Shown here piece by piece: positions 1 to 40,000 of a stretch of DNA of 40,000 nt. How positions within the stretch are numbered: the stretch's first letter is position 1; each line of letters begins with the position of its first letter. The position numbers were made by a program, and so were the translations under genes. The stretch is from Aphanothece sacrum FPU1 (GTDB lineage Bacteria > Cyanobacteriota > Cyanobacteriia > Cyanobacteriales > Microcystaceae), in assembly GCF_003864295.1 (NCBI RefSeq), contig NZ_BDQK01000001.1, positions 440,676 to 480,675 of the forward strand, in the 5' to 3' direction. Below the pieces are notes generated by a model. It was given only the letters and a program-made list of their open reading frames with translations, was not told the origin of the DNA and did no database searches.

Positions 1-684
1 TTTAATATTGGTCAAGGGATTGAATTCGAAGGATTTACATTAAAAGAAACCAAACCCTTATGGAAAGGATTAGAAGACAAAGTAGATAATACTGAAGCAG
101 TGATGAAAGAAATTTTAGAGTGGACAGGAGGACAACCTTTTTTAACTCAGAAGATTTGTCAATTTATTCAAGAAGATTCTAATTTTATACATCAAACTTC
201 AGAAAAATATTATATTGAATATTTAGTTAATTGGAAAATAATTAATAATTGGGAATCTCAAGATAATCCTCCTCATTTAAGAACAATTTATCAAAGAGTA
301 AAACATATTAATGATAATTCTAATTTTTTTGAGAAATATAGTAAAAATGCGATTTTAAAAGGTATAAAGGGAAACTCATTTAAAGACGATTTAGAATTAA
401 GATTATCCGGTTTAATGGTTAGAAAAAATAATCAATTAGAAATTTATAATAAAATTTATATATATGTTTTTGAGAATATTTTGTTTGAATTCCACCAACA
501 AAAAAAAATACACAGCGCACGGAATACAATTAAATTAATTAAAAGTATTATGTTTGATTATGTCTTGCCATTTATTGGTGTATTAGCTATTCTATTTATA
601 GTTTACAAAAAAGTGATTGAACCTATCTTTATAAAATCTACTGACAATTCTCAAGAAAATCCTTCTTTAATGAACCCTCCTTAA
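1..684 (+). CDS. AAA-like (STAND-type) ATPase family protein, C-terminal part; 5' end outside window
   Basis: The frame of ORF 100..684 stays open back to base 1 (FNIGQGIEFEGFTLKETKPLW...), so the gene is cut by the window edge. Motif EWTGGQPFLTQKICQF resembles the helical region after the NTPase core of cyanobacterial AAA-like domain proteins. C-terminal TM helix VLPFIGVLAILFIVY. Confidence 0.45.
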   Translation, partial: FNIGQGIEFEGFTLKETKPLWKGLEDKVDNTEAVMKEILEWTGGQPFLTQKICQFIQEDSNFIHQTSEKYYIEYLVNWKIINNWESQDNPPHLRTIYQRVKHINDNSNFFEKYSKNAILKGIKGNSFKDDLELRLSGLMVRKNNQLEIYNKIYIYVFENILFEFHQQKKIHSARNTIKLIKSIMFDYVLPFIGVLAILFIVYKKVIEPIFIKSTDNSQENPSLMNPP

Positions 685-744
685 TCAAAAAAATGTATAA
701 TAAATCGTATTGATAATAAACTCATCAGTAGACTAGGAATCTTT

Positions 745-2169
745 ATGAATAATTACTTTAAAATTATTTCTGGTGTTTTAAGTGGTATCGGAGTAGTTAC
801 TGTTATTATTGTGCTTTGGGAAATAGCATTAAAACCAATTATTATCCCTAGTTCTACTATAATCCCATCTCCTTCACCATCACCAGAAATACCCTTAGAA
901 CAGAGATTTAGTAGCGGTGATCGTCGTCTGTTTGTTAATAAAACAAACCCTAAAGCTGAACAAGGTATAACAGCTTTTAAATCCCAAAATTATGACCAAG
1001 CAAAGGAACTATTTACTGAAGCAGTCAATGCGGATCGTAATGATCCAGAAGTGCAAATTTATCTAAATAATACAGAAGCTATAATCAAGGGAACTCCGTT
1101 TATTTTAGCCACAGTAATCCCTGCGGATACAAAAGTAAATAATGCTGAGACAATGTTACGGGGTATCGCTGATGCACAAACGAAATTTAATCAAAAAGGA
1201 TTAAATAATAGATTACTAGAAATTATTATAGTTAATGATAGCAATGATGCAACTATAGCTCAAAAAGTAGCTCAAAAGTTATCTAATAATTCCTCAGTTT
1301 TAGGAGTAATTGGACATAATTCTAGTAGTGCAACTAAATCAGCATTAACCGAATACGAAAAAGTTAAACTATCCGTTATTTCTCCTACCAGTACCGCCAC
1401 TAATTTATTTGGTAATGTTTTTTTTAGAACTGTTCCTTCTAATATCAAAATAGGTAACTTTTTAGCTAAGTATGCTCTTAAGAATAACCTAAATAGAGTC
1501 GCTGTTTTTTATACATCAAAAGATAGCTTAAAAACTGATAAACAGAATGATTATAGTATTAGTCTTAAAGATGCTTTTGTTAAAGAATTTCAGGGGTTAG
1601 GTGAAGTAACAACGTTCGATATGAGTGCTTCCGATTTCAATATACAAGAAACAGTCAAATCTCTAGAAAATCAAGTAGACGCGATTGTTTTATTTCCCAA
1701 TACTGACAAAGAAATCATCACAATGTCTTTACAAGTTGCTCAAGCAAATGATAACTTATCTACCCCTTTAAAACTATTAGGAGGAGATACTTTATATAAC
1801 GCTGACCCTTTAACTTTTGATGGTAAAGCAGTAGAAGGATTAGTATTAGCTGTTCCTTGGTTTGCCAAGGAAAATTATCTTTATGCAAAGATAGCTGACA
1901 AAAGATGGGGAGGACAAGTTAGTTGGCGCACAGCAACCAGTTATGATGCTACTCAAGCATTTATTAAAGCATTATCACAAGATGCAACCCGTCAAACTAT
2001 ATTAAATAACTTAAAACAAACTAACTTATCAAAAGAAGAAACATCAGGAGAATCTTTACGATTTTTTAGTAACGGCGATCGCGATACTGATCCAGTTTTA
2101 GTTAAAGTTATTAAAGGAGGAAAAAATAGACCACAAGGTTCTGATTATTCCTTTGATATTATTAAGTAG
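745..2169 (+). CDS. Membrane-anchored TPR plus type-1 periplasmic ligand-binding (LivK/Peripla_BP_6-like) protein
   Basis: 474-aa ORF with an N-terminal TM helix (ISGVLSGIGVVTVIIVLW), a PSPSPSPE linker and a TPR-like segment. The rest is a PBP fold with typical strands (LATVIPADT, VLGVIGHNSSSAT, VISPTSTAT). Confidence 0.7.
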   Translation: MNNYFKIISGVLSGIGVVTVIIVLWEIALKPIIIPSSTIIPSPSPSPEIPLEQRFSSGDRRLFVNKTNPKAEQGITAFKSQNYDQAKELFTEAVNADRNDPEVQIYLNNTEAIIKGTPFILATVIPADTKVNNAETMLRGIADAQTKFNQKGLNNRLLEIIIVNDSNDATIAQKVAQKLSNNSSVLGVIGHNSSSATKSALTEYEKVKLSVISPTSTATNLFGNVFFRTVPSNIKIGNFLAKYALKNNLNRVAVFYTSKDSLKTDKQNDYSISLKDAFVKEFQGLGEVTTFDMSASDFNIQETVKSLENQVDAIVLFPNTDKEIITMSLQVAQANDNLSTPLKLLGGDTLYNADPLTFDGKAVEGLVLAVPWFAKENYLYAKIADKRWGGQVSWRTATSYDATQAFIKALSQDATRQTILNNLKQTNLSKEETSGESLRFFSNGDRDTDPVLVKVIKGGKNRPQGSDYSFDIIK

Positions 2170-2198
2170 GGAGACAAAATGCAAATTTTCTGTAGTGG

Positions 2199-2240
2199 CC
2201 GGTTTTCGTAGGGGCGGGTTTTCGTAGGGGCGGGTTTTTT
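2199..2240. repeat. Two direct copies of GGTTTTCGTAGGGGC ending in GGGCGGGTTTTTT
   Basis: Read directly. The GGGGCGGGTTT core is the reverse complement of the AAACCCGCCCC core in the downstream 41-bp units. Confidence 0.9.
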
Positions 2241-2249
2241 ACAGGAGTT

Positions 2250-2440
2250 ATGATGCCCACAAAAAAGTTGAATAAACCCGCCCCTCTTTTATGATGCCCA
2301 CAAAAAAGTTGAATAAACCCGCCCCTCTTTTATGATGCCCACAAAAAAATTGAATAAACCCGCCCGTATTTTATGATACCCACAAAAAAATTGAATAAAC
2401 CCGCCCCCTATGACATGATACTCACAAAAAATAAGGATTA
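2250..2440. repeat. 41-bp tandem repeat, 4 full units plus one degenerate unit, abutting the start codon at 2444
   Basis: Units start at 2250, 2291, 2332, 2373 and 2415 (ATGATGCCCACAAAAAAGTTGAATAAACCCGCCCCTCTTTT). Units 1 and 2 are identical and later units diverge progressively. Confidence 0.95.
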
Positions 2441-2443
2441 ACA

Positions 2444-4387
2444 ATGAAAAAATATCTGACTTTTTTAGCATTATTTATCTTAGTCACTTTCGGAACTACC
2501 TTTATTGGATGTTCTTATAAAGATAATTTAATCACCGCACAAGAAATTAATTATTTTCGTCAATTTTCTGCTCTTAACTTACCTCAAATAGAACAACAAT
2601 TTCGCAATCAATGGACACCAAAATTAGAACAAGGATTTCAAGAAAGAGCAAATACAATTATTAACTTTTATGCCAATAGAGATACTTATGGGAATGGTTA
2701 TGGAGAGAATGAAAAACGTTCTTATCCCCGCGCTATGTTTGATTTTTTAGCAGGTAATCAAGATAAAGCGATCGCCTTTTTACAAAAAGAAGATCCCGAA
2801 GCAGATAAACATCAACATACAGATGGCATTGACTATTATTATTGTTTCACATTAAAAGGACAAATTCGTAAATATTTTCTCTATGGAAAATATCTTGATC
2901 CTGCTTATAAACAAAGGATGTTTGAAGGAGCAAAAAAATGGACTCAAGAAGACCCCTTAACTCGTCCCCATCCCGTTTATGGGTTAGGCAATGGTGAGGG
3001 GAGAGACTGGGATATTAGTCGTAGAGGAAGATGGGTAGATGGACGAAATACAGACAATTTAAGGGCAATGAGAGAGACATCTGTTTACTTGATGGCCGAA
3101 GAAACAGGTAATGAGAAAACACGCCAAATTTATAAACAAAAAATTCAAAGATATGTCTGGGCATTATATAATATTGGTATGGGAGAATGGGACTCAGAAG
3201 TATATCATGGACATACTTTTGCTTCCTATTTAAACCTCTATGATTTTGCTAAAGATCCCGAAGTCAAACAATTAGCAAAAGCAGCTTTAGATTGGTTTTC
3301 TACTGCGGCTGCTATGAAATATTATAGAGGAGGTTGGGGTGGCCCAGTAAAACGAGATTACGGCACAGGAAATGCACCTTTAAATTCATCTTCTGCACGA
3401 ACTTTTTGGTTATATTTTGACGATACACCTTTATCTAATACTGATCCTGAAGAAGATACTTTATTCTTTATTACCAGTGCCTATCGTCCCCCCTTAGCAG
3501 TTATTAATTTAGCCCATAAAAACTTTAATAAACCAGTTGAAGTTTTCAGCAGTAAACCCTTATATGAAAATTGGAAACCAGGAAATGATCAACAACCTGG
3601 TTACTGGGAAACACAATTTTTTGGACATACTTATCAGATGGGAAGTTTAGCAGGAACATTCCCAGATGGAGATGTTGCCCCCTTTAAATTAATGGCTTAT
3701 AATACAGATAGAGGTGTTGATTATTTTGCTGTTAATACAGGGGGAAATATTGTTAGTCCAGGAAAAAAACCAGGAGATGAAATAGGACAATATCAAAATC
3801 TCTTGATTTGGTTAACTTTTCCTTCTACTCCTTCCTTTAATTTTCAGATTCCTGACACTGCTAAATTAGAAATTGAACATGATATTTGGTTTATTCATTA
3901 TGAGAAAACTTGGTTAGCTATTCATCCCATTAATCTCAAAAAATATGAAAAAATTACTGTTAATGATGAGAGAATCAATAAAGCTTACCCCAAAGAAAGA
4001 TTTTTACACGCTGAAACAACAGGGAATAATTATTCCGGTTTTGCCTTAGAAGTAGGAGAAAAAGAGTCTCATGGTAGTTATGAAAAATTTAAACAAAAAG
4101 TTAAACAAAAAAGTTCTCTAAATTTACAACAATTAGACAGAGGAGAAGTTACTTTTAATGGCACAACCGGAAATGTGTTACAATTAACCTATAATTGGCA
4201 AAATCTTTTACCTAAAATCCTTCGTAACGGGAAAGTACATGATTGGTTAAAAAATTTATCTCTTTATAACAGTCAAACTAAAGATAAATCACCTATATAT
4301 TTAGGATATAAAGAAGGTAAATTAAAAATAAAAGGAGGAGGGGATGAATTTATGAATCAAGTTAATAAAATAAATCTAAATAACTAA
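2444..4387 (+). CDS. Large predicted lipoprotein of unknown function
   Basis: 647-aa ORF. The signal peptide ends in a lipobox-like FIGC (MKKYLTFLALFILVTFGTTFIGCS). An AAGGA motif lies 6 nt upstream of the ATG. No family recognised by eye. Confidence 0.75.
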   Translation: MKKYLTFLALFILVTFGTTFIGCSYKDNLITAQEINYFRQFSALNLPQIEQQFRNQWTPKLEQGFQERANTIINFYANRDTYGNGYGENEKRSYPRAMFDFLAGNQDKAIAFLQKEDPEADKHQHTDGIDYYYCFTLKGQIRKYFLYGKYLDPAYKQRMFEGAKKWTQEDPLTRPHPVYGLGNGEGRDWDISRRGRWVDGRNTDNLRAMRETSVYLMAEETGNEKTRQIYKQKIQRYVWALYNIGMGEWDSEVYHGHTFASYLNLYDFAKDPEVKQLAKAALDWFSTAAAMKYYRGGWGGPVKRDYGTGNAPLNSSSARTFWLYFDDTPLSNTDPEEDTLFFITSAYRPPLAVINLAHKNFNKPVEVFSSKPLYENWKPGNDQQPGYWETQFFGHTYQMGSLAGTFPDGDVAPFKLMAYNTDRGVDYFAVNTGGNIVSPGKKPGDEIGQYQNLLIWLTFPSTPSFNFQIPDTAKLEIEHDIWFIHYEKTWLAIHPINLKKYEKITVNDERINKAYPKERFLHAETTGNNYSGFALEVGEKESHGSYEKFKQKVKQKSSLNLQQLDRGEVTFNGTTGNVLQLTYNWQNLLPKILRNGKVHDWLKNLSLYNSQTKDKSPIYLGYKEGKLKIKGGGDEFMNQVNKINLNN

Positions 4388-4391
4388 TTGC

Positions 4392-4582
4392 GGTTCTACC
4401 GAACTTGTCATGTAAAATTAATAAATCAATACAGGCTAAAGCCTTATTCTATAAGCACAAAGGCTGTCTACACAGCCTAATTTTAAGCCTGGGTAGCCAG
4501 GCTTAGTTCCTATAGCTTAACCCGACCGGGTTTAAGCCTGTAATTTGTAATCCTTTTACATCCTACTAAGTTCGGTAGAACC
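4392..4582. mobile_element. MITE copy 1 (191 bp) with terminal inverted repeats and 8-bp target-site duplication
   Basis: TIR GGTTCTACCGAACTT...AAGTTCGGTAGAACC. Flanked on both sides by CTAATTGC (4384-4391 and 4583-4590). The interior holds four consecutive short hairpins (aggctaaagcct, aggctgtctacacagcct, agcctgggtagccaggct, cttaacccgaccgggtttaag). Confidence 0.9.
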
Positions 4583-6161
4583 CTAATTGCTTAGAATCAG
4601 TTTTATTATTATCCGTTTCCTTATCTAAAACTCTTTCGACTTGTTGATAAATTGCTTCAGCTTCTTCTAAAGAATTACCAATACAAGTTAGACCCAATTT
4701 ACCAAATTCTGATAAAGCCCCCATTAAATGAAAGACAGTTCCGGTATTATTACTACTATCAAAATGCAAATGATATTGAGCAATAATATCCATTAAATCG
4801 TCAGGCAGTAAACCATTATATTGTTTTTTTTGTAAATTATCAGAAGCAATGTAATATTTTTCTTGATCTTGTTGAGTATGAAATAAACCTGTTTTTTGCT
4901 CATAAGTGCCATTTGTTAATAATTTTAGGGTCATAAATGGATGGGTAGTTCCTCCTTTTCTAAGATTAATTTCAATCGCTTGAATTTCCCATCTTTCCTC
5001 ATTATTATTATGGTTTTTGACTGCCAAAAAATCTACTCCATACCTTTCCATTGCCCCTCGTTTTGCTAAAGCTTCTCCAATTTTTAAGCCTAATTCTTGC
5101 AATTGTAATCGATAAGATTTGTCAGCAGGAAAACGACATCCTAAATAAATTTGCTTGTCCGGGCCACCTAAAATTTGATCATGGGTTGATAGAATTTTGA
5201 CTTCTCCTTTAGGATTAATATAACCTTGAACACTCGGTGATCGCTTTTCTTCTCCTTCAATAAATGCTTCAACAATGACACCTAATTCTGGAATTCTACT
5301 AGAAAAATTAGCCCAATTTTCATCTTTTGCTTGGAAACTTAAGAATTCTAAACTTTTTTCTAGAGCAATTATTCTCTCAGTATTATTCGCTTTACCAGGG
5401 GCTATATGACTAAGACAACGTAAATCTAAAATGGCATTTCCTTCTCCTGAAAATCCTTCATTTAGTTTAATAACAAGACGTTTTAAATCTGGTTGACGTT
5501 CCCATAATTTAGCGATTTCTAATACTAATTGATCAACCGTTTTTAAGAGTAAACTACCATCAGGATGAGGGATATAACATTCTTGAAAAATTTGTCTACT
5601 TCCACTCTTAGAACCCCAATAATTTAATTGAGGACTAGAGGCCAATAAAGGAACATCTAAACGGACTGATAATTCTGCTTCAAGAAATGTACCATTAAAA
5701 CAGACCATATAAGATTTATTAGGCCGTAAAGCGTGACGAATACGTTCAACTAACCGTGGTCTTTCTAATATTTTTTGTGTTAAGGGTTTAAAAGAGTTAT
5801 CATAAGTTGTTAGGAGAAGTAAGCGATCACGGGCGTGAGAAAAGGGAATTCCTGGTAATAATTGTAAGTAATATTCAATAATAATTGGAGATAAAGGTTG
5901 TGCAGTTACATAAATTAATCTGGTTTTGGGGTTGCGTAACCGAATTAAAGAAAATAATAGTCTTTCTTCGTAATGAAGAAAACCTTCAACTTTTTGTCCG
6001 ACTCGTTGGTCAATACTAAAGGAAGGAATTACTAAAATATCATAACCATCTTGTTCTAAGATATCTACTTCTTTCCAATATTCTCGTAACTTATTTTGTA
6101 ACTGATTAAACTTCTCTATGGGATCATTAACGAAATAATCTTCAGTTTCCATCGTTTTCAA
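4566..6161 (-). CDS. ATP-grasp superfamily ligase (PGM1-like, tentative)
   Basis: 531-aa ORF with ATP-grasp-like segments (LKRLVIKLNEGFSGEGNAILDL; YGVDFLAV...EINLRKGGTTHP). Subfamily not verifiable here. The last five codons and the stop lie inside the MITE. Confidence 0.6.
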   Translation of the reverse strand: MKTMETEDYFVNDPIEKFNQLQNKLREYWKEVDILEQDGYDILVIPSFSIDQRVGQKVEGFLHYEERLLFSLIRLRNPKTRLIYVTAQPLSPIIIEYYLQLLPGIPFSHARDRLLLLTTYDNSFKPLTQKILERPRLVERIRHALRPNKSYMVCFNGTFLEAELSVRLDVPLLASSPQLNYWGSKSGSRQIFQECYIPHPDGSLLLKTVDQLVLEIAKLWERQPDLKRLVIKLNEGFSGEGNAILDLRCLSHIAPGKANNTERIIALEKSLEFLSFQAKDENWANFSSRIPELGVIVEAFIEGEEKRSPSVQGYINPKGEVKILSTHDQILGGPDKQIYLGCRFPADKSYRLQLQELGLKIGEALAKRGAMERYGVDFLAVKNHNNNEERWEIQAIEINLRKGGTTHPFMTLKLLTNGTYEQKTGLFHTQQDQEKYYIASDNLQKKQYNGLLPDDLMDIIAQYHLHFDSSNNTGTVFHLMGALSEFGKLGLTCIGNSLEEAEAIYQQVERVLDKETDNNKTDSKQLGFYRT

Positions 6162-6236
6162 TACCTTTTGTTCTATTATTTCCTATTTTAACGTTAATCG
6201 GTACTCATTTTGGGGCTTTTGACACTTTTTTATTTA

Positions 6237-6638
6237 TCAACCTAAAAGATAATATTTGCTCTTTTTTCTAGAGACAATTTTTGGCTGTTTACATTTCATT
6301 TTATTAAATCTAGATTTCTTTTTATTTTTGTTTTTTTTGTGAGATTTTAAAACGGATTCAGATGACAAGTTTACAGAAACTAATGGTAATAGCTCAATAT
6401 TTTTTTCTTCTTTTTCGGTATTTTTACTACTAAAAATATTAATTTCTTCTATTTCCAAAGGTGTCATATTAAGATCGACAATTTCAATTATTTTACCTCC
6501 TTTTTGTTGAATCTGTTTTAAAGTTTTGCTAAGATTAGAGTAAGGAACTATTAATGTATAATTACTCTTAGGTGTCTGGTTCTGACTATAAAATCCTATT
6601 ACTTTAATGGCAAACTTGTGGCTTTTAGTATTACTCAT
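6237..6638 (-). CDS. CpcD-like (phycobilisome linker small domain) protein with lysine-rich C-terminal tail
   Basis: The N-terminal ~55 aa (FAIKVIGFY...YTLIVPYSNLSKTLKQIQQKGGKIIEI) matches the CpcD-like pattern ...VPYSR...GGKIVSI. The tail is strongly basic (KKNKNKKKSRFNKMKCKQPKIVSRKKSK). Confidence 0.55.
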   Translation of the reverse strand: MSNTKSHKFAIKVIGFYSQNQTPKSNYTLIVPYSNLSKTLKQIQQKGGKIIEIVDLNMTPLEIEEINIFSSKNTEKEEKNIELLPLVSVNLSSESVLKSHKKNKNKKKSRFNKMKCKQPKIVSRKKSKYYLLG

Positions 6639-6763
6639 AAGATTGATATAAATGATAGAGAGTTTAGGCGACTAATAGTCTTGAAAATAGTATTATATTG
6701 AATTGACAATACTATTATAATTGATAATAAGCAAAATAGGCTGGTTGAAAAAATTAAGATTTC

Positions 6764-7717
6764 TTAACTAATTAATTGACCCAAGAAAGGAAGAAAAAAG
6801 GCTAAAATAATGCTGACACCTAACCCGATCATTGCTTTACCGACATCCTTAATAATTATGGTTCCTGTATCTTTCAAAGAACGATGTTTAAGTCGATGAG
6901 CAATGGCAAGTTCTCGTCCTGCTAACAGTCCAATAAATACCCATGTTGTACTCATTGGTACTTTACTATATTCTTTGAAAAATAATAAGATAAATCCATA
7001 AATAAAATCAATAATTGTAGCTGATTTAATATTTTGAGTATTGATTTTACTCGTGACAATTTGTTGAATCTCCCCCCCATTTCTATAAAAAATAATAGCA
7101 TGGAGAGTCAGCATAATTATCAAAGAAAAGAAAAGTAACAATAAATCTAATTTTCTGGGCAAATAAGCAAAGATATTCGCTAAATCTTGAATTAACCATT
7201 GACTCCATAAAAAAGTAGTAGAAACCCATTGTAAGATTGTCCAATAAGGTTGATTTTCTGTCTTTGATTGATTGAAAGATTCTTCCTCTATTTTTTCACT
7301 AATAAAATAGTATATAAAAATACCAATGATAAAGGCTAATCCATATCCTATTAAGGATTTAGTGAGCATATTGGTTAAATTTTGAGGATTAAATACAGTT
7401 AAAATTAAAAAAGTGGTACTAACTGGAATTCCCAGATTAGTTAAACCTAATAAAATTAATGGAGGAACAATATAAATCCAACTAAAAGGATCAGGAATAG
7501 GAAAATTTTCTAAACGACCATAAGATACATCTCCATCATAATTTAACCAACCATAAGCAAAAACTGCTGTTAATATTGTACAAGCAAAAAGCCATAATAC
7601 CCACCAAGGTCGTTGAGAATTAGAACTTAAAAAAGTCCCTAAAGTTTGAATGGCATCATTAGCCACAATGGAATAAGCTGATAACATAAATCCTAGTAAC
7701 ATAAAGGTATAGCTCAT
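6764..7717 (-). CDS. Multi-pass membrane protein, PiT (PHO4)-like transporter family (tentative)
   Basis: Many hydrophobic helices. Duplicated P(V/M)STT motifs (GIPVSTTFLIL, KVPMSTTWVFIGLLAG) and an N-terminal ANDAIQTLGT recall PiT signatures. ATG at 7717 is preferred over the TTG at 7795 used by the ORF track. Confidence 0.5.
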   Translation of the reverse strand: MSYTFMLLGFMLSAYSIVANDAIQTLGTFLSSNSQRPWWVLWLFACTILTAVFAYGWLNYDGDVSYGRLENFPIPDPFSWIYIVPPLILLGLTNLGIPVSTTFLILTVFNPQNLTNMLTKSLIGYGLAFIIGIFIYYFISEKIEEESFNQSKTENQPYWTILQWVSTTFLWSQWLIQDLANIFAYLPRKLDLLLLFFSLIIMLTLHAIIFYRNGGEIQQIVTSKINTQNIKSATIIDFIYGFILLFFKEYSKVPMSTTWVFIGLLAGRELAIAHRLKHRSLKDTGTIIIKDVGKAMIGLGVSIILAFFLPFLGQLIS

Positions 7718-7821
7718 TTTTTCAAATACTGACTGATTAACTAATTTATTAATATTTCTATTATAGCTAATTATAAGGTATAATAACCGTATCAATAATT
7801 GATAATTAACTACTTAAATAA

Positions 7822-8256
7822 ATGACCTTTCGTAATCCTAAGCCTACGGTTGATATTATAATTGAACTCATCGACCAACCCCATCGACCTATTATTCTTA
7901 TTGAACGAAAAAATACTCCTTATGGTTGGGCTTTACCAGGAGGCTTTATTGAGTATGGAGAAACGGTAGAAAATGCTGCTCGTCGAGAAGCAAAAGAAGA
8001 AATAACTTTATCAGTAGAATTAATTGAACAATTTCATGTCTATTCTAATCCTGAGAGAGATCCCCGTCAACATACCTTAAGTATTGTTTTTATTGCTAGG
8101 GCTAAAGGACGACCTCAAGCGGCTGATGATGCTAAAAATGTTAGGGTTTTTGCTCTTTGGGAACTGCCTACAGATCTTTGTTTTGATCATGATAAAATTC
8201 TCAAAGATTATCAAAATTATCGTTATCATGGATTACGTCCTCGTTTATTAGACTAA
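7822..8256 (+). CDS. NUDIX hydrolase
   Basis: Canonical Nudix box [24 protein letters not shown] (GX5EX7REUXEEXGU). Confidence 0.9.
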
Positions 8257-9515
8257 TGTTTTATTTAGGTATTGATTTTGGAACTTCTGGTGCAAGAGCT
8301 ATTGTTATTGATGAAAATGAAAGCATTCAAACAAAAATTAATTGTACTTTTGAGACAGTTAATGAAGATAAATTAGCCTCTAATTGGCAAAATATTCTTT
8401 ATACTATTCTGGGGAAAATTCCCTTAATAATATGTCAAGAAATTCGGGCTATTGCTATTAATGGAACTTCTTCCACTGTCTTACTTTGCAATGCTCAAGG
8501 AATGCCAATTGTTACGCCTCTTTGGTATGATGATATTAGAGGTAAAGAATATTTAAAAAATATCCAAGAAATTGCTCCAGATAATCACATTGTTTGTAGT
8601 GCTAGTTCAAGTTTAGCAAAACTTTTTTGGTGGTATAATAATGTTGATTGTAAAGAAGCTACTTTTTTCTTACATCAAGCAGATTGGTTAGGATCTTTAT
8701 TACATGGAAAATTAGGAATTAGTGATTATCATAATGCTTTAAAATTAGGCTATGATGTAAATAAATTGAATTATCCTAATTGGTTAACCGTGTTACCTTT
8801 TTATACAATTTTACCTCAAATTTTACCCCCAGGAACACCAGTAGAGAGCGTTACACTAGATATTGCTGAACAGTTTAATTTAAGAAAAGATTGTCAAGTT
8901 TGTACAGGGACAACTGATAGTATTGCTGCTTTTTTAGCTAGTGGAGTTAAACACCCAGGAGAAGGGGTAACTTCATTGGGTTCTACTCTGGTTTTAAAGT
9001 TACTAAGTCAAACCTCTGTTAATGAGTTCAAATCAGGAATTTATAGTCATAGATTAGGTGATTTATGGCTAACCGGTGGAGCATCTAATACAGGAGGGGC
9101 AGTTTTGCGTCACTTTTTTACTAATAAAGAATTAGAAATATATAGTAATCAAATTATTACAGATAAACCCTCTAATTTAGATTATTATCCCTTGTTAAAA
9201 CCTGGAGAAAGATTTCCTATTAATGATCCTCAACTTCTACCAAAAATAAACCCAAAACCCGATAATAAAGTTAAATTTTTACAGGGTTTATTAGAAAGTA
9301 TGGCTAAAATTGAAGCATTAGGTTATCAAAAGTTACAAGAGTTAGGAGCAACCCCTCTAACTCAAGTTTATACGGCAGGAGGAGGAGCAAAAAATAAGAC
9401 TTGGCAAAAAATTAGAGAACGATTTATTAAGGTTCCTGTGAGTATTTCTCCTCAAACTGAAGCTGCTTATGGAACTGCATTATTAGCTAAAAGAAGCCAT
9501 ATAAACTTAGAATAG
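8256..9515 (+). CDS. FGGY-family carbohydrate kinase (xylulokinase/ribulokinase-like)
   Basis: N-terminal LGIDFGTSGARAIVID phosphate-1 motif and C-terminal GGGAKN motif. The start overlaps the Nudix stop (TAATG), suggesting translational coupling. Confidence 0.85.
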   Translation: MFYLGIDFGTSGARAIVIDENESIQTKINCTFETVNEDKLASNWQNILYTILGKIPLIICQEIRAIAINGTSSTVLLCNAQGMPIVTPLWYDDIRGKEYLKNIQEIAPDNHIVCSASSSLAKLFWWYNNVDCKEATFFLHQADWLGSLLHGKLGISDYHNALKLGYDVNKLNYPNWLTVLPFYTILPQILPPGTPVESVTLDIAEQFNLRKDCQVCTGTTDSIAAFLASGVKHPGEGVTSLGSTLVLKLLSQTSVNEFKSGIYSHRLGDLWLTGGASNTGGAVLRHFFTNKELEIYSNQIITDKPSNLDYYPLLKPGERFPINDPQLLPKINPKPDNKVKFLQGLLESMAKIEALGYQKLQELGATPLTQVYTAGGGAKNKTWQKIRERFIKVPVSISPQTEAAYGTALLAKRSHINLE

Positions 9516-9673
9516 ATAAGTAGGGCGATGCACTGCCCACCTTACGTTTGTTTATGATTGATTACATACTAAGAAAAAGAATGACAAACATATCCAAACG
9601 CATTATAATAAGTACCGAAGCAAAATTAATTCACAGCCTCCGGCTGGTTTTGATATAGTCGTAATGCTTGAGT

Positions 9674-9710
9674 AATAGGGGGCGGGTTTATCTAGTTTTT
9701 TGTGATTAAT
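9674..9710. repeat. Dispersed inverted copy of the 41-bp repeat unit
   Basis: Its reverse complement (ATTAATCACAAAAAACTAGATAAACCCGCCCCCTAT) aligns with unit 4 at 2373 (ATGATACCCACAAAAAAATTGAATAAACCCGCCCCCTAT). Confidence 0.75.
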
Positions 9711-9763
9711 TTTGTCTATGTACTTAGAATAAGTCAAATAATTTTGTTAATTAGCTCAATAAG

Positions 9764-10501
9764 ATGAATATTACTAATCCTTGGATTATCGGCACAAGTG
9801 TAAATATAATTTTAATAGTAGTTGCTTTTATTTCGCCCAAAAAACTACTTACTCCGACAGGATATTTCCATGCACTTCTATTAGGAATTATAGTGTGGGG
9901 AACATTAGGTTGGCGAGGGTATACTGTAGTGATGTTTTACTTTTTAGTAGGTTCAGGTGTTACCCGTATTGGGATGGAGCAAAAAGAAGCGGCAGGTATT
10001 GCAGAAAAGAGATCAGGGATGCGAGGGCCAGAAAATGTCTGGGGTTCAGCTTTAATTGCTACAATATGTGCTATTGCGACTTTATTTGTTGATTCTCCTT
10101 GGCAAGAATGGTTAATTTTGGGATATGTAGCCAGTTTTAGTACAAAACTTTCTGATACTACTGCTTCTGAGGTAGGAAAAGCTTACGGAAAAAGCACTTT
10201 TCTCATCACTACTTTACAACCCGTGGTTCGAGGAACAGAAGGGGCCGTGAGTTTAGAAGGAACCCTCGCGGGAATGGTAGCATCAGGCGCGATCGCCGTG
10301 TTAGGATGGGGTATCGGGTTAATTAATTTAATGGGTATTTTGTGGTGTATTGTAGCAGCTTTTATTGCCACTAATTTAGAAAGTGTAATCGGGGCTACGT
10401 TACAATCTAAATGGGAATGGATGACCAATGAAGTTGTCAATATTATTAATACTTTTATTGGGGCAATTGTGGCTATTTTGATTGTTTGGATTTGGCAGTA
10501 A
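9764..10501 (+). CDS. Integral membrane protein, DUF92/TMEM19 family (VTE6 phytyl-phosphate-kinase-like)
   Basis: 245 aa and polytopic. Motifs KLSDTTASEVGK and GAVSLEGTLAG are typical of DUF92. Confidence 0.7.
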   Translation: MNITNPWIIGTSVNIILIVVAFISPKKLLTPTGYFHALLLGIIVWGTLGWRGYTVVMFYFLVGSGVTRIGMEQKEAAGIAEKRSGMRGPENVWGSALIATICAIATLFVDSPWQEWLILGYVASFSTKLSDTTASEVGKAYGKSTFLITTLQPVVRGTEGAVSLEGTLAGMVASGAIAVLGWGIGLINLMGILWCIVAAFIATNLESVIGATLQSKWEWMTNEVVNIINTFIGAIVAILIVWIWQ

Positions 10502-10593
10502 AAAATATTTTATACAAGGTTCCAGTTCCTAAATAGATATCTAATTTCTTTAAGTTCTTTTGTCAAAATATTGAGAAGTTTCATAAATTTTAT

Positions 10594-10750
10594 GGTTCTA
10601 GCGAACAAACTATGCTAAATTAATAATGAATAAAAGGCTAAAGCCTTATCCTATAGAAACAAAGTCCGACGAGCGCGGACAGCCATTATAGGTTGCGTAG
10701 GCAATCTTTGTTTGTATAACTTAACTCTGAGCGAGTTAAAGTCTATAATC
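10594..10750. mobile_element. Degenerate or truncated relative of the MITE family
   Basis: Starts GGTTCTAGCGAAC (compare GGTTCTACCGAAC). It shares TAAATTAATAA, AGGCTAAAGCCTTAT-CTATA and a terminal CTTAAC...GTTAAG hairpin architecture, but no right TIR is present. Confidence 0.5.
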
Positions 10751-10779
10751 GATAAGATAAACTGAAAAATTTAAAAATA

Positions 10780-10805
10780 TAGGGGTCAACGGCCGTTGAC
10801 CCCTA
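10780..10805 (-). terminator. Perfect GC-rich palindrome TAGGGGTCAACGGCCGTTGACCCCTA; probable intrinsic terminator of cysC
   Basis: Lies 20 nt past the cysC stop. On the minus strand the hairpin is followed by ATATTTTTAAATTTTT. Confidence 0.7.
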
Positions 10806-10824
10806 CAAAGGAGAAAAATTTCTG

Positions 10825-11370
10825 TTAAACTGTAACAGCTTGAGCTAGATAGCCCATTGTTTCGAGTTTGTGCCAAATTTTGTTAACACTTTCCTCAAGA
10901 GTTTCGAGATCAGTACGACACTCAACTTCGGGGTCTAAAGGGGGTTCATAAGGGTCATCAATGCCTGTAAAAGACTTAATTTCCCCAGCCCGGGCCCGTT
11001 TATAGAGTCCCTTGACATCCCGACCTTCACAAACTGCTAAGGGCGCATTAACGAAAACTTCGACAAAATTGCCAATTTTTCCCCTGACTTCTTCCCGAAT
11101 CTCCCGATAAGGAGAAATGGCAGAAACTAGGACAATGACACCATTACGGGTTAATAGATTCGCTACAAAGCCAATACGACGAATATTTTCGTCCCTATCT
11201 TCTTTACTAAACCCTAATCCTTTGGTTAGATTTGTCCGTACGATGTCTCCATCTAAGACTTCTAGGGAATAGTTACCCTCTCGTAATTTTTGTTCTAAGG
11301 CCTCGGTAATGGTAGTTTTGCCTGCCCCACTCAATCCAGTTAACCAAATAGTTACGCCACTTTGCTTCAT
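10825..11370 (-). CDS. cysC: Adenylylsulfate (APS) kinase
   Basis: P-loop GLSGAGKTT and full-length similarity to the CysC pattern (LDGDIVR..L...LGFS..DR.ENIRR). Confidence 0.93.
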   Translation of the reverse strand: MKQSGVTIWLTGLSGAGKTTITEALEQKLREGNYSLEVLDGDIVRTNLTKGLGFSKEDRDENIRRIGFVANLLTRNGVIVLVSAISPYREIREEVRGKIGNFVEVFVNAPLAVCEGRDVKGLYKRARAGEIKSFTGIDDPYEPPLDPEVECRTDLETLEESVNKIWHKLETMGYLAQAVTV

Positions 11371-11514
11371 GTTAATTTAGGTAATTTATACTTCATGAAT
11401 CTAAACAATTATTTAGAGAGTAGCCTGAATTGGTACGAATGACAAGAGCAATAGGTGCAGGTTTTTAACTAATATTTATAATACCAATTTCCTAAACCTA
11501 AGCTACACATCAAT

Positions 11515-11544
11515 AGTAGGGGTCAACGGCCGTTGACCCCTACT
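11515..11544. repeat. Second copy of the palindromic element (30-bp perfect palindrome AGTAGGGGTCAACGGCCGTTGACCCCTACT)
   Basis: Read directly. Located 18 nt downstream of the ArsC-like gene stop. The 26-bp core is identical to 10780-10805. Confidence 0.9.
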
Positions 11545-11561
11545 ATGCTGCAACTACTCTT

Positions 11562-11963
11562 TCACCCATGACGAGGACAAGTTTCTAAATCCTCTGTTAC
11601 CGGAGATTGAGGATTTAAGCCTATCCATGCCTCAATTTGGGGGATATCAAACCCTACTTGACAAGTTTCTCCTACTTGAATCAGAGGACGACGAATTAAC
11701 AAAGGATCAGCTATCATTAATTCTAAAGCCTGAGCCTCATCTAACTGTTCAGGAACCACCTCTTCTGATTTAATACGAGGAGAAGTACTGTTAAACCAAG
11801 CGGTAACAGGCAAATTGCCAAAAAACGGACGCAAGGTTTCCGGTGTCCAAGCAGTAGTTAAAAGGCTGTGGGCCTCTAAATTATGACCGGCCGCTTGCAG
11901 TAGATTTCTTTGTTTGGTGTTATTAATACACCCTGGTTTTTCGTAGAAAATAACTTTAGCCAT
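11562..11963 (-). CDS. ArsC/Spx-fold nitrogenase-associated protein
   Basis: MAKVIFYEKPGCINNTKQRNLL... matches the ArsC-like family commonly linked to nif clusters. ATG at 11963 is preferred over the GTG at 11975. Confidence 0.7.
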   Translation of the reverse strand: MAKVIFYEKPGCINNTKQRNLLQAAGHNLEAHSLLTTAWTPETLRPFFGNLPVTAWFNSTSPRIKSEEVVPEQLDEAQALELMIADPLLIRRPLIQVGETCQVGFDIPQIEAWIGLNPQSPVTEDLETCPRHG

Positions 11964-12102
11964 AAGAAGTCCCACAATTATACAGTAATCTACTTAAACA
12001 GATCAGTCAATAACAAGCAAAAGCCCAATAATACTTTTTAGCTATAAAATTCTCCAGAGTTGAATCTTCTTTGCTTAGGGTTATTGTCATGGTTTTATTT
12101 TT

Positions 12103-12293
12103 GGTTCTACCAAACTTAGTAGGATGTAAAACGATTACAAATTACAGGCTTAAACCCGGTCGGGTTAAGCTATAGGAAGTAAGCCTGACTACCCAGGCTT
12201 AAAATTAGGCTATGTAGACAGCCTTTGTGCTTATAGAATAAGGCTTTAGCCTGTATTGATTTATTAATTTTACATGACAAGTTCGGTAGAACC
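12103..12293. mobile_element. MITE copy 2 (191 bp), inverted relative to copy 1, with 8-bp target-site duplication
   Basis: Equals the reverse complement of 4392-4582 with 5 substitutions and no indels (counted by eye). Flanked by TTATTTTT on both sides (12095-12102 and 12294-12301). Confidence 0.92.
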
Positions 12294-12356
12294 TTATTTT
12301 TTCACTCAACCATTACAATCTATCAAAAACCGTCCTGACTGCGGGAAATAATGTGT

Positions 12357-12962
12357 TCAAGAACTACAAGAATTATCATTACAATAATGATCGCGAATCA
12401 GATTATCAATACTTTTAGGATTCGGTTTGCTGTGTCTTGCTTTCCCTGGCATTAAGATTAAATTAGGGGCCTTGCTACAACGTTTTTGACAGCTAGTTTT
12501 TTCAATGGTGACATGATCACTTAAACCTAACTGACCGAGAGTTTTTTCTAGGATTTGATGAAGTTCTTTGCCCCCATGATTAGCACAATCTGATTTATTA
12601 CATAAGAGAATTTTGCCTTTTTTCCTGCCACTTCCCGACACAGTTGAGGAAGGCGCAGAATTAGTTAAAGTTTCCGAAGTTTTACAAGAAAGATTACAAC
12701 TTAAACGATTGACTTGATAGGCCTTGAGTTTTAGCTTAGTAAAACTACTATTAAATTGTTGTTGTCCTGAAATAGAAATCCAATCTCCAGCAGCTAATCC
12801 GAAAGTGCCACTGTGACGCAATCCTTTATCTAATTTAACTTGTAATTCTCGTTCTCCAATGGCTAAACGTATTGATTTAAAGTGACCATCGGATTTACTA
12901 ATAAACCCTAAAAATTGTCCTTCGAGTTGAAAAGGTGAGGTGTGAGCATGAAATGAATCCAT
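12357..12962 (-). CDS. Thioredoxin-like [2Fe-2S] ferredoxin domain protein with N-terminal domain of unknown function
   Basis: The C-terminal half carries CNKSDC...(31 aa)...CQKRC, the Trx-like 2Fe-2S ferredoxin spacing (C-x4-C ... C-x3-C). The N-terminal ~90 aa are unassigned. Confidence 0.6.
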   Translation of the reverse strand: MDSFHAHTSPFQLEGQFLGFISKSDGHFKSIRLAIGERELQVKLDKGLRHSGTFGLAAGDWISISGQQQFNSSFTKLKLKAYQVNRLSCNLSCKTSETLTNSAPSSTVSGSGRKKGKILLCNKSDCANHGGKELHQILEKTLGQLGLSDHVTIEKTSCQKRCSKAPNLILMPGKARHSKPNPKSIDNLIRDHYCNDNSCSS

Positions 12963-13121
12963 GACTAATTCTCCTTAAGTTTAGAGTGAAAGGGTTAAGC
13001 TAAAACCCATTTTAAAGGCGTTTTAGCAAGACAAAACGAAATAAAAGGCAAAAGGGAACACCAAATATATCTTTTTTATTTGACTTAACCAATACCCATT
13101 TCAAATCCAAGAAAGGTTAGA

Positions 13122-13200
13122 GTAGGGGTTTAATATTATTAAGCCCCAAAGAGTTGAAACCTAGTCGGAAATCTTAGGGTTTAATACCATTAAACCCCTA
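13122..13200. repeat. Two related hairpins (GTAGGGGTTTAATATTATTAAGCCCC and TAGGGTTTAATACCATTAAACCCCTA) downstream of nifT
   Basis: Read directly. They share the TAGGGG...CCCCTA ends with the cysC palindromes. Possible 3'-end structure for the nifV-Z-T transcript. Confidence 0.6.
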
Positions 13201-13206
13201 CAAAAA

Positions 13207-13416
13207 TTAATCAGGAAGTTTTGTCGCTTCAAAAGTTTGAGGCAATTTGCTATCATCAGTAAAATCAGCAAAAGATAATTGCCAACCATTGGCTAAGGTT
13301 AAAATCTTTTCTCCTGTCTCTCCTACCTTTTGATCAGTAACGACTTCTTCTAAGTCTTTTTTCGGCACATAAACCGATAACTCACCCGTGCCATTTTTCC
13401 GTAACATAACTTTCAT
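13207..13416 (-). CDS. nifT: NifT/FixU
   Basis: 69 aa; MKVMLRKNGTGELSVYVPKKDLEE is the characteristic NifT N-terminus. Confidence 0.9.
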   Translation of the reverse strand: MKVMLRKNGTGELSVYVPKKDLEEVVTDQKVGETGEKILTLANGWQLSFADFTDDSKLPQTFEATKLPD

Positions 13417-13439
13417 CTTTTAGCTCCTATATTTTACAA

Positions 13440-13757
13440 TTAGTTAACTTCTGAGGTTTGGAGTTCGAGTTCTAGATCATCAGGAATTGGTTCTTCTGCT
13501 AATAGTAATTCCTTGCGGCGACAACCTACCACACAGCCATTTTCTAGGAAATGGACGGCATAGATATAGTAACTTTGCAGATAAGTTCCAATGCCCACAA
13601 TGTAGCCAATATCTCCCTTTTTCGCTAGGGTTTCCCCTATTTCTTTACCAGGAAATGTGCCATCATTACGAATCATTTTACGCAGCCGCACTTTTTGTTC
13701 AATTTCAAAAGCGGGGGGATCGTTAATTTCAATTTCGCCAGGGTTATATAATCCCAT
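13440..13757 (-). CDS. nifZ: NifZ
   Basis: FEIEQKVRLRKMIRNDGTFPGKEIGETLAKKGDIGYIVGIG matches the NifZ domain. It overlaps the nifV 3' end by 14 nt. Confidence 0.9.
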   Translation of the reverse strand: MGLYNPGEIEINDPPAFEIEQKVRLRKMIRNDGTFPGKEIGETLAKKGDIGYIVGIGTYLQSYYIYAVHFLENGCVVGCRRKELLLAEEPIPDDLELELQTSEVN

Positions 13758-14877
13758 GAGACATTCTCCTATTAGGTACTAAATCTATTAATTCATCTAC
13801 GGTAAGACTACGTTTCATCTGTACAGATAAATTTCGTACCGCATCGAGAACTGTTTGCGCTTCTTCACTATTTAAAGTGATACCTTTTTGTTTGAGTACA
13901 TTCGTTAGTAAATGTCGTCCCGAATGTTTACCTACTAATAAACGTCTTTCGCAACCCACCTCCTCTGGTGCAAATGGTTCATATGTTGCAGGATTTTGTA
14001 AGACTCCGTGAGCATGAATACCAGATTCATGAGCAAAGGCATTATCTCCAACGATCGCTTTCCAAGGGGGTAAGGTCACTCCGGATGCTTGATTGACTAA
14101 TTGAGATAATTCTCGTAAACGACGAGTATTAATGGTTAAATCAACACTATACAACCGTTTTAGAGCCATAATCACCTCCTCCAATGGAGCATTACCCGCT
14201 CTTTCTCCTAACCCGTTAACCGTAGTGTTAACAGAAGTCGCACCCGCTTGTAAACCGGCCAACGCATTCGCTGTAGCTAATCCGAAGTCATTATGAGTGT
14301 GCATTTCTACAGGAATCGACAAAGCTGCGACTAACAGACTCACTTTATGAGTAGTGGTAGCCGGATCTAAAATGCCGACGGTATCACAGAAGCGAAAACG
14401 AGATGCACCCCAATCTTGGGAAGAAAGAGCTACATCGAGCAAGAAAGACTCATCAGCACGAGAGGAGTCTTCTGCTCCAACAGACACGAAAAGTCCTTGA
14501 TCTAAGGCAAAATTGACCGTATCCCGTAGACGATTAAAGACTAGGGTACAATTACCTTGAAACTTTGCGTTAATTTGGATAGAAGATACAGGAATGGAGA
14601 TATGAACCCGTTTTAGTCCACAAGCGATCGAAGCCTCGATATCTGAGCGTACTGCCCGATTCCAGCCTAAAAGAGCCGCTTTTAAGCCCTTATTAGCAAT
14701 GGCGGTGATGGCATCTGCTTCTGTACCTCCCATAGCCGGAATTCCTACTTCTAGCTCAGGAATACCAATGACATCCATTAATTGAGCTAGGGCGATTTTT
14801 TCGGCGGGAGAAAAAGCAATCCCGGCCGCTTGCTCTCCATCTCGCAATGTTGTATCATTAATGTGTATATTGTGCAT
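13744..14877 (-). CDS. nifV: Homocitrate synthase
   Basis: INDTTLRDGEQ and HTHNDFGLATAN motifs of the HMGL-like/IPMS family, in nif context. Confidence 0.93.
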   Translation of the reverse strand: MHNIHINDTTLRDGEQAAGIAFSPAEKIALAQLMDVIGIPELEVGIPAMGGTEADAITAIANKGLKAALLGWNRAVRSDIEASIACGLKRVHISIPVSSIQINAKFQGNCTLVFNRLRDTVNFALDQGLFVSVGAEDSSRADESFLLDVALSSQDWGASRFRFCDTVGILDPATTTHKVSLLVAALSIPVEMHTHNDFGLATANALAGLQAGATSVNTTVNGLGERAGNAPLEEVIMALKRLYSVDLTINTRRLRELSQLVNQASGVTLPPWKAIVGDNAFAHESGIHAHGVLQNPATYEPFAPEEVGCERRLLVGKHSGRHLLTNVLKQKGITLNSEEAQTVLDAVRNLSVQMKRSLTVDELIDLVPNRRMSHGII

Positions 14878-14907
14878 GGCTTGAATTCCTGATGATCGAC
14901 AGCTAGG

Positions 14908-15138
14908 TTAGGGAAATTGGTATTGAATTTGAGCATCTAACCAATCCCAAATCCGTTGGAGTTGTCCTCTGGTGATTAAGCCATATTGCCACAAGAGCAT
15001 GGGAATAGGGTCACTCGGTTGGTGTTGATTGTTCAGCGCAACCGCTAAGTCGTCTCTTGAAAGATCTAATTCTTGTTGTAAGAATTGACTGAATTCCTTG
15101 GAAATAAAATGATGTTCCATGACAGCACTGGGGTTCAA
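14908..15138 (-). CDS. Small conserved cyanobacterial protein (DUF2949-like)
   Basis: 76 aa; the ...PMLLWQYGLITRGQLQRIWDWLD pattern recalls DUF2949. Confidence 0.55.
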   Translation of the reverse strand: MNPSAVMEHHFISKEFSQFLQQELDLSRDDLAVALNNQHQPSDPIPMLLWQYGLITRGQLQRIWDWLDAQIQYQFP

Positions 15139-15312
15139 TTTTTCGGGATTTCGGGAAACCTTAACGATTCCAAGAACAAATCCCGTAAGAAGCTTTTATG
15201 ATGCTTAGGGGGATAGAGGGAATAATTAATCTAGCGTCAACCTTAAGACAAGTCTCTTACTTGTTCAAGCTAGACACTTAATCGACAAATCTTGTAGACT
15301 TGTTGTATACTT

Positions 15313-15591
15313 TTAATCAGGATAAGATTCAGTAGACGGGCAATCATTAGTTTCCCAACAACGTTGCAACCAGTCTAGTAATTCTTGACGAGTGGCCATC
15401 GCTTGATAAACTGCGCTACGCAGCAGAATGGCATTGATACCATGTTCGATTTCTACCCATAATGATCCGTCATTAGGACACCAACAAGGGATCATTAATT
15501 CTTGAAGACGATGGTGAATCAACCAGCGATCGCAGCGAGAAATATTCGCAACTTGACTGAGTAAAGCATCGGGACTAGAAGGTGTCATCAT
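15313..15591 (-). CDS. Small hypothetical protein, Cys/Trp-rich, nif-linked
   Basis: 92-aa ORF between cysE and the DUF2949-like gene on the same strand. The RCDRWLIHHRLQELMIPCWCPNDGSLWVEI segment looks like a conserved small cyanobacterial family, but no function is known to me. Confidence 0.5.
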   Translation of the reverse strand: MMTPSSPDALLSQVANISRCDRWLIHHRLQELMIPCWCPNDGSLWVEIEHGINAILLRSAVYQAMATRQELLDWLQRCWETNDCPSTESYPD

Positions 15592-15606
15592 GATTGTAAG
15601 GGAGGG

Positions 15607-16338
15607 TCAAGGTAGGTTTTGTATCTTTTGTTCCAATTGTTCAATTCGGTCTAATAAGGTACGAATGATTTGGGCCTCCACATCCGGTAATTTGCCGTGT
15701 TCTAAGGGGCAACCGCGACCACTACGGGAAATAATACGACCGGGTACTCCTACGACGGTGCAATCACTGGGAACACTGCGCAAAACGATTGATCCTGCAC
15801 CAATACGAACATGATTGCCAATTTCAATATTGCCTAAGACTTTGGCCCCGGCCCCGACAATAACATGATCTCCTAGAGTGGGATGGCGTTTACCGAGTTC
15901 TTTTCCGGTGCCACCAAGGGTCACATTTTGATAAATTAAACAATAATCTCCCAAAATAGCCGTTTCACCAATGACTACTCCCATACCGTGATCGATAAAC
16001 ACCCCTTGACCAATGGTGGCCCCAGGATGAATTTCAATTCCGGTGATAAATCGTCCTAAATGGGAGAAAAAGCGAGGAATAAAGGGTATTTGCTGTTTCC
16101 ATAGCCAATGGGATAAGCGATGGAGAGTTAAGGCGTGTAATCCTGGATAAAAGCATAATACTTCTAGCCAGTTACGAGCGGCCGGATCTCGTTGAAAAAT
16201 AACTTGAAAGTCTTTCAGGAGGGTTTGCACGGGAGAGACACGAGAACATGGTGGAATCTCCAAAGAACAAGTCGAGGAGTCGTTATGACCCCTTTGATAC
16301 CCTAAACGACCTTCTCTGACGGGAATGGATCCAAACAT
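15607..16338 (-). CDS. cysE: Serine O-acetyltransferase (nif-associated, nifP-type)
   Basis: [12 protein letters not shown] plus left-handed beta-helix hexapeptide repeats ([28 protein letters not shown]...[19 protein letters not shown]). The ~40-aa N-terminal extension makes the true start uncertain. Confidence 0.88.
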
Positions 16339-16850
16339 TAAATTCCGTGATTCTACATAAACTTAGTTGTTATGCTTATACCAAGTGTGCCTGACTCTCC
16401 CTCGATCTCGGTCACGGGTCAAGTTTATTAAACTTATAATGGGGGTACTCAAAACAAGAAAACCCATATTGATTAAGCATTTAAGTCATGTGAAAAGTTT
16501 TTTTTGGGACGGGGTACGATTATTTTATAGATGGGGTTACAGTATTTATAGGTCAGGGCATCTGTATTTATGCACTCAGGGTCAATCCCTTTCAGGAGAA
16601 GGGTTTGAGGCTAATCAGACCTGGATTTATGCCCGTTGGCCAAGGAACTCATTACCCTTCGATTGTATAAGGGCTAAAACTCTGACTAGAAAAGGCTTTT
16701 AAGGTTTTTTATTCCTCAATTTGAGACCCTGTTGAGTGTTAACAAAAGTGCCAAAAAGAAAATGTTACATTGGATACAGAATTGAATTCCGTGACAGCAC
16801 TGGGGAAGTTAAAAAAGCTTACTCCAGTTTTTTTTGGAACGGCTTGGGAG

Positions 16851-16912
16851 TTGGGTTTGGGGTGATGGGGTTTGGGGTGATGGGTGATGGGGTGATGGGT
16901 GATGGGTGATGA
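16851..16912. repeat. G-rich heptamer/octamer array (GGTGATG/GGGTGATG, about 8 units)
   Basis: ttgggtttggggtgatggggtttggggtgatgggtgatggggtgatgggtgatgggtgatg. This is the reverse complement of the CCCATCA family at 28236-28333. Confidence 0.95.
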
Positions 16913-17317
16913 GAAACTTGTTAGATGAGTGCAAAGAATGTGTCGAGTAAAATCTACGAATAATCACTTAGAAGCCTTAGTTGGTCTAGCTTTGCTTTTG
17001 AGTCCACAAATACAGGACTCCTTATGTAGAAATACATAACCCTCCTCTTTAAAATACTAGACCCCCATCCTCAAAAAAAAAATTTGATAGTTGCGATAAA
17101 AGACAGAGTAAGGACTTCACTATTTGAATACTCCCTAATAAGTTTAATGAATCTGAACTCACCCCCCATGACCCAAAGCCAAAAAGTGGGGGTGCTATAA
17201 CGATAGTAACGCCGAAGACAAATAGTCCATTGTTTATCCCCTTGCGATTTCTAAAAGCAAGTGACCGAACTTTCCATAAGTCACGCTGATAGTCACCCTC
17301 TAACTTCACGGAATTCA

Positions 17318-18787
17318 ATGCTACAAACAACCGGTCTAATTAAATCCGACTCATCAACGGCTACAACAGTAACCCCGAAGACTACCCCTTGTGCGCCAAA
17401 AGCGACTGGTGGATGTGGTAGCACTTCTTCGAGTCCCCAAGTTCTAGATGAAAGAATTGCCGAACGCATTGCCAAACACCCCTGTTATAGTGAAGATGCA
17501 CACCACCACTATGCACGGATGCACGTTGCAGTAGCACCCGCTTGTAACATTCAATGTAACTATTGTAACCGTAAATACGACTGTGCGAACGAAAGCCGTC
17601 CTGGAGTTGTCAGTGAAGTGCTGACCCCCGAAGAAGCTGCACACAAAGCCTTAGTCATTGCTGGAAAGATTCCCCAAATGACAGTTTTAGGGATTGCGGG
17701 TCCTGGTGATCCTTTAGCGAACCCCACACAAACTTTCCGTACCTTTGAATTAGTTGCCGAGAAAGCCCCAGATATTAAACTCTGCTTATCGAGTAATGGA
17801 TTGATGTTAACCGAATACATCGATCGCATTAAAGAACTCAACGTCGATCACGTTACCCTAACGATTAATATGATCGACCCAGAAATCGGTGAAAAAATCT
17901 ATCCTTGGGTACGTTATAACCGTAAACGCTACAAAGGCATCGAAGGAGTTAACATTCTCCACGAGAAACAAATGGAAGCCCTTGATGCACTGCGAGAAGC
18001 AGATGTCTTGTGCAAAGTTAACTCTGTAATGATCCCCGGCATTAATGACGAACACTTAATAGAAGTTAACGAAGTGATTCGTTCAAAAGGTGCTTTCCTG
18101 CACAATATTATGCCCCTGATCTCCGCCCCTGAACATGGAACCCACTTCGGGTTAACCGGACAAAGAGGCCCGACCCCCAAAGAACTGAAAGCTGTACAAG
18201 ACGGTTGTTCTGGCAACATGAAAATGATGCGCCACTGTCGTCAATGTCGGGCTGATGCGGTAGGATTATTAGGAGAAGATCGTTCTCAGGAATTCACTAA
18301 AGATAAATTCCTAGAAATGACTCCCGAATACGATATCGAGAAACGTCAAGAAGTCCACGCCAATATTGAAAAATTCACGGCGGAAGTAAAAGCAACACAG
18401 GCTAAACGCACTAGCACCAAACCCGTTAAAGAAGCACCGAAAATTCTGTTAGCGGTTGCGACAAAAGGAAATCGTTTAGTTAACCAACACTTCGGACACG
18501 CTAAAGAATTTCAAATCTTTGAAGTCGATGGCACTAATGTTAAATTTGTGGCACACCGCAAAGTTGATCTTTATTGTCAAAGTGGTTACGGAGAAGAAGC
18601 GACCCTAGAAAACATCATTAAAGCTATCTCCGATTGTCAAGGAGTCCTTGCTGCTAAAATTGGCAACTGTCCTCAAGAAGAATTACGCAAAGCCGGGGTA
18701 GAACCCTTTGAAGCTTACGATGTCATTGATAAAGTTGCTCTCGACTTCTATCAACAATACCAGCAAAAGCAGTCCGTAGGAGTTTAA
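17318..18787 (+). CDS. nifB: NifB (radical SAM FeMo-cofactor biosynthesis protein with C-terminal NifX-like domain)
   Basis: [14 protein letters not shown] radical-SAM motif and a C-terminal NifX/NafY-like domain ([13 protein letters not shown]). ATG at 17318 is preferred over the GTG at 17261. Confidence 0.95.
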
Positions 18788-18789
18788 TT

Positions 18790-18984
18790 ATGAGTTATCA
18801 GAGTGCCACTCTTGTTAAAACTAACACTCATCAGTCTGGAACAGACACCCGAATGGGAATCAATTCTACCACGATGAAAAAAGAAATAGCTAATAGTTGT
18901 GGCATTTGTGTTGATGATCATCCAATCCCTCCCTGTACTGGCTTCTCTAAAGACTATAACTGTTCTCCCTCCTATAAACCATAA
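18790..18984 (+). CDS. Candidate 64-aa Cys-containing protein between nifB and fdxN
   Basis: The ATG lies 2 nt after the nifB stop, with AGGAG 8 nt upstream. The ORF fills 195 of the 224 bp between nifB and fdxN and has four Cys (CGIC...PPC...NC). No family recognised. Confidence 0.4.
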   Translation: MSYQSATLVKTNTHQSGTDTRMGINSTTMKKEIANSCGICVDDHPIPPCTGFSKDYNCSPSYKP

Positions 18985-19011
18985 ATCTGTGAATTAACAA
19001 AAGGTCGCGTC

Positions 19012-19362
19012 ATGAGTTACACCATCACTAATGAATGTATAAGCTGTCATCGCTGTCAAGTGGCTTGTCCCACTGATGCTATCCAAATACAAAACGGTAG
19101 ATTACTCATTGACGCGAACCTTTGTAATGAGTGTCGCGGCCATTACGGAACCCCCCAATGTGCCGCCGCTTGTCCCACAAATGCTGGTTGTTTGTCTCTA
19201 TCGGAGAAAATGGGTCAACCCAGGGACTATTGGGATACTTGGTTTAATCACTACAACACTCTCCTAACCAAGCTAAAACACGAAGAACCCACCTATTGTT
19301 GGGAGACTTGGTTTGATACTTATTCGCGCGAAATCGCCTCTTTAATGACGGCCCACAGTTAA
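19012..19362 (+). CDS. fdxN: 2x[4Fe-4S] ferredoxin FdxN
   Basis: CISCHRCQVACP and CNECRGHYGTPQCAAACP cluster motifs. Position nifB-fdxN-nifS is canonical in cyanobacteria. The gene is uninterrupted. Confidence 0.9.
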   Translation: MSYTITNECISCHRCQVACPTDAIQIQNGRLLIDANLCNECRGHYGTPQCAAACPTNAGCLSLSEKMGQPRDYWDTWFNHYNTLLTKLKHEEPTYCWETWFDTYSREIASLMTAHS

Positions 19363-19439
19363 CAGTCAACCACGAAAAAAATCACTGATAACTGATTAGG
19401 GAAACGGTATCATTGGCAACTTAATTTTGGTAACTATCG

Positions 19440-20642
19440 ATGCGAGAATGTATATATCTTGATAACAACGCCACCACCCAAATAGACGAGGAAGTCTTAG
19501 GGGCGATGATGCCCTACCTGACCCTCTACTATGGCAACCCCTCTAGTATGCACACCTTTGGCGGACAAGTAGGACGAGCCGTAACCACCGCTAGAGAACA
19601 GGTCGCCTCCCTTTTAGGGGCAGATGCTTCAGAAATCGTCTTTACCAGTTGTGGTACTGAAGGAGATAATGCTGCTATTCGTGGGGCCCTAGCTGCTCAA
19701 CCGAATAAACGCCATATCGTCACTAGCGAAGTTGAACACCCTGCTGTTCTTAATCTTTGCAAAAACCTTGAAAAACAGGGTTATACGGTAACATATCTTT
19801 CGGTTAATAATCAAGGACAACTTGACCTGAGTGAAGTAGAAGCCTCTCTCACCGGGAACACAGCCCTAGTTTCGATTATGTATGCGAATAATGAAACTGG
19901 CGTTGTCTTCCCAGTAGAAAAGGTGGGGCAACTGGCGAAAGATTATGGAGCGATCTTCCATGTGGATGCAGTGCAAGCAGTGGGAAAAATTCCTCTCAAT
20001 ATGCAAACTAGCACCATAGATCTCTTAACCCTCTCTGGTCATAAAATCCATGCTCCTAAAGGCATTGGTGCTTTGTATGTCCGTCGCGGTACTCGCTTCC
20101 GTCCTTCCATGATTGGGGGACATCAAGAACGGGGCCGTCGGGCAGGTACGGAAAATGTCCCTGGGATTGTAGCATTAGGAAAAGCGGCCGAGTTAGCTCA
20201 ATATCATTTAGCTAATGTGTCTGGCGAACGGCAATTACGGGATTATTTAGAACAAACAATTCTGACTTTAATTCCGAATACGGTGGTCAATGGTCATCCG
20301 ATTCAACGATTGCCTAATACGACAAATATTGGTTTCAAATATATTGAAGGTGAGGCGATCTTACTCTCTCTAAATCAATATGAGATTTGTGCTTCTTCGG
20401 GTTCTGCTTGTACCTCTGGTTCCTTAGAACCTTCTCACGTCCTGCGGGCTATGGGACTTCCTTACAGTGTTCTTCACGGTTCGATTCGCTTTAGCCTTTC
20501 TCGTTATACAACACAAACTCAGATTGATCGAGTTCTTGAGGTTTTACCAGGAATCATTGAGCGATTACGGGCTTTATCTCCCTTTAATAGCGATGATTCT
20601 AGCTGGTTACAAGAACAAGAACTAGCCGTATTAGCTAAGTAA
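19440..20642 (+). CDS. nifS: Cysteine desulfurase NifS
   Basis: Class V aminotransferase with SGHKIHAPKG (PLP lysine) and SSGSACTSG active-site Cys loop. Confidence 0.95.
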   Translation: MRECIYLDNNATTQIDEEVLGAMMPYLTLYYGNPSSMHTFGGQVGRAVTTAREQVASLLGADASEIVFTSCGTEGDNAAIRGALAAQPNKRHIVTSEVEHPAVLNLCKNLEKQGYTVTYLSVNNQGQLDLSEVEASLTGNTALVSIMYANNETGVVFPVEKVGQLAKDYGAIFHVDAVQAVGKIPLNMQTSTIDLLTLSGHKIHAPKGIGALYVRRGTRFRPSMIGGHQERGRRAGTENVPGIVALGKAAELAQYHLANVSGERQLRDYLEQTILTLIPNTVVNGHPIQRLPNTTNIGFKYIEGEAILLSLNQYEICASSGSACTSGSLEPSHVLRAMGLPYSVLHGSIRFSLSRYTTQTQIDRVLEVLPGIIERLRALSPFNSDDSSWLQEQELAVLAK

Positions 20643-20810
20643 ATCATGAATGATAAATGATGAATGATGAATTGAAAAAATGGCTATAAAGGTAAGTATT
20701 ATACCTTCATAACTGACAATCTAGTCTAACAGTTCATAATTCATAATTCATAATTCATAATTCATAATTTAGAATTTTCTCAACTGATAACTGATAAGTG
20801 GTAACTGACT
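20643..20810. repeat. Composite heptamer element: ATGAATG-type arm, core CAATCTAGTCTAA, (TTCATAA)x5 arm, then AACTGAT units
   Basis: Left arm 20643-20673, core 20717-20729, right arm 20733-20769, AACTGATAACTGATAAGTGGTAACTGACT 20782-20810. It fills the whole nifS-nifU spacer. Confidence 0.95.
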
Positions 20811-21695
20811 ATGTGGGACTATACAGATAAGGTGATGGAATTCTTCTATAATCCTCGTAATCAGGGAACGATTACGGAGAAAAATGAAGGAGAAGCGATT
20901 ACAACCGGAGAAGTAGGTAGTATTTCTTGTGGAGACGCTTTAAGGTTACATCTTAAGATTGATACTGCTACAGAAATCATCTTAGATGCTCGGTTTCAAA
21001 CTTTTGGTTGTGCTTCTGCGATCGCGTCTTCTTCAGCATTAACTGAGTTATTGGTAGGCAAAACTTTAGATGAAGCTTTGAGTCTTACTAATAAACAAAT
21101 TGCTGAATTCTTAGGGGGTTTACCCGAAGAAAAAATGCACTGTTCAGTGATGGGACAAGAAGCATTAGAAGCAGCTATCTTTAATTATAGAGGGATTCCT
21201 CTTGATAATCATGACGATGATGAAGGAGCCTTAGTTTGCCGTTGTTTTGGGGTCAGTGATGCCAGAATTCGCAGAATTGTTTCTGAAAATGGTCTGACGA
21301 CTGCTGAACAAGTAACCCATTATGTGAAAGCAGGTGGAGGTTGTGGTTCTTGTCTAACAGATATTGATGATTTAATTGCAGAAATTGTGTTAGAACAAGA
21401 GACTGCAGTTGCTGCGGCGACTAAAGTTATTCAATCAAAAACAATTCCTACTACACCACTAACTAATCTACAAAAAATCACTCTTATTCAACAAATTCTC
21501 GAACAAGAAATCAAACCCATGTTAGCACAAGATGGGGGAGATGTAGAGTTATTTGATATCGAAGGAGATCTCGTTAAAGTAATTCTAAAAGGAGCTTGTG
21601 GTTCTTGTCCAAGTAGCACTGCTACCTTAAAAATGGGCATAGAAGCGCGATTACAAGAACGAATTTCACCGACTCTAACAGTCATTGCTGTGTAA
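20811..21695 (+). CDS. nifU: NifU Fe-S cluster scaffold
   Basis: N-terminal IscU-like domain (GDALRLHL...FGCASAIASS), central CRC...CGSC 2Fe-2S domain and C-terminal Nfu domain (GACGSCPSS). Confidence 0.95.
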   Translation: MWDYTDKVMEFFYNPRNQGTITEKNEGEAITTGEVGSISCGDALRLHLKIDTATEIILDARFQTFGCASAIASSSALTELLVGKTLDEALSLTNKQIAEFLGGLPEEKMHCSVMGQEALEAAIFNYRGIPLDNHDDDEGALVCRCFGVSDARIRRIVSENGLTTAEQVTHYVKAGGGCGSCLTDIDDLIAEIVLEQETAVAAATKVIQSKTIPTTPLTNLQKITLIQQILEQEIKPMLAQDGGDVELFDIEGDLVKVILKGACGSCPSSTATLKMGIEARLQERISPTLTVIAV

Positions 21696-21706
21696 TTAAT
21701 TGTCAA

Positions 21707-21800
21707 CTATGAATGAGAAATGATGACCTATGAATTGGAAAAATAGATGTCAACAATCTAGTCTAAAATTCATAATTCATAATTCATAATTCATAATTTT
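21707..21800. repeat. Second copy of the composite element (ATGAATG-type arm, core, (TTCATAA)x4-5)
   Basis: Left arm 21707-21736, core CAATCTAGTCTAA 21754-21766, right arm 21767-21800. A shorter paralogue of 20643-20769. Confidence 0.95.
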
Positions 21801-21881
21801 CCCAAGAGGCCCTATGTTATTCCAAAAAAATAGTCGAGAGCGGTCGCCACCAAACGAGCATCGCTTTCGCGAGAGTGTTGA

Positions 21882-22979
<1,098 letters not shown>

Positions 22980-23002
22980 TCTAGGGTACTCGCGCAATTA
23001 AA

Positions 23003-23023
23003 CCCATGTAACTGGGACATGGG
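23003..23023 (+). other. Stem-loop directly after nifH (CCCATGT-aactggg-ACATGGG)
   Basis: 7-bp perfect stem 24 nt after the nifH stop, with no U-tract. More likely an mRNA 3'-end or stability hairpin than a full terminator. Confidence 0.45.
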
Positions 23024-23033
23024 GGAATCAAAC

Positions 23034-23200
23034 CAGTGAACAGTGAACAGTGAACAGTAAACAGTTGTCAAAACTTTTAACTGATAACTGATAACTGATA
23101 ACTGATAACCCCCTTACCCCTTCTTCAGTGAACAGTAAACAGTAAACAGTAAACAGAGCAACAGTGATTTAACTGATAACTGATAACTGATAACTGGTAA
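23034..23200. repeat. Two tandem composite modules [(GTGAACA/GTAAACA)n - spacer - (AACTGAT)n]
   Basis: Module 1 is 23034-23110 and module 2 is 23126-23200. Four AACTGAT units in module 1 and about 3.5 in module 2. Confidence 0.95.
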
Positions 23201-23286
23201 TCCTCATCCTCACAAACACTCCCCACTCGTCTATTTGACGAGGGCGTTGTTCCATCCTAATCGCCAACCTATCACCGAGGAACACT

Positions 23287-24717
23287 ATGTCAACAGTAGA
23301 AGACAGAAAGCAGCTAATCAAAGACGTTCTTGATACTTACCCCGACAAGTTAGCCAAGAAACGTTCCAAACATCTTAACGTTTACGAAGAAGGCAAAGAC
23401 GATTGCGGTGTAAAATCTAACGTTAAGTCTGCACCTGGAGTTATGACCGCTCGTGGTTGTGCTTATGCAGGGTCTAAAGGGGTAGTTTGGGGTCCTATCA
23501 AAGATATGATCCACATCTCCCACGGGCCGGTTGGTTGTGGTTACTACTCTTGGTCTGGTCGTCGTAACTACTATATCGGAACCACTGGAGTTGATACCTT
23601 TGGTACGATGAACTTTACCTCTGATTTCCAAGAACGGGACATCGTTTTTGGTGGAGACAAAAAACTCCTGAAAATCACCGAGGAAATTGAAGAATTATTC
23701 CCCCTCAACAATGGGATTTCCATTCAATCTGAATGTCCTATTGGCTTAATCGGAGACGATATTGAAGGTGTTGCCCGTAAAGCGCAAAAAATCACCAACA
23801 AACCCGTTGTTCCCGTCCGTTGTGAAGGGTTCCGTGGAGTTTCTCAATCTTTAGGACACCACATCGCTAACGACGCAGTACGTGACTGGGTATTCAGTCG
23901 TACAGATGCAGCCGAAATCGAAACCACTCCTTATGACGTAGCCATCATCGGTGACTACAACATCGGTGGAGATGCTTGGTCTAGCCGTATTCTTCTCGAA
24001 GAAATGGGTCTACGCGTCGTTGCTCAATGGTCTGGAGACGGAACCATCAACGAAATGATGCAAACCCCCAAAGTGAAACTCAACCTGATTCACTGTTACC
24101 GTTCCATGAACTACATCAGTCGTCACATGGAAGAAAAATACGGTATTCCCTGGTTTGAATACAACTTCTTCGGCCCCACCAAAATTGCTGAATCTTTACG
24201 GGCGATCGCTGCACTCTTTGATGAAACCATCCAAGAAAAAGCAGAACAAGTAATCGCTAAGTACGAACAACAAACTGCAGATGTCTTAGCTAAATACCGT
24301 CCTCGTTTAGAAGGCAAAACCGTCATGATGATGGTTGGTGGATTACGTCCTCGTCACGTTGTTCCCGCTTTCACCGACTTAGGTATGGTCATGATTGGAA
24401 CCGGATATGAGTTCGCTCACGGTGACGACTATAAACGTACCACTGAGTATGTAGATGACGCAACCCTCATCTATGATGACGTAACTGCTTATGAGTTTGA
24501 AAAATTCGTTCAAGAACTCAAACCCGACTTAGTTGCTTCCGGTGTTAAAGAGAAGTATGTGTTCCAAAAAATGGGACTACCCTTCCGTCAAATGCACTCT
24601 TGGGATTACTCTGGCCCTTATCACGGTTATGACGGATTTGCTATCTTTGCACGGGATATGGACTTAGCTCTAAATAACCCAACTTGGGGGCTGATCAAAT
24701 CTCCTTGGAATAAATAA
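23287..24717 (+). CDS. nifD: Nitrogenase MoFe protein alpha chain NifD
   Basis: 476 aa with [19 protein letters not shown] (FeMo-co Cys) and [19 protein letters not shown] (FeMo-co His) motifs. Uninterrupted. Confidence 0.97.
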
Positions 24718-24808
24718 GACAAGGGAACAGGGGACAAGTTTCCCCCCTCCCCCTCTTATTGCCCAAACGATGCCTTACTATCCTTGATCGAAGAACGGAG
24801 TACCACCA

Positions 24809-26344
24809 ATGCCTCAGAATATAGATAACATTCAAGACCACGTTGAGTTATTTCATCAGCCTGAGTACCAAGAGTTATTTGAAAACAAAAAAGCCATGCA
24901 AGGTATGGCTGCTGATGAAGAAGTAACCAAAGTTGCTGAGTGGACCAAAAGTTGGGAATATCGTGAAAAGAACTTCGCTCGTGAAGCCCTCACCATCAAC
25001 CCCGCTAAAGCTTGTCAACCTTTAGGTGCTATCTTAGCAGCAGTTGGATTTGAAGGAACCCTCCCCTTTGTACACGGGTCACAAGGTTGTGTTGCTTACT
25101 TCCGTACCCACTTTACCCGTCACTTCAAAGAACCCTTTAGTGGTGTTTCTTCTTCCATGACTGAAGACGCAGCCGTTTTCGGTGGATTGAAAAACATGAT
25201 CGAAGGTTTAGAGAACGCCTACAATCTCTACAAACCCAAAATGATTGCTGTCTGTACAACTTGTATGGCAGAAGTTATTGGAGATGACTTAGGTTCCTTC
25301 ATCGGTAACTCTAAAGCAGCAGGTTCTGTTCCTGAAGATTTCCCCGTTCCCTTTGCTCATACTCCTTCTTTCGTTGGTTCTCATATCACTGGATATGACA
25401 ACATGATGAAAGCTGTCCTCGGCAACTTAACCGAAGGCAAAAAAGCTGCTACCACCAACGGCAAAATCAACTTTATTCCTGGGTTTGAAACCTATATTGG
25501 TAACTTACGCGAACTGAAACACTTAGTCAGTGCTATGGGCGTTAATGCTACCATCTTAGGCGACCACGAACTCTATTTAGATTCTCCTAACGATGGAGAA
25601 TTCAAAATGTACCAAGGCGGTACAACCTTAGCAGAAGGTGCAGATTCTATCAACGCTGAAAAAACCATCGCTCTGCAAACTTATCCTACCCTAAAAACCC
25701 TCGACTATATCGAGAAAGAATGGCAGCAACCCACCGCTACCTATCGTCCTTGGGGTATTCAAGCGACTGACGCTTTCTTAATGGGACTCTCTGAAATCAC
25801 AGGTAATCCTGTTCCCCCCGAATTAGAATTAGAACGGGGACGTGCAGTAGATGCCATGACCGATAGTCATGCTTGGTTACACGGCAAAACCGCCGCTATC
25901 TACGGTGATCCTGATCTTGTATTAGGCGTACTACAATTCTTGTTAGAAATGGGCGTAGAACCAGTTCACGTCTTAGTTAACAATTCTAGCGAAGAATTTG
26001 AAACAGAAGCCAAAGCCCTCTTAGCTTCTAGTCCTTACGGTCAAAAAGCAACCGTTTGGGGTGGTAAAGATTTATGGCATATGCGTTCTTTACTGTTCAC
26101 CGAACCCGTTGACTTCTTAGTTGGTAACTCCTACGGTAAATACCTCTGGCGCGATACCCAGATTCCTTTAATCCGCATCGGTTATCCTATCTTTGATCGT
26201 CACCACTTACACCGTTATTCTACCATTGGTTACAATGGCGCGATTAACCTACTAAATTGGATTGTTAACGCTCTATTTGAAGAAATTGACCGTAACACCA
26301 ATATCCCCTCGAAGACCGATATTTCCTTCGATTTAGTCCGTTAA
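24809..26344 (+). CDS. nifK: Nitrogenase MoFe protein beta chain NifK
   Basis: 511 aa; [32 protein letters not shown]-cluster ligand region. Confidence 0.97.
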
Positions 26345-26367
26345 TCAAAGGGAGACAAGGAAGAACA

Positions 26368-26394
26368 GGGGGAAAAGGAATTCTTTTCCTCCCC
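26368..26394 (+). terminator. Hairpin after nifK (GGGGGAAAAG-gaatt-CTTTTCCtCCCC)
   Basis: 7-bp core stem extendable with a bulge, 24 nt after the nifK stop, followed by CTCTCCTTTT. A weak terminator or processing candidate. Confidence 0.4.
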
Positions 26395-26407
26395 CCCCTC
26401 TCCTTTT

Positions 26408-26443
26408 AGAAGTTAGAAGTTAGAAGTCAGAAGTCAGAAGTTA
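26408..26443. repeat. Heptamer array (GAAGTTA/GAAGTCA)x5
   Basis: agaagttagaagttagaagtcagaagtcagaagtta, read directly. Confidence 0.95.
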
Positions 26444-26492
26444 AATGCTTTTTATGCTTCCTTTATTTCGACCAAAAGTAGAGATATATGAC

Positions 26493-26531
26493 CAGTGAAC
26501 AGTGATTTAACTGATAACTGATAACTGATAA
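26493..26531. repeat. Composite GTGAACA - (AACTGAT)x3 module
   Basis: cagtgaacagtgatttaactgataactgataactgataa is near-identical to 23160-23198. Confidence 0.95.
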
Positions 26532-26642
26532 AGCTCAATCCTCTCTACCACCAATTTATTATTTTGCGCTTACGCGCTCTCACTTAAATGTGCTGATGTT
26601 TGCGGCGAAGATGTTGGTCATTATATCTGTTAAAGGGACGCA

Positions 26643-26722
26643 ATAGTTAATAGTTAATGGTTAGTAGTTTATACATAAAAACTATCAATTATCAACTGTT
26701 AACTATTAACTCTCAACTCTCA
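26643..26722. repeat. Inverted heptamer arms (TAGTTAA-type, then TTAACTA/TCAACTA-type) immediately upstream of nifE
   Basis: atagttaatagttaatggttagtagtt - tatacataaa - aactatcaattatcaactgttaactattaactctcaactctc. The arms are imperfect complements. Confidence 0.9.
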
Positions 26723-26736
26723 AAAGGAATTCAGTC

Positions 26737-28149
26737 ATGAAATTAACAAAAGGCAAAATCAACGAACTGCTAACGCAACCCGGTTGTGAGCATAATCATA
26801 AAAAAGAGGGTGAGGGTAAAAATAAGTCTTGTACCCAACAAGCTCAACCCGGTTCTGCTCAAGGAGGCTGCGCTTTTGATGGTGCATCTATCGCCCTTGT
26901 TCCTATCACCGATGCAGCCCATTTAGTTCATGGTTCTATTGCTTGTTCTGGTAATACTTGGGGCAGTCGTGGCAGTCTGTCAAGCGGCCCTAATACTTAT
27001 AAAATGGGTTTTACAACTGATTTATCAGAAAATGATGTTATTTTTGGTGGTGAGAAAAAACTTTATCAAGCAATTGGTCAACTCATTACACGTTATCATC
27101 CAGCCGCAGTTTTTGTCTATTCAACTTGTGTTACTGCCCTCATTGGGGATGATTTAGATGCAGTCTGTAAAGCTGCTAGTAATAAGTTTGAAACTCCTAT
27201 TGTTCCGGTTCATGCACCAGGATTTGTGGGTAGCAAAAATCTGGGCAACCGTTTAGGAGGAGAAGCTTTACTTGACTATGTAGTCGGAACTAGAGAACCG
27301 GAATATACCACTCCTTATGATATTAATCTCATTGGAGAATATAATATCGCGGGTGAAATGTGGGGTGTTATTCCCTTATTAGAAAAAGCGGGATTTCGGG
27401 TTCTTTCTAAGATTACAGGTGATGCTCGTTATAATGAGGTTTGTTATGCTCATCGGGCTAAACTTAATGTTATGATTTGCTCGAAAGCTTTAATTAATAT
27501 GGCTACTGCCATGAAGGAACGTTACGATATTCCTTTCATAGAAGAATCCTTCTATGGTGTAGCTGATATGAACCGTTGTTTACGCAATATTGCCGCTTTC
27601 TTCGGTGATGCTGCTTTACAAGAACGGGTAGAAAATTTAATTGAAGAACAAACCCTTAAGTTAGACATCGCTTTGGCCCCTTATCGGCAAAGGTTAGAGG
27701 GTAAACGCATGGTCTTATATACAGGAGGTGTAAAAAGTTGGTCAATTGTATCAGCCGCTCAAGATTTAGGTATTGAAGTCGTCGCAACTAGCACTAAAAA
27801 AAGCACAGAAGAAGACAAAGCGCGTATTAAACAGTTGCTTGGTCAAGATGGCATTATGCTAGAAAAAGGCAGCCCCGAAGAACTATTACGAGTCATTGAA
27901 AAAACAAAGGCTGATTTATTAGTTGCAGGGGGACGTAATCAATATACTGCCCTGAAAGCTAGAATTCCCTTTTTAGATGTTAACCAAGAACGTCATCATC
28001 CTTATGCGGGTTATGTCGGTATGGTGGAAATGGCTAGAGAATTAGATGAGGCAGTACATAGTCCTATTTGGCGACAAGTCCGTCAAGCTGCCCCTTGGGA
28101 AATTTGGCAACAAGAACATGAAAGTTTGTTGCATTTGGAAGCAGAGTAG
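26737..28149 (+). CDS. nifE: NifE FeMo-cofactor scaffold subunit
   Basis: 470 aa; GCAFDGASIALVPITDAAHLVHGSIACSG and NifD-like architecture. Confidence 0.95.
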   Translation: MKLTKGKINELLTQPGCEHNHKKEGEGKNKSCTQQAQPGSAQGGCAFDGASIALVPITDAAHLVHGSIACSGNTWGSRGSLSSGPNTYKMGFTTDLSENDVIFGGEKKLYQAIGQLITRYHPAAVFVYSTCVTALIGDDLDAVCKAASNKFETPIVPVHAPGFVGSKNLGNRLGGEALLDYVVGTREPEYTTPYDINLIGEYNIAGEMWGVIPLLEKAGFRVLSKITGDARYNEVCYAHRAKLNVMICSKALINMATAMKERYDIPFIEESFYGVADMNRCLRNIAAFFGDAALQERVENLIEEQTLKLDIALAPYRQRLEGKRMVLYTGGVKSWSIVSAAQDLGIEVVATSTKKSTEEDKARIKQLLGQDGIMLEKGSPEELLRVIEKTKADLLVAGGRNQYTALKARIPFLDVNQERHHPYAGYVGMVEMARELDEAVHSPIWRQVRQAAPWEIWQQEHESLLHLEAE

Positions 28150-28333
28150 GGAGAGCAGGGAGCAGGGAGCAGGGAGCAGGGAGCAGGGAGCAGGGGAGCA
28201 GGGGGAGTAGGGGAGAAGAAAAATTGTCTTATTGTCCCATCATCCCATCATCCCATCACCCCATCACCCGATTACCCCATCACCCCATCACCCCATCACC
28301 CCATCATCCCATCATCCCATCATCCCATTACCC
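28149..28333. repeat. (GGGAGCA)x6-plus G-tract array followed by (CCCATCA/CCCCATCA)x~13 C-tract array
   Basis: The G-tract array spans 28149-28216 and starts at the last base of the nifE stop (TAG 28147-28149). The C-tract array spans 28236-28333 and ends 20 nt before the nifN ATG. Confidence 0.95.
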
Positions 28334-28352
28334 AACAGAAGGAGGAACGGAA

Positions 28353-29735
28353 ATGACCACTATTTTAAGTCCCAATAAGTCTCTATCAGTCAACCCCTTA
28401 AAAATGAGTCAACCTTTAGGCGCGGCCTTAGCGTTCTTAGGGTTAAAAGGAATGATGCCTTTATTTCATGGGGCCCAAGGTTGTACAGCCTTTGCTAAAG
28501 TAGTCTTAGTTCGTCATTTCCGTGAATCAATTCCCTTGTCTACCACTGCTATGACGGAAGTAAGTACCATTTTAGGGGGTGAAGACCATGTTGAGCAAGC
28601 TATCTTAACAATTGTTGACAAATATAAACCTCAAGTTATTGGTTTGTTAACTACAGGGTTAACGGAAACGAGAGGGGATGATATGGGAGGTATTCTCCAG
28701 GTAATTCGAGAACGTAACCCCAAATTAAACAATTTACCCATTATTTTCGTTTCTACTCCTGATTATAAAGGATCGTTACAAGATGGGTATACAGCCGCCA
28801 TAGAAAGCATTGTTTCTACGGACTATGGGTCTTTCACCCCTGACCAACCGTTGATGGCTTCTGTGGGGATGCAGCCTCAAGTGACCATTCTGTGTAGTTC
28901 CTCTTTATCTCCTGGAGATGTGGAAGAACTCAAAGCGATCGTGGAAGGATTTGGCTTAACTCCTATCATGATACCCGATCTGTCTCGTTCTTTGGATGGT
29001 CACTTAGAAGATAATCCTCATACGGTAACAACAGGGGGAACCACATTAACCCAACTGCAACAATTAAACCGTTCTTGCTTTACTTTAGCGGTTGGGGAAA
29101 GTATGCGCAAAGCAGCCCAAATTTTAGAACAACGGTTTGGGACTAAATATGAGGTTTTCTCCCGTTTAGCGGGGTTAGATGGAGTAGATGCCTTTTTATG
29201 GCGACTCTCTCAGATTATTACTTCCCGTTGTGATCATCATTTCCCCATTATCCCCAATATTCCGGCCTATCTGCAACGTCAACGCCGTCAGCTACAAGAT
29301 ACTATCCTCGATACTCACTTCTATTTTGGGGGCAAAAAGGTAGTTTTAGCTTTAGAACCGGATTTACTGCACCAAACCGCCTGGTTATTAAATTCTATGG
29401 GGGCTAAAATCCAAGGGGCTGTTACAACGACAAAATCCCCCTTATTAGAAGATTTACCCATAGAAACGGTAATAATCGGGGATTTAGAAGATTTAGAAGA
29501 TTTGGCTGTCGGCTGTGACCTGGTGATTACCAATTCTCATGGCGGCCCCATTGCCAAACGACTCCATGCCCCATTGTATCGTATGGGATATCCCGTATTT
29601 GATCAATTAGGCAATGGTCAACGATGTTTAGTAGGTTATCGAGGAACGATGCAATTTCTTTTTGATGTGGGTAATATTTTACTCGAAGAAGAAGTTAAAC
29701 ATAGTCCTTGTTCATCTACCTATGTTAATAGTTAA
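28353..29735 (+). CDS. nifN: NifN FeMo-cofactor scaffold subunit
   Basis: MTTILSPNKSLSVNPLKMSQPLGAALAFLGLKGMMPLFHGAQGCTAF with GGAGGA 7 nt upstream of ATG 28353. The ORF-track start (TTG 28224) merely translates the CCCATCA array. Confidence 0.93.
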   Translation: MTTILSPNKSLSVNPLKMSQPLGAALAFLGLKGMMPLFHGAQGCTAFAKVVLVRHFRESIPLSTTAMTEVSTILGGEDHVEQAILTIVDKYKPQVIGLLTTGLTETRGDDMGGILQVIRERNPKLNNLPIIFVSTPDYKGSLQDGYTAAIESIVSTDYGSFTPDQPLMASVGMQPQVTILCSSSLSPGDVEELKAIVEGFGLTPIMIPDLSRSLDGHLEDNPHTVTTGGTTLTQLQQLNRSCFTLAVGESMRKAAQILEQRFGTKYEVFSRLAGLDGVDAFLWRLSQIITSRCDHHFPIIPNIPAYLQRQRRQLQDTILDTHFYFGGKKVVLALEPDLLHQTAWLLNSMGAKIQGAVTTTKSPLLEDLPIETVIIGDLEDLEDLAVGCDLVITNSHGGPIAKRLHAPLYRMGYPVFDQLGNGQRCLVGYRGTMQFLFDVGNILLEEEVKHSPCSSTYVNS

Positions 29736-29803
29736 TAGTTGATAGTTAATGGTTAACAGCTATTAACTACCAACTCGTAACTATCAACTGCCAACGACTA
29801 CTT
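29724..29803. repeat. Inverted heptamer arms (TAGTTAA-type / TTAACTA-type) spanning the nifN stop
   Basis: gttaatagttaatagttgatagttaatggttaacagctattaactaccaactcgtaactatcaactgccaac. The inner stem TAGTTAAT/ATTAACTA is perfect and the outer pairing is imperfect. Confidence 0.9.
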
Positions 29804-29825
29804 ATTATCTCTAGGAGGAACGGAA

Positions 29826-30221
29826 ATGAAAGTTGCTTTTACGACCAGTGATAATGTTCATGTTAATGCCCATTTTGGTTCAGCTAGTCAAATTGCCCTC
29901 TATGATGTTTCTCCCAATGGGTTTAACTTTGTTAATACCTTGAAGTTTAACGGAGAATTAAAAGAAGATGGGAACGAAGATAAATTAGTTCCTAAAATCG
30001 AGGCTTTAAACGGTTGTACTTTAATCTATGTTTCTGCTATTGGAGGTAGTGCTGCAGCCCGTTTAATTCGTAAAAATGTAACCCCAATTAAAGCTCGTAC
30101 CGAAGATGATAAAATTGATGAAATTCTTGGTGAATTAGTCAAAACCTTAAAAGGAAATCCTCCTCCCTGGTTACGCAAAGTTCTACAACAAGAATCACAA
30201 CCTGTCAGTTTTGAAGACTAG
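29826..30221 (+). CDS. nifX: NifX
   Basis: MKVAFTTSDNVHVNAHFGSA... dinitrogenase FeMo-cofactor-binding fold, positioned after nifN. Confidence 0.92.
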   Translation: MKVAFTTSDNVHVNAHFGSASQIALYDVSPNGFNFVNTLKFNGELKEDGNEDKLVPKIEALNGCTLIYVSAIGGSAAARLIRKNVTPIKARTEDDKIDEILGELVKTLKGNPPPWLRKVLQQESQPVSFED

Positions 30222-30337
30222 GAATAGTAAATAGTAAATAGTGAATAGTTAATAGTGAATAGTTAATCAATACTCACTATCAACTATTAACTAAAAACCA
30301 TCAACTATCAACTATCAATTACTAACCATCAACTACT
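30222..30337. repeat. Inverted heptamer arms (AATAGTA/AATAGTG/AATAGTT then CACTATC/AACTATT/AACTATC) filling the nifX-DUF269 spacer
   Basis: Read directly. The spacer is repeat-derived from the base after the nifX stop to the base before the next ATG. Confidence 0.95.
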
Positions 30338-30814
30338 ATGACAACGACAACTCAAAATCCTGAAACATCTCCTAGTTTAATTGCAGAAAGTCTATTTCTA
30401 CAAGAATTAGTCCGTCAAATTCGCGCCTTTGATCACTATGGATTTTATCGAAGTTGGTCTGATGAATTAGTTCTGTCTCCTTTCATCATAGCTAAGAAGA
30501 AAAGACGGGAAATTTCCTTAGAAGGAGATGTTGACCCTACCACAAAAATGAGAATTCTCTGTTTCTATCGTGCCATTGCTTCTTTGATTGAAAAAGAAAC
30601 CGGACAATTATGTCAAGTGGTGGTAGATTTAAACCATGAAGGCTTTGGTTGGGTATTAATTTGGTGTGGTCGTTTAATGGTAGTCACTCGTACCTTAAGA
30701 GATGCTCATCGCTTTGGTTTTGAAACCATGGAATCTTTAGCAGAACAAGGGAAAAATTTAACAGCTTCCGGCGTTGAAATGGTTAAACGTTTTCCTGAAG
30801 TTGCTCAATTTTAA
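30338..30814 (+). CDS. NifX-associated nitrogen fixation protein (DUF269 family)
   Basis: 158 aa. SWSDELVLSPFIIAKKKRREISLEGDVDPTT...FYRAIA pattern and conserved position after nifX. Confidence 0.85.
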   Translation: MTTTTQNPETSPSLIAESLFLQELVRQIRAFDHYGFYRSWSDELVLSPFIIAKKKRREISLEGDVDPTTKMRILCFYRAIASLIEKETGQLCQVVVDLNHEGFGWVLIWCGRLMVVTRTLRDAHRFGFETMESLAEQGKNLTASGVEMVKRFPEVAQF

Positions 30815-30830
30815 CTGAGGAATAAGGACT

Positions 30831-31064
30831 ATGGTACAAATTATCAATTCCCTACCAACACCGGAAACTGTTGCTGATCTCAAAACCAAAATTCGGCGAC
30901 TAAATTCTCAAGCTGGTCAATCAAAAATGGACTTGCATGATCTCGCAGAAGGACTACCTACAGATTATGAAACTCTCCTAGAACAAGCCCAAAAAACTTA
31001 CGATATCTATCGTGAACTAGATCAACTGAAACAACAACTCAAACAATGGGAGGAAACCCTATAA
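30831..31064 (+). CDS. Small nif-cluster protein (DUF683 / CCE_0567-like)
   Basis: 77 aa and helical. The size and position between the DUF269 gene and nifW match the DUF683 family as I recall it. Confidence 0.7.
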   Translation: MVQIINSLPTPETVADLKTKIRRLNSQAGQSKMDLHDLAEGLPTDYETLLEQAQKTYDIYRELDQLKQQLKQWEETL

Positions 31065-31399
31065 TGACTGCTACTCCACAAACTTTAGTTGGCTTCAAAA
31101 GCTTAATCGATACCGAAGAATTTTTAGACTTTTTTGGCATTGAATACGACCCTACTTTTGTCAATGTCAATCGTCTACATATTCTCAAACAATTTTCTCT
31201 CTTAATTGCTGAAATTGATGAAGTTTTCGGTGACTTAACTGAAGCTGAAAAATTGGCTAAATATGGTGAAGCTTTTGAAGAAGCTTACGAACTTTTCAAA
31301 ACGTCTAGTCCCATAGAAACCAGACTGTTTAAAGTCTTCAAAGATAAGGCCAAAAACTTTGTTTCCTTAGACGAAATAAGCACAGAAGCTGGAGTTTAA
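31064..31399 (+). CDS. nifW: NifW
   Basis: FLDFFGIEYDPTFVNVNRLHILKQF is the NifW signature. ATG 31064 (TAATG overlap with the upstream stop) is preferred over ATG 31046. Confidence 0.9.
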   Translation: MTATPQTLVGFKSLIDTEEFLDFFGIEYDPTFVNVNRLHILKQFSLLIAEIDEVFGDLTEAEKLAKYGEAFEEAYELFKTSSPIETRLFKVFKDKAKNFVSLDEISTEAGV

Positions 31400-31407
31400 T
31401 TAAGATC

Positions 31408-32226
31408 ATGGAATTCACCCCTACTGAACTAGAACGCTATTCCCGACAAATACAACTTCCTGGTTTTGGCCAAGAAGGACAAAAACGCCTCAAGGACTCC
31501 ACTGCCGTCGTTACTGGAGTCGGGGGACTCGGCGGCACTGTAGCCCTTTATTTGGCTGTTGCTGGCGTAGGTAAATTAATTCTCGTTCGTGGGGGTGATT
31601 TGCGCCTTGATGACCTCAATCGTCAAATTTTGATGACTAATGCTTGGGTAGGTCAACCCAGAGTCTTTAAGGCTAGGGAAACCCTCTTAAATATTAACCC
31701 AGAAATCGAAATTGAGGCGGTTCACGAATTTGTCACCCCTGACAATGTGGATGCTTTAGTACAACAGGCTGATATTGCCTTTGACTGTGCCTTTGATTTT
31801 ACGGAACGGAATCTCCTCAATGCTGCTTGTGTGCGGTGGGGGGTTCCGATGGTGGAAGCAGCTATGAGTGGCATGGATGCGTACTTAACCACCATTATTC
31901 CTGGGGAAACTCCTTGTTTATCTTGTATTTTCCCAGAAAAACCAGATTGGGATCGATGGGGATTTGGGGTTTTAGGCGCAGTTTCAGGAACTTTAGCCTG
32001 TTTAGCTGCCTTAGAAGGAATTAAACTCCTCACTGGCCTCGGAGAACCCTTAACGGGTCAACTTTTGACGATGGACTTGGGCAGCGCAACTTTTGCTAAA
32101 CGTCGTCCTTATCATGATCCTAATTGTCCGGTTTGTGGGCATTTTACCCAACAACGGTTAATGAGTTACGTCGGAAAGCAAAAGGCACAAGTTCAGAATT
32201 ATGAATTCATAATTCATAATTCATAA
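31408..32226 (+). CDS. hesA: HesA (ThiF/MoeB-family adenylyltransferase)
   Basis: RYSRQIQLPGFGQEGQKRL, GVGGLGG nucleotide loop and CxxC pairs (CLSC, CPVC). The last ~9 codons lie in the TTCATAA array. Confidence 0.92.
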   Translation: MEFTPTELERYSRQIQLPGFGQEGQKRLKDSTAVVTGVGGLGGTVALYLAVAGVGKLILVRGGDLRLDDLNRQILMTNAWVGQPRVFKARETLLNINPEIEIEAVHEFVTPDNVDALVQQADIAFDCAFDFTERNLLNAACVRWGVPMVEAAMSGMDAYLTTIIPGETPCLSCIFPEKPDWDRWGFGVLGAVSGTLACLAALEGIKLLTGLGEPLTGQLLTMDLGSATFAKRRPYHDPNCPVCGHFTQQRLMSYVGKQKAQVQNYEFIIHNS

Positions 32227-32250
32227 TTTAGAATTTATAATTCATAATTT
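32195..32250. repeat. TTCATAA-family heptamer array overlapping the hesA 3' end
   Basis: agaattatgaattcataattcataattcataatttagaatttataattcataattt. It contains the 14-bp palindrome TTATGAATTCATAA. Confidence 0.95.
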
Positions 32251-32266
32251 CTATCAGGAGGTATCA

Positions 32267-32626
32267 ATGACAGTTACTCTAACAGAAAAAGCAGCATTTC
32301 GACTTCGCTCTTTTTTAAGAGGCGAAACCCCCAAAGTAAGCGGTATTAGAGTTGGGGTGATTAATGGAGGCTGCAATGGTCGTGAATATTCCTTAAATTT
32401 GGTCAGTGAACCTAAGACCGATGACTTGGTATTTGAACAAGATAGAGTTCCCATTTATGTGGATTCTAATAGTTCTACTTTGTTAAGTGGGGTTGTCATT
32501 GACTTTGTTGAAAGTTTAACCCAAAGTGGCTTTACTTTTAGTAATCCAAATGCAAGTAATACTTGTGGCTGTGGTAAGTCTTTCTCAACATCAGATTGTT
32601 CCAGTCAAGCATCATCTTGCGGCTAA
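32267..32626 (+). CDS. hesB: HesB (IscA-type Fe-S assembly protein)
   Basis: GGCNG...NPNASNTCGCGKSF IscA/HesB signature, with CAGGAGG upstream of the ATG. Confidence 0.92.
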   Translation: MTVTLTEKAAFRLRSFLRGETPKVSGIRVGVINGGCNGREYSLNLVSEPKTDDLVFEQDRVPIYVDSNSSTLLSGVVIDFVESLTQSGFTFSNPNASNTCGCGKSFSTSDCSSQASSCG

Positions 32627-32712
32627 AAAGTTTTGATTGTTTTATCGTTTTTTTTCTGTGAAAACGGTAACATATCAATTGTCAACGTTCCATTCCTGGA
32701 GAACAAGAAAAC

Positions 32713-33087
32713 ATGACTACAACCTACAAAGTTCGTCTCACCAAAGTTGTTAAAAGAAAAAATCAAGAGACGGGAAAGAAAGAAGAATTCACGGAAATGG
32801 ATCTTACTTTAGATGTTCCTGAGGATAAGTATATCCTTGAAGCGTTTGAAGATGCCATTAACGACGATGAAATTCAATACCCTGATGGTATTGATGAGTT
32901 GCCTTCTTCTTGTCGTTCAGGTTCTTGTTCTAGTTGCTTAGGCAGAATAGTAGAAGGAACAGTTAATCAAGAAGACCAAAGCTTTTTGGATGATGAGCAA
33001 ATGGAGAAAGGATGGGTACTTCTTTGTGTTGCTTATCCTACCTCAGATTGCATCATTAAAACTCACCAAGAAGCCAATCTTGGTTAA
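32713..33087 (+). CDS. fdxH: Plant-type [2Fe-2S] ferredoxin, FdxH-position, with two insertions
   Basis: CRSGSCSSC...[10 protein letters not shown] cluster motif and YKV N-terminus. At 124 aa it is about 25 aa longer than the canonical ~99 aa. Confidence 0.85.
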
Positions 33088-33099
33088 GTTAAACTAACA

Positions 33100-33155
33100 C
33101 AGTGAACAGTTATCAAAACTTTTAACTGATAACTGATAACTGATAACTGTTAAAC
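33100..33155. repeat. Composite GTGAACA - (AACTGAT)x4 module after fdxH
   Basis: cagtgaacagttatcaaaacttttaactgataactgataactgataactgttaaac is near-identical to 23050-23110. AACAGTTATC and GATAACTGTT are a perfect 10-bp inverted repeat. Confidence 0.95.
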
Positions 33156-33293
33156 ACCTTCATCCATCTGCTGGGGAAGTCGTTGTCACCCATAGACTAC
33201 GACTTCTCACCCTTTATCTTTGACTTTTGAAGGAAAACATAATTATGGATGTTACCCTAATTAACCCTAACAATAATTGGATTGAGGTCAGTC

Positions 33294-33674
33294 ATGGACT
33301 TAAAGTGGAAAATATTTTTATTCAAAACTATCTTTTGGATTATGGGGGAAGTTTTACTCAACGTTTTAGGCTTGGATAATGTGGCAGATTATAGCGAATT
33401 TATTTTCGGTCAAGAGATGGAATTATCTAAGAAAAATAACCGCATGGTTAAACTTTCTTGTCTCAAACCTAAATTCTGCCCCAAAATAAATGAAAATTGT
33501 CCGGTTAATGAAGTCGCTTTTCAATTTTCTGAGGCTCCCATAGATGACTGTATTAGTCAGCATAGCGTCTTTTTCAATAAATGTGTGAAGGTTAAACACC
33601 ATTGCATTAAAGCGTCTCTATTTTCTGATTTATCCTATAGTTCTCATCACAAGGAGTCGCCAGATGATTCGTGA
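33294..33674 (+). CDS. Hypothetical Cys-rich protein with N-terminal hydrophobic helix
   Basis: ATG 33294 (the ORF track uses TTG 33282). Helix IFLFKTIFWIMGEVLLNVLGL, and 7 Cys in the C-terminal two-thirds. No family recognised. Confidence 0.45.
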   Translation: MDLKWKIFLFKTIFWIMGEVLLNVLGLDNVADYSEFIFGQEMELSKKNNRMVKLSCLKPKFCPKINENCPVNEVAFQFSEAPIDDCISQHSVFFNKCVKVKHHCIKASLFSDLSYSSHHKESPDDS

Positions 33675-34020
33675 AAGATTAGTTCAAGAATATCTCGAAA
33701 TTATTAATCGATATTATCCTAAAGTTGGTGACTTATTGAAGGATTGTCATGTGACTTTGTGTCAAGTTTCTCTGAGAAAATCTAGAGAAAATCATTATTA
33801 TTATTTGGCAATTTATTATTCATCCCCTAGAAGTAAAACTGTTGTATCTTATCAAAACGAACTCAAGGAAGTTGCAGAAAATTTAGGCTTAGTAGATGTC
33901 ACATTTTTGAATGCTAAAACCTTGATTCGTGATCCTCTTTCTCAACTTAAACAACAAAATCCTCGTCTGTGGTTAGAGTTATATTGGCTTGTTAATTTGA
34001 ACTCTGAACCCCTAAGATAA
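33664..34020 (+). CDS. Hypothetical protein (118 aa)
   Basis: ORF overlapping the previous one by 11 nt. No family recognised. Confidence 0.45.
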   Translation: MIRERLVQEYLEIINRYYPKVGDLLKDCHVTLCQVSLRKSRENHYYYLAIYYSSPRSKTVVSYQNELKEVAENLGLVDVTFLNAKTLIRDPLSQLKQQNPRLWLELYWLVNLNSEPLR

Positions 34021-34225
34021 TTGATTTATTCAAAGAAATATTTAACTTTAGGCTCTTGATTAAACTGAGTTGAATAATTACCCAAAACTATTACGTTAAG
34101 GAAGTAATTATTTAGCTCAGATTTTTTATATATAAACTTAAATGATTATGTAAAATATGTATATCTAGTTACGGTTTGTGATATAAAAAATTATTATAAT
34201 AATAGTTAGGTACAAAGGATTAAAT

Positions 34226-34852
34226 ATGAAATGTAATTCCTGTCCTGATAGTTGTGAAACCAAGTCCAATAAACCGAAGCAAAAAAGTAGACGTTTTTGG
34301 GCAAAACAAACAACTAAACCATCTCCTCCCCCTAGTAATCATCCTACTATTATTTTAGTAGGTTCTCCTAATGTGGGAAAAAGTCTACTGTTTAATGTAT
34401 TAACAGGTTCTTACGTTTCCGTAGGTAACTATCCTGGTACTACAGTAGAAGTTTCACGCAGTCATACCATTATTGGGGGACAAACAGTAACAATGATAGA
34501 TACTCCTGGAATGTATTCTTTAGTTTCTTTAACCGAAGAAGAAAAGTTCTCCAGAAATTTATTATTTACTGAAAAAATTGATTTGGTCATTCATGTTATT
34601 GATGCCAAAAATGTGAGTAGAATGTTACCCCTAACGTTTCAATTAATTGAAACTCAGATCCCTATTATTTTAGCAGTCAATATGATTGATGAAGCTGAAA
34701 AATTAGGAATTTGGGTTAATGAGAAACAATTAGAGGCTTCTTTGGGAATCTCAGTTGTTACCCTCTCAGCCATCCAAAAACGTGGGATTCAAACTCTAAC
34801 TAATAAGGTGGCAAATCATGTCTTTATTCCTTCGTTATCCTACAGCTATTGA
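34226..34852 (+). CDS. feoB: FeoB N-terminal GTPase domain (separate ORF) with Cys-rich N-terminal extension
   Basis: G1 GSPNVGKS, G3 DTPG and G4 NMID motifs. About 45 aa precede G1, including CNSCPDSC. The ORF ends in the G-domain/helical-domain linker. Confidence 0.85.
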   Translation: MKCNSCPDSCETKSNKPKQKSRRFWAKQTTKPSPPPSNHPTIILVGSPNVGKSLLFNVLTGSYVSVGNYPGTTVEVSRSHTIIGGQTVTMIDTPGMYSLVSLTEEEKFSRNLLFTEKIDLVIHVIDAKNVSRMLPLTFQLIETQIPIILAVNMIDEAEKLGIWVNEKQLEASLGISVVTLSAIQKRGIQTLTNKVANHVFIPSLSYSY

Positions 34853-36284
34853 AGAAGGGATTACTAAAATTGAGTCCCTACTCAGCAAAAATAAAGTCAT
34901 TATGTCGATGACTGTTAATTCTTCAGTTTCTCGACGCTCTTTAGCCTTATTACTACTCCAAAAAGAACCCATTTTTTGGAAAAAAATACAACAACAAGAA
35001 CCTTATATTGTTGAAATTGAATCTGTTATACAGTCAGTTCAATCTCAATTTAGTGATCCCTTAATTTTAGTGATTGCTAAAACTCGCCATCAGATGGCCA
35101 GAAAAATAGAAGAATCTGCTGTTGTTAAGCTCAAGAAAAAATCCCCTGAAGGAGAAGATTTTTTCCATCAATTAACGGTCAATCCTATTACGGGTTTTCC
35201 CTTACTTATTTTTGTCCTTTATTTTGGTATTTATAAATTTGTTGGGGAGTTTGGGGCTGGAATTTTAGTGAATCAAATCGAAGGATTTTTTGCTAACAAT
35301 ATTAATCCTGTCGTTAATCAAATAACGGCTCAATTTTTACCTTGGAAGATCGCGCAAGATTTAATTGCCAATGATTATGGTATTATTACATTAGGAGTTC
35401 GCTATGCGATCGCTATTATTTTTCCGATTGTAACTACTTTCTTTTTAGTCTTGTCTTTACTAGAAGATAGTGGTTATCTGCCTCGAATTTCCTTGTTAGT
35501 GGATCGTTTATTTAAACCACTTGGACTTTCAGGACGTGCCATTATTCCTCTTATTTTGGGGCTAGGATGTGGGACAATGGCAACTTTAGTGACTCGCACT
35601 TTAGAAAGTAAAAGAGAAAGATTTATTGCTACTCTTTTATTAGCATTGGTCATCCCTTGTTCGGCTCAATTAGGCATTATTTTAGGGTTACTTTCTCAAA
35701 ATCCTTTAGCCTTAACAATTTGGCTAGGATGTCTTGGAATTGTCTTCTTAGGAGTAGGGATATTAACAGCAAAAGTTATCCCTGGTAATATGTCCTCATT
35801 TTATATGGAAATTCCCCCTTTACGTTGGCCTCATCCGATGGGAATTGTCAGTAAAACCTATGGCCGTGTTAAATGGTATATTAAAGAAATTACTGGCTTA
35901 TTTATTTTAGCATCTATCTTTATTTGGATAGGAAAATTAACTGGAATCTTTGAATTATTAGTTAACTTACTCAATCCAATTATGATAGATTTAGGATTAC
36001 CTAAAGATGCTGCTTCTGTGTTTTTGTATGGATTTTTCCGTCGAGATTATGGGGCAGCCGGAATGTTTGATTTATATAATTCTGGTATTTTAGACGGGCG
36101 ACAATTAGTTGTAACTGCTGTTACTCTAACCTTATTTATTCCTTGTATTGCTCAATTTCAATCTCTTTTGAGAGAACAGGGACTTAAAACTACTCTAGGT
36201 ATGACTAGCTTCATTCTTACTTTTGCCTTTTGTATTGGCTATTCTCTCAATCAATTATTACTAATTTTCGAGGTAAGTTTCTAA
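34818..36284 (+). CDS. feoB: FeoB helical and membrane (gate) domains (separate ORF, +1 frame relative to the G-domain ORF)
   Basis: LEDSGYLPRISLLVDRLFKPLGLSGRAIIPLILGLGC is the FeoB gate motif. It is colinear with full-length FeoB right after the G domain. ATG 34818 is preceded by AAGGTGG. Confidence 0.85.
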   Translation: MSLFLRYPTAIEEGITKIESLLSKNKVIMSMTVNSSVSRRSLALLLLQKEPIFWKKIQQQEPYIVEIESVIQSVQSQFSDPLILVIAKTRHQMARKIEESAVVKLKKKSPEGEDFFHQLTVNPITGFPLLIFVLYFGIYKFVGEFGAGILVNQIEGFFANNINPVVNQITAQFLPWKIAQDLIANDYGIITLGVRYAIAIIFPIVTTFFLVLSLLEDSGYLPRISLLVDRLFKPLGLSGRAIIPLILGLGCGTMATLVTRTLESKRERFIATLLLALVIPCSAQLGIILGLLSQNPLALTIWLGCLGIVFLGVGILTAKVIPGNMSSFYMEIPPLRWPHPMGIVSKTYGRVKWYIKEITGLFILASIFIWIGKLTGIFELLVNLLNPIMIDLGLPKDAASVFLYGFFRRDYGAAGMFDLYNSGILDGRQLVVTAVTLTLFIPCIAQFQSLLREQGLKTTLGMTSFILTFAFCIGYSLNQLLLIFEVSF

Positions 36285-36536
36285 ATGTTTACTCAAACTT
36301 TTACCGTGGAATCTTCTGCCTTAAATCTACTCAAAGAAAAAGAAAAAGGCATTATCACACAATTTCGCAAAAATGATGAACTTCTGCTCAAAAAACTTAT
36401 TGCTATGGGAATTATGCCAGGACTTTCTGTGACCATAGAACAACGATTTCCTTCATTTGTTATTAATATGAATGGCACTCGTCTGGCCATTGATCGTAAT
36501 CTAGCCCGTGCGATTTATGTCCGACGAACCCGATAG
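36285..36536 (+). CDS. feoA: FeoA
   Basis: 83 aa; the SH3-like FeoA pattern LIAMGIMPGLSVTIEQRFPSFVINMNGTRLAIDRNLARAIYV. The ATG directly follows the feoB stop. Confidence 0.85.
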   Translation: MFTQTFTVESSALNLLKEKEKGIITQFRKNDELLLKKLIAMGIMPGLSVTIEQRFPSFVINMNGTRLAIDRNLARAIYVRRTR

Positions 36537-36576
36537 GAAGTAACGCAAAAATAACATTGAGGGGAGAATTATTTTA

Positions 36577-37392
36577 ATGATACTAAACTGGCAAAAAGAT
36601 CACTCATTCTTAGCATTTTGCTTTGCTGTCCCCATTGCCTTATTAGGCGGGTTAATGGGGTTAGGAGGTGCAGAATTTCGCTTGCCAGTATTAGCAGGGC
36701 CATTAGGATATTCTGCTCGTCAGTCAGTGCCTCTCAACTTAGCAGTTAGTTTAGTGACAATTATCATTTCTCTGCTAATTCGTGGCAAAATTTTATCATT
36801 AGCTGTAGTTATTCCTTATAGCCCAATTCTCATATTTTTAATTATTGGCGCAGTCATTATGGCTTTTTTTGGGGCAAGTTGGTCAAAAAAAATCTCTAAT
36901 GAAAGTCTTGAAAAAGTCATTTTAGTCTTGCTAATTATGATTGGTTGTGCTTTAATAATAGAAGGATTCCTCCCTGAATCTTTAGCCGCCCTTGTCCCTG
37001 GTGTCCCAGGAGTACAGGTAGCAGTTGCTTTAATTTGTGGCTTAGGCATTGGGTTAGTCAGTAGCTTATTAGGAGTCGCTGGCGGAGAGTTAATTATTCC
37101 TACTCTTATCTTTGGCTTTGGACTAGATATCAAAATTGCAGGAACGGGAAGTCTATTAGTCAGTTTACCTACCGTAATAGTTGGTTTACTACGCTACAAC
37201 AGTCAAGGGGCATTTGCTGATACTCTCCCCCTCAAACAAACGGTATTACCAATGAGTTTTGGTTCCTTCATTGGGGCAATATTGGGAGGTCTGCTAGTGG
37301 GAATAATTTCGGCTTCAGCCTTAAAAATTATTCTAGGGGTGATTTTAAATTTGGCCGCCCTAAAAGTTTTTCTTCATATTAAGCCTAAATAG
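36577..37392 (+). CDS. TauE/SafE (DUF81) family anion exporter-like membrane protein
   Basis: 271 aa and polytopic, with duplicated LGVAGGEL / LGGAEFRLPVL motifs typical of TauE/SafE. Confidence 0.75.
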   Translation: MILNWQKDHSFLAFCFAVPIALLGGLMGLGGAEFRLPVLAGPLGYSARQSVPLNLAVSLVTIIISLLIRGKILSLAVVIPYSPILIFLIIGAVIMAFFGASWSKKISNESLEKVILVLLIMIGCALIIEGFLPESLAALVPGVPGVQVAVALICGLGIGLVSSLLGVAGGELIIPTLIFGFGLDIKIAGTGSLLVSLPTVIVGLLRYNSQGAFADTLPLKQTVLPMSFGSFIGAILGGLLVGIISASALKIILGVILNLAALKVFLHIKPK

Positions 37393-37621
37393 TTTTTCAT
37401 CTTAAGTTTTTTTCAGTGACATTAACATGGGGAATTGCTATTGTCTACACATTCTAAAAAATACCAATCTCGATAGTTTTAAGGTCACACCGTCGCCACA
37501 CCACCTAACAGAATTCAAGAGGCTTCATAACCCTTGGATAAAACTCGTTAGTCACCCTAAATAAGATGACTAGCGATCGCTAAATCAAACGAAAAACCAT
37601 CCTCAAACAAGGAGAACACTT

Positions 37622-37912
37622 ATGGCAAGTTTAAGCGGTTTAACCTTTGGTAAATTAGATTGGATTCCTAAATTTGTTCAGTCCATTAATAAAGATAATT
37701 GTCTTGGTTGTGGACGGTGTTTTAAAGTCTGTGGCCATAAAGTATTGCAATTAATGGCACTCAATGAAGACGGAGAATTCGTCGATGAAGATGAAGATGA
37801 AATCGAACGTAAAGTTATGGTAGTAGCCAATCAAAATAATTGTATTGGTTGTGAAGCCTGCGCTCGTATTTGCCCCAAAAATTGCTACACTCACGCGCCC
37901 TTACCCGCCTAG
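37622..37912 (+). CDS. fdxB: nif-type 2x[4Fe-4S] ferredoxin III (FdxB-like)
   Basis: [16 protein letters not shown] and [15 protein letters not shown] motifs separated by an acidic insert (DEDEDE), as in nif-specific ferredoxin III. Confidence 0.8.
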
Positions 37913-37938
37913 TAAATGTAGTCAATTTTTCTGGTTTG

Positions 37939-37973
37939 GGTTGCGCCAAAGCGCAACCTAATTTTATTTTTTC
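37939..37973 (+). terminator. Rho-independent terminator after fdxB
   Basis: GGTTGCGC-caaa-GCGCAACC stem followed by TAATTTTATTTTTT. Confidence 0.8.
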
Positions 37974-37987
37974 TTAAGTCTAATCGA

Positions 37988-38446
37988 ATGGATGATCTAC
38001 CCCAAGAAGTTAAACAATTATTACTCAAAGCGGCTGAAAATTGGGAAAATACAGACTTATCAGAGCATTATATTGAGCAAGCATTACATCAAGCTGGCGA
38101 TAATCTTGATGTGTTGATCGGAGCTTATCGTTTCTTCTTTTATAAGAATAAACCTACTATTGCCTTAACAATAGCTAAAAAAGTCTTAAATATCATCCAA
38201 GAAAGCGAAAAGCTACCTATAGAATGGAGCCAACTTCATCTGATTTTAGCTAATCGTCAGGATGAATCATTAATTCGGCTGTATATTAATGCTTATGCGG
38301 CTCAGGGGTTTATTTTAGCTAAATTAGGACAACTTGAAGCAGCTAAATTAATCACCCAAAGGGTAAAAGAAATTGATCACCATCGAGAATCTTGTGCCAC
38401 AACTGTATTTGACGTTTTAACAGCAACACCCGACCAAGACGACTAA
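37988..38446 (+). CDS. Hypothetical helical (TPR-like) protein
   Basis: 152-aa ORF, helical-repeat-like. No family recognised. Confidence 0.5.
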   Translation: MDDLPQEVKQLLLKAAENWENTDLSEHYIEQALHQAGDNLDVLIGAYRFFFYKNKPTIALTIAKKVLNIIQESEKLPIEWSQLHLILANRQDESLIRLYINAYAAQGFILAKLGQLEAAKLITQRVKEIDHHRESCATTVFDVLTATPDQDD

Positions 38447-38479
38447 AAATTTAACGCTTTATTCAGGAGAAATATTCCC

Positions 38480-38734
38480 ATGACACAAACACGTAAAGAT
38501 CAATATTTTGCCCTAATTGATCAATTAATTCGTTGTCCCAATGGACAAGAACCTGATGTTTTAACGGCTAATTCGGAATTATTGGATGCAGATTTTATTC
38601 AATCTTTGATGCAAGTTGCTACCATGATGGCCCATGAAAATAACCCTGATGGAGCTAAATTTTTAATCTATATTGCTCGTCAATTATCTAAAGAATTAGG
38701 ATTATATCCTGAAGTAGCTAATCAAATTTCATAG
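38480..38734 (+). CDS. Small hypothetical protein resembling the N-terminal module of cyanobacterial TPR/CHAT proteins
   Basis: 84 aa. The LIDQLIRCPNGQEPDVLTANSELLDADFIQSLMQVATMMAHENNPDGAKFLIYIARQL pattern recurs at the N-termini of large cyanobacterial repeat proteins, from recollection only. GGAGA upstream of the ATG. Confidence 0.5.
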   Translation: MTQTRKDQYFALIDQLIRCPNGQEPDVLTANSELLDADFIQSLMQVATMMAHENNPDGAKFLIYIARQLSKELGLYPEVANQIS

Positions 38735-38747
38735 TATAAAGTAAGCC

Positions 38748-38771
38748 AGACAGTGAATTAATTCACTGTCT
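38748..38771. terminator. Perfect 24-bp palindrome between convergent genes (AGACAGTGAATTAATTCACTGTCT)
   Basis: Read directly. Lies between the stops at 38734 (+) and 38799 (-), so it is a candidate bidirectional terminator. The T-tracts are weak. Confidence 0.5.
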
Positions 38772-38798
38772 AGATAGTCGTACTTTTATTAATGTTCA

Positions 38799-40000
38799 CT
38801 ATATTCTGTTCAGATAAGTTTGTATTTTTTGAACTAGGATTTGAACATAAGGGTCTTTAAATAAGGTGTGATGATATCCAGGAATTTCTTGAATTTCCAC
38901 GCCTTCTGTCACTAAACTTTCTAATTGGGATGAGTGCAGTAAACGATATTCTTGGGAGATAAATAAGGTAACTTTTCCTGAATAAGACTGAGGAGAATAT
39001 TGGTTTCGTGCTAACTCAAAAGCATTAAGTAGTCTCACATCTTCAATATAGCGAGGTAAGGGTTTATTATTGTTAGAAAATAGTTGTCCTTGCCAATATC
39101 TTAAACGAATTATCCATTTTTCTTTTGTCCAAAAAAGTTTATTTTTAAACATTTCTACTAGATAATTTATTCCAAATTGACGAAGATTATACCAATGGAA
39201 ATAAATGCCAATATCCTGCTGTCCCCAAATAGCATCAATAAAACCTAAGAAAGCTATCTTTTCTCCATTTGCTTGTAGTTGTTGCGCCATTTCAAAGGTC
39301 AAAAATGAATCTGCACAGTAAGTTATCAGAAAATAAGGGCCATGGGGTTGAATAGTTTGCATATCTTCAATGAATTTAGCAGCAATATCTTTTAATTTTA
39401 AAGAATTAACTTGAGGTTTTAAAAATCCTGTAATTCCCAAAATATTAAGAATATAAAAAGGTTGATTTTTGTCTAAATAATCCCCGATTTTTTGGGCTTG
39501 ACGAATTGAATTTATGAAAAATAATGGGAAATTATTCCCTTGATTTTTAATAGTAACAACAGAAGATTCTTGGATCATATTTTCCTGATTTTTAATTTGT
39601 TTTACAAGACTTTCAACTGTTGGTGTTTGTAAGAAGTTTGACAGAGGAAGATTAATATTAAATTCTTGCTCAATTTTTGCTAATATACGCATAGCTAAAA
39701 GGGAATGTCCTCCTAAATCAAAAAAGTTATCTTGTAGACTAATTGAATTACTGTTTAGGACTTGTTCCCAGATATTAACTAAGCGTAATTCTAATTCAGT
39801 TTGAGGTTTAATATGTATTTCAGACGTTTTTGAGGATATTGAATTAGAGGGAAATGTCAAAGTATCATAATTTATTTTACCATTAAAAGTTACAAAAGAA
39901 TTTTGCTCTTTTTTTATTGATAAACATACATGATCAATGTTTTGTGTTGGATAATTAACAATTTCTTGTAATAAAAATTTAAAATGTTTAATAAATTCCT
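38799..40000 (-). CDS. NRPS terminal region: end of upstream domain, peptidyl carrier protein, thioesterase (5' part outside window)
   Basis: The frame stays open from 39860 up to base 40000, so the track's TTG start is internal. PCP core FFDLGGHSLLAMRI. The C-terminal alpha/beta-hydrolase TE carries the GYHHTLF His motif. Confidence 0.8.
   Translation of the reverse strand, partial: EFIKHFKFLLQEIVNYPTQNIDHVCLSIKKEQNSFVTFNGKINYDTLTFPSNSISSKTSEIHIKPQTELELRLVNIWEQVLNSNSISLQDNFFDLGGHSLLAMRILAKIEQEFNINLPLSNFLQTPTVESLVKQIKNQENMIQESSVVTIKNQGNNFPLFFINSIRQAQKIGDYLDKNQPFYILNILGITGFLKPQVNSLKLKDIAAKFIEDMQTIQPHGPYFLITYCADSFLTFEMAQQLQANGEKIAFLGFIDAIWGQQDIGIYFHWYNLRQFGINYLVEMFKNKLFWTKEKWIIRLRYWQGQLFSNNNKPLPRYIEDVRLLNAFELARNQYSPQSYSGKVTLFISQEYRLLHSSQLESLVTEGVEIQEIPGYHHTLFKDPYVQILVQKIQTYLNRI

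Follow-up and report, generated by a model that had tools for sequence, protein, structure and literature searches.

The cyanobacterial sequences termed STRR (short, tandemly repeated, repetitive) were reportedly described by Mazel et al. in 1990. The arrays analysed here, in a 40-kb stretch of DNA (the window), are heptanucleotide repeats of this class in the intercistronic spacers of the co-directional nifB-to-fdxH arm, as a preliminary description of the locus had proposed. Most of their units presumably differ from STRR1-3; AACAGTG alone is near STRR3, and from the form reportedly given by Mazel et al. 1990 it would differ by one substitution. The likeness to STRR sequences lies in the 7-bp tandem intergenic units with several families per genome, and in paired arrays that can form hairpins within operons of N2/H2 metabolism (PMC2670836); for those in the hupS-hupL spacer, a gain in transcript stability or a coupling of translation was proposed (PMC2670836). 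STRR sequences were defined in heterocystous filamentous strains, whereas the closest relatives of NifE (Crocosphaera/Cyanothece) place the source of the window in the unicellular Cyanothece/Crocosphaera clade, and not among the heterocystous cyanobacteria from which the class had been cited before. The Anabaena nif intergenic regions are termed 'highly variable but structured' (Jackman & Mulligan 1995, cited in PMC4284476). Likewise, as far as that quoted description goes, the spacers of the nifB-fdxN-nifS-nifU-nifH... series vary here in sequence between close relatives and keep a repeat-built structure, although the lineage is another one and the density is higher (10 spacers occupied); module copying and arm polarity are features of the window not known from the Anabaena description in its quoted form.

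Three further systems are comparable. TAACTGA direct repeats were treated by MacGregor 2015 (PMC4679880), whose supplementary table holds an orthologous nifH-nifD array of Cyanothece PCC 8802 (ACAGTAAACAGTAAA...TAACTGA x4). The identical unit occurs in the window, in forward orientation and intergenic; that study considers TAACTGA by itself, as a site without structure where a protein binds beside start codons, whereas in the window it is the 3' hairpin arm opposite CAGTGAA/CAGTAAA. In the nif1 cluster of A. variabilis the nifB promoter is the main driver, processed 5' ends with conserved stem-loops lie at nifH1 and fdxH1, and half-lives vary by segment (PMC4284476). The window resembles A. 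variabilis nif1/vnf in its long nif operon driven from nifB and in structured intercistronic elements of the kind tied there to segmental mRNA stability, but the nifH1/fdxH1 stem-loops are reported as conserved unique sequences, not as heptamer arrays, and their better counterpart in the window is a conserved non-repeat hairpin at 21952-22024. The REP/BIME and REPIN elements of proteobacteria are also dispersed intergenic hairpins copied within a genome, and are thought to stabilise upstream mRNA segments (PMC3116915, PMC3733652). REPs are, however, unique palindromes moved by RAYT transposases, whereas the elements studied here are built of tandem-heptamer arms, and no transposase associated with them was seen within the window. 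Hairpins of the STRR type, nif spacers that vary yet keep their structure, repeats of TAACTGA and the idea that such elements stabilise or decouple transcripts have thus all been published previously (PMC2670836; Jackman & Mulligan 1995 as cited in PMC4284476; PMC4679880; PMC4692102), and the earlier remark that no annotated feature explains the arrays concerns annotation only.

Arrays were located over the whole window with Tandem Repeats Finder (TRF) and a purpose-built lag-7 scanner, which reproduced them where they had been placed before, and the gene identities in the arm were verified with NCBIfam (true starts: nifB 17318, nifH 22089, nifN 28353). Sixteen strict period-7 arrays (506 nt in total) and one period-8 array were obtained, all at 16.8-33.2 kb. 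The same scan detected no period-7 arrays in 1-16.8 kb, as already reported, or in 33.2-40 kb, and other periods (4-6 and 9-12) gave 0-1 hits apiece in the window. The 17 arrays of the nifB-to-fdxH arm make up 565 nt of its 3189 nt of intergenic DNA, against none in the 3112 nt that make up the rest of the window's intergenic DNA, the minus-strand cysE-nifV-nifZ-nifT arm included. Among spacers of at least 30 nt, 10/13 carry arrays in the arm and 0/19 elsewhere in the window, and 500 Markov-1 randomisations of the arm intergenic DNA produced none. The claim of dense arrays in the nif arm therefore stands (17 vs 0). Two arrays enter coding 3' ends (12 nt of nifN, 23 nt of hesA). Heptamer arrays reach ~8-9 units, not the 13 of the proposed range of 3-13, a figure that belongs to an octamer array formerly read as the heptamer CCCATCA. 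The features, all on the + strand, are as follows.

16851-16912 (+): G-rich array of GGGTGAT/GGGGTTTG units between the divergent genes cysE and nifB, lying ~400 nt upstream of where nifB starts (TRF 16853-16911, scanner); matches the G-quadruplex (G4) motif pattern (G4 regular expression, 16846-16906).
19383-19399 (+): weak TAACTGA-type remnant, fdxN-nifS spacer, read from the sequence and falling under the TRF and scanner thresholds; the units of the array described at 19383-19400 are present, but number merely ~2.5.
20643-20776 (+): module A copy 1, nifS-nifU spacer; left arm ATGAATG/AATGATG (20643-20674), right arm TTCATAA x5-6 (20733-20776), loop with an inserted 26-nt mini-hairpin (aligned with copy 2); TRF, scanner, arms pair in the fold.
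20782-20808 (+): AACTGAT (TAACTGA) x3.9, ending 2 nt short of the nifU ATG; TRF, spacer sequence.
21709-21798 (+): module A copy 2, 5' end of the nifU-nifH spacer, a lineage-specific insertion when set against clade relatives; left arm of degenerate ATGAATG units (21709-21737), then the loop and TTCATAA x4.6 (21767-21798); TRF, scanner, copy-1 alignment.
23034-23109 (+): module B copy 1, nifH-nifD spacer; CAGTGAA x4.6, loop GTCAAAACTTT, TAACTGA x4.6, with a conserved GGGGG/CCCCC stem as base; TRF, scanner, fold; copy family D6.
23126-23200 (+): module B', second hairpin of the nifH-nifD spacer; CAGTAAA x4.4, loop, TAACTGA x4.4; TRF, scanner, fold; copy family D4.
26406-26443 (+): GAAGTTA/GAAGTCA x5.4, directly 3' of the post-nifK G/C hairpin; TRF, scanner.
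26492-26531 (+): module B' copy, nifK-nifE spacer; CAGTGAACAGTGA and TAACTGA x3.4, 89% identical to 23160-23205; TRF; family D4.
26642-26723 (+): module C, nifK-nifE spacer, ending 13 nt ahead of the nifE ATG; AATAGTT x4.6 (26642-26673) pairs with AACTATC x6.3 (26680-26723); TRF, fold; family D3.
28143-28213 (+): GGGAGCA x ~9, from the nifE stop codon onward; matches the G4 motif pattern, units SD-like (GGAG); TRF, scanner.
28236-28333 (+): octamer CCCATCAC x12.2, nifE-nifN spacer, C-rich counterpart to the GGGAGCA array, with its end 19 nt short of the nifN ATG; TRF; family D1.
29724-29795 (+): module C, nifN-nifX; GTTAATA/TAGTTGA x4.7 over the final 12 nt of nifN, paired with a 3' arm of degenerate TTAACTA/CAACT units (29757-29795); TRF, fold; family D3.
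30222-30335 (+): module C across the whole nifX-DUF269 spacer; AATAGTA/AATAGTG x6.4 pairs with ACTATCA x8.6; TRF, scanner, fold.
32192-32249 (+): TTCATAA x8.3, running from the 3' end of hesA into the hesA-hesB spacer, 91% identical to the module A right arm, left arm absent; TRF; family D2.
33099-33153 (+): module B copy 2, directly 3' of fdxH; ACAGTGAACAGTTATCAAAACTTT and TAACTGA x4.4, 87-92% identical to 23054-23124, loop included; TRF, fold; copy family D6.

Most arrays are two-armed modules whose partly complementary arms form imperfect hairpins: a G-skewed array that closely follows the stop codon of the upstream gene, then a short loop, and a C-skewed array before the next gene. The nifS-U, nifE-N and nifX-DUF269 spacers are nearly all repeat-derived, as had been noted. 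In the window and 80 genome loci, complementarity at 5/7 or more positions was found in 60% of adjacent array pairs and in 14% of random pairs. The arms pair in the MFE folds of nifS-U, nifU-H, nifH-D (two hairpins), nifK-E and nifN-X, as well as at nifX-DUF269 (z = -6.1, the strongest array hairpin) and 3' of fdxH (z = -5.0). The stability of the nifE-N spacer does not exceed that of shuffles (z = +2), and nifS-U gave z = -0.6; no U-run follows any of the array hairpins. Entire modules, loops included, are duplicated among spacers, with loops common to nifS-U and nifU-H, and to nifH-D and the fdxH 3' region.

The arrays may best be explained as slippage-born modules acting as stem-loops in the nif mRNA, to which we assign a probability of roughly 45%. 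They would originate and turn over through replication slippage, arm complementarity being upheld by quasi-palindrome template switching, selection, or both, and neighbouring spacers would receive copies of entire modules. Once part of the long nif mRNA, the paired arms would fold into imperfect stem-loops that most likely block exonucleases and determine processing by endonucleases; different stretches of the polycistronic message could thereby gain distinct half-lives, and adjacent cistrons would be structurally insulated. The functional unit would be the hairpin, the heptamer array serving as a rapidly evolving means to build or resize it. Because 7 is not divisible by 3, a change in copy number breaks the frame, and since 47% of the units also contain a stop triplet, spacers alone can tolerate arrays. 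Hence, the boundary placement is largely forced, and its strictness does not demand the special explanation once sought for it. The suggested role in mRNA stability or processing is plausible through RNA structure, because the arrays form hairpins and A. variabilis nif1 has stem-loop processing sites. The functional step is drawn by analogy with that operon and with REP-type intercistronic hairpins; the A. variabilis nif1/vnf stem-loops would be the sole experimental support for the mechanism. Against a hairpin function, several hairpins have just 4-5/7 positions paired, and array-free spacers of the window are just as structured (mean z = -2.7).

A tenable though somewhat doubtful alternative is that the arrays are mutational by-products with no role in nif expression and with incidental hairpins: slippage would favour 7-nt units, template switching within the quasi-palindromes would preserve arm complementarity, modules would spread to nearby spacers through local recombination or gene conversion, and selection would only purge coding DNA. 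Heptamer repeats are over-represented throughout Nostoc intergenic DNA (PMC4692102). Arm duplexes were more stable in sense for 22 pairs and in antisense for 36, which is not significant; the two being equally stable, there is no G.U signature that would point to selection acting on the RNA of the sense strand. Sense-strand stop triplets are likewise not enriched (47% observed, 44% expected), and module copies with common loops are confined to this genome among the related nif loci compared. These points favour the non-adaptive account, which does not predict, from symmetric slippage or template switching, the strict polarity of the modules, with the 5' arm G-skewed in 34/35 unique arm pairs.

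Comparison of nif spacers in relatives bears on both accounts. Heptamer arrays recur at equivalent spacers with different units (160 related nif loci). The orthologous nifH-nifD spacer shows one architecture, with conserved flanks and four complementary unit pairs (CAGTGAA/TAACTGA, AATAGTG/CAACTAT, AGAATGC/TTCTAAA and GAAGTCA/CTTTTAC). Units wholly unlike at one site agree with mutational turnover, as does the wide variation in array number among free-living relatives. The nifH-nifD TAACTGA array is present in Cyanothece PCC 8802 and not in PCC 8801, the remaining TAACTGA sets of the two differ chiefly by 7-nt indels, and both strains carry such arrays mainly at non-nif spacers; therefore, arrays are neither nif-specific nor indispensable. 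N2-fixing endosymbionts with streamlined genomes (L008, L009, L011, L014, L019) have arrays in 0/61 nif spacers and have lost the nifS-U and nifE-N structure.

Purely mutational by-products are harder to reconcile with the 4-7x excess per kb in nif spacers over flanking co-directional ones. In 75 genome loci, 25% of co-directional nif spacers and 8% of flanking ones carried arrays, at densities of 2.21 vs 0.31 per kb (Fisher p = 3e-11), and an independent set of 80 metagenome loci repeated the result (2.06 vs 0.51 per kb, p = 3e-4). Equivalent spacers are occupied in distant lineages too, and the post-nifK GAAGTYA array keeps both unit and position across genera in Crocosphaera-clade relatives. 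All clade members show strong structure in the nifX-DUF269 spacer, and its AATAGTT-type hairpin persists in diatom endosymbionts where the perfect arrays have decayed.

It is unlikely that the arrays are multivalent sites, one per heptamer, for a protein that binds single-stranded RNA or DNA (such as ribosomal protein S1, a cold-shock or a CsrA-like factor) tuning downstream translation initiation. Such a role was put forward for the TAACTGA repeats of Beggiatoaceae, a class of direct repeats also described in 15 cyanobacteria and some Bacteroidetes and lying, in Beggiatoaceae, usually directly upstream of start codons (PMC4679880). In agreement with it, all 6 TAACTGA sets of the window are in sense orientation, one of them stopping 2 nt from the nifU ATG, TAACTGA x3 elsewhere in nif loci lies on the + strand in 4/5 cases, and C-rich, G-poor arms adjoin start codons. 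However, only 1/6 sets adjoins a start codon, and distances of 40-205 nt separate the other five from the start that comes next downstream; the complementary arm beside most arrays would compete with single-strand binding; and at least 8 unrelated unit families in one operon, with dozens among relatives, mean that a single sequence-specific binder cannot explain the arrays.

Still less probable is an action of some arrays on DNA or transcription, through G4s or R-loops of GGGTGAT upstream of nifB and GGGAGCA after nifE, or through TTCATAA arrays that would supply nifU, nifH and hesB with internal promoters resembling those of sigma70: the three G4-type motifs of the 40 kb all lie within these arrays, cyanobacterial G-rich heptamer repeats form G4 in vitro (PMC4692102), (TTCATAA)n gives TTCATA-N17-CATAAT matches upstream of the three genes, and A. 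variabilis nif1 has weak internal promoters (PMC4284476), but promoter-like matches in the region show no excess (40 vs 34.9 +/- 6.5 in shuffles) and arise automatically from the TTCATAA repeat, C-rich partners would compete against G4 folding, and most unit families are A+T-rich and incapable of it. The octamer CCCATCAC array is also the cause of a spurious, TTG-extended nifN ORF.

The nif genes of the window follow a Cyanothece-type order, in which cysE-nifV-nifZ-nifT is divergent from nifB-fdxN-nifS-nifU-nifH-nifD-nifK-nifE-nifN-nifX-DUF269-DUF683-nifW-hesA-hesB-fdxH, followed by feoAB. In the ORF list nifH and nifN were over-extended, and the true map was set before the spacers were counted; the false extension of nifN amounted to 43 codons and was read through the CCCATCAC array because this array lacks stop codons. 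Tandem Repeats Finder and a lag-7 self-match scanner, applied to the 40-kb window, revealed 16 strict period-7 arrays with 3.4-8.6 copies (506 nt in total), and the lag scanner also revealed one period-8 array and next to nothing at periods 4-6 and 9-12. All of them lay within 16.8-33.2 kb, as anticipated by the preliminary description, which had seen no comparable arrays in the first 16.8 kb, and Tandem Repeats Finder listed period-7 arrays at every place it had named. Its heptamer families were also recovered, with two corrections: the CCCATCAC unit is an octamer (12.2 copies, 28236-28333) and the 19383 site holds only ~2.5 units.

The 17 arrays of the plus-strand nifB-to-fdxH run occupied 565 of its 3189 nt of intergenic DNA, and none was found in the remaining 3112 nt of intergenic DNA of the window, which include the minus-strand cysE-nifV-nifZ-nifT genes. 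Among spacers of at least 30 nt, 10 out of 13 carried an array in this run versus 0 out of 19 elsewhere in the window. At least eight unit families were counted at ten spacers inside 16 kb, with none in the other 24 kb, and 500 Markov-1 randomisations of the same nif intergenic DNA yielded no array. The 3' ends of nifN and hesA are each entered by one array.

Repeats of other types were also observed in the window. A 191-nt dispersed repeat with a MITE-like look is present in two inverted copies (4392-4582 and 12103-12293, 97% identity), one of them in a spacer of the minus-strand nif genes. A 155-nt repeat (10592-10746) has its second copy ~2.3 kb upstream of the window (positions 6649-6803 of L082, the 8.9-kb upstream extension; no downstream extension was found). 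Tandem repeats of 16 bp (3.2 copies) and 41 bp (4.5 copies) occupy 2186-2431, in the interval from a gene for a periplasmic binding protein to an ORF of 647 aa.

Most of the arrays are paired, with a left array, a short loop and a right array whose unit is the partial reverse complement of the left one.

Arm pairs of the nif spacers (left unit, right unit)
Left ATGAATG, right TTCATAA
Left CAGTGAA or CAGTAAA, right TAACTGA
Left AATAGTT, right AACTATC
Left GGGAGCA, right CCCATCAC

For spacers with arrays, the predicted folds are long imperfect stems interrupted by regular internal loops. The strongest ones were those of the nifX-DUF269 spacer (z = -6.1) and of the region 3' of fdxH (z = -5.0), followed by the nifU-H, nifH-D and nifK-E spacers (z of -2.7 to -3.9 against shuffles); the nifS-U and nifE-N spacers were no more stable than their shuffles. 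The possibility that nif spacers are more structured than others was rejected, since array-free spacers of the window are just as structured (mean z = -2.7). Several modules are copies of one another. Those of nifS-U and nifU-H have both arms and the loop in common, except for a 26-nt insert; 23054-23124 and 33099-33169 are 87-92% identical, loop TCAAAACTTT included; 23160-23205 and 26498-26543 are 89% identical, and the AATAGTT/AACTATC module occurs three times in the window. Copying takes in whole modules together with their loops, and since these loops were absent from all other fetched loci, it must be recent, local and lineage-specific.

For comparison, 80 genome loci oriented on nifE and 80 metagenome loci oriented on nifX were used, with the nif genes mapped by tblastn. 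The closest NifE proteins (85-88% identity) belong to unicellular Crocosphaera and Cyanothece and to their diatom-endosymbiont relatives, with those of Nostocales at ~80%, and a heterocystous source was not borne out. A near-identical strain was sought for 7-nt indels, but exact NifX and NifH were found only on GCA_003864315.1 (Aphanothece sacrum, order Chroococcales), two contigs of which are 100% identical to the window; the best metagenome relative showed 87% identity in NifX. The break between contigs BDQL01000013 and BDQL01000047 of the public draft assembly falls at 5520-5844 of the window, which must therefore derive from a more contiguous assembly of this strain or of an identical one.

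Co-directional nif spacers were then set against the flanking co-directional spacers of the same loci, the window and the endosymbionts being left out of the 75-locus genome set. The enrichment claimed for the nif genes proved real in this local comparison, in both sets of loci, with figures that come from phylogenetically related loci and crudely called flank genes.

Spacers carrying an array, nif genes and flanks (related loci; flank genes crudely called)
75 genome loci: nif spacers 25% (170/670), 2.21 per kb; flanks 8% (22/288), 0.31 per kb; odds ratio 4.1, Fisher p = 3e-11
80 metagenome loci: nif spacers 22%, 2.06 per kb; flanks 11%, 0.51 per kb; odds ratio 2.4, Fisher p = 3e-4

Period 7 also predominates in the metagenome set (194 arrays, versus 31 with period 8 and 22 with period 9). 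The same spacers are occupied in unicellular and in filamentous lineages, both heterocystous and non-heterocystous, with an array in 54% of the loci at nifK-E, 37% at nifS-U, 32% at nifD-K and 25% at nifE-N. Comparison of orthologous nif spacers thus confirmed positional recurrence, although what returns is mostly a different unit. The clearest case is the nifH-nifD alignment, where the two-armed array of each genome is bounded by conserved sequence, a stem-loop with a GGGGG block on the 5' side and a CCCCCTTACCCC block on the other, the unit pairs being, by genome, CAGTGAA/TAACTGA, AATAGTG/CAACTAT, AGAATGC/TTCTAAA and GAAGTCA/CTTTTAC. In the window and the 80 genome loci, 60% of adjacent array pairs were complementary at 5/7 positions at least, versus 14% of random pairs. 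Upstream of nifD, a small conserved hairpin (CACTCGTCTATTTGACGAGGGCG, 23224-23246) is common to the window, comparison loci L001 and L002 and Cyanothece PCC 8802.

Some arrays are long-lived, such as the GAAGTYA array just 3' of the nifK hairpin, which the window shares with five loci of the Crocosphaera clade. The nifK hairpin itself (26368-26398) is G/C-rich, stands directly after the nifK stop codon with a short T-run, is followed by the GAAGTYA array and is found clade-wide, an endosymbiont included. It could be an attenuator ending nifHDK.

There is a strong preference for the order [G-rich]-loop-[C-rich] over its reverse. Among adjacent complementary pairs of the window and 160 loci, G skew was higher in the 5' than in the 3' arm for 43 of the 45 informative pairs, and when each unit pair was counted once, a G-skewed 5' arm and a C-skewed 3' arm were found in 34 of 35 (p = 2e-9). 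Left arms contained 102 G and 26 C, right arms 24 G and 102 C. Arrays cluster at both spacer edges (58 lie in the first fifth of the spacer and 41 in the final fifth), G exceeding C in 83 versus 19 arrays of the first third and C exceeding G in 53 versus 12 of the last third; array G/C skew declines with spacer position (Spearman -0.54, p = 1e-19). A preference for the stop-codon side was rejected (90 versus 68 near the upstream stop, p = 0.09). As reverse complementation leaves the polarity unchanged, the transcribed strand is not identified by it. One possibility is that selection for a G-poor leader beside the start codon, against spurious AUG/GUG/UUG and SD-like sites, underlies the polarity; once the start-side arm was kept G-poor, arm complementarity would impose the rest.

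Placement at cistron boundaries, which had been described as strict and in need of explanation, is largely forced, because every slippage of a 7-nt unit shifts the reading frame. Moreover, since 7 mod 3 = 1, three successive units suffice for a stop triplet in the unit to fall into every frame, and about half of the units contain one. Spacers are therefore the only DNA of a compact operon able to tolerate such arrays. The TAACTGA unit gives stops in all frames; as a general property, however, a three-frame stop barrier was rejected, as sense units contained a stop in 47% of cases versus 44% expected, and antisense units in 56% (240 arrays).

The arrays are a very dense new case within the STRR class of heptamer simple repeats, with which they share the tandem seven-nucleotide unit, except for one octamer partner array. 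STRR were reportedly defined at first as restricted to heterocystous cyanobacteria. The arrays depart from this restriction, being found also in unicellular and non-heterocystous filamentous loci, and the literature has already eroded it. The consensus sequences of STRR1-3 are CCCCAGT, TTGGTCA and CAACAGT; we take the AACAGTG unit to be one change from STRR3, and the other window units to have no match to STRR1-3. No transposase-like ORF, of the kind that accompanies REP/REPIN elements (palindrome doublets with a RAYT transposase), was noticed among the genes of the nifB-to-fdxH run.

Related repeats have been described elsewhere. STRR hairpins between hupS and hupL were proposed to act in transcript stability or translational coupling (PMC2670836), the nif spacers of Anabaena were called 'highly variable but structured' in the title of Jackman & Mulligan 1995 (as cited in PMC4284476), and the intergenic DNA of Nostoc is enriched in heptamer repeats, of which the G-rich ones form G4 in vitro (PMC4692102). 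Direct repeats of TAACTGA (at least two copies, intergenic, forward to the downstream gene) were catalogued in Beggiatoaceae and 15 cyanobacteria, among them, in Cyanothece PCC 8802, the array orthologous to that of nifH-nifD here (MacGregor 2015, PMC4679880). The window contains the following, all on the sense strand.

TAACTGA direct repeats of the window
20782-20808, plus strand, repeat set
23078-23109, plus strand, repeat set
23170-23200, plus strand, repeat set
26508-26531, plus strand, repeat set
33123-33153, plus strand, repeat set
19383, plus strand, remnant

The Beggiatoaceae pattern, with TAACTGA within a few nt of the start codon, is seen only in the nifU set, which ends 2 nt before the ATG; for the other sets, the distance to the following start codon is 40-205 nt.

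As to function, we tentatively favour (probability about 0.45) that the arrays are slippage-built two-armed hairpin modules that would modulate how stable the segments of the nif mRNA are and how well they are insulated. This mechanism, close to the role in mRNA stability, processing or translational decoupling suggested in the preliminary description, is plausible by analogy with the nif1 operon of Anabaena variabilis and already in print, hence not new. It is favoured by the repeated occupation of the same sites, the co-variation of the two arms and the enrichment in nif spacers, as well as by the nifX-DUF269 spacer, strongly structured in every clade member, and by an AATAGTT-type hairpin kept in diatom endosymbionts despite decayed repeats. 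A. variabilis is the precedent: it has one nifB promoter, stem-loops accompany the processed 5' ends at nifH1 and fdxH1, and nif mRNA half-lives range from 7 to 34 min by segment (PMC4284476). Against a structural RNA role, several array hairpins are weak and array-free spacers equally structured, and neither a sense-strand bias of the G.U type nor a U-run after the hairpins was seen. Two related candidates were discarded: sense-strand RNA selection via G.U pairs (arm-pair duplex energies showed no sense advantage) and intrinsic (Rho-independent) terminators, with no plus-strand terminator-like site at any array, no U-run 3' of the array hairpins and a total of such sites equal to the shuffled expectation.

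Somewhat less probably, the arrays are instead non-adaptive repeat DNA. No array was found in 61 nif spacers of the N2-fixing endosymbionts (diatom spheroid bodies and UCYN-A; L008, L009, L011, L014 and L019), where spacer length is similar, the nifX-DUF269 hairpin persists with decayed periodicity and the structure of nifS-U and nifE-N is lost. The nifH-nifD array is present in PCC 8802 and absent from PCC 8801, and in these strains the majority of TAACTGA sets lie outside nif (atpB-atpE, trpC, pilT). The endosymbiont and PCC 8801/8802 data also weigh against a structural RNA role. On the other hand, the G-to-C arm polarity is not what would be expected from symmetric slippage or template switching.

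Also weighing against a structural RNA role of the arrays, conserved non-repeat hairpins do exist in nif spacers and survive in endosymbionts. That of the nifH leader (21952-22024) has a lower stem of 13 bp, in which three compensatory pairs occur among nine Crocosphaera-clade and endosymbiont sequences, and a second conserved stem lies upstream (21833-21873). Such hairpins illustrate constraint in these spacers, and the evolution of the arrays is very different. The 21952-22024 hairpin may be the counterpart of the processing-site stem-loop at nifH1 of Anabaena variabilis. Rfam 15 gave no match at gathering score in the 40-kb window, this hairpin included.

It is doubtful that array hairpins form a distinct, fast-evolving and polarity-fixed class of intercistronic RNA element, preferentially recruited to the nif operon, tuning its cistrons and lost in obligate endosymbionts. 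If they did, the arm after the stop codon would be G-skewed and the one before the next start C-skewed and G-poor, while arm length, set by slippage in 7-nt steps, would tune decay and translation of single nif cistrons, as an evolvable rheostat for nitrogenase subunit stoichiometry. Arrays acting as protein-binding sites are improbable. Effects through G4 or promoters are very improbable. The G4 regex (at least four G3 runs spaced by no more than 7 nt) is matched at 16846-16906 and 28149-28213, and the G-rich units there, GGGTGAT and GGGAGCA, differ from the GGGNATC-type unit that forms G4 in vitro (Rehm 2015).

For over three decades, heptamer repeats have been noted in the operons of cyanobacteria, and to our knowledge no function has been demonstrated for them. 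With arrays in ten spacers of a single operon, the window is a natural case of unusual density and offers three quantitative handles for testing, namely nif-versus-flank enrichment, co-variation of arms at a fixed site and strict G-to-C polarity. Arm polarity and array-level co-variation are the parts most worth following. If the hairpins set segmental mRNA stability, they would help to explain the unequal amounts of NifHDK and assembly proteins obtained from a single nifB promoter, and would be useful parts for nif cluster engineering. If they have no such role, they would be a clean example of slippage-prone repeats colonising the sole permissive DNA of a compact operon, and annotators should mask them, the false extension of nifN being an example.

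Two further coding regions were noted. Between nifB and fdxN, the NCBI record calls a gene for a 64-aa ORF (18790-18984) that belongs to no NCBIfam family; conservation of its Cys-rich C-terminal ~30 residues (CGICVDDHPIPPCTGF) extends to at least 12 clade loci, endosymbionts included. Downstream of fdxH, two overlapping ORFs of 130 and 118 aa with no assigned function (33282-34020) are syntenic clade-wide, endosymbionts included, with 45-76% identity.

Follow-up and report, generated by a model that had tools for sequence, protein, structure and literature searches.

Three heptamer-repeat hairpins in the nif cluster of Aphanothece sacrum FPU1 as members of a fast-changing, genome-wide repeat class

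Results

The window analyzed here, a 40,000-nucleotide stretch of the A. sacrum FPU1 genome, carries a nif cluster in which three structures lie among nifK, nifE, nifN, nifX, and the DUF269 gene. An earlier note on this DNA had described, at three cistron junctions, TAGTTAA-type heptamer runs with the reverse-complement family coming after them, and this arrangement was confirmed on the + strand at 26642–26707, 29724–29788, and 30221–30327. All three hairpins have a period of 7 with 4.6–8.6 copies per arm (TRF), and they form imperfect stems of 27–36 bp. Hairpin 1 (26642–26707), upstream of nifE, has a 27-bp stem (RNA −23.9 kcal/mol, z −5.56) made of a 5′ arm of 4.6 AATAGTT units (26642–26673), an 8-nt loop (26674–26681), and a 3′ arm of 6.3 AACTATC/AACTATT-type units (26680–26723), the C-form units continuing past the stem to 26723. 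Hairpin 2 (29724–29788) spans the nifN stop codon (TAA, 29733–29735) with a stem of 27 bp (RNA −25.0 kcal/mol, z −4.85); its 5′ arm (GTTAATA, 4.7 copies, 29724–29756; TRF) encodes the last three codons of nifN and the stop, and its 3′ arm of TAACTAC/CAACT-type units reaches 29803. The perfect 8-bp pair proposed for this junction, TAGTTAAT with ATTAACTA, is part of this 27-bp stem, as are the outward extensions AGTTG/CAACT and ATAGTTA/TAACTAT. Hairpin 3 (30221–30327), in the nifX–DUF269 spacer, starts on the final base of the nifX stop codon, ends ∼10 nt short of the DUF269 ATG, and has a 36-bp stem (RNA −24.7 kcal/mol, z −4.46), its antisense strand giving the more stable fold (−36.9). Its 5′ arm comprises 6.4 copies of AATAGT(A/G/T) (30222–30267; TRF) and its 3′ arm 8.6 copies of an ACTATCA-type unit (30276–30335), with the last C-form unit 2 nt before the DUF269 ATG.

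Comparison with dinucleotide-shuffled controls, which the earlier note had proposed as a check, showed that the spacers fold far better than expected (RNA z −4.46 to −5.56): at each site, 0 of 200 shuffles folded as well as the native RNA. Folded as DNA, hairpins 1, 2, and 3 gave −11.5, −12.6, and −13.2 kcal/mol, respectively (z about −4). The sequence matches that of another public assembly (GCA_003864315.1, BDQL01000047.1) without a difference over 10,396 bases, so the arrays are not an assembly artifact. Rich in A/U, the stems are weak per base pair, and their tails have no T runs or U-tract; given these features and no + strand terminator call at the three sites, intrinsic (Rho-independent) terminators were rejected. 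No match to an Rfam family at gathering score was found across the 40-kb window.

The claim that one design had been built three times holds for the architecture at the three junctions but not for the count, as the same architecture is found in ∼10 modules of 4–5 unit families across the spacers from nifS to fdxH and belongs to a genome-wide repeat class. The layout of a module is a tandem array of 7-nt units, a short loop, and an array of complementary units. On the + strand, the nifS–nifU module (20642–20808) consists of (AATGATG)n at 20642–20672, a core with CAATCTAGTCTAA, and (TTCATAA)n at 20733–20769, and the spacer also holds an (AACTGAT)n array (20782–20808) ending 2 nt from the nifU ATG. 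Its paralogue between nifU and nifH (21705–21798, +) has an ATGAATG-type arm, the CAATCTAGTCTAA core, and (AATTCAT)n. Between nifH and nifD (23034–23200, +) lie two tandem modules of the form (CAGTGAA/CAGTAAA)n ... (TAACTGA)n, the first with the loop CAGTTGTCAAAACTTTTAACTG and framed by GGGGG...CCCCC. In the nifK–nifE spacer (26406–26531, +), a (TTAGAAG)n array together with a small CAGTGAA/TAACTGA module stands where relatives have the initial two thirds of an intact small ORF. Between nifE and nifN (28149–28333, +), G-form (GAGCAGG)n begins on the final base of the nifE stop codon and is followed by C-form (CCCATCAC)n, the two arrays being complementary in part only. ATGAATT/AATTCAT arms overlap the hesA stop between hesA and hesB (32189–32249, +), and a CAGTGAA...TAACTGA module with the conserved loop lies downstream of fdxH (33099–33153, +). 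TAACTGA arrays within the window are located at 23078–23200, 26508–26531, and 33123–33153. The distance between the stop codon and the start of the 5′ arm is at most 12 nt for 7 of 9 nif modules.

On a genome-wide scale, we found 611 period-7 arrays, of which 100 lie mostly within crude ORF calls and the remainder are intergenic, and ∼51 hairpin-type loci in all spacer contexts. Heptamer units occur in the genome as often as their reverse complements, and at least 12 unrelated unit families share one architecture and polarity. Arrays occupy 9 of 15 nif spacers compared with 408 of 3839 spacers genome-wide (Fisher p = 4e-6), and for hairpin-type spacers the corresponding counts are 7 of 15 and 51 of 3839 (Fisher p = 3e-10); the nif cluster is the genome's densest hot spot of hairpin modules. 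Adjacent arrays are inverted in 24 of 54 pairs, against 13.3 ± 3.1 by permutation, and 67 of 77 arrays have the G-containing arm 5′. Copies of entire modules that share a conserved loop or core are scattered through the genome: the loop and frame of the CAGTGAA/TAACTGA module, which we compared with MITEs, are conserved at at least seven loci sharing the CAGTTGTCAAAACTTTTAACTG consensus, with arms of varying length and no established target-site duplications. The TAGTTAA family itself forms at least one hairpin outside the nif cluster (G000:C5:145151-145205). Overall, arms lengthen and shorten by 7 nt at a time and are replaced fast, and modules are duplicated or dispersed whole.

The modularity proposed in the earlier note is apparent in that the 7-nt units are interchangeable and any G-arm can pair with any C-arm. 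Co-variation of the two arms, which the note had proposed to check between strains, was seen in length across loci (rho 0.69, p = 2e-5) but not at finer scale: variant units do not follow mirrored orders in the two arms. When unit order was permuted within arms, energies were equal or better in 14–21% of trials. The sense strand folded better than the antisense at only 19 of 35 untied codirectional loci (36 tested) and at 2 of 7 nif loci, and non-neighboring arms paired as well as or better than neighbors (−35.2 and −29.4 kcal/mol versus about −21 to −25 locally). Nothing in these strand, unit-order, and cross-pairing tests marks selection on the mRNA fold.

NifX and the synteny of the nif cluster identify the host as a relative of Crocosphaera; cyanobacteria of this type are unicellular and non-heterocystous. 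In two congeneric relatives with near-identical flanks, the same junctions differ in unit family or in presence or absence of the array; in one such presence-absence case (relatives G003 and G020), TAA stands on both flanks, possibly by chance. In six Crocosphaera-type relatives, nifN and nifX are separated by a conserved, repeat-free spacer of 54–66 nt, and hairpin 2 was absent from all Crocosphaera-type relatives sampled. Only one or two arrays occur across the whole nif cluster in the one UCYN-A genome sampled and in a small-genome relative (G018), both of which have kept full nif clusters. Among relatives, the layout is kept upstream of nifE and partly at nifX–DUF269; at nifN–nifX, it is absent in close relatives and present in Nostocales. 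Arrays occupy the nifN–nifX spacer in 35 of 80 other cyanobacteria, and one Nostocaceae MAG has the same GTTAATA/AACTATT units there (z −6.2). Judged from these sequence comparisons, the hairpins are dispensable in relatives.

All three PF05635 genes in the genome lie between inverted arrays, G-left and C-right. One is flanked by heptamers of the ATGAATT/TTCATAA family, which also occurs in the nif spacers, and the other two are bracketed by G-rich/C-rich arrays (GGTGGCAGG-type, period 9, and GGGTGAT/CATCACT-type) resembling those between nifE and nifN. Across 18 genomes of the order, 30 PF05635 loci were compared: arrays stand on both sides of 26, the flanks are complementary at 23, and polarity is G-left at 19 against 2. 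The three nif hairpins were rejected as full elements of this kind, as their loops, which differ from one another, measure 3–12 nt and contain no ORF.

Discussion

The reading that we favor, with moderate confidence, is that the three structures are gene-less STRR-type heptamer-repeat palindromes of a genome-wide class, any effect on RNA being probably a tolerated or mildly exploited side effect. Arm growth is likeliest to proceed by slippage in 7-nt steps, and close relatives show wholesale turnover; the earlier contrast of a designed hairpin with random slippage is not upheld, and the function implied by the word "generator" has no demonstration in this analysis. Because the units have stop codons in every frame, the modules survive only between genes, where they take up the space between a stop codon and the ribosome-binding site that follows it. 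Because these spacers sit in a same-strand, presumably co-transcribed cluster, the modules should be transcribed and should then form long, A/U-rich, imperfect intercistronic stems of 27–36 bp. Most likely, such stem-loops would be cleaved by a double-strand RNase or would block 3′ exonucleases, as proposed for STRR and REP, and either would give the segments of the operon RNA differing lifetimes. As the 5′ arm begins at or beside the upstream stop codon, translation of neighboring cistrons may also be coupled.

Among known systems, the closest is the set of STRR hairpins in the nif and hupSL spacers of Anabaena/Nostoc. The consensus units of the classical STRR1–3 are CCCCAGT, TTGGTCA, and CAACAGT. 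The TAGTTAA/TTAACTA units found here are not among these classical units, and the only families with a likeness to STRR3 are AACAGTG/AACAGTT, which occur elsewhere in the genome. The term STRR is now applied more broadly (PMC2670836). Like the present modules, STRR hairpins of Anabaena, Nostoc, and Lyngbya consist of tandem 7-nt units at many intergenic loci and form inverted arrays predicted to fold between the co-oriented cistrons of nitrogen fixation–related operons. Those STRR hairpins are hypervariable in sequence among close relatives while the structure-forming layout persists (PMC2670836; PMC4284476); here, such persistence was seen upstream of nifE and in part at nifX–DUF269 but not at nifN–nifX in close relatives. 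The host differs too, being in the present case a Crocosphaera-type relative. Roles in transcript stability or translational coupling were proposed for those between hupS and hupL (PMC2670836), and Anabaena nif transcripts are processed, with stem-loops near the processing sites (PMC4284476, which cites Jackman & Mulligan 1995). The TAACTGA-type repeats of Beggiatoaceae and cyanobacteria (MacGregor 2015, PMC4679880) are likewise intergenic heptamer arrays, some abutting start codons and differing between Cyanothece strains in 7-nt steps, but they were described as direct repeats and possible protein-binding sites with essentially no inverted pairs, whereas the arms here are inverted. We know of no account in the STRR literature of the fixed 5′ polarity of the G-arm, the promiscuous cross-pairing of arms, or the link to PF05635 seen here.

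REP/BIME elements of enterobacteria are intercistronic palindromes that stabilize upstream mRNA, have a conserved G+C-rich consensus of 20–40 nt, and are tied to RAYT transposases. They resemble the present modules as dispersed, imperfect palindromes in operon spacers. Transcription and a role as 3′ stem-loops that set different stabilities for the segments of one operon are established for REP and would be analogous here; the present modules are, in contrast, A/T-rich tandem 7-mers of many families with much longer stems. Identity with REP/BIME was rejected, there being no conserved palindromic consensus but at least 12 unrelated unit families and differing loops. RNase III substrates are double-stranded stems of ∼20 bp or more, and cleavage at the intercistronic RNase III sites of phage T7 gives the upstream segment a protective stem at its 3′ end. 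The T7 sites are also imperfect hairpins that contain internal loops and separate the cistrons of one long polycistronic RNA, but they are unique conserved sequences rather than tandem-repeat arms, and the likeness would be one of mechanism only.

A serious, though on balance unlikely, alternative is that the modules are selfish or neutral repeat DNA, arising by slippage and duplication, harmless in spacers and with no measurable effect on nif expression. The lack of strand bias in folding and of mirrored unit order, the roughly expected number of modules in convergent and divergent spacers, the complete turnover between congeners, the near-absence from the UCYN-A genome and G018 despite full nif clusters, and the overwritten small ORF between nifK and nifE are all consistent with it, and it would attribute the nif enrichment to permissive long spacers or local recombination rather than to use. 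Against it stand the 75-fold enrichment in one operon, the recurrence in distant lineages of the stop-arm-loop-arm-SD layout at nifN–nifX, and the correlated arm lengths and fixed polarity, which suggest constraint on the paired form; moreover, RNases and ribosomes would be unlikely to ignore an mRNA stem of 27–36 bp.

The modules could also be gene-less relatives of an element like the 23S rRNA intervening sequences, whose full form has a PF05635 four-helix-bundle gene and whose arm stalk RNase III excises, a doubtful reading to which we give some weight. PF05635 is a family of intervening-sequence proteins, intervening sequences are cut by RNase III (10.1101/2024.02.27.582315), and diversity-generating retroelements have a protein, Avd, to which the family is related (PMC10053308). 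In 23S rRNA intervening sequences with an S23p/PF05635 gene, the flanks of the inserted segment form a long stem, and here PF05635 genes stand between arms like those of the nif spacers; the bracketing of all three genes with fixed polarity and the two-sided, mostly complementary arrays across the order point the same way. However, the three hairpins lie in mRNA spacers between protein genes rather than in rRNA helices and carry no gene; no PF05635 gene lies between TAGTTAA-type arms in this genome, and no PF05635 remnant was found in hairpin loops or in 150–360-nt cargo segments. Further, the element has no known target-site duplications or insertion mechanism, and the arrays also bracket unrelated cargo, so the PF05635 gene is perhaps one more tenant. 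The more elaborate version of this reading is fainter still: the hairpins would represent a widespread element of this kind in its gene-less state (full form, a PF05635 gene between polar arms, G-form 5′ on both strands), with RNase III-type stalks cutting nif RNA into cistron-sized pieces, including long-range pairings that loop out nifX or nifEN, and with polarity as a footprint of spread.

It is improbable that the functional structures are not the local hairpins but long-range stems around whole cistrons, like rRNA processing stalks, in which the nifN-stop arm pairs with the post-nifX arm to loop out nifX (G2 × C3, −29.4 kcal/mol) and the pre-nifE arm with the nifN-stop arm to loop out nifEN (C1 × G2, −35.2 kcal/mol). 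These duplexes are more stable than the local pairs (−20.8 to −25.3 kcal/mol), the minimum free energy fold of 29715–30340 pairs G2 with C3, and inverted arrays of one family enclose ∼11 genes of the genome, nifU and nifX included; nevertheless, the C1 × G2 duplex depends on G·U pairs and is only 77% Watson-Crick, co-transcriptional folding and ribosomes would favor a neighbor 2–20 nt away over a partner at 0.5–3 kb, and cross-pairing is the expected by-product of one common unit family. Least probable of all is that the arrays are iterated protein-binding sites on DNA or RNA (for a regulator, S1/Csp-type RNA binders, or Fur-like boxes in TGATAAC registers) with the hairpin incidental, for although TAACTGA arrays just before start codons were proposed to bind post-transcriptional regulators (PMC4679880), the AACTGAT array ends beside the nifU ATG, and deletion of heptamer repeats alters reporter expression in Nostoc (10.1101/2022.06.06.494920), one architecture and polarity shared by so many unrelated units argues against a single sequence-specific binder, and congeners swap units at the same site.

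Overall, on the STRR-type reading that we prefer, the correlated arm lengths and fixed polarity point to constraint on the paired form, and the three hairpins are ordinary members of a fast-changing class with no sign of a purpose-built nif device. Rather than the design of a nif regulator, any effect on the RNA is probably a side effect of the repeat elements that A. sacrum tolerates or mildly exploits.

Inverted heptamer arrays at three nif junctions are predicted to fold

The nif cluster lies on the + strand of the window in the order nifB, fdxN, nifS, nifU, nifH, nifD, nifK, nifE, nifN, nifX, the DUF269 gene, a small Rop-like gene, nifW, hesA, hesB, fdxH, and feoB. An earlier note had described inverted TAGTTAA-type arrays at three of its cistron junctions, and we recovered all three, each on the + strand. 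Hairpin 1, upstream of nifE, consists of (AATAGTT)x4.6, an 8-nt loop, and (AACTATC-type)x6.3. Hairpin 2 lies across the nifN stop, where (GTTAATA)x4.7, an array whose letters encode the final nifN codons and the TAA, is followed by TAACTAC/CAACT-type units. Hairpin 3, made of (AATAGTN)x6.4 and then (ACTATCA-type)x8.6, occupies the nifX-DUF269 spacer nearly from the nifX stop to the DUF269 ATG. Because the second public assembly, GCA_003864315.1 (the only other one with an identical NifX), shows no base difference over 10.4 kb, the arrays are not an assembly artifact. Separately, we noted that FeoB is split into a G-domain ORF (34226-34852, 208 aa) and a membrane-domain ORF (34818-36284, 488 aa) with a 35-nt overlap, and that the second assembly calls both genes likewise.

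For nifN-nifX, the same note had proposed a stem of more than 20 bp with periodic mismatches. Consistent with this proposal, the predicted RNA stems of hairpins 1, 2, and 3 comprised 27, 27, and 36 bp, respectively, with periodic internal loops, and their folding energies of -23.9, -25.0, and -24.7 kcal/mol (z -5.6, -4.9, and -4.5) were reached by none of 200 dinucleotide shuffles. Folded as DNA, the three hairpins gave -11.5 to -13.2 kcal/mol (z about -4). The local arm duplexes had energies of -23.2, -20.8, and -25.3 kcal/mol; the nifN-stop arm (29724-29758) paired with the arm after nifX (30276-30335) at -29.4 kcal/mol and with the arm before nifE (26680-26723) at -35.2 kcal/mol. Since non-neighboring arms out-pair the local partners, nifEN and nifX can be looped out in silico, and in the minimum-energy fold of 29715-30340 nifX was looped out and the two local hairpins were not formed. 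A description of the duplex between the C-containing arm of hairpin 1 and the G-containing arm of hairpin 2 as "near-perfect 30-bp" was dropped, because this duplex is G·U-dependent and 77% Watson-Crick.

The hairpins belong to a genome-wide class of modules

Folding of every spacer in the cluster revealed that the hairpin architecture, here termed a module (an array of 7-nt units, a short loop, and an array of complementary units), recurs at several junctions beyond hairpins 1-3. At nifS-nifU and nifU-nifH, ATGAATG/TTCATAA arms flank the common core CAATCTAGTCTAA; nifH-nifD holds two CAGTGAA/TAACTGA modules; nifK-nifE has two additional arrays or modules beside hairpin 1; nifE-nifN has a GAGCAGG array and then a CCCATCAC array; and hesA-hesB and the region 3' of fdxH contain one module site each. 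Across the 4.49-Mb genome (37% G+C), Tandem Repeats Finder detected 611 period-7 arrays, and ∼51 loci were of the hairpin type (a reverse-complement partner lies no more than 150 nt from the array), the hairpin counts being lower bounds because detection was by ungapped matches. The idea that the design is particular to three cistron junctions therefore had to be abandoned. A clear fourth TAGTTAA-family hairpin lies outside nif, at G000:C5:145151-145205; the TAGTTAA-family 14-mer search with 2 mismatches is too permissive in this A/T-rich genome and served only for picking clear arrays. Genome-wide, a unit and its reverse complement occur equally often (e.g. AATTATG 60, AATTCAT 58).

Based on crude gene calls from ORF length, arrays were found in 9/15 nif spacers versus 408/3839 genome-wide (Fisher p 4e-6) and hairpin-type loci in 7/15 versus 51/3839 (Fisher p 3e-10). 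Apart from a zone of tandem repeats on a different contig, no part of the genome has such hairpins packed more densely than the nif cluster. For the CAGTGAA/TAACTGA module, conservation of the loop, CAGTTATCAAAACTTTTAACTG, and of a GGGG...CCCC frame was seen at no fewer than seven loci, and therefore whole modules, not units alone, have been copied round the genome.

Other repeats were observed alongside this class. The most array-rich zone of the genome, G000:C6:80000-93000, carries TAAATTA arrays every 108 nt as a higher-order tandem repeat. A dispersed repeat of ∼35 nt, TTTGTATAGCTTAACTATGAACGAGTTAAAGTCTA, occurs in both orientations at at least 25 intergenic sites (e.g. C1:105554, C1:188398, and C13:202473), and some (ATGAATT)n...(AATTCAT)n arm pairs also enclose it. 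At window positions 2248-2431, in the spacer between two + strand ORFs, a 41-nt tandem repeat (TTATGATGCCCACAAAAAAATTGAATAAACCCGCCCCTCTT) is present in 4.5 copies, preceded by a 16-nt repeat at 2186-2238.

Arms are paired and have a nearly fixed polarity

Among 54 adjacent array pairs, 24 were of the inverted type, compared with 13.3 +/- 3.1 when array identities were permuted. Left and right arm lengths correlated across 30 loci (Spearman 0.69, p 2e-5), a value that family effects and pair selection may inflate; co-variation was assessed across loci and between congeners in place of between strains, and an exact-word scan of metagenome contigs for strain variants found nothing. Polarity was nearly fixed, with the G-containing form 5' and the C-containing form 3' in 67 of 77 informative arrays from at least 12 unit families, an arrangement that is identical when read on either strand. 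These adjacency, arm-length, and polarity data are signs of constraint on the paired form.

Isolated arrays, with the nif cluster excluded, tended to show the G-form close to the 3' ends of genes and the C-form close to the 5' ends of genes (odds ratio 8.6, p 1e-15), which suggests that many of the "single" arrays represent arms left from degenerate modules. We withdrew a reading of this bias as a transcript-oriented rule: mathematically, this bias and the strand-symmetric G-left/C-right rule are one and the same, and it is therefore uninformative on the direction of transcription.

Individual hairpins turn over among relatives

nif synteny is retained in nine relatives, sampled as one genome per species and including Crocosphaera sp. 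XPORK-15E and the UCYN-A4 MAG. Six Crocosphaera-type relatives have a conserved nifN-nifX spacer of 54-66 nt with no repeats, and hairpin 2 is therefore lineage-specific. The 3' arm of hairpin 1 is visibly homologous to an AATTATC/CAATTG-centered array at the equivalent position in two relatives, and some relatives have arrays at nifX-DUF269, which a congener of one of them lacks. In two congeners whose flanks are 97-99% identical, the unit families differ at fdxN-nifS, nifH-nifD, and nifE-nifN. By a strict criterion, hairpin-type nif spacers numbered 6/14 here and 7/14 in one more distant relative; Crocosphaera-type genomes had 0-1 such spacers, and the UCYN-A4 MAG and a 3-Mb relative had none. 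Of 80 further cyanobacteria, 35 carried 6-8-nt arrays within the 132 nt preceding nifX, 6 of which fold with z < -3, and the G-form came first in 9 of the 12 cases with two arrays. One Nostocaceae MAG carries (GTTAATA)x8...(AACTATT)n at nifN-nifX (z -6.2), sharing both units and junction with hairpin 2.

At nifK-nifE, where Crocosphaera-type relatives have an intact 102-aa ORF, the arrays stand in place of its first two thirds; in the remnant (26525-26634), which starts where the TAACTGA array ends, only residues 68-102 (the ∼35 last codons) are recognizable, in two frames with a frameshift. Taken together, these sequence comparisons suggest that the layout recurs and that single hairpins are quickly gained, lost, and swapped, and would be dispensable for a working nif cluster.

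Two further palindromic features were seen at these junctions. A G/C-rich stem-loop directly after the nifK stop (26366-26399) is, unlike the adjoining heptamer arrays, conserved in all Crocosphaera-type relatives and is a candidate 3' end or stabilizer of the nifHDK segment. In the nifX-DUF269 spacers of the Crocosphaera-type loci L002-L007, the DUF269 gene is preceded by a conserved palindrome, ATGAACAATTTGAC...CAAATTGTTCAT; this palindrome is absent from the window, where this spacer is almost wholly heptamers.

Tests for selection on the RNA fold

A selected mRNA fold would be expected to place its mismatches as G·U on the sense strand and A·C on the antisense strand. Of 36 loci between co-oriented genes, however, 19 had the better fold on the sense strand and 16 on the antisense strand (Wilcoxon p 0.76), the sense strand was better folded in only 2 of 7 nif loci, and the antisense strand of hairpin 3 folded far better (-36.9 versus -24.7). 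With no such bias, sense-strand-specific selection was rejected. Similarly, permuting the order of whole units within arms gave energies equal to the real order in 14-21% of trials, so that unit variants are unmirrored between the arms, and a mirrored order of variants was likewise rejected. Hairpin-type loci in convergent and divergent spacers were about as frequent as expected, with a mild excess only between co-oriented genes. The main rival explanation, that the modules are neutral passengers, has these null results on one side and the signs of constraint on the paired form on the other, and we consider it rather unlikely.

Intrinsic terminators were rejected, because none of the three hairpins has a G+C-rich stem plus T-tract and no + strand terminator was called. 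An Rfam scan of the 40-kb window returned no match. We also observed that the (TTCATAA)n arrays at 20733-20775, 21769-21797, and 32192-32248 automatically yield phased promoter-like hexamers (TTCATA-N17-CATAAT, 9/12); promoter-like matches across the region overall were not above shuffled expectation.

PF05635 genes lie between inverted arrays

All three genes of PF05635, the family of intervening-sequence proteins of 23S rRNA, in the genome (G000:C13:871919-872564, C13:574850-575500, and C13:479870-480390) lie between inverted arrays in the G-left/C-right arrangement. In the first of these intervals, the gene occupies 871952-872335. One flank pair, ATGAATT x6 and TTCATAA x34, belongs to one of the unit families of the nif spacers, and the other two (GGTGGCAGG-type with CTGCTCC-type and GGGTGAT-type with CATCACT-type) resemble the G-rich/C-rich arrays of nifE-nifN. 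Only ∼11 of ∼4200 genes are bracketed on both sides by period-7 arrays with a complementarity score of at least 15, and these include one PF05635 gene, nifU, and nifX. Across 18 genomes of the order, 30 PF05635 loci were compared: arrays stood on both sides in 26 and the flanks were complementary in 23, with G-left polarity in 19 versus the reverse in 2. PF05635 has a relative in Avd, a protein of diversity-generating retroelements (PMC10053308), and RNase III is the enzyme that removes intervening sequences from rRNA (10.1101/2024.02.27.582315). We found no TAGTTAA arms around any PF05635 gene of the genome and no PF05635 remnants in hairpin loops or in 150-360-nt cargo segments. Because such arms also enclose other dispersed repeats, the PF05635 gene may be cargo, not driver.

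Discussion

Heptamer repeats have been on record in cyanobacteria since about 1990, and what they do is a long-standing question. The nif cluster of Anabaena variabilis is reportedly transcribed mainly from the nifB promoter, and its RNA is said to be processed, with stem-loops near the processing sites and segment half-lives that differ. Hairpins of 7-bp short tandemly repeated repetitive (STRR) units at hupS-hupL and elsewhere in filamentous cyanobacteria have been described as "not unusual" and of unknown function, with transcript stability or translational coupling suggested (PMC2670836); TAACTGA arrays are documented in cyanobacteria, 7-nt-step differences among Cyanothece strains included (PMC4679880), and deletion of heptamer repeats affects reporters in Nostoc (10.1101/2022.06.06.494920). 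Since STRR hairpins and TAACTGA arrays have been described before, the hairpins of the window join an already known class: they are, with little doubt, STRR-type palindromic repeat modules that occur throughout the genome, evolve fast, are polar, and have their concentration in the nif operon.

In 7 of 9 nif modules, the start of the 5' arm lies no more than 12 nt from the stop codon. Because the modules lie inside a same-strand, presumably co-transcribed gene cluster and span from a stop codon to the next Shine-Dalgarno sequence, long A/U-rich stems would be expected in the polycistronic RNA. Such stems may be cut by a double-strand RNase or block exonucleases, in which case segment stabilities would differ, or they may be melted by terminating ribosomes, which would give translational coupling. 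A measurable RNA-level effect of the modules is conceivable, if somewhat doubtful; on balance, we favor the combined statement that they are repeat modules and that their RNA stem is a side-effect, mildly exploited at most.

The nif operon is well understood and strongly induced. With ∼10 hairpin modules of few unit families in a single operon, this genome offers a compact test bed, and relatives without hairpins at the equivalent junctions (the UCYN-A genome and Crocosphaera-type strains) make the question of segment stability or translational coupling versus passengers testable. Whether heptamer spacers can be removed matters for nif cluster transfer to other hosts. Overall, the strand-symmetric polarity and the bracketing of every PF05635 gene would, if they hold more widely, help to trace where the class as a whole came from.

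Follow-up and report, generated by a model that had tools for sequence, protein, structure and literature searches.

G-rich heptamer repeats of Xanthomonas and Nostoc are known to fold into G-quadruplexes (G4) in vitro (Rehm 2015, PMC4692102). The unit is GGGAATC in the former and GGGGA(C/T)T in Nostoc PCC 7120; the repeats are strongly intergenic, they lie 0-50 bp past a stop, on the coding strand and in some cases overlapping that stop, or ahead of a start codon on the non-coding strand, they vary in copy number, and in Xanthomonas they occur as inverted pairs (PMC4692102). Roles have been suggested for other families of short repeats: the STRR hairpins between hupS and hupL have been proposed to act in transcript stability or translational coupling (summarised in PMC2670836), and the TAACTGA direct repeats of Beggiatoaceae, cyanobacteria and Bacteroidetes, which are often found just ahead of start codons and differ from strain to strain by steps of 7 nt, have been proposed to involve a translational regulator (MacGregor 2015, PMC4679880). 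In the 23S rRNA IVS of Coxiella burnetii, complementary arms form a stem around the small four-helix-bundle gene S23p (PF05635); such cassettes carry tandem heptamers upstream of the ORF in a copy number that varies between strains, and RNase III cuts the stem (PMC4990558). The nif cluster of Anabaena, finally, is represented by one transcript that is shaped by processing and stem-loops (PMC4284476), and in the nif1 system of Anabaena variabilis the stem-loops are tied to the stability of mRNA segments, transcription coming largely from the nifB promoter (Thiel & Pratte 2014, PMC4284476).

The window analysed here, a 40,000-nucleotide stretch of the Aphanothece sacrum FPU1 genome, carries a G-rich array, an A/T-rich linker and a C-rich array between nifE and nifN (Table 1). 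Direct reading verifies a claim of the first-pass annotation of this DNA that the G-rich array begins on the last base of the nifE stop codon (TAG, 28147-28149), a stop position common to the relatives. The run of G3+ tracts is likewise present, although it amounts to nine tracts by script count and not the 'about ten' described; the array contains 40 G among its 65 nt, the loops between its tracts measure 6, 4, 4, 4, 4, 4, 4 and 4 nt, and the final three tracts are of four, five and four G. The linker had been put at 19 nt and is three nucleotides longer, and the C-rich array ends 19 nt and not 20 nt ahead of the nifN ATG. Its estimated ~13 C3-4 tracts are exactly 13, separated by loops of 4-5 nt and with a single G in 98 nt, and it is the longest G3/C3 array of the whole genome.

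Table 1. Coordinates of the nifE-nifN junction and of the related array upstream of nifB, numbered within the window.
Feature	Coordinates	Strand	Description
G-rich array upstream of nifB, GGGTGAT/GGGGTGAT	16853..16911	+	Solitary, in the divergent cysE-nifB region; sequence, TRF
nifE	26737..28149	+	NCBIfam TIGR01283, 692.5 bits
G-rich array	28149..28213	+	(GGGAGCA)x6, then GGGGAGCA, GGGGGAGTA, GGGG; TRF period 7, 7.1 copies, score 93
A/T-rich linker AGAAGAAAAATTGTCTTATTGT	28214..28235	+	22 nt, A9 T8 G4 C1; loop between both arrays
C-rich array	28236..28333	+	CCCATCA and CCCCATCA units, about 12 copies; TRF period 8, 12.2 copies, score 140
nifN Shine-Dalgarno AGGAGG	28340..28345	+	7 nt upstream of ATG, outside the arrays; from sequence
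nifN	28353..29735	+	NCBIfam TIGR01285, 649.6 bits

The identities of cysE and nifB are also backed by NCBIfam, and the NifN proteins of the relatives align from residue 1 at ATG 28353. An open reading frame runs through the C-rich array from TTG 28224, in frame with nifN, and is open by composition alone because the repeat unit contains no stop triplet; we rejected it, since NifN homology begins at ATG 28353 in all relatives, and the position of the AGGAGG motif relative to that ATG disfavours TTG 28224 as a start for NifN as well. No terminator-like site (a GC-rich stem followed by a U tract) was found in 28150-28352 and no U run follows the C-rich array; promoter-like sites were sought in the nifE-nifN spacer and none was found, and Rfam 15 gave zero matches at gathering score in the whole window.

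The junction arrays resemble the repeats studied by Rehm in their 7-nt period, in having one G3-4 tract per unit, in lying between genes and in being G4-competent in sequence, and they match the placement rule, the G strand being the coding strand after the stop and the non-coding strand before the start. They differ in their units (GGGAGCA; CCCATCA/CCCCATCA), in that the two arms come from different families, and in their host, a unicellular relative of Crocosphaera/Cyanothece. Their quadruplex potential is real, as mean G4Hunter scores are 1.66 for the G-rich array, -1.64 for the C-rich array and 1.81 for the array upstream of nifB. Both junction arrays contain at least four consecutive units with one G3+/C3+ tract each, the pattern of the canonical G3+N1-7 x4 rule; the sense strand carries two canonical motifs and the template strand three. 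The C-rich array also shows the i-motif tract pattern (at least four C3+ tracts), as a pattern of sequence only. The genome, at 37% GC, holds 79 non-overlapping canonical G4 motifs on both strands, or 0.70 per 40 kb; seven of the 79 fall in the window, every one of them within the three arrays, which exceeds chance. The first-pass annotation was right about the G4 and i-motif potential of the sequence, while its wider interpretation is supported only in part.

That annotation also reported an inverted copy of the C-rich family upstream of nifB. Between cysE and nifB, about 350 nt upstream of the latter's ATG, there is indeed a reverse-complement array with nine G tracts counted from 16846, and it is the reverse complement of the CCCATCAC family, to which the C-rich array belongs. 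It is not a unique partner, however: the CCATCA/TGATGG family has 17 arrays in the genome (0.15 expected per 40 kb), and the array upstream of nifB is therefore a further member of a dispersed family. The GAGCAGG family has four arrays in the genome.

The nifE-nifN arrays are a local instance of a genome-wide class of 7-base tandem repeats that is known from cyanobacteria, and not a device specific to nifEN. In this genome there are 394 non-overlapping arrays of period 7 or 8, of which 363 (92%) are intergenic, the intergenic share of the DNA being 18.5% as estimated from crude ORF calls. The junction arrays consist of head-to-tail 7-8-nt units in at least three copies and belong to a class that is mostly non-coding, as is typical of STRR; they are members of a described repeat class. 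This class is of the STRR or long-simple-sequence-repeat type, to which the G4-forming repeats GGGNATC and GGGGAYT, described earlier, also belong. Some 90% of the arrays in the genome are without G tracts, yet they share the same placement and a similar copy number, so that the class can be explained without G4 formation; the earlier idea of a G4 device particular to nifE-nifN is unsupported on the same count, most of the 394 arrays being placed likewise without being G4-capable. A preference for four units was considered as a G4 signature and rejected, the median being 4.4 copies in G3 arrays and 4.9 in non-G4 arrays, which shows that any copy-number preference is not specific to G4. STRR-type repeats are widely used for cyanobacterial fingerprinting, and to our knowledge their origin has never been explained. 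The classical STRR units reportedly described by Mazel et al. in 1990, CCCCAGT, TTGGTCA and CAACAGT, differ from the units at nifE-nifN.

Within this class the nif cluster is a hot spot, with 20 arrays in 19 kb compared to 1.67 expected (roughly 12-fold). An array is present in eight of 13 nif spacers versus 9.6% of 1165 comparable spacers elsewhere (p = 8e-6), and an array-loop-array module is found in nearly every nif spacer. TAACTGA arrays, of which there are 40 in the genome, occupy the nifH-nifD and nifK-nifE spacers; like those at nifE-nifN they are intergenic heptamer arrays, with a different unit that is not G4-capable. The enrichment in the nif cluster could point to a function that we under-rate here. 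The arrays are also polar: adjacent non-redundant pairs run G-then-C in 22 cases genome-wide and C-then-G in two. Between co-directional genes, arrays nearer the stop have G in excess of C in 84 cases and C in excess of G in 28, and those nearer the start have C in excess in 57 and G in excess in 33 (stop/start rule, p = 4e-8); for G3/C3 arrays alone this strand rule is not significant (12:10 and 4:7).

The nifE-nifN junction has a comparable layout in related cyanobacteria. Tight coupling of nifE with nifN, which the first-pass annotation took as normal, is not the rule in cyanobacteria, the spacer being at least 10 nt long in 50 of the 77 loci measured. Overlapping or fused nifEN genes are found in many cyanobacteria. 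Comparing spacer length and content in relatives had been suggested as a check on the insert, and in the closest clade the spacers are 54-273 nt long and filled with G-then-C arrays, so the insert is not unexpected. The relatives compared belong to other genera, this genome being the sole member of its genus in the set. In their spacers a G-rich array at the stop is followed by an AT linker and then by a C-rich array ahead of the ATG, built from different unit pairs (GAGCAGG/CACCCTA, GGAGTTC/CCCCGTCA, GGGACTG/TACCAAT, GGCAGAGGA/CCCCATT), and units and copy number turn over fast between related species. Of 44 species, 28 have the G-then-C order and two the reverse. In the Crocosphaera/Cyanothece clade a G-then-C spacer is what this junction normally carries, which removes most of the surprise; a literature search found no paper that deals with repeats between nifE and nifN of Cyanothece or Crocosphaera.

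The two arms of this spacer fit each other poorly. The G arm belongs to the GGGAGCAG family and the C arm to the CCATCACC family, and their units match at four of seven positions, identifying them as different repeat families. The predicted minimum free energy of the spacer is about -55 kcal/mol (-54.7) compared with a mean of -65.7 for arm-wise shuffles (z = +2.2), 297 of 300 such shuffles being as stable as the native spacer; dinucleotide shuffles likewise reveal no excess structure (z = +1.3), and a perfect inverted repeat would give -170. As an inverted-array hairpin, with reverse-complementary arms that pair better than composition-matched controls, the nifE-nifN module fails, whereas the neighbouring nif spacers hold four AT-rich modules that do form true hairpins (z = -3.4 to -7.3). 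The same contrast applies to the hupS-hupL STRR, which, like this spacer, places hairpin-capable 7-bp tandem units between subunit genes of a metalloenzyme operon: the STRR and the AT-rich nif modules form real hairpins, and the nifE-nifN arms pair worse than chance. When arms were swapped among 44 species, the own pair was better overall (permutation p < 1e-4), an advantage driven by a few true palindromes (L026, L043 and L078). Seven foreign 3' halves pair better with the G arm of this spacer than its own C arm does, and the own-arm value here is therefore a matter of arm length and composition.

A further connection is with genes of the PF05635 (23S-rRNA-IVS-protein) family, and here lies the likeness to the IVS of Coxiella. 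Each of the genome's three PF05635 genes lies between inverted arrays, and the unit families of these cassettes include both families of the nifE-nifN spacer. One gene (G000:C13:575082-575393) is flanked by GGGGAGCAG/CTGCTCCCC arms of the G-array unit family, and a frameshifted one (C13:480038-480250) by GTGATGG/CCCATCACC arms of the C-array unit family; the nifE-nifN arms share with these gene-bearing cassettes their G-then-C polarity as well. Of the 31 PF05635 genes examined in 22 related genomes, arrays border 27 on both sides and four on one side, none of the 31 being free of them, and the flanking units are usually reverse complements at six or more of seven positions. In a Microcoleaceae MAG a PF05635 homologue lies directly upstream of nifE. 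The nifE-nifN module differs from IVS cassettes in that it lies outside rRNA, has non-complementary arms, and contains no PF05635 ORF: its loop is only 22 nt, and tblastn with 26 PF05635 proteins was empty across the window. Cleavage by RNase III is a feature of the IVS. One relative (G005) has many CCCATCAC arrays and no PF05635 gene, which indicates that the gene is not required for the arrays to persist.

These associations suggest, tentatively, an origin for the whole class that we nonetheless regard as unlikely. Heptamer arrays (STRR, TAACTGA, GGGGAYT etc.) may have their place as arms in a polar cassette system, IVS-like in kind and linked to the PF05635 family, and not be plain slippage products. 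Gene-bearing cassettes would define unit families that spread as gene-less pairs, densely so in the nif operon; the nifE-nifN arrays would be half-cassettes of two families, and the polarity would reflect the making or the expression of cassettes. We found no paper in a literature search that ties PF05635 to cyanobacterial heptamer arrays. If the link is causal, it would provide an experimental handle on the origin of STRR-type repeats, a 35-year-old question.

We lean towards the view that the nifE-nifN arrays are a local gene-less pair of the genome-wide heptamer/octamer class, with mismatched arms and a modest consequence, and we propose that their G4 capacity is presumably a by-product of the unit sequence and not a selected function. 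In this genome and its relatives arrays of this class come as polar pairs, with the G-rich arm 5' and the C-rich arm 3' on whichever strand is read; the common ancestor of the clade probably already carried a G-then-C pair at this junction, and the spacer would have grown in place by slippage of 7-8-nt units. Presumably it is transcribed within the nif polycistron, where the G arm may pair loosely with the C arm, the GGG:CCC triplets being split by internal loops, or may alternatively fold into up to two G4s; the surplus of the C arm would be left single-stranded. The most likely effect is a modest one, in which translation of nifN would be uncoupled from termination at nifE and would start at its own AGGAGG. 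In addition, the spacer may form a structured stretch that is susceptible to RNA processing. In this it would recall the stem-loops of Anabaena variabilis nif1, which also lie between cistrons of a nif cluster; those are conserved and sit at mapped processing sites (e.g. upstream of nifH), whereas the structure at nifE-nifN is a predicted one and its sequence is not conserved.

A second and somewhat unlikely possibility is that the arrays are neutral or selfish filler, consisting of slippage products or the remnants of mobile cassettes or MITEs, with no effect on nifEN expression; such filler would be tolerated because nifN has its own ribosome-binding site. The rapid turnover of units and copy number among related species speaks in favor of this, as do the mismatched and poorly pairing arms, the dispersal of both families (17 and four loci) and the presence of the C-array family inside a MITE-like element as well, the spacer's lack of an Rfam family and of promoter-like or terminator-like sites, and the spacer-free function of overlapping or fused nifEN elsewhere. 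It does not readily account for a G-then-C layout that is kept in 28 of 44 species despite replacement of the sequence, nor for the array excess in the nif cluster, and a predicted structure of about -55 kcal/mol together with a 98-nt leader that is nearly free of G is unlikely to leave translation and RNA decay untouched.

A dedicated G4 or i-motif regulator is improbable. On that view an RNA G4 in the G-rich array, or a DNA G4 on the template strand under the C-rich array, would make RNA polymerase or ribosomes pause and would set the NifE:NifN ratio. Such a view would draw on the G4Hunter scores and on the nine and 13 tracts with mostly 4-5-nt loops, on the concentration of seven of the genome's 79 canonical motifs in these arrays, and on the G4 formed in vitro by analogous repeats (PMC4692102). 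The arms also pair worse than composition predicts, so that the G arm is not locked in a good duplex, and the C arm is longer than the G arm, which leaves G tracts of the template strand unpartnered. Under the gquad model of ViennaRNA, the G-rich array alone forms two predicted G4s (-17.5 kcal/mol), the C-rich array alone is predicted to be wholly unstructured (0.0 kcal/mol), and the complement of the C-rich array forms three predicted G4s. The same model applied to the full spacer nevertheless favors G:C pairing (-56.1 kcal/mol) over two G4s (-17.5 kcal/mol). In relatives, the orthologous spacers retain the layout with units incapable of forming G4 (GAATGTA/ATTCTAC, GAAGTTT, GGAGTTC), the array class as a whole is placed and sized in the same way largely without G tracts, and the many cyanobacteria with overlapping or fused nifEN argue that control of this kind is not generally needed.

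Least probable of all is a putative protein or ribosome binding site, whether the heptamers would bind S1, Csp, a CsrA-like or the PF05635 protein, or GGGAG would act as a decoy Shine-Dalgarno with the C-rich array as a standby site: the C-rich array is predicted to be unstructured and ends 6 nt ahead of the Shine-Dalgarno, GGAG/GGGAG occurs in the G units, PF05635 genes are each matched with their own arm unit, and factor binding was suggested for TAACTGA repeats ahead of start codons (MacGregor 2015, PMC4679880), but the diversity of units within the genome and at the same junction across species speaks against a single sequence-specific binder, and one relative has arrays without a PF05635 gene.

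What remains of most interest is the roughly 12-fold hot spot in the nif cluster, the G-then-C polarity of array pairs, and the placement of PF05635 genes within matched inverted arrays. In nif-cluster engineering, one could take out these spacers or try them as candidate modulators of inter-cistron expression.

The strand on which these structures fold best can also be compared. Adjacent arrays had appeared to form sense-specific RNA hairpins (p = 6e-4), a result that was inflated by ten near-identical pairs from one locus (G000:C6:91.8-93.0 kb) and that we withdrew, the counts being 9 versus 9 (p = 0.87) after removal of duplicates. At nifE-nifN the antisense RNA of the spacer folds better than the sense RNA (-68.8 versus -54.8), and antisense is the more stable at this junction in 29 of 44 species.

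The nifE-nifN spacer lies in a cyanobacterial nif cluster, every gene of which was confirmed with NCBIfam equivalog models, and holds two repeat runs: a G-rich array opens on the G of the nifE TAG, and a C-rich array stops 19 nt short of the nifN ATG. The first-pass annotation had described these arrays and an inverted copy near nifB, and sequence, TRF and tract counts agree with it bar small counting differences. The G-quadruplex (G4) and i-motif potential that it noted is likewise real at the sequence level. Counting both strands, 79 canonical, non-overlapping G4 motifs occur in the genome (4.49 Mb, 20 contigs, 37% GC; window at C1:440676-480675), a density of 0.70 per 40 kb, versus seven in the window, all within the G array, the C array and the array upstream of nifB, whose G4Hunter means are 1.66, -1.64 and 1.81 respectively. 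In the ViennaRNA G-quadruplex model the G array alone forms two G4s (-17.5 kcal/mol, versus -2.6 without G4) and the C array's complement three; no structure at all is predicted for the C array (0.0 kcal/mol), and in the full spacer G:C pairing is predicted to exceed two G4s in stability.

Arrays, PF05635 genes and associated features (plain numbers, window positions; C, contigs of A. sacrum FPU1; L, fetched loci)
Feature	Location	Strand	Details
cysE (nifP-like)	15607-16338	minus	NCBIfam
nifB, fdxN, nifS, nifU, nifH, nifD, nifK, in that order		plus	NCBIfam
nifH longest ORF	21900-22979		TTG start at 21900
nifE	26737-28149	plus	NCBIfam; stop TAG 28147-28149
nifN	28353-29735	plus	NCBIfam
G-rich array	28149-28213		nine G3-5 tracts, mainly (GGGAGCA)n
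A/T linker			22 nt, between G array and C array
C-rich array	28236-28333		thirteen C3-4 tracts; units CCCATCA/CCCCATCA; one G in 98 nt
nifN Shine-Dalgarno AGGAGG	28340-28345		outside C array
GGGTGAT/GGGGTGAT array	16853-16911		~350 nt upstream of nifB
Non-tandem hairpins	24718-24808; 26345-26405		GACAAGGGAACAGGGGACAAG...CCCCCCTCCCCC; AAAGGGAGACAAGG...CCTCCCCCCCCTCTCC
41-nt-period tandem repeat	2186-2431		4.5 copies, 93-95% match
PF05635 gene	C13:575082-575393		arms GGGGAGCAG-type and CTGCTCCCC-type
Its cassette	L101:1293-2271 (C13:574874-575852)		gene between 9-mer and 18-mer arrays, GGGGAGCAGAGGTGGCAG-type arm versus TCCTCTGCC/CTGCTCCCC
PF05635 gene	C13:871988-872299		arms (ATGAATT)x6 and (TTCATAA)x34
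Its cassette	L102:1432-2077 (C13:871919-872564)		intact gene; (ATGAATT)x5.9 and perfect (TTCATAA)x34.4
PF05635 gene, frameshifted	C13:480038-480250		arms GTGATGG-type and CCCATCACC
Its cassette	L103:1334-1847 (C13:479871-480384)		broken homologue between the same arms
PF05635 homologue near nifE	L045:3549-4006	minus	homologue 3641-3922; nifE ATG at 4004
(TTAGGGG)n arrays	C13:419273-419301; C13:745144-745164; C1:534671-534694; C6:5675-5715; C16:216158-216193
MITE-like element	L003:1451-1620 (C3:124429-124598); C7:112957-113076; C14:145868-146131; C14:23375-23502
Higher-order repeat	C6:91793-93022		~10 consecutive blocks of ~108 nt, each of ATGAATT/TAAATTA heptamer arrays

A hairpin at nifE-nifN was considered and rejected: the arm units agree at just 4 of 7 positions, and the minimum free energy of -54.7 kcal/mol is less favourable than that of dinucleotide shuffles (z = +1.3) and of arm-wise shuffles (mean -65.7; z = +2.2), 297 of 300 of the latter being as stable; were the G arm faced by its perfect inverted repeat, the value would be -170 kcal/mol. 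By folding energy, the AT-rich modules of the nif operon are real hairpins (z = -3.4 to -7.3 against half-wise shuffles). At nifE-nifN the predicted pairing would amount to GGG:CCC triplets arranged as a loose ladder. Antisense RNA is predicted to fold better there than sense RNA (-68.8 versus -54.8), as it is in 29 of 44 species; an apparent sense-specific pairing genome-wide proved an artefact of redundant pairs, with 9 versus 9 (p = 0.87) once duplicates were removed. We note non-tandem hairpins in the nifD-nifK spacer and at the start of the nifK-nifE spacer, G-rich then C-rich, with the polarity of the array pairs.

Arrays of this kind are not special to the nifE-nifN junction. Some 25 others of period 7 are detected in the window by TRF, and the genome holds 394 non-overlapping arrays of period 7 or 8, with ATGAATT/TTCATAA (118 arrays), AAATTAT (42) and TAACTGA (40) the commonest units and GGG or CCC present in only 39; by crude ORF-based gene calls, 363 of the 394 are intergenic, versus an intergenic share of 18.5% of the genome. 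The array upstream of nifB is indeed the reverse complement of the C-array family, and belongs to a dispersed CCATCA/TGATGG family (17 arrays; GAGCAGG has 4). The nif cluster is a hot spot, with 20 arrays in 19 kb versus 1.67 expected and arrays in 8 of 13 of its 60-400 nt spacers versus 112 of 1165 elsewhere (p = 8e-6), and the pattern of array, short loop and roughly complementary array recurs in almost every nif spacer.

These pairs are polar. Among non-redundant adjacent pairs genome-wide, 22 run G-rich then C-rich and two the reverse, both being junctions between successive modules, and this polarity is unchanged on strand flip. Because of it, arrays between co-directional genes follow a gene-relative rule (p = 4e-8): the sense strand has G>C in 84 and C>G in 28 of those nearer the stop, and C>G in 57 and G>C in 33 nearer the start. 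Restricted to G3/C3 arrays, the rule does not reach significance genome-wide (12:10 and 4:7).

The expectation that nifE and nifN are tightly coupled fails in this clade. In a set of 80 NifE loci drawn from species-representative genomes, the best matches (88% identity) lie in the Crocosphaera/Cyanothece group, including Epithemia spheroid bodies and UCYN-A. We measured nifE stop to nifN start in 77, finding ATGA-type overlap or direct abutment in 18, apparent fusion in six and a spacer of at least 10 nt in 50; spacers span 54-273 nt in the closest clade and 203 nt in A. sacrum. In these spacers the layout is common and the sequence is not: a heptamer array rich in purine or G starts on the stop or no more than 3 nt from it and leads into an AT linker, and a C-rich array then ends just before the ATG. 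Units include GAGCAGG/CACCCTA (SU3, CCY0110), GGAGTTC/CCCCGTCA (C. watsonii), GAATGTA/ATTCTAC (BG0011), GGGACTG/TACCAAT (Phormidium, Floridaenema), GGCAGAGGA/CCCCATT (Limnospira) and GGGGGATGA/CTCCCTCAT (Nostoc). Across 44 species, 28 spacers have G>C in the 5' half with C>G in the 3' half, and only two the opposite. Four related genomes share a GAGCAGG-type G arm in differing copy number and differ in their C arms, as if units had been expanded and replaced in place.

Inverted arrays also enclose all three PF05635 genes of the genome (23S_rRNA_IVP family, S23p/Avd-like four-helix-bundle proteins). Among the arm families of these cassettes are the commonest array family of the genome and both families of the nifE-nifN spacer, and the spacer is thus a mismatched pair, with the G arm of the family at C13:575082-575393 and the C arm of that at C13:480038-480250. 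Among 31 PF05635 genes, from 22 of 31 genomes searched (A. sacrum and 30 relatives), arrays of period 5-10 lie on both flanks in 27, on one in four and on neither in none; the two flanks are usually reverse complements at 6 or more of 7 positions, and the unit is particular to each gene; the GGGGATT family of Nostoc and TAACTGA-type units are among them. The link does not always hold: one relative has many CCCATCAC arrays with the PF05635 gene absent. Remnants of the gene were not found in the gene-less modules here. In Coxiella, an S23p ORF, an RNase III-cleaved stem and variable heptamer repeats make up the IVS (PMC4990558), and in Pleurocapsa cmr3 and cmr2 are separated by a PF05635 gene (PMC3936711); none of the literature searched links PF05635 genes to cyanobacterial heptamer arrays.

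Among the cassettes, the G-rich arm and first ~27 codons of that in L101 form three tandem repeats of 155-nt period (2.7 copies, 90% match). The frame in L103 stops after 86 aa, with the conserved ...TWIEFAVKCNY segment going on in another frame, the alternatives being a frameshifted pseudogene and a slippage site. A Microcoleaceae MAG (L045) has one homologue directly upstream of nifE. Flanked by short heptamer arrays, it is 60% identical to a relative's protein; no intact ORF of at least 60 aa is listed at its position, and it may be decayed.

The nifE-nifN arrays are real, conspicuous and, judged by sequence, G4-competent, and are an addition to a known repeat class rather than a nifEN-specific device. 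Rehm et al. (2015) described G-rich heptamers, GGGAATC and GGGGA(C/T)T, in Xanthomonas and Nostoc PCC 7120. Those repeats are intergenic and, on the coding strand, overlap stop codons or come after them; they occur in pairs in Xanthomonas and fold into G4 in vitro (PMC4692102). Their gene-relative geometry is that of the arrays here. None of the literature searched concerns the nifE-nifN arrays themselves. We lean slightly towards a joint reading in which a gene-less, mismatched polar pair expanded in place and is transcribed within the nif polycistron, where it would fold as a loose G:C ladder or, transiently, as a G4, ahead of a long leader free of G, with nifN initiating independently from a Shine-Dalgarno sequence of its own. 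In Anabaena variabilis the nif cluster is largely transcribed as one unit from the nifB promoter, and processing and stem-loops shape the transcript (PMC4284476). MacGregor (2015) reports TAACTGA arrays with 7-nt step changes in cyanobacteria including Cyanothece, and cites an earlier proposal that polymerase slippage favours heptamers (PMC4679880). A role in transcript stability or translational coupling has been suggested for the STRR hairpins between hupS and hupL (PMC2670836). That the arrays are purely neutral filler seems unlikely, though it deserves some weight. A dedicated G4 switch we regard as improbable, and arrays that bind a protein or ribosome as more improbable still.

Several minor observations concern the genome and the window. 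Eight telomere-like (TTAGGGG)n arrays occur in the genome, several abutting a start or stop codon directly, and two are paired with a CCCCATCA array as mismatched G-then-C pairs like that of nifE-nifN. A MITE-like element of about 100-170 nt, with terminal inverted repeats AAGCTAAGACGCATTTAAA... and ...TTTAGATGCGTAACAGCTT (13 paired copies, 38 left-end matches), encloses an array of heptamers or octamers, the unit varying by copy (CCATCACC x2-5, GCAAGGGA x10), and several G3/C3 arrays lie inside it in either orientation. Redundancy among the higher-order repeat blocks on C6 distorted one statistic. The NifH model aligns only from residue 65 of the longest nifH ORF; the true start is probably ~190 nt downstream, which would make the nifU-nifH spacer ~400 nt, not 204. 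The 41-nt-period repeat contains palindrome arms GGGGCGGG/CCCGCCCC, and a repeat of 16-nt period with that motif lies before it.
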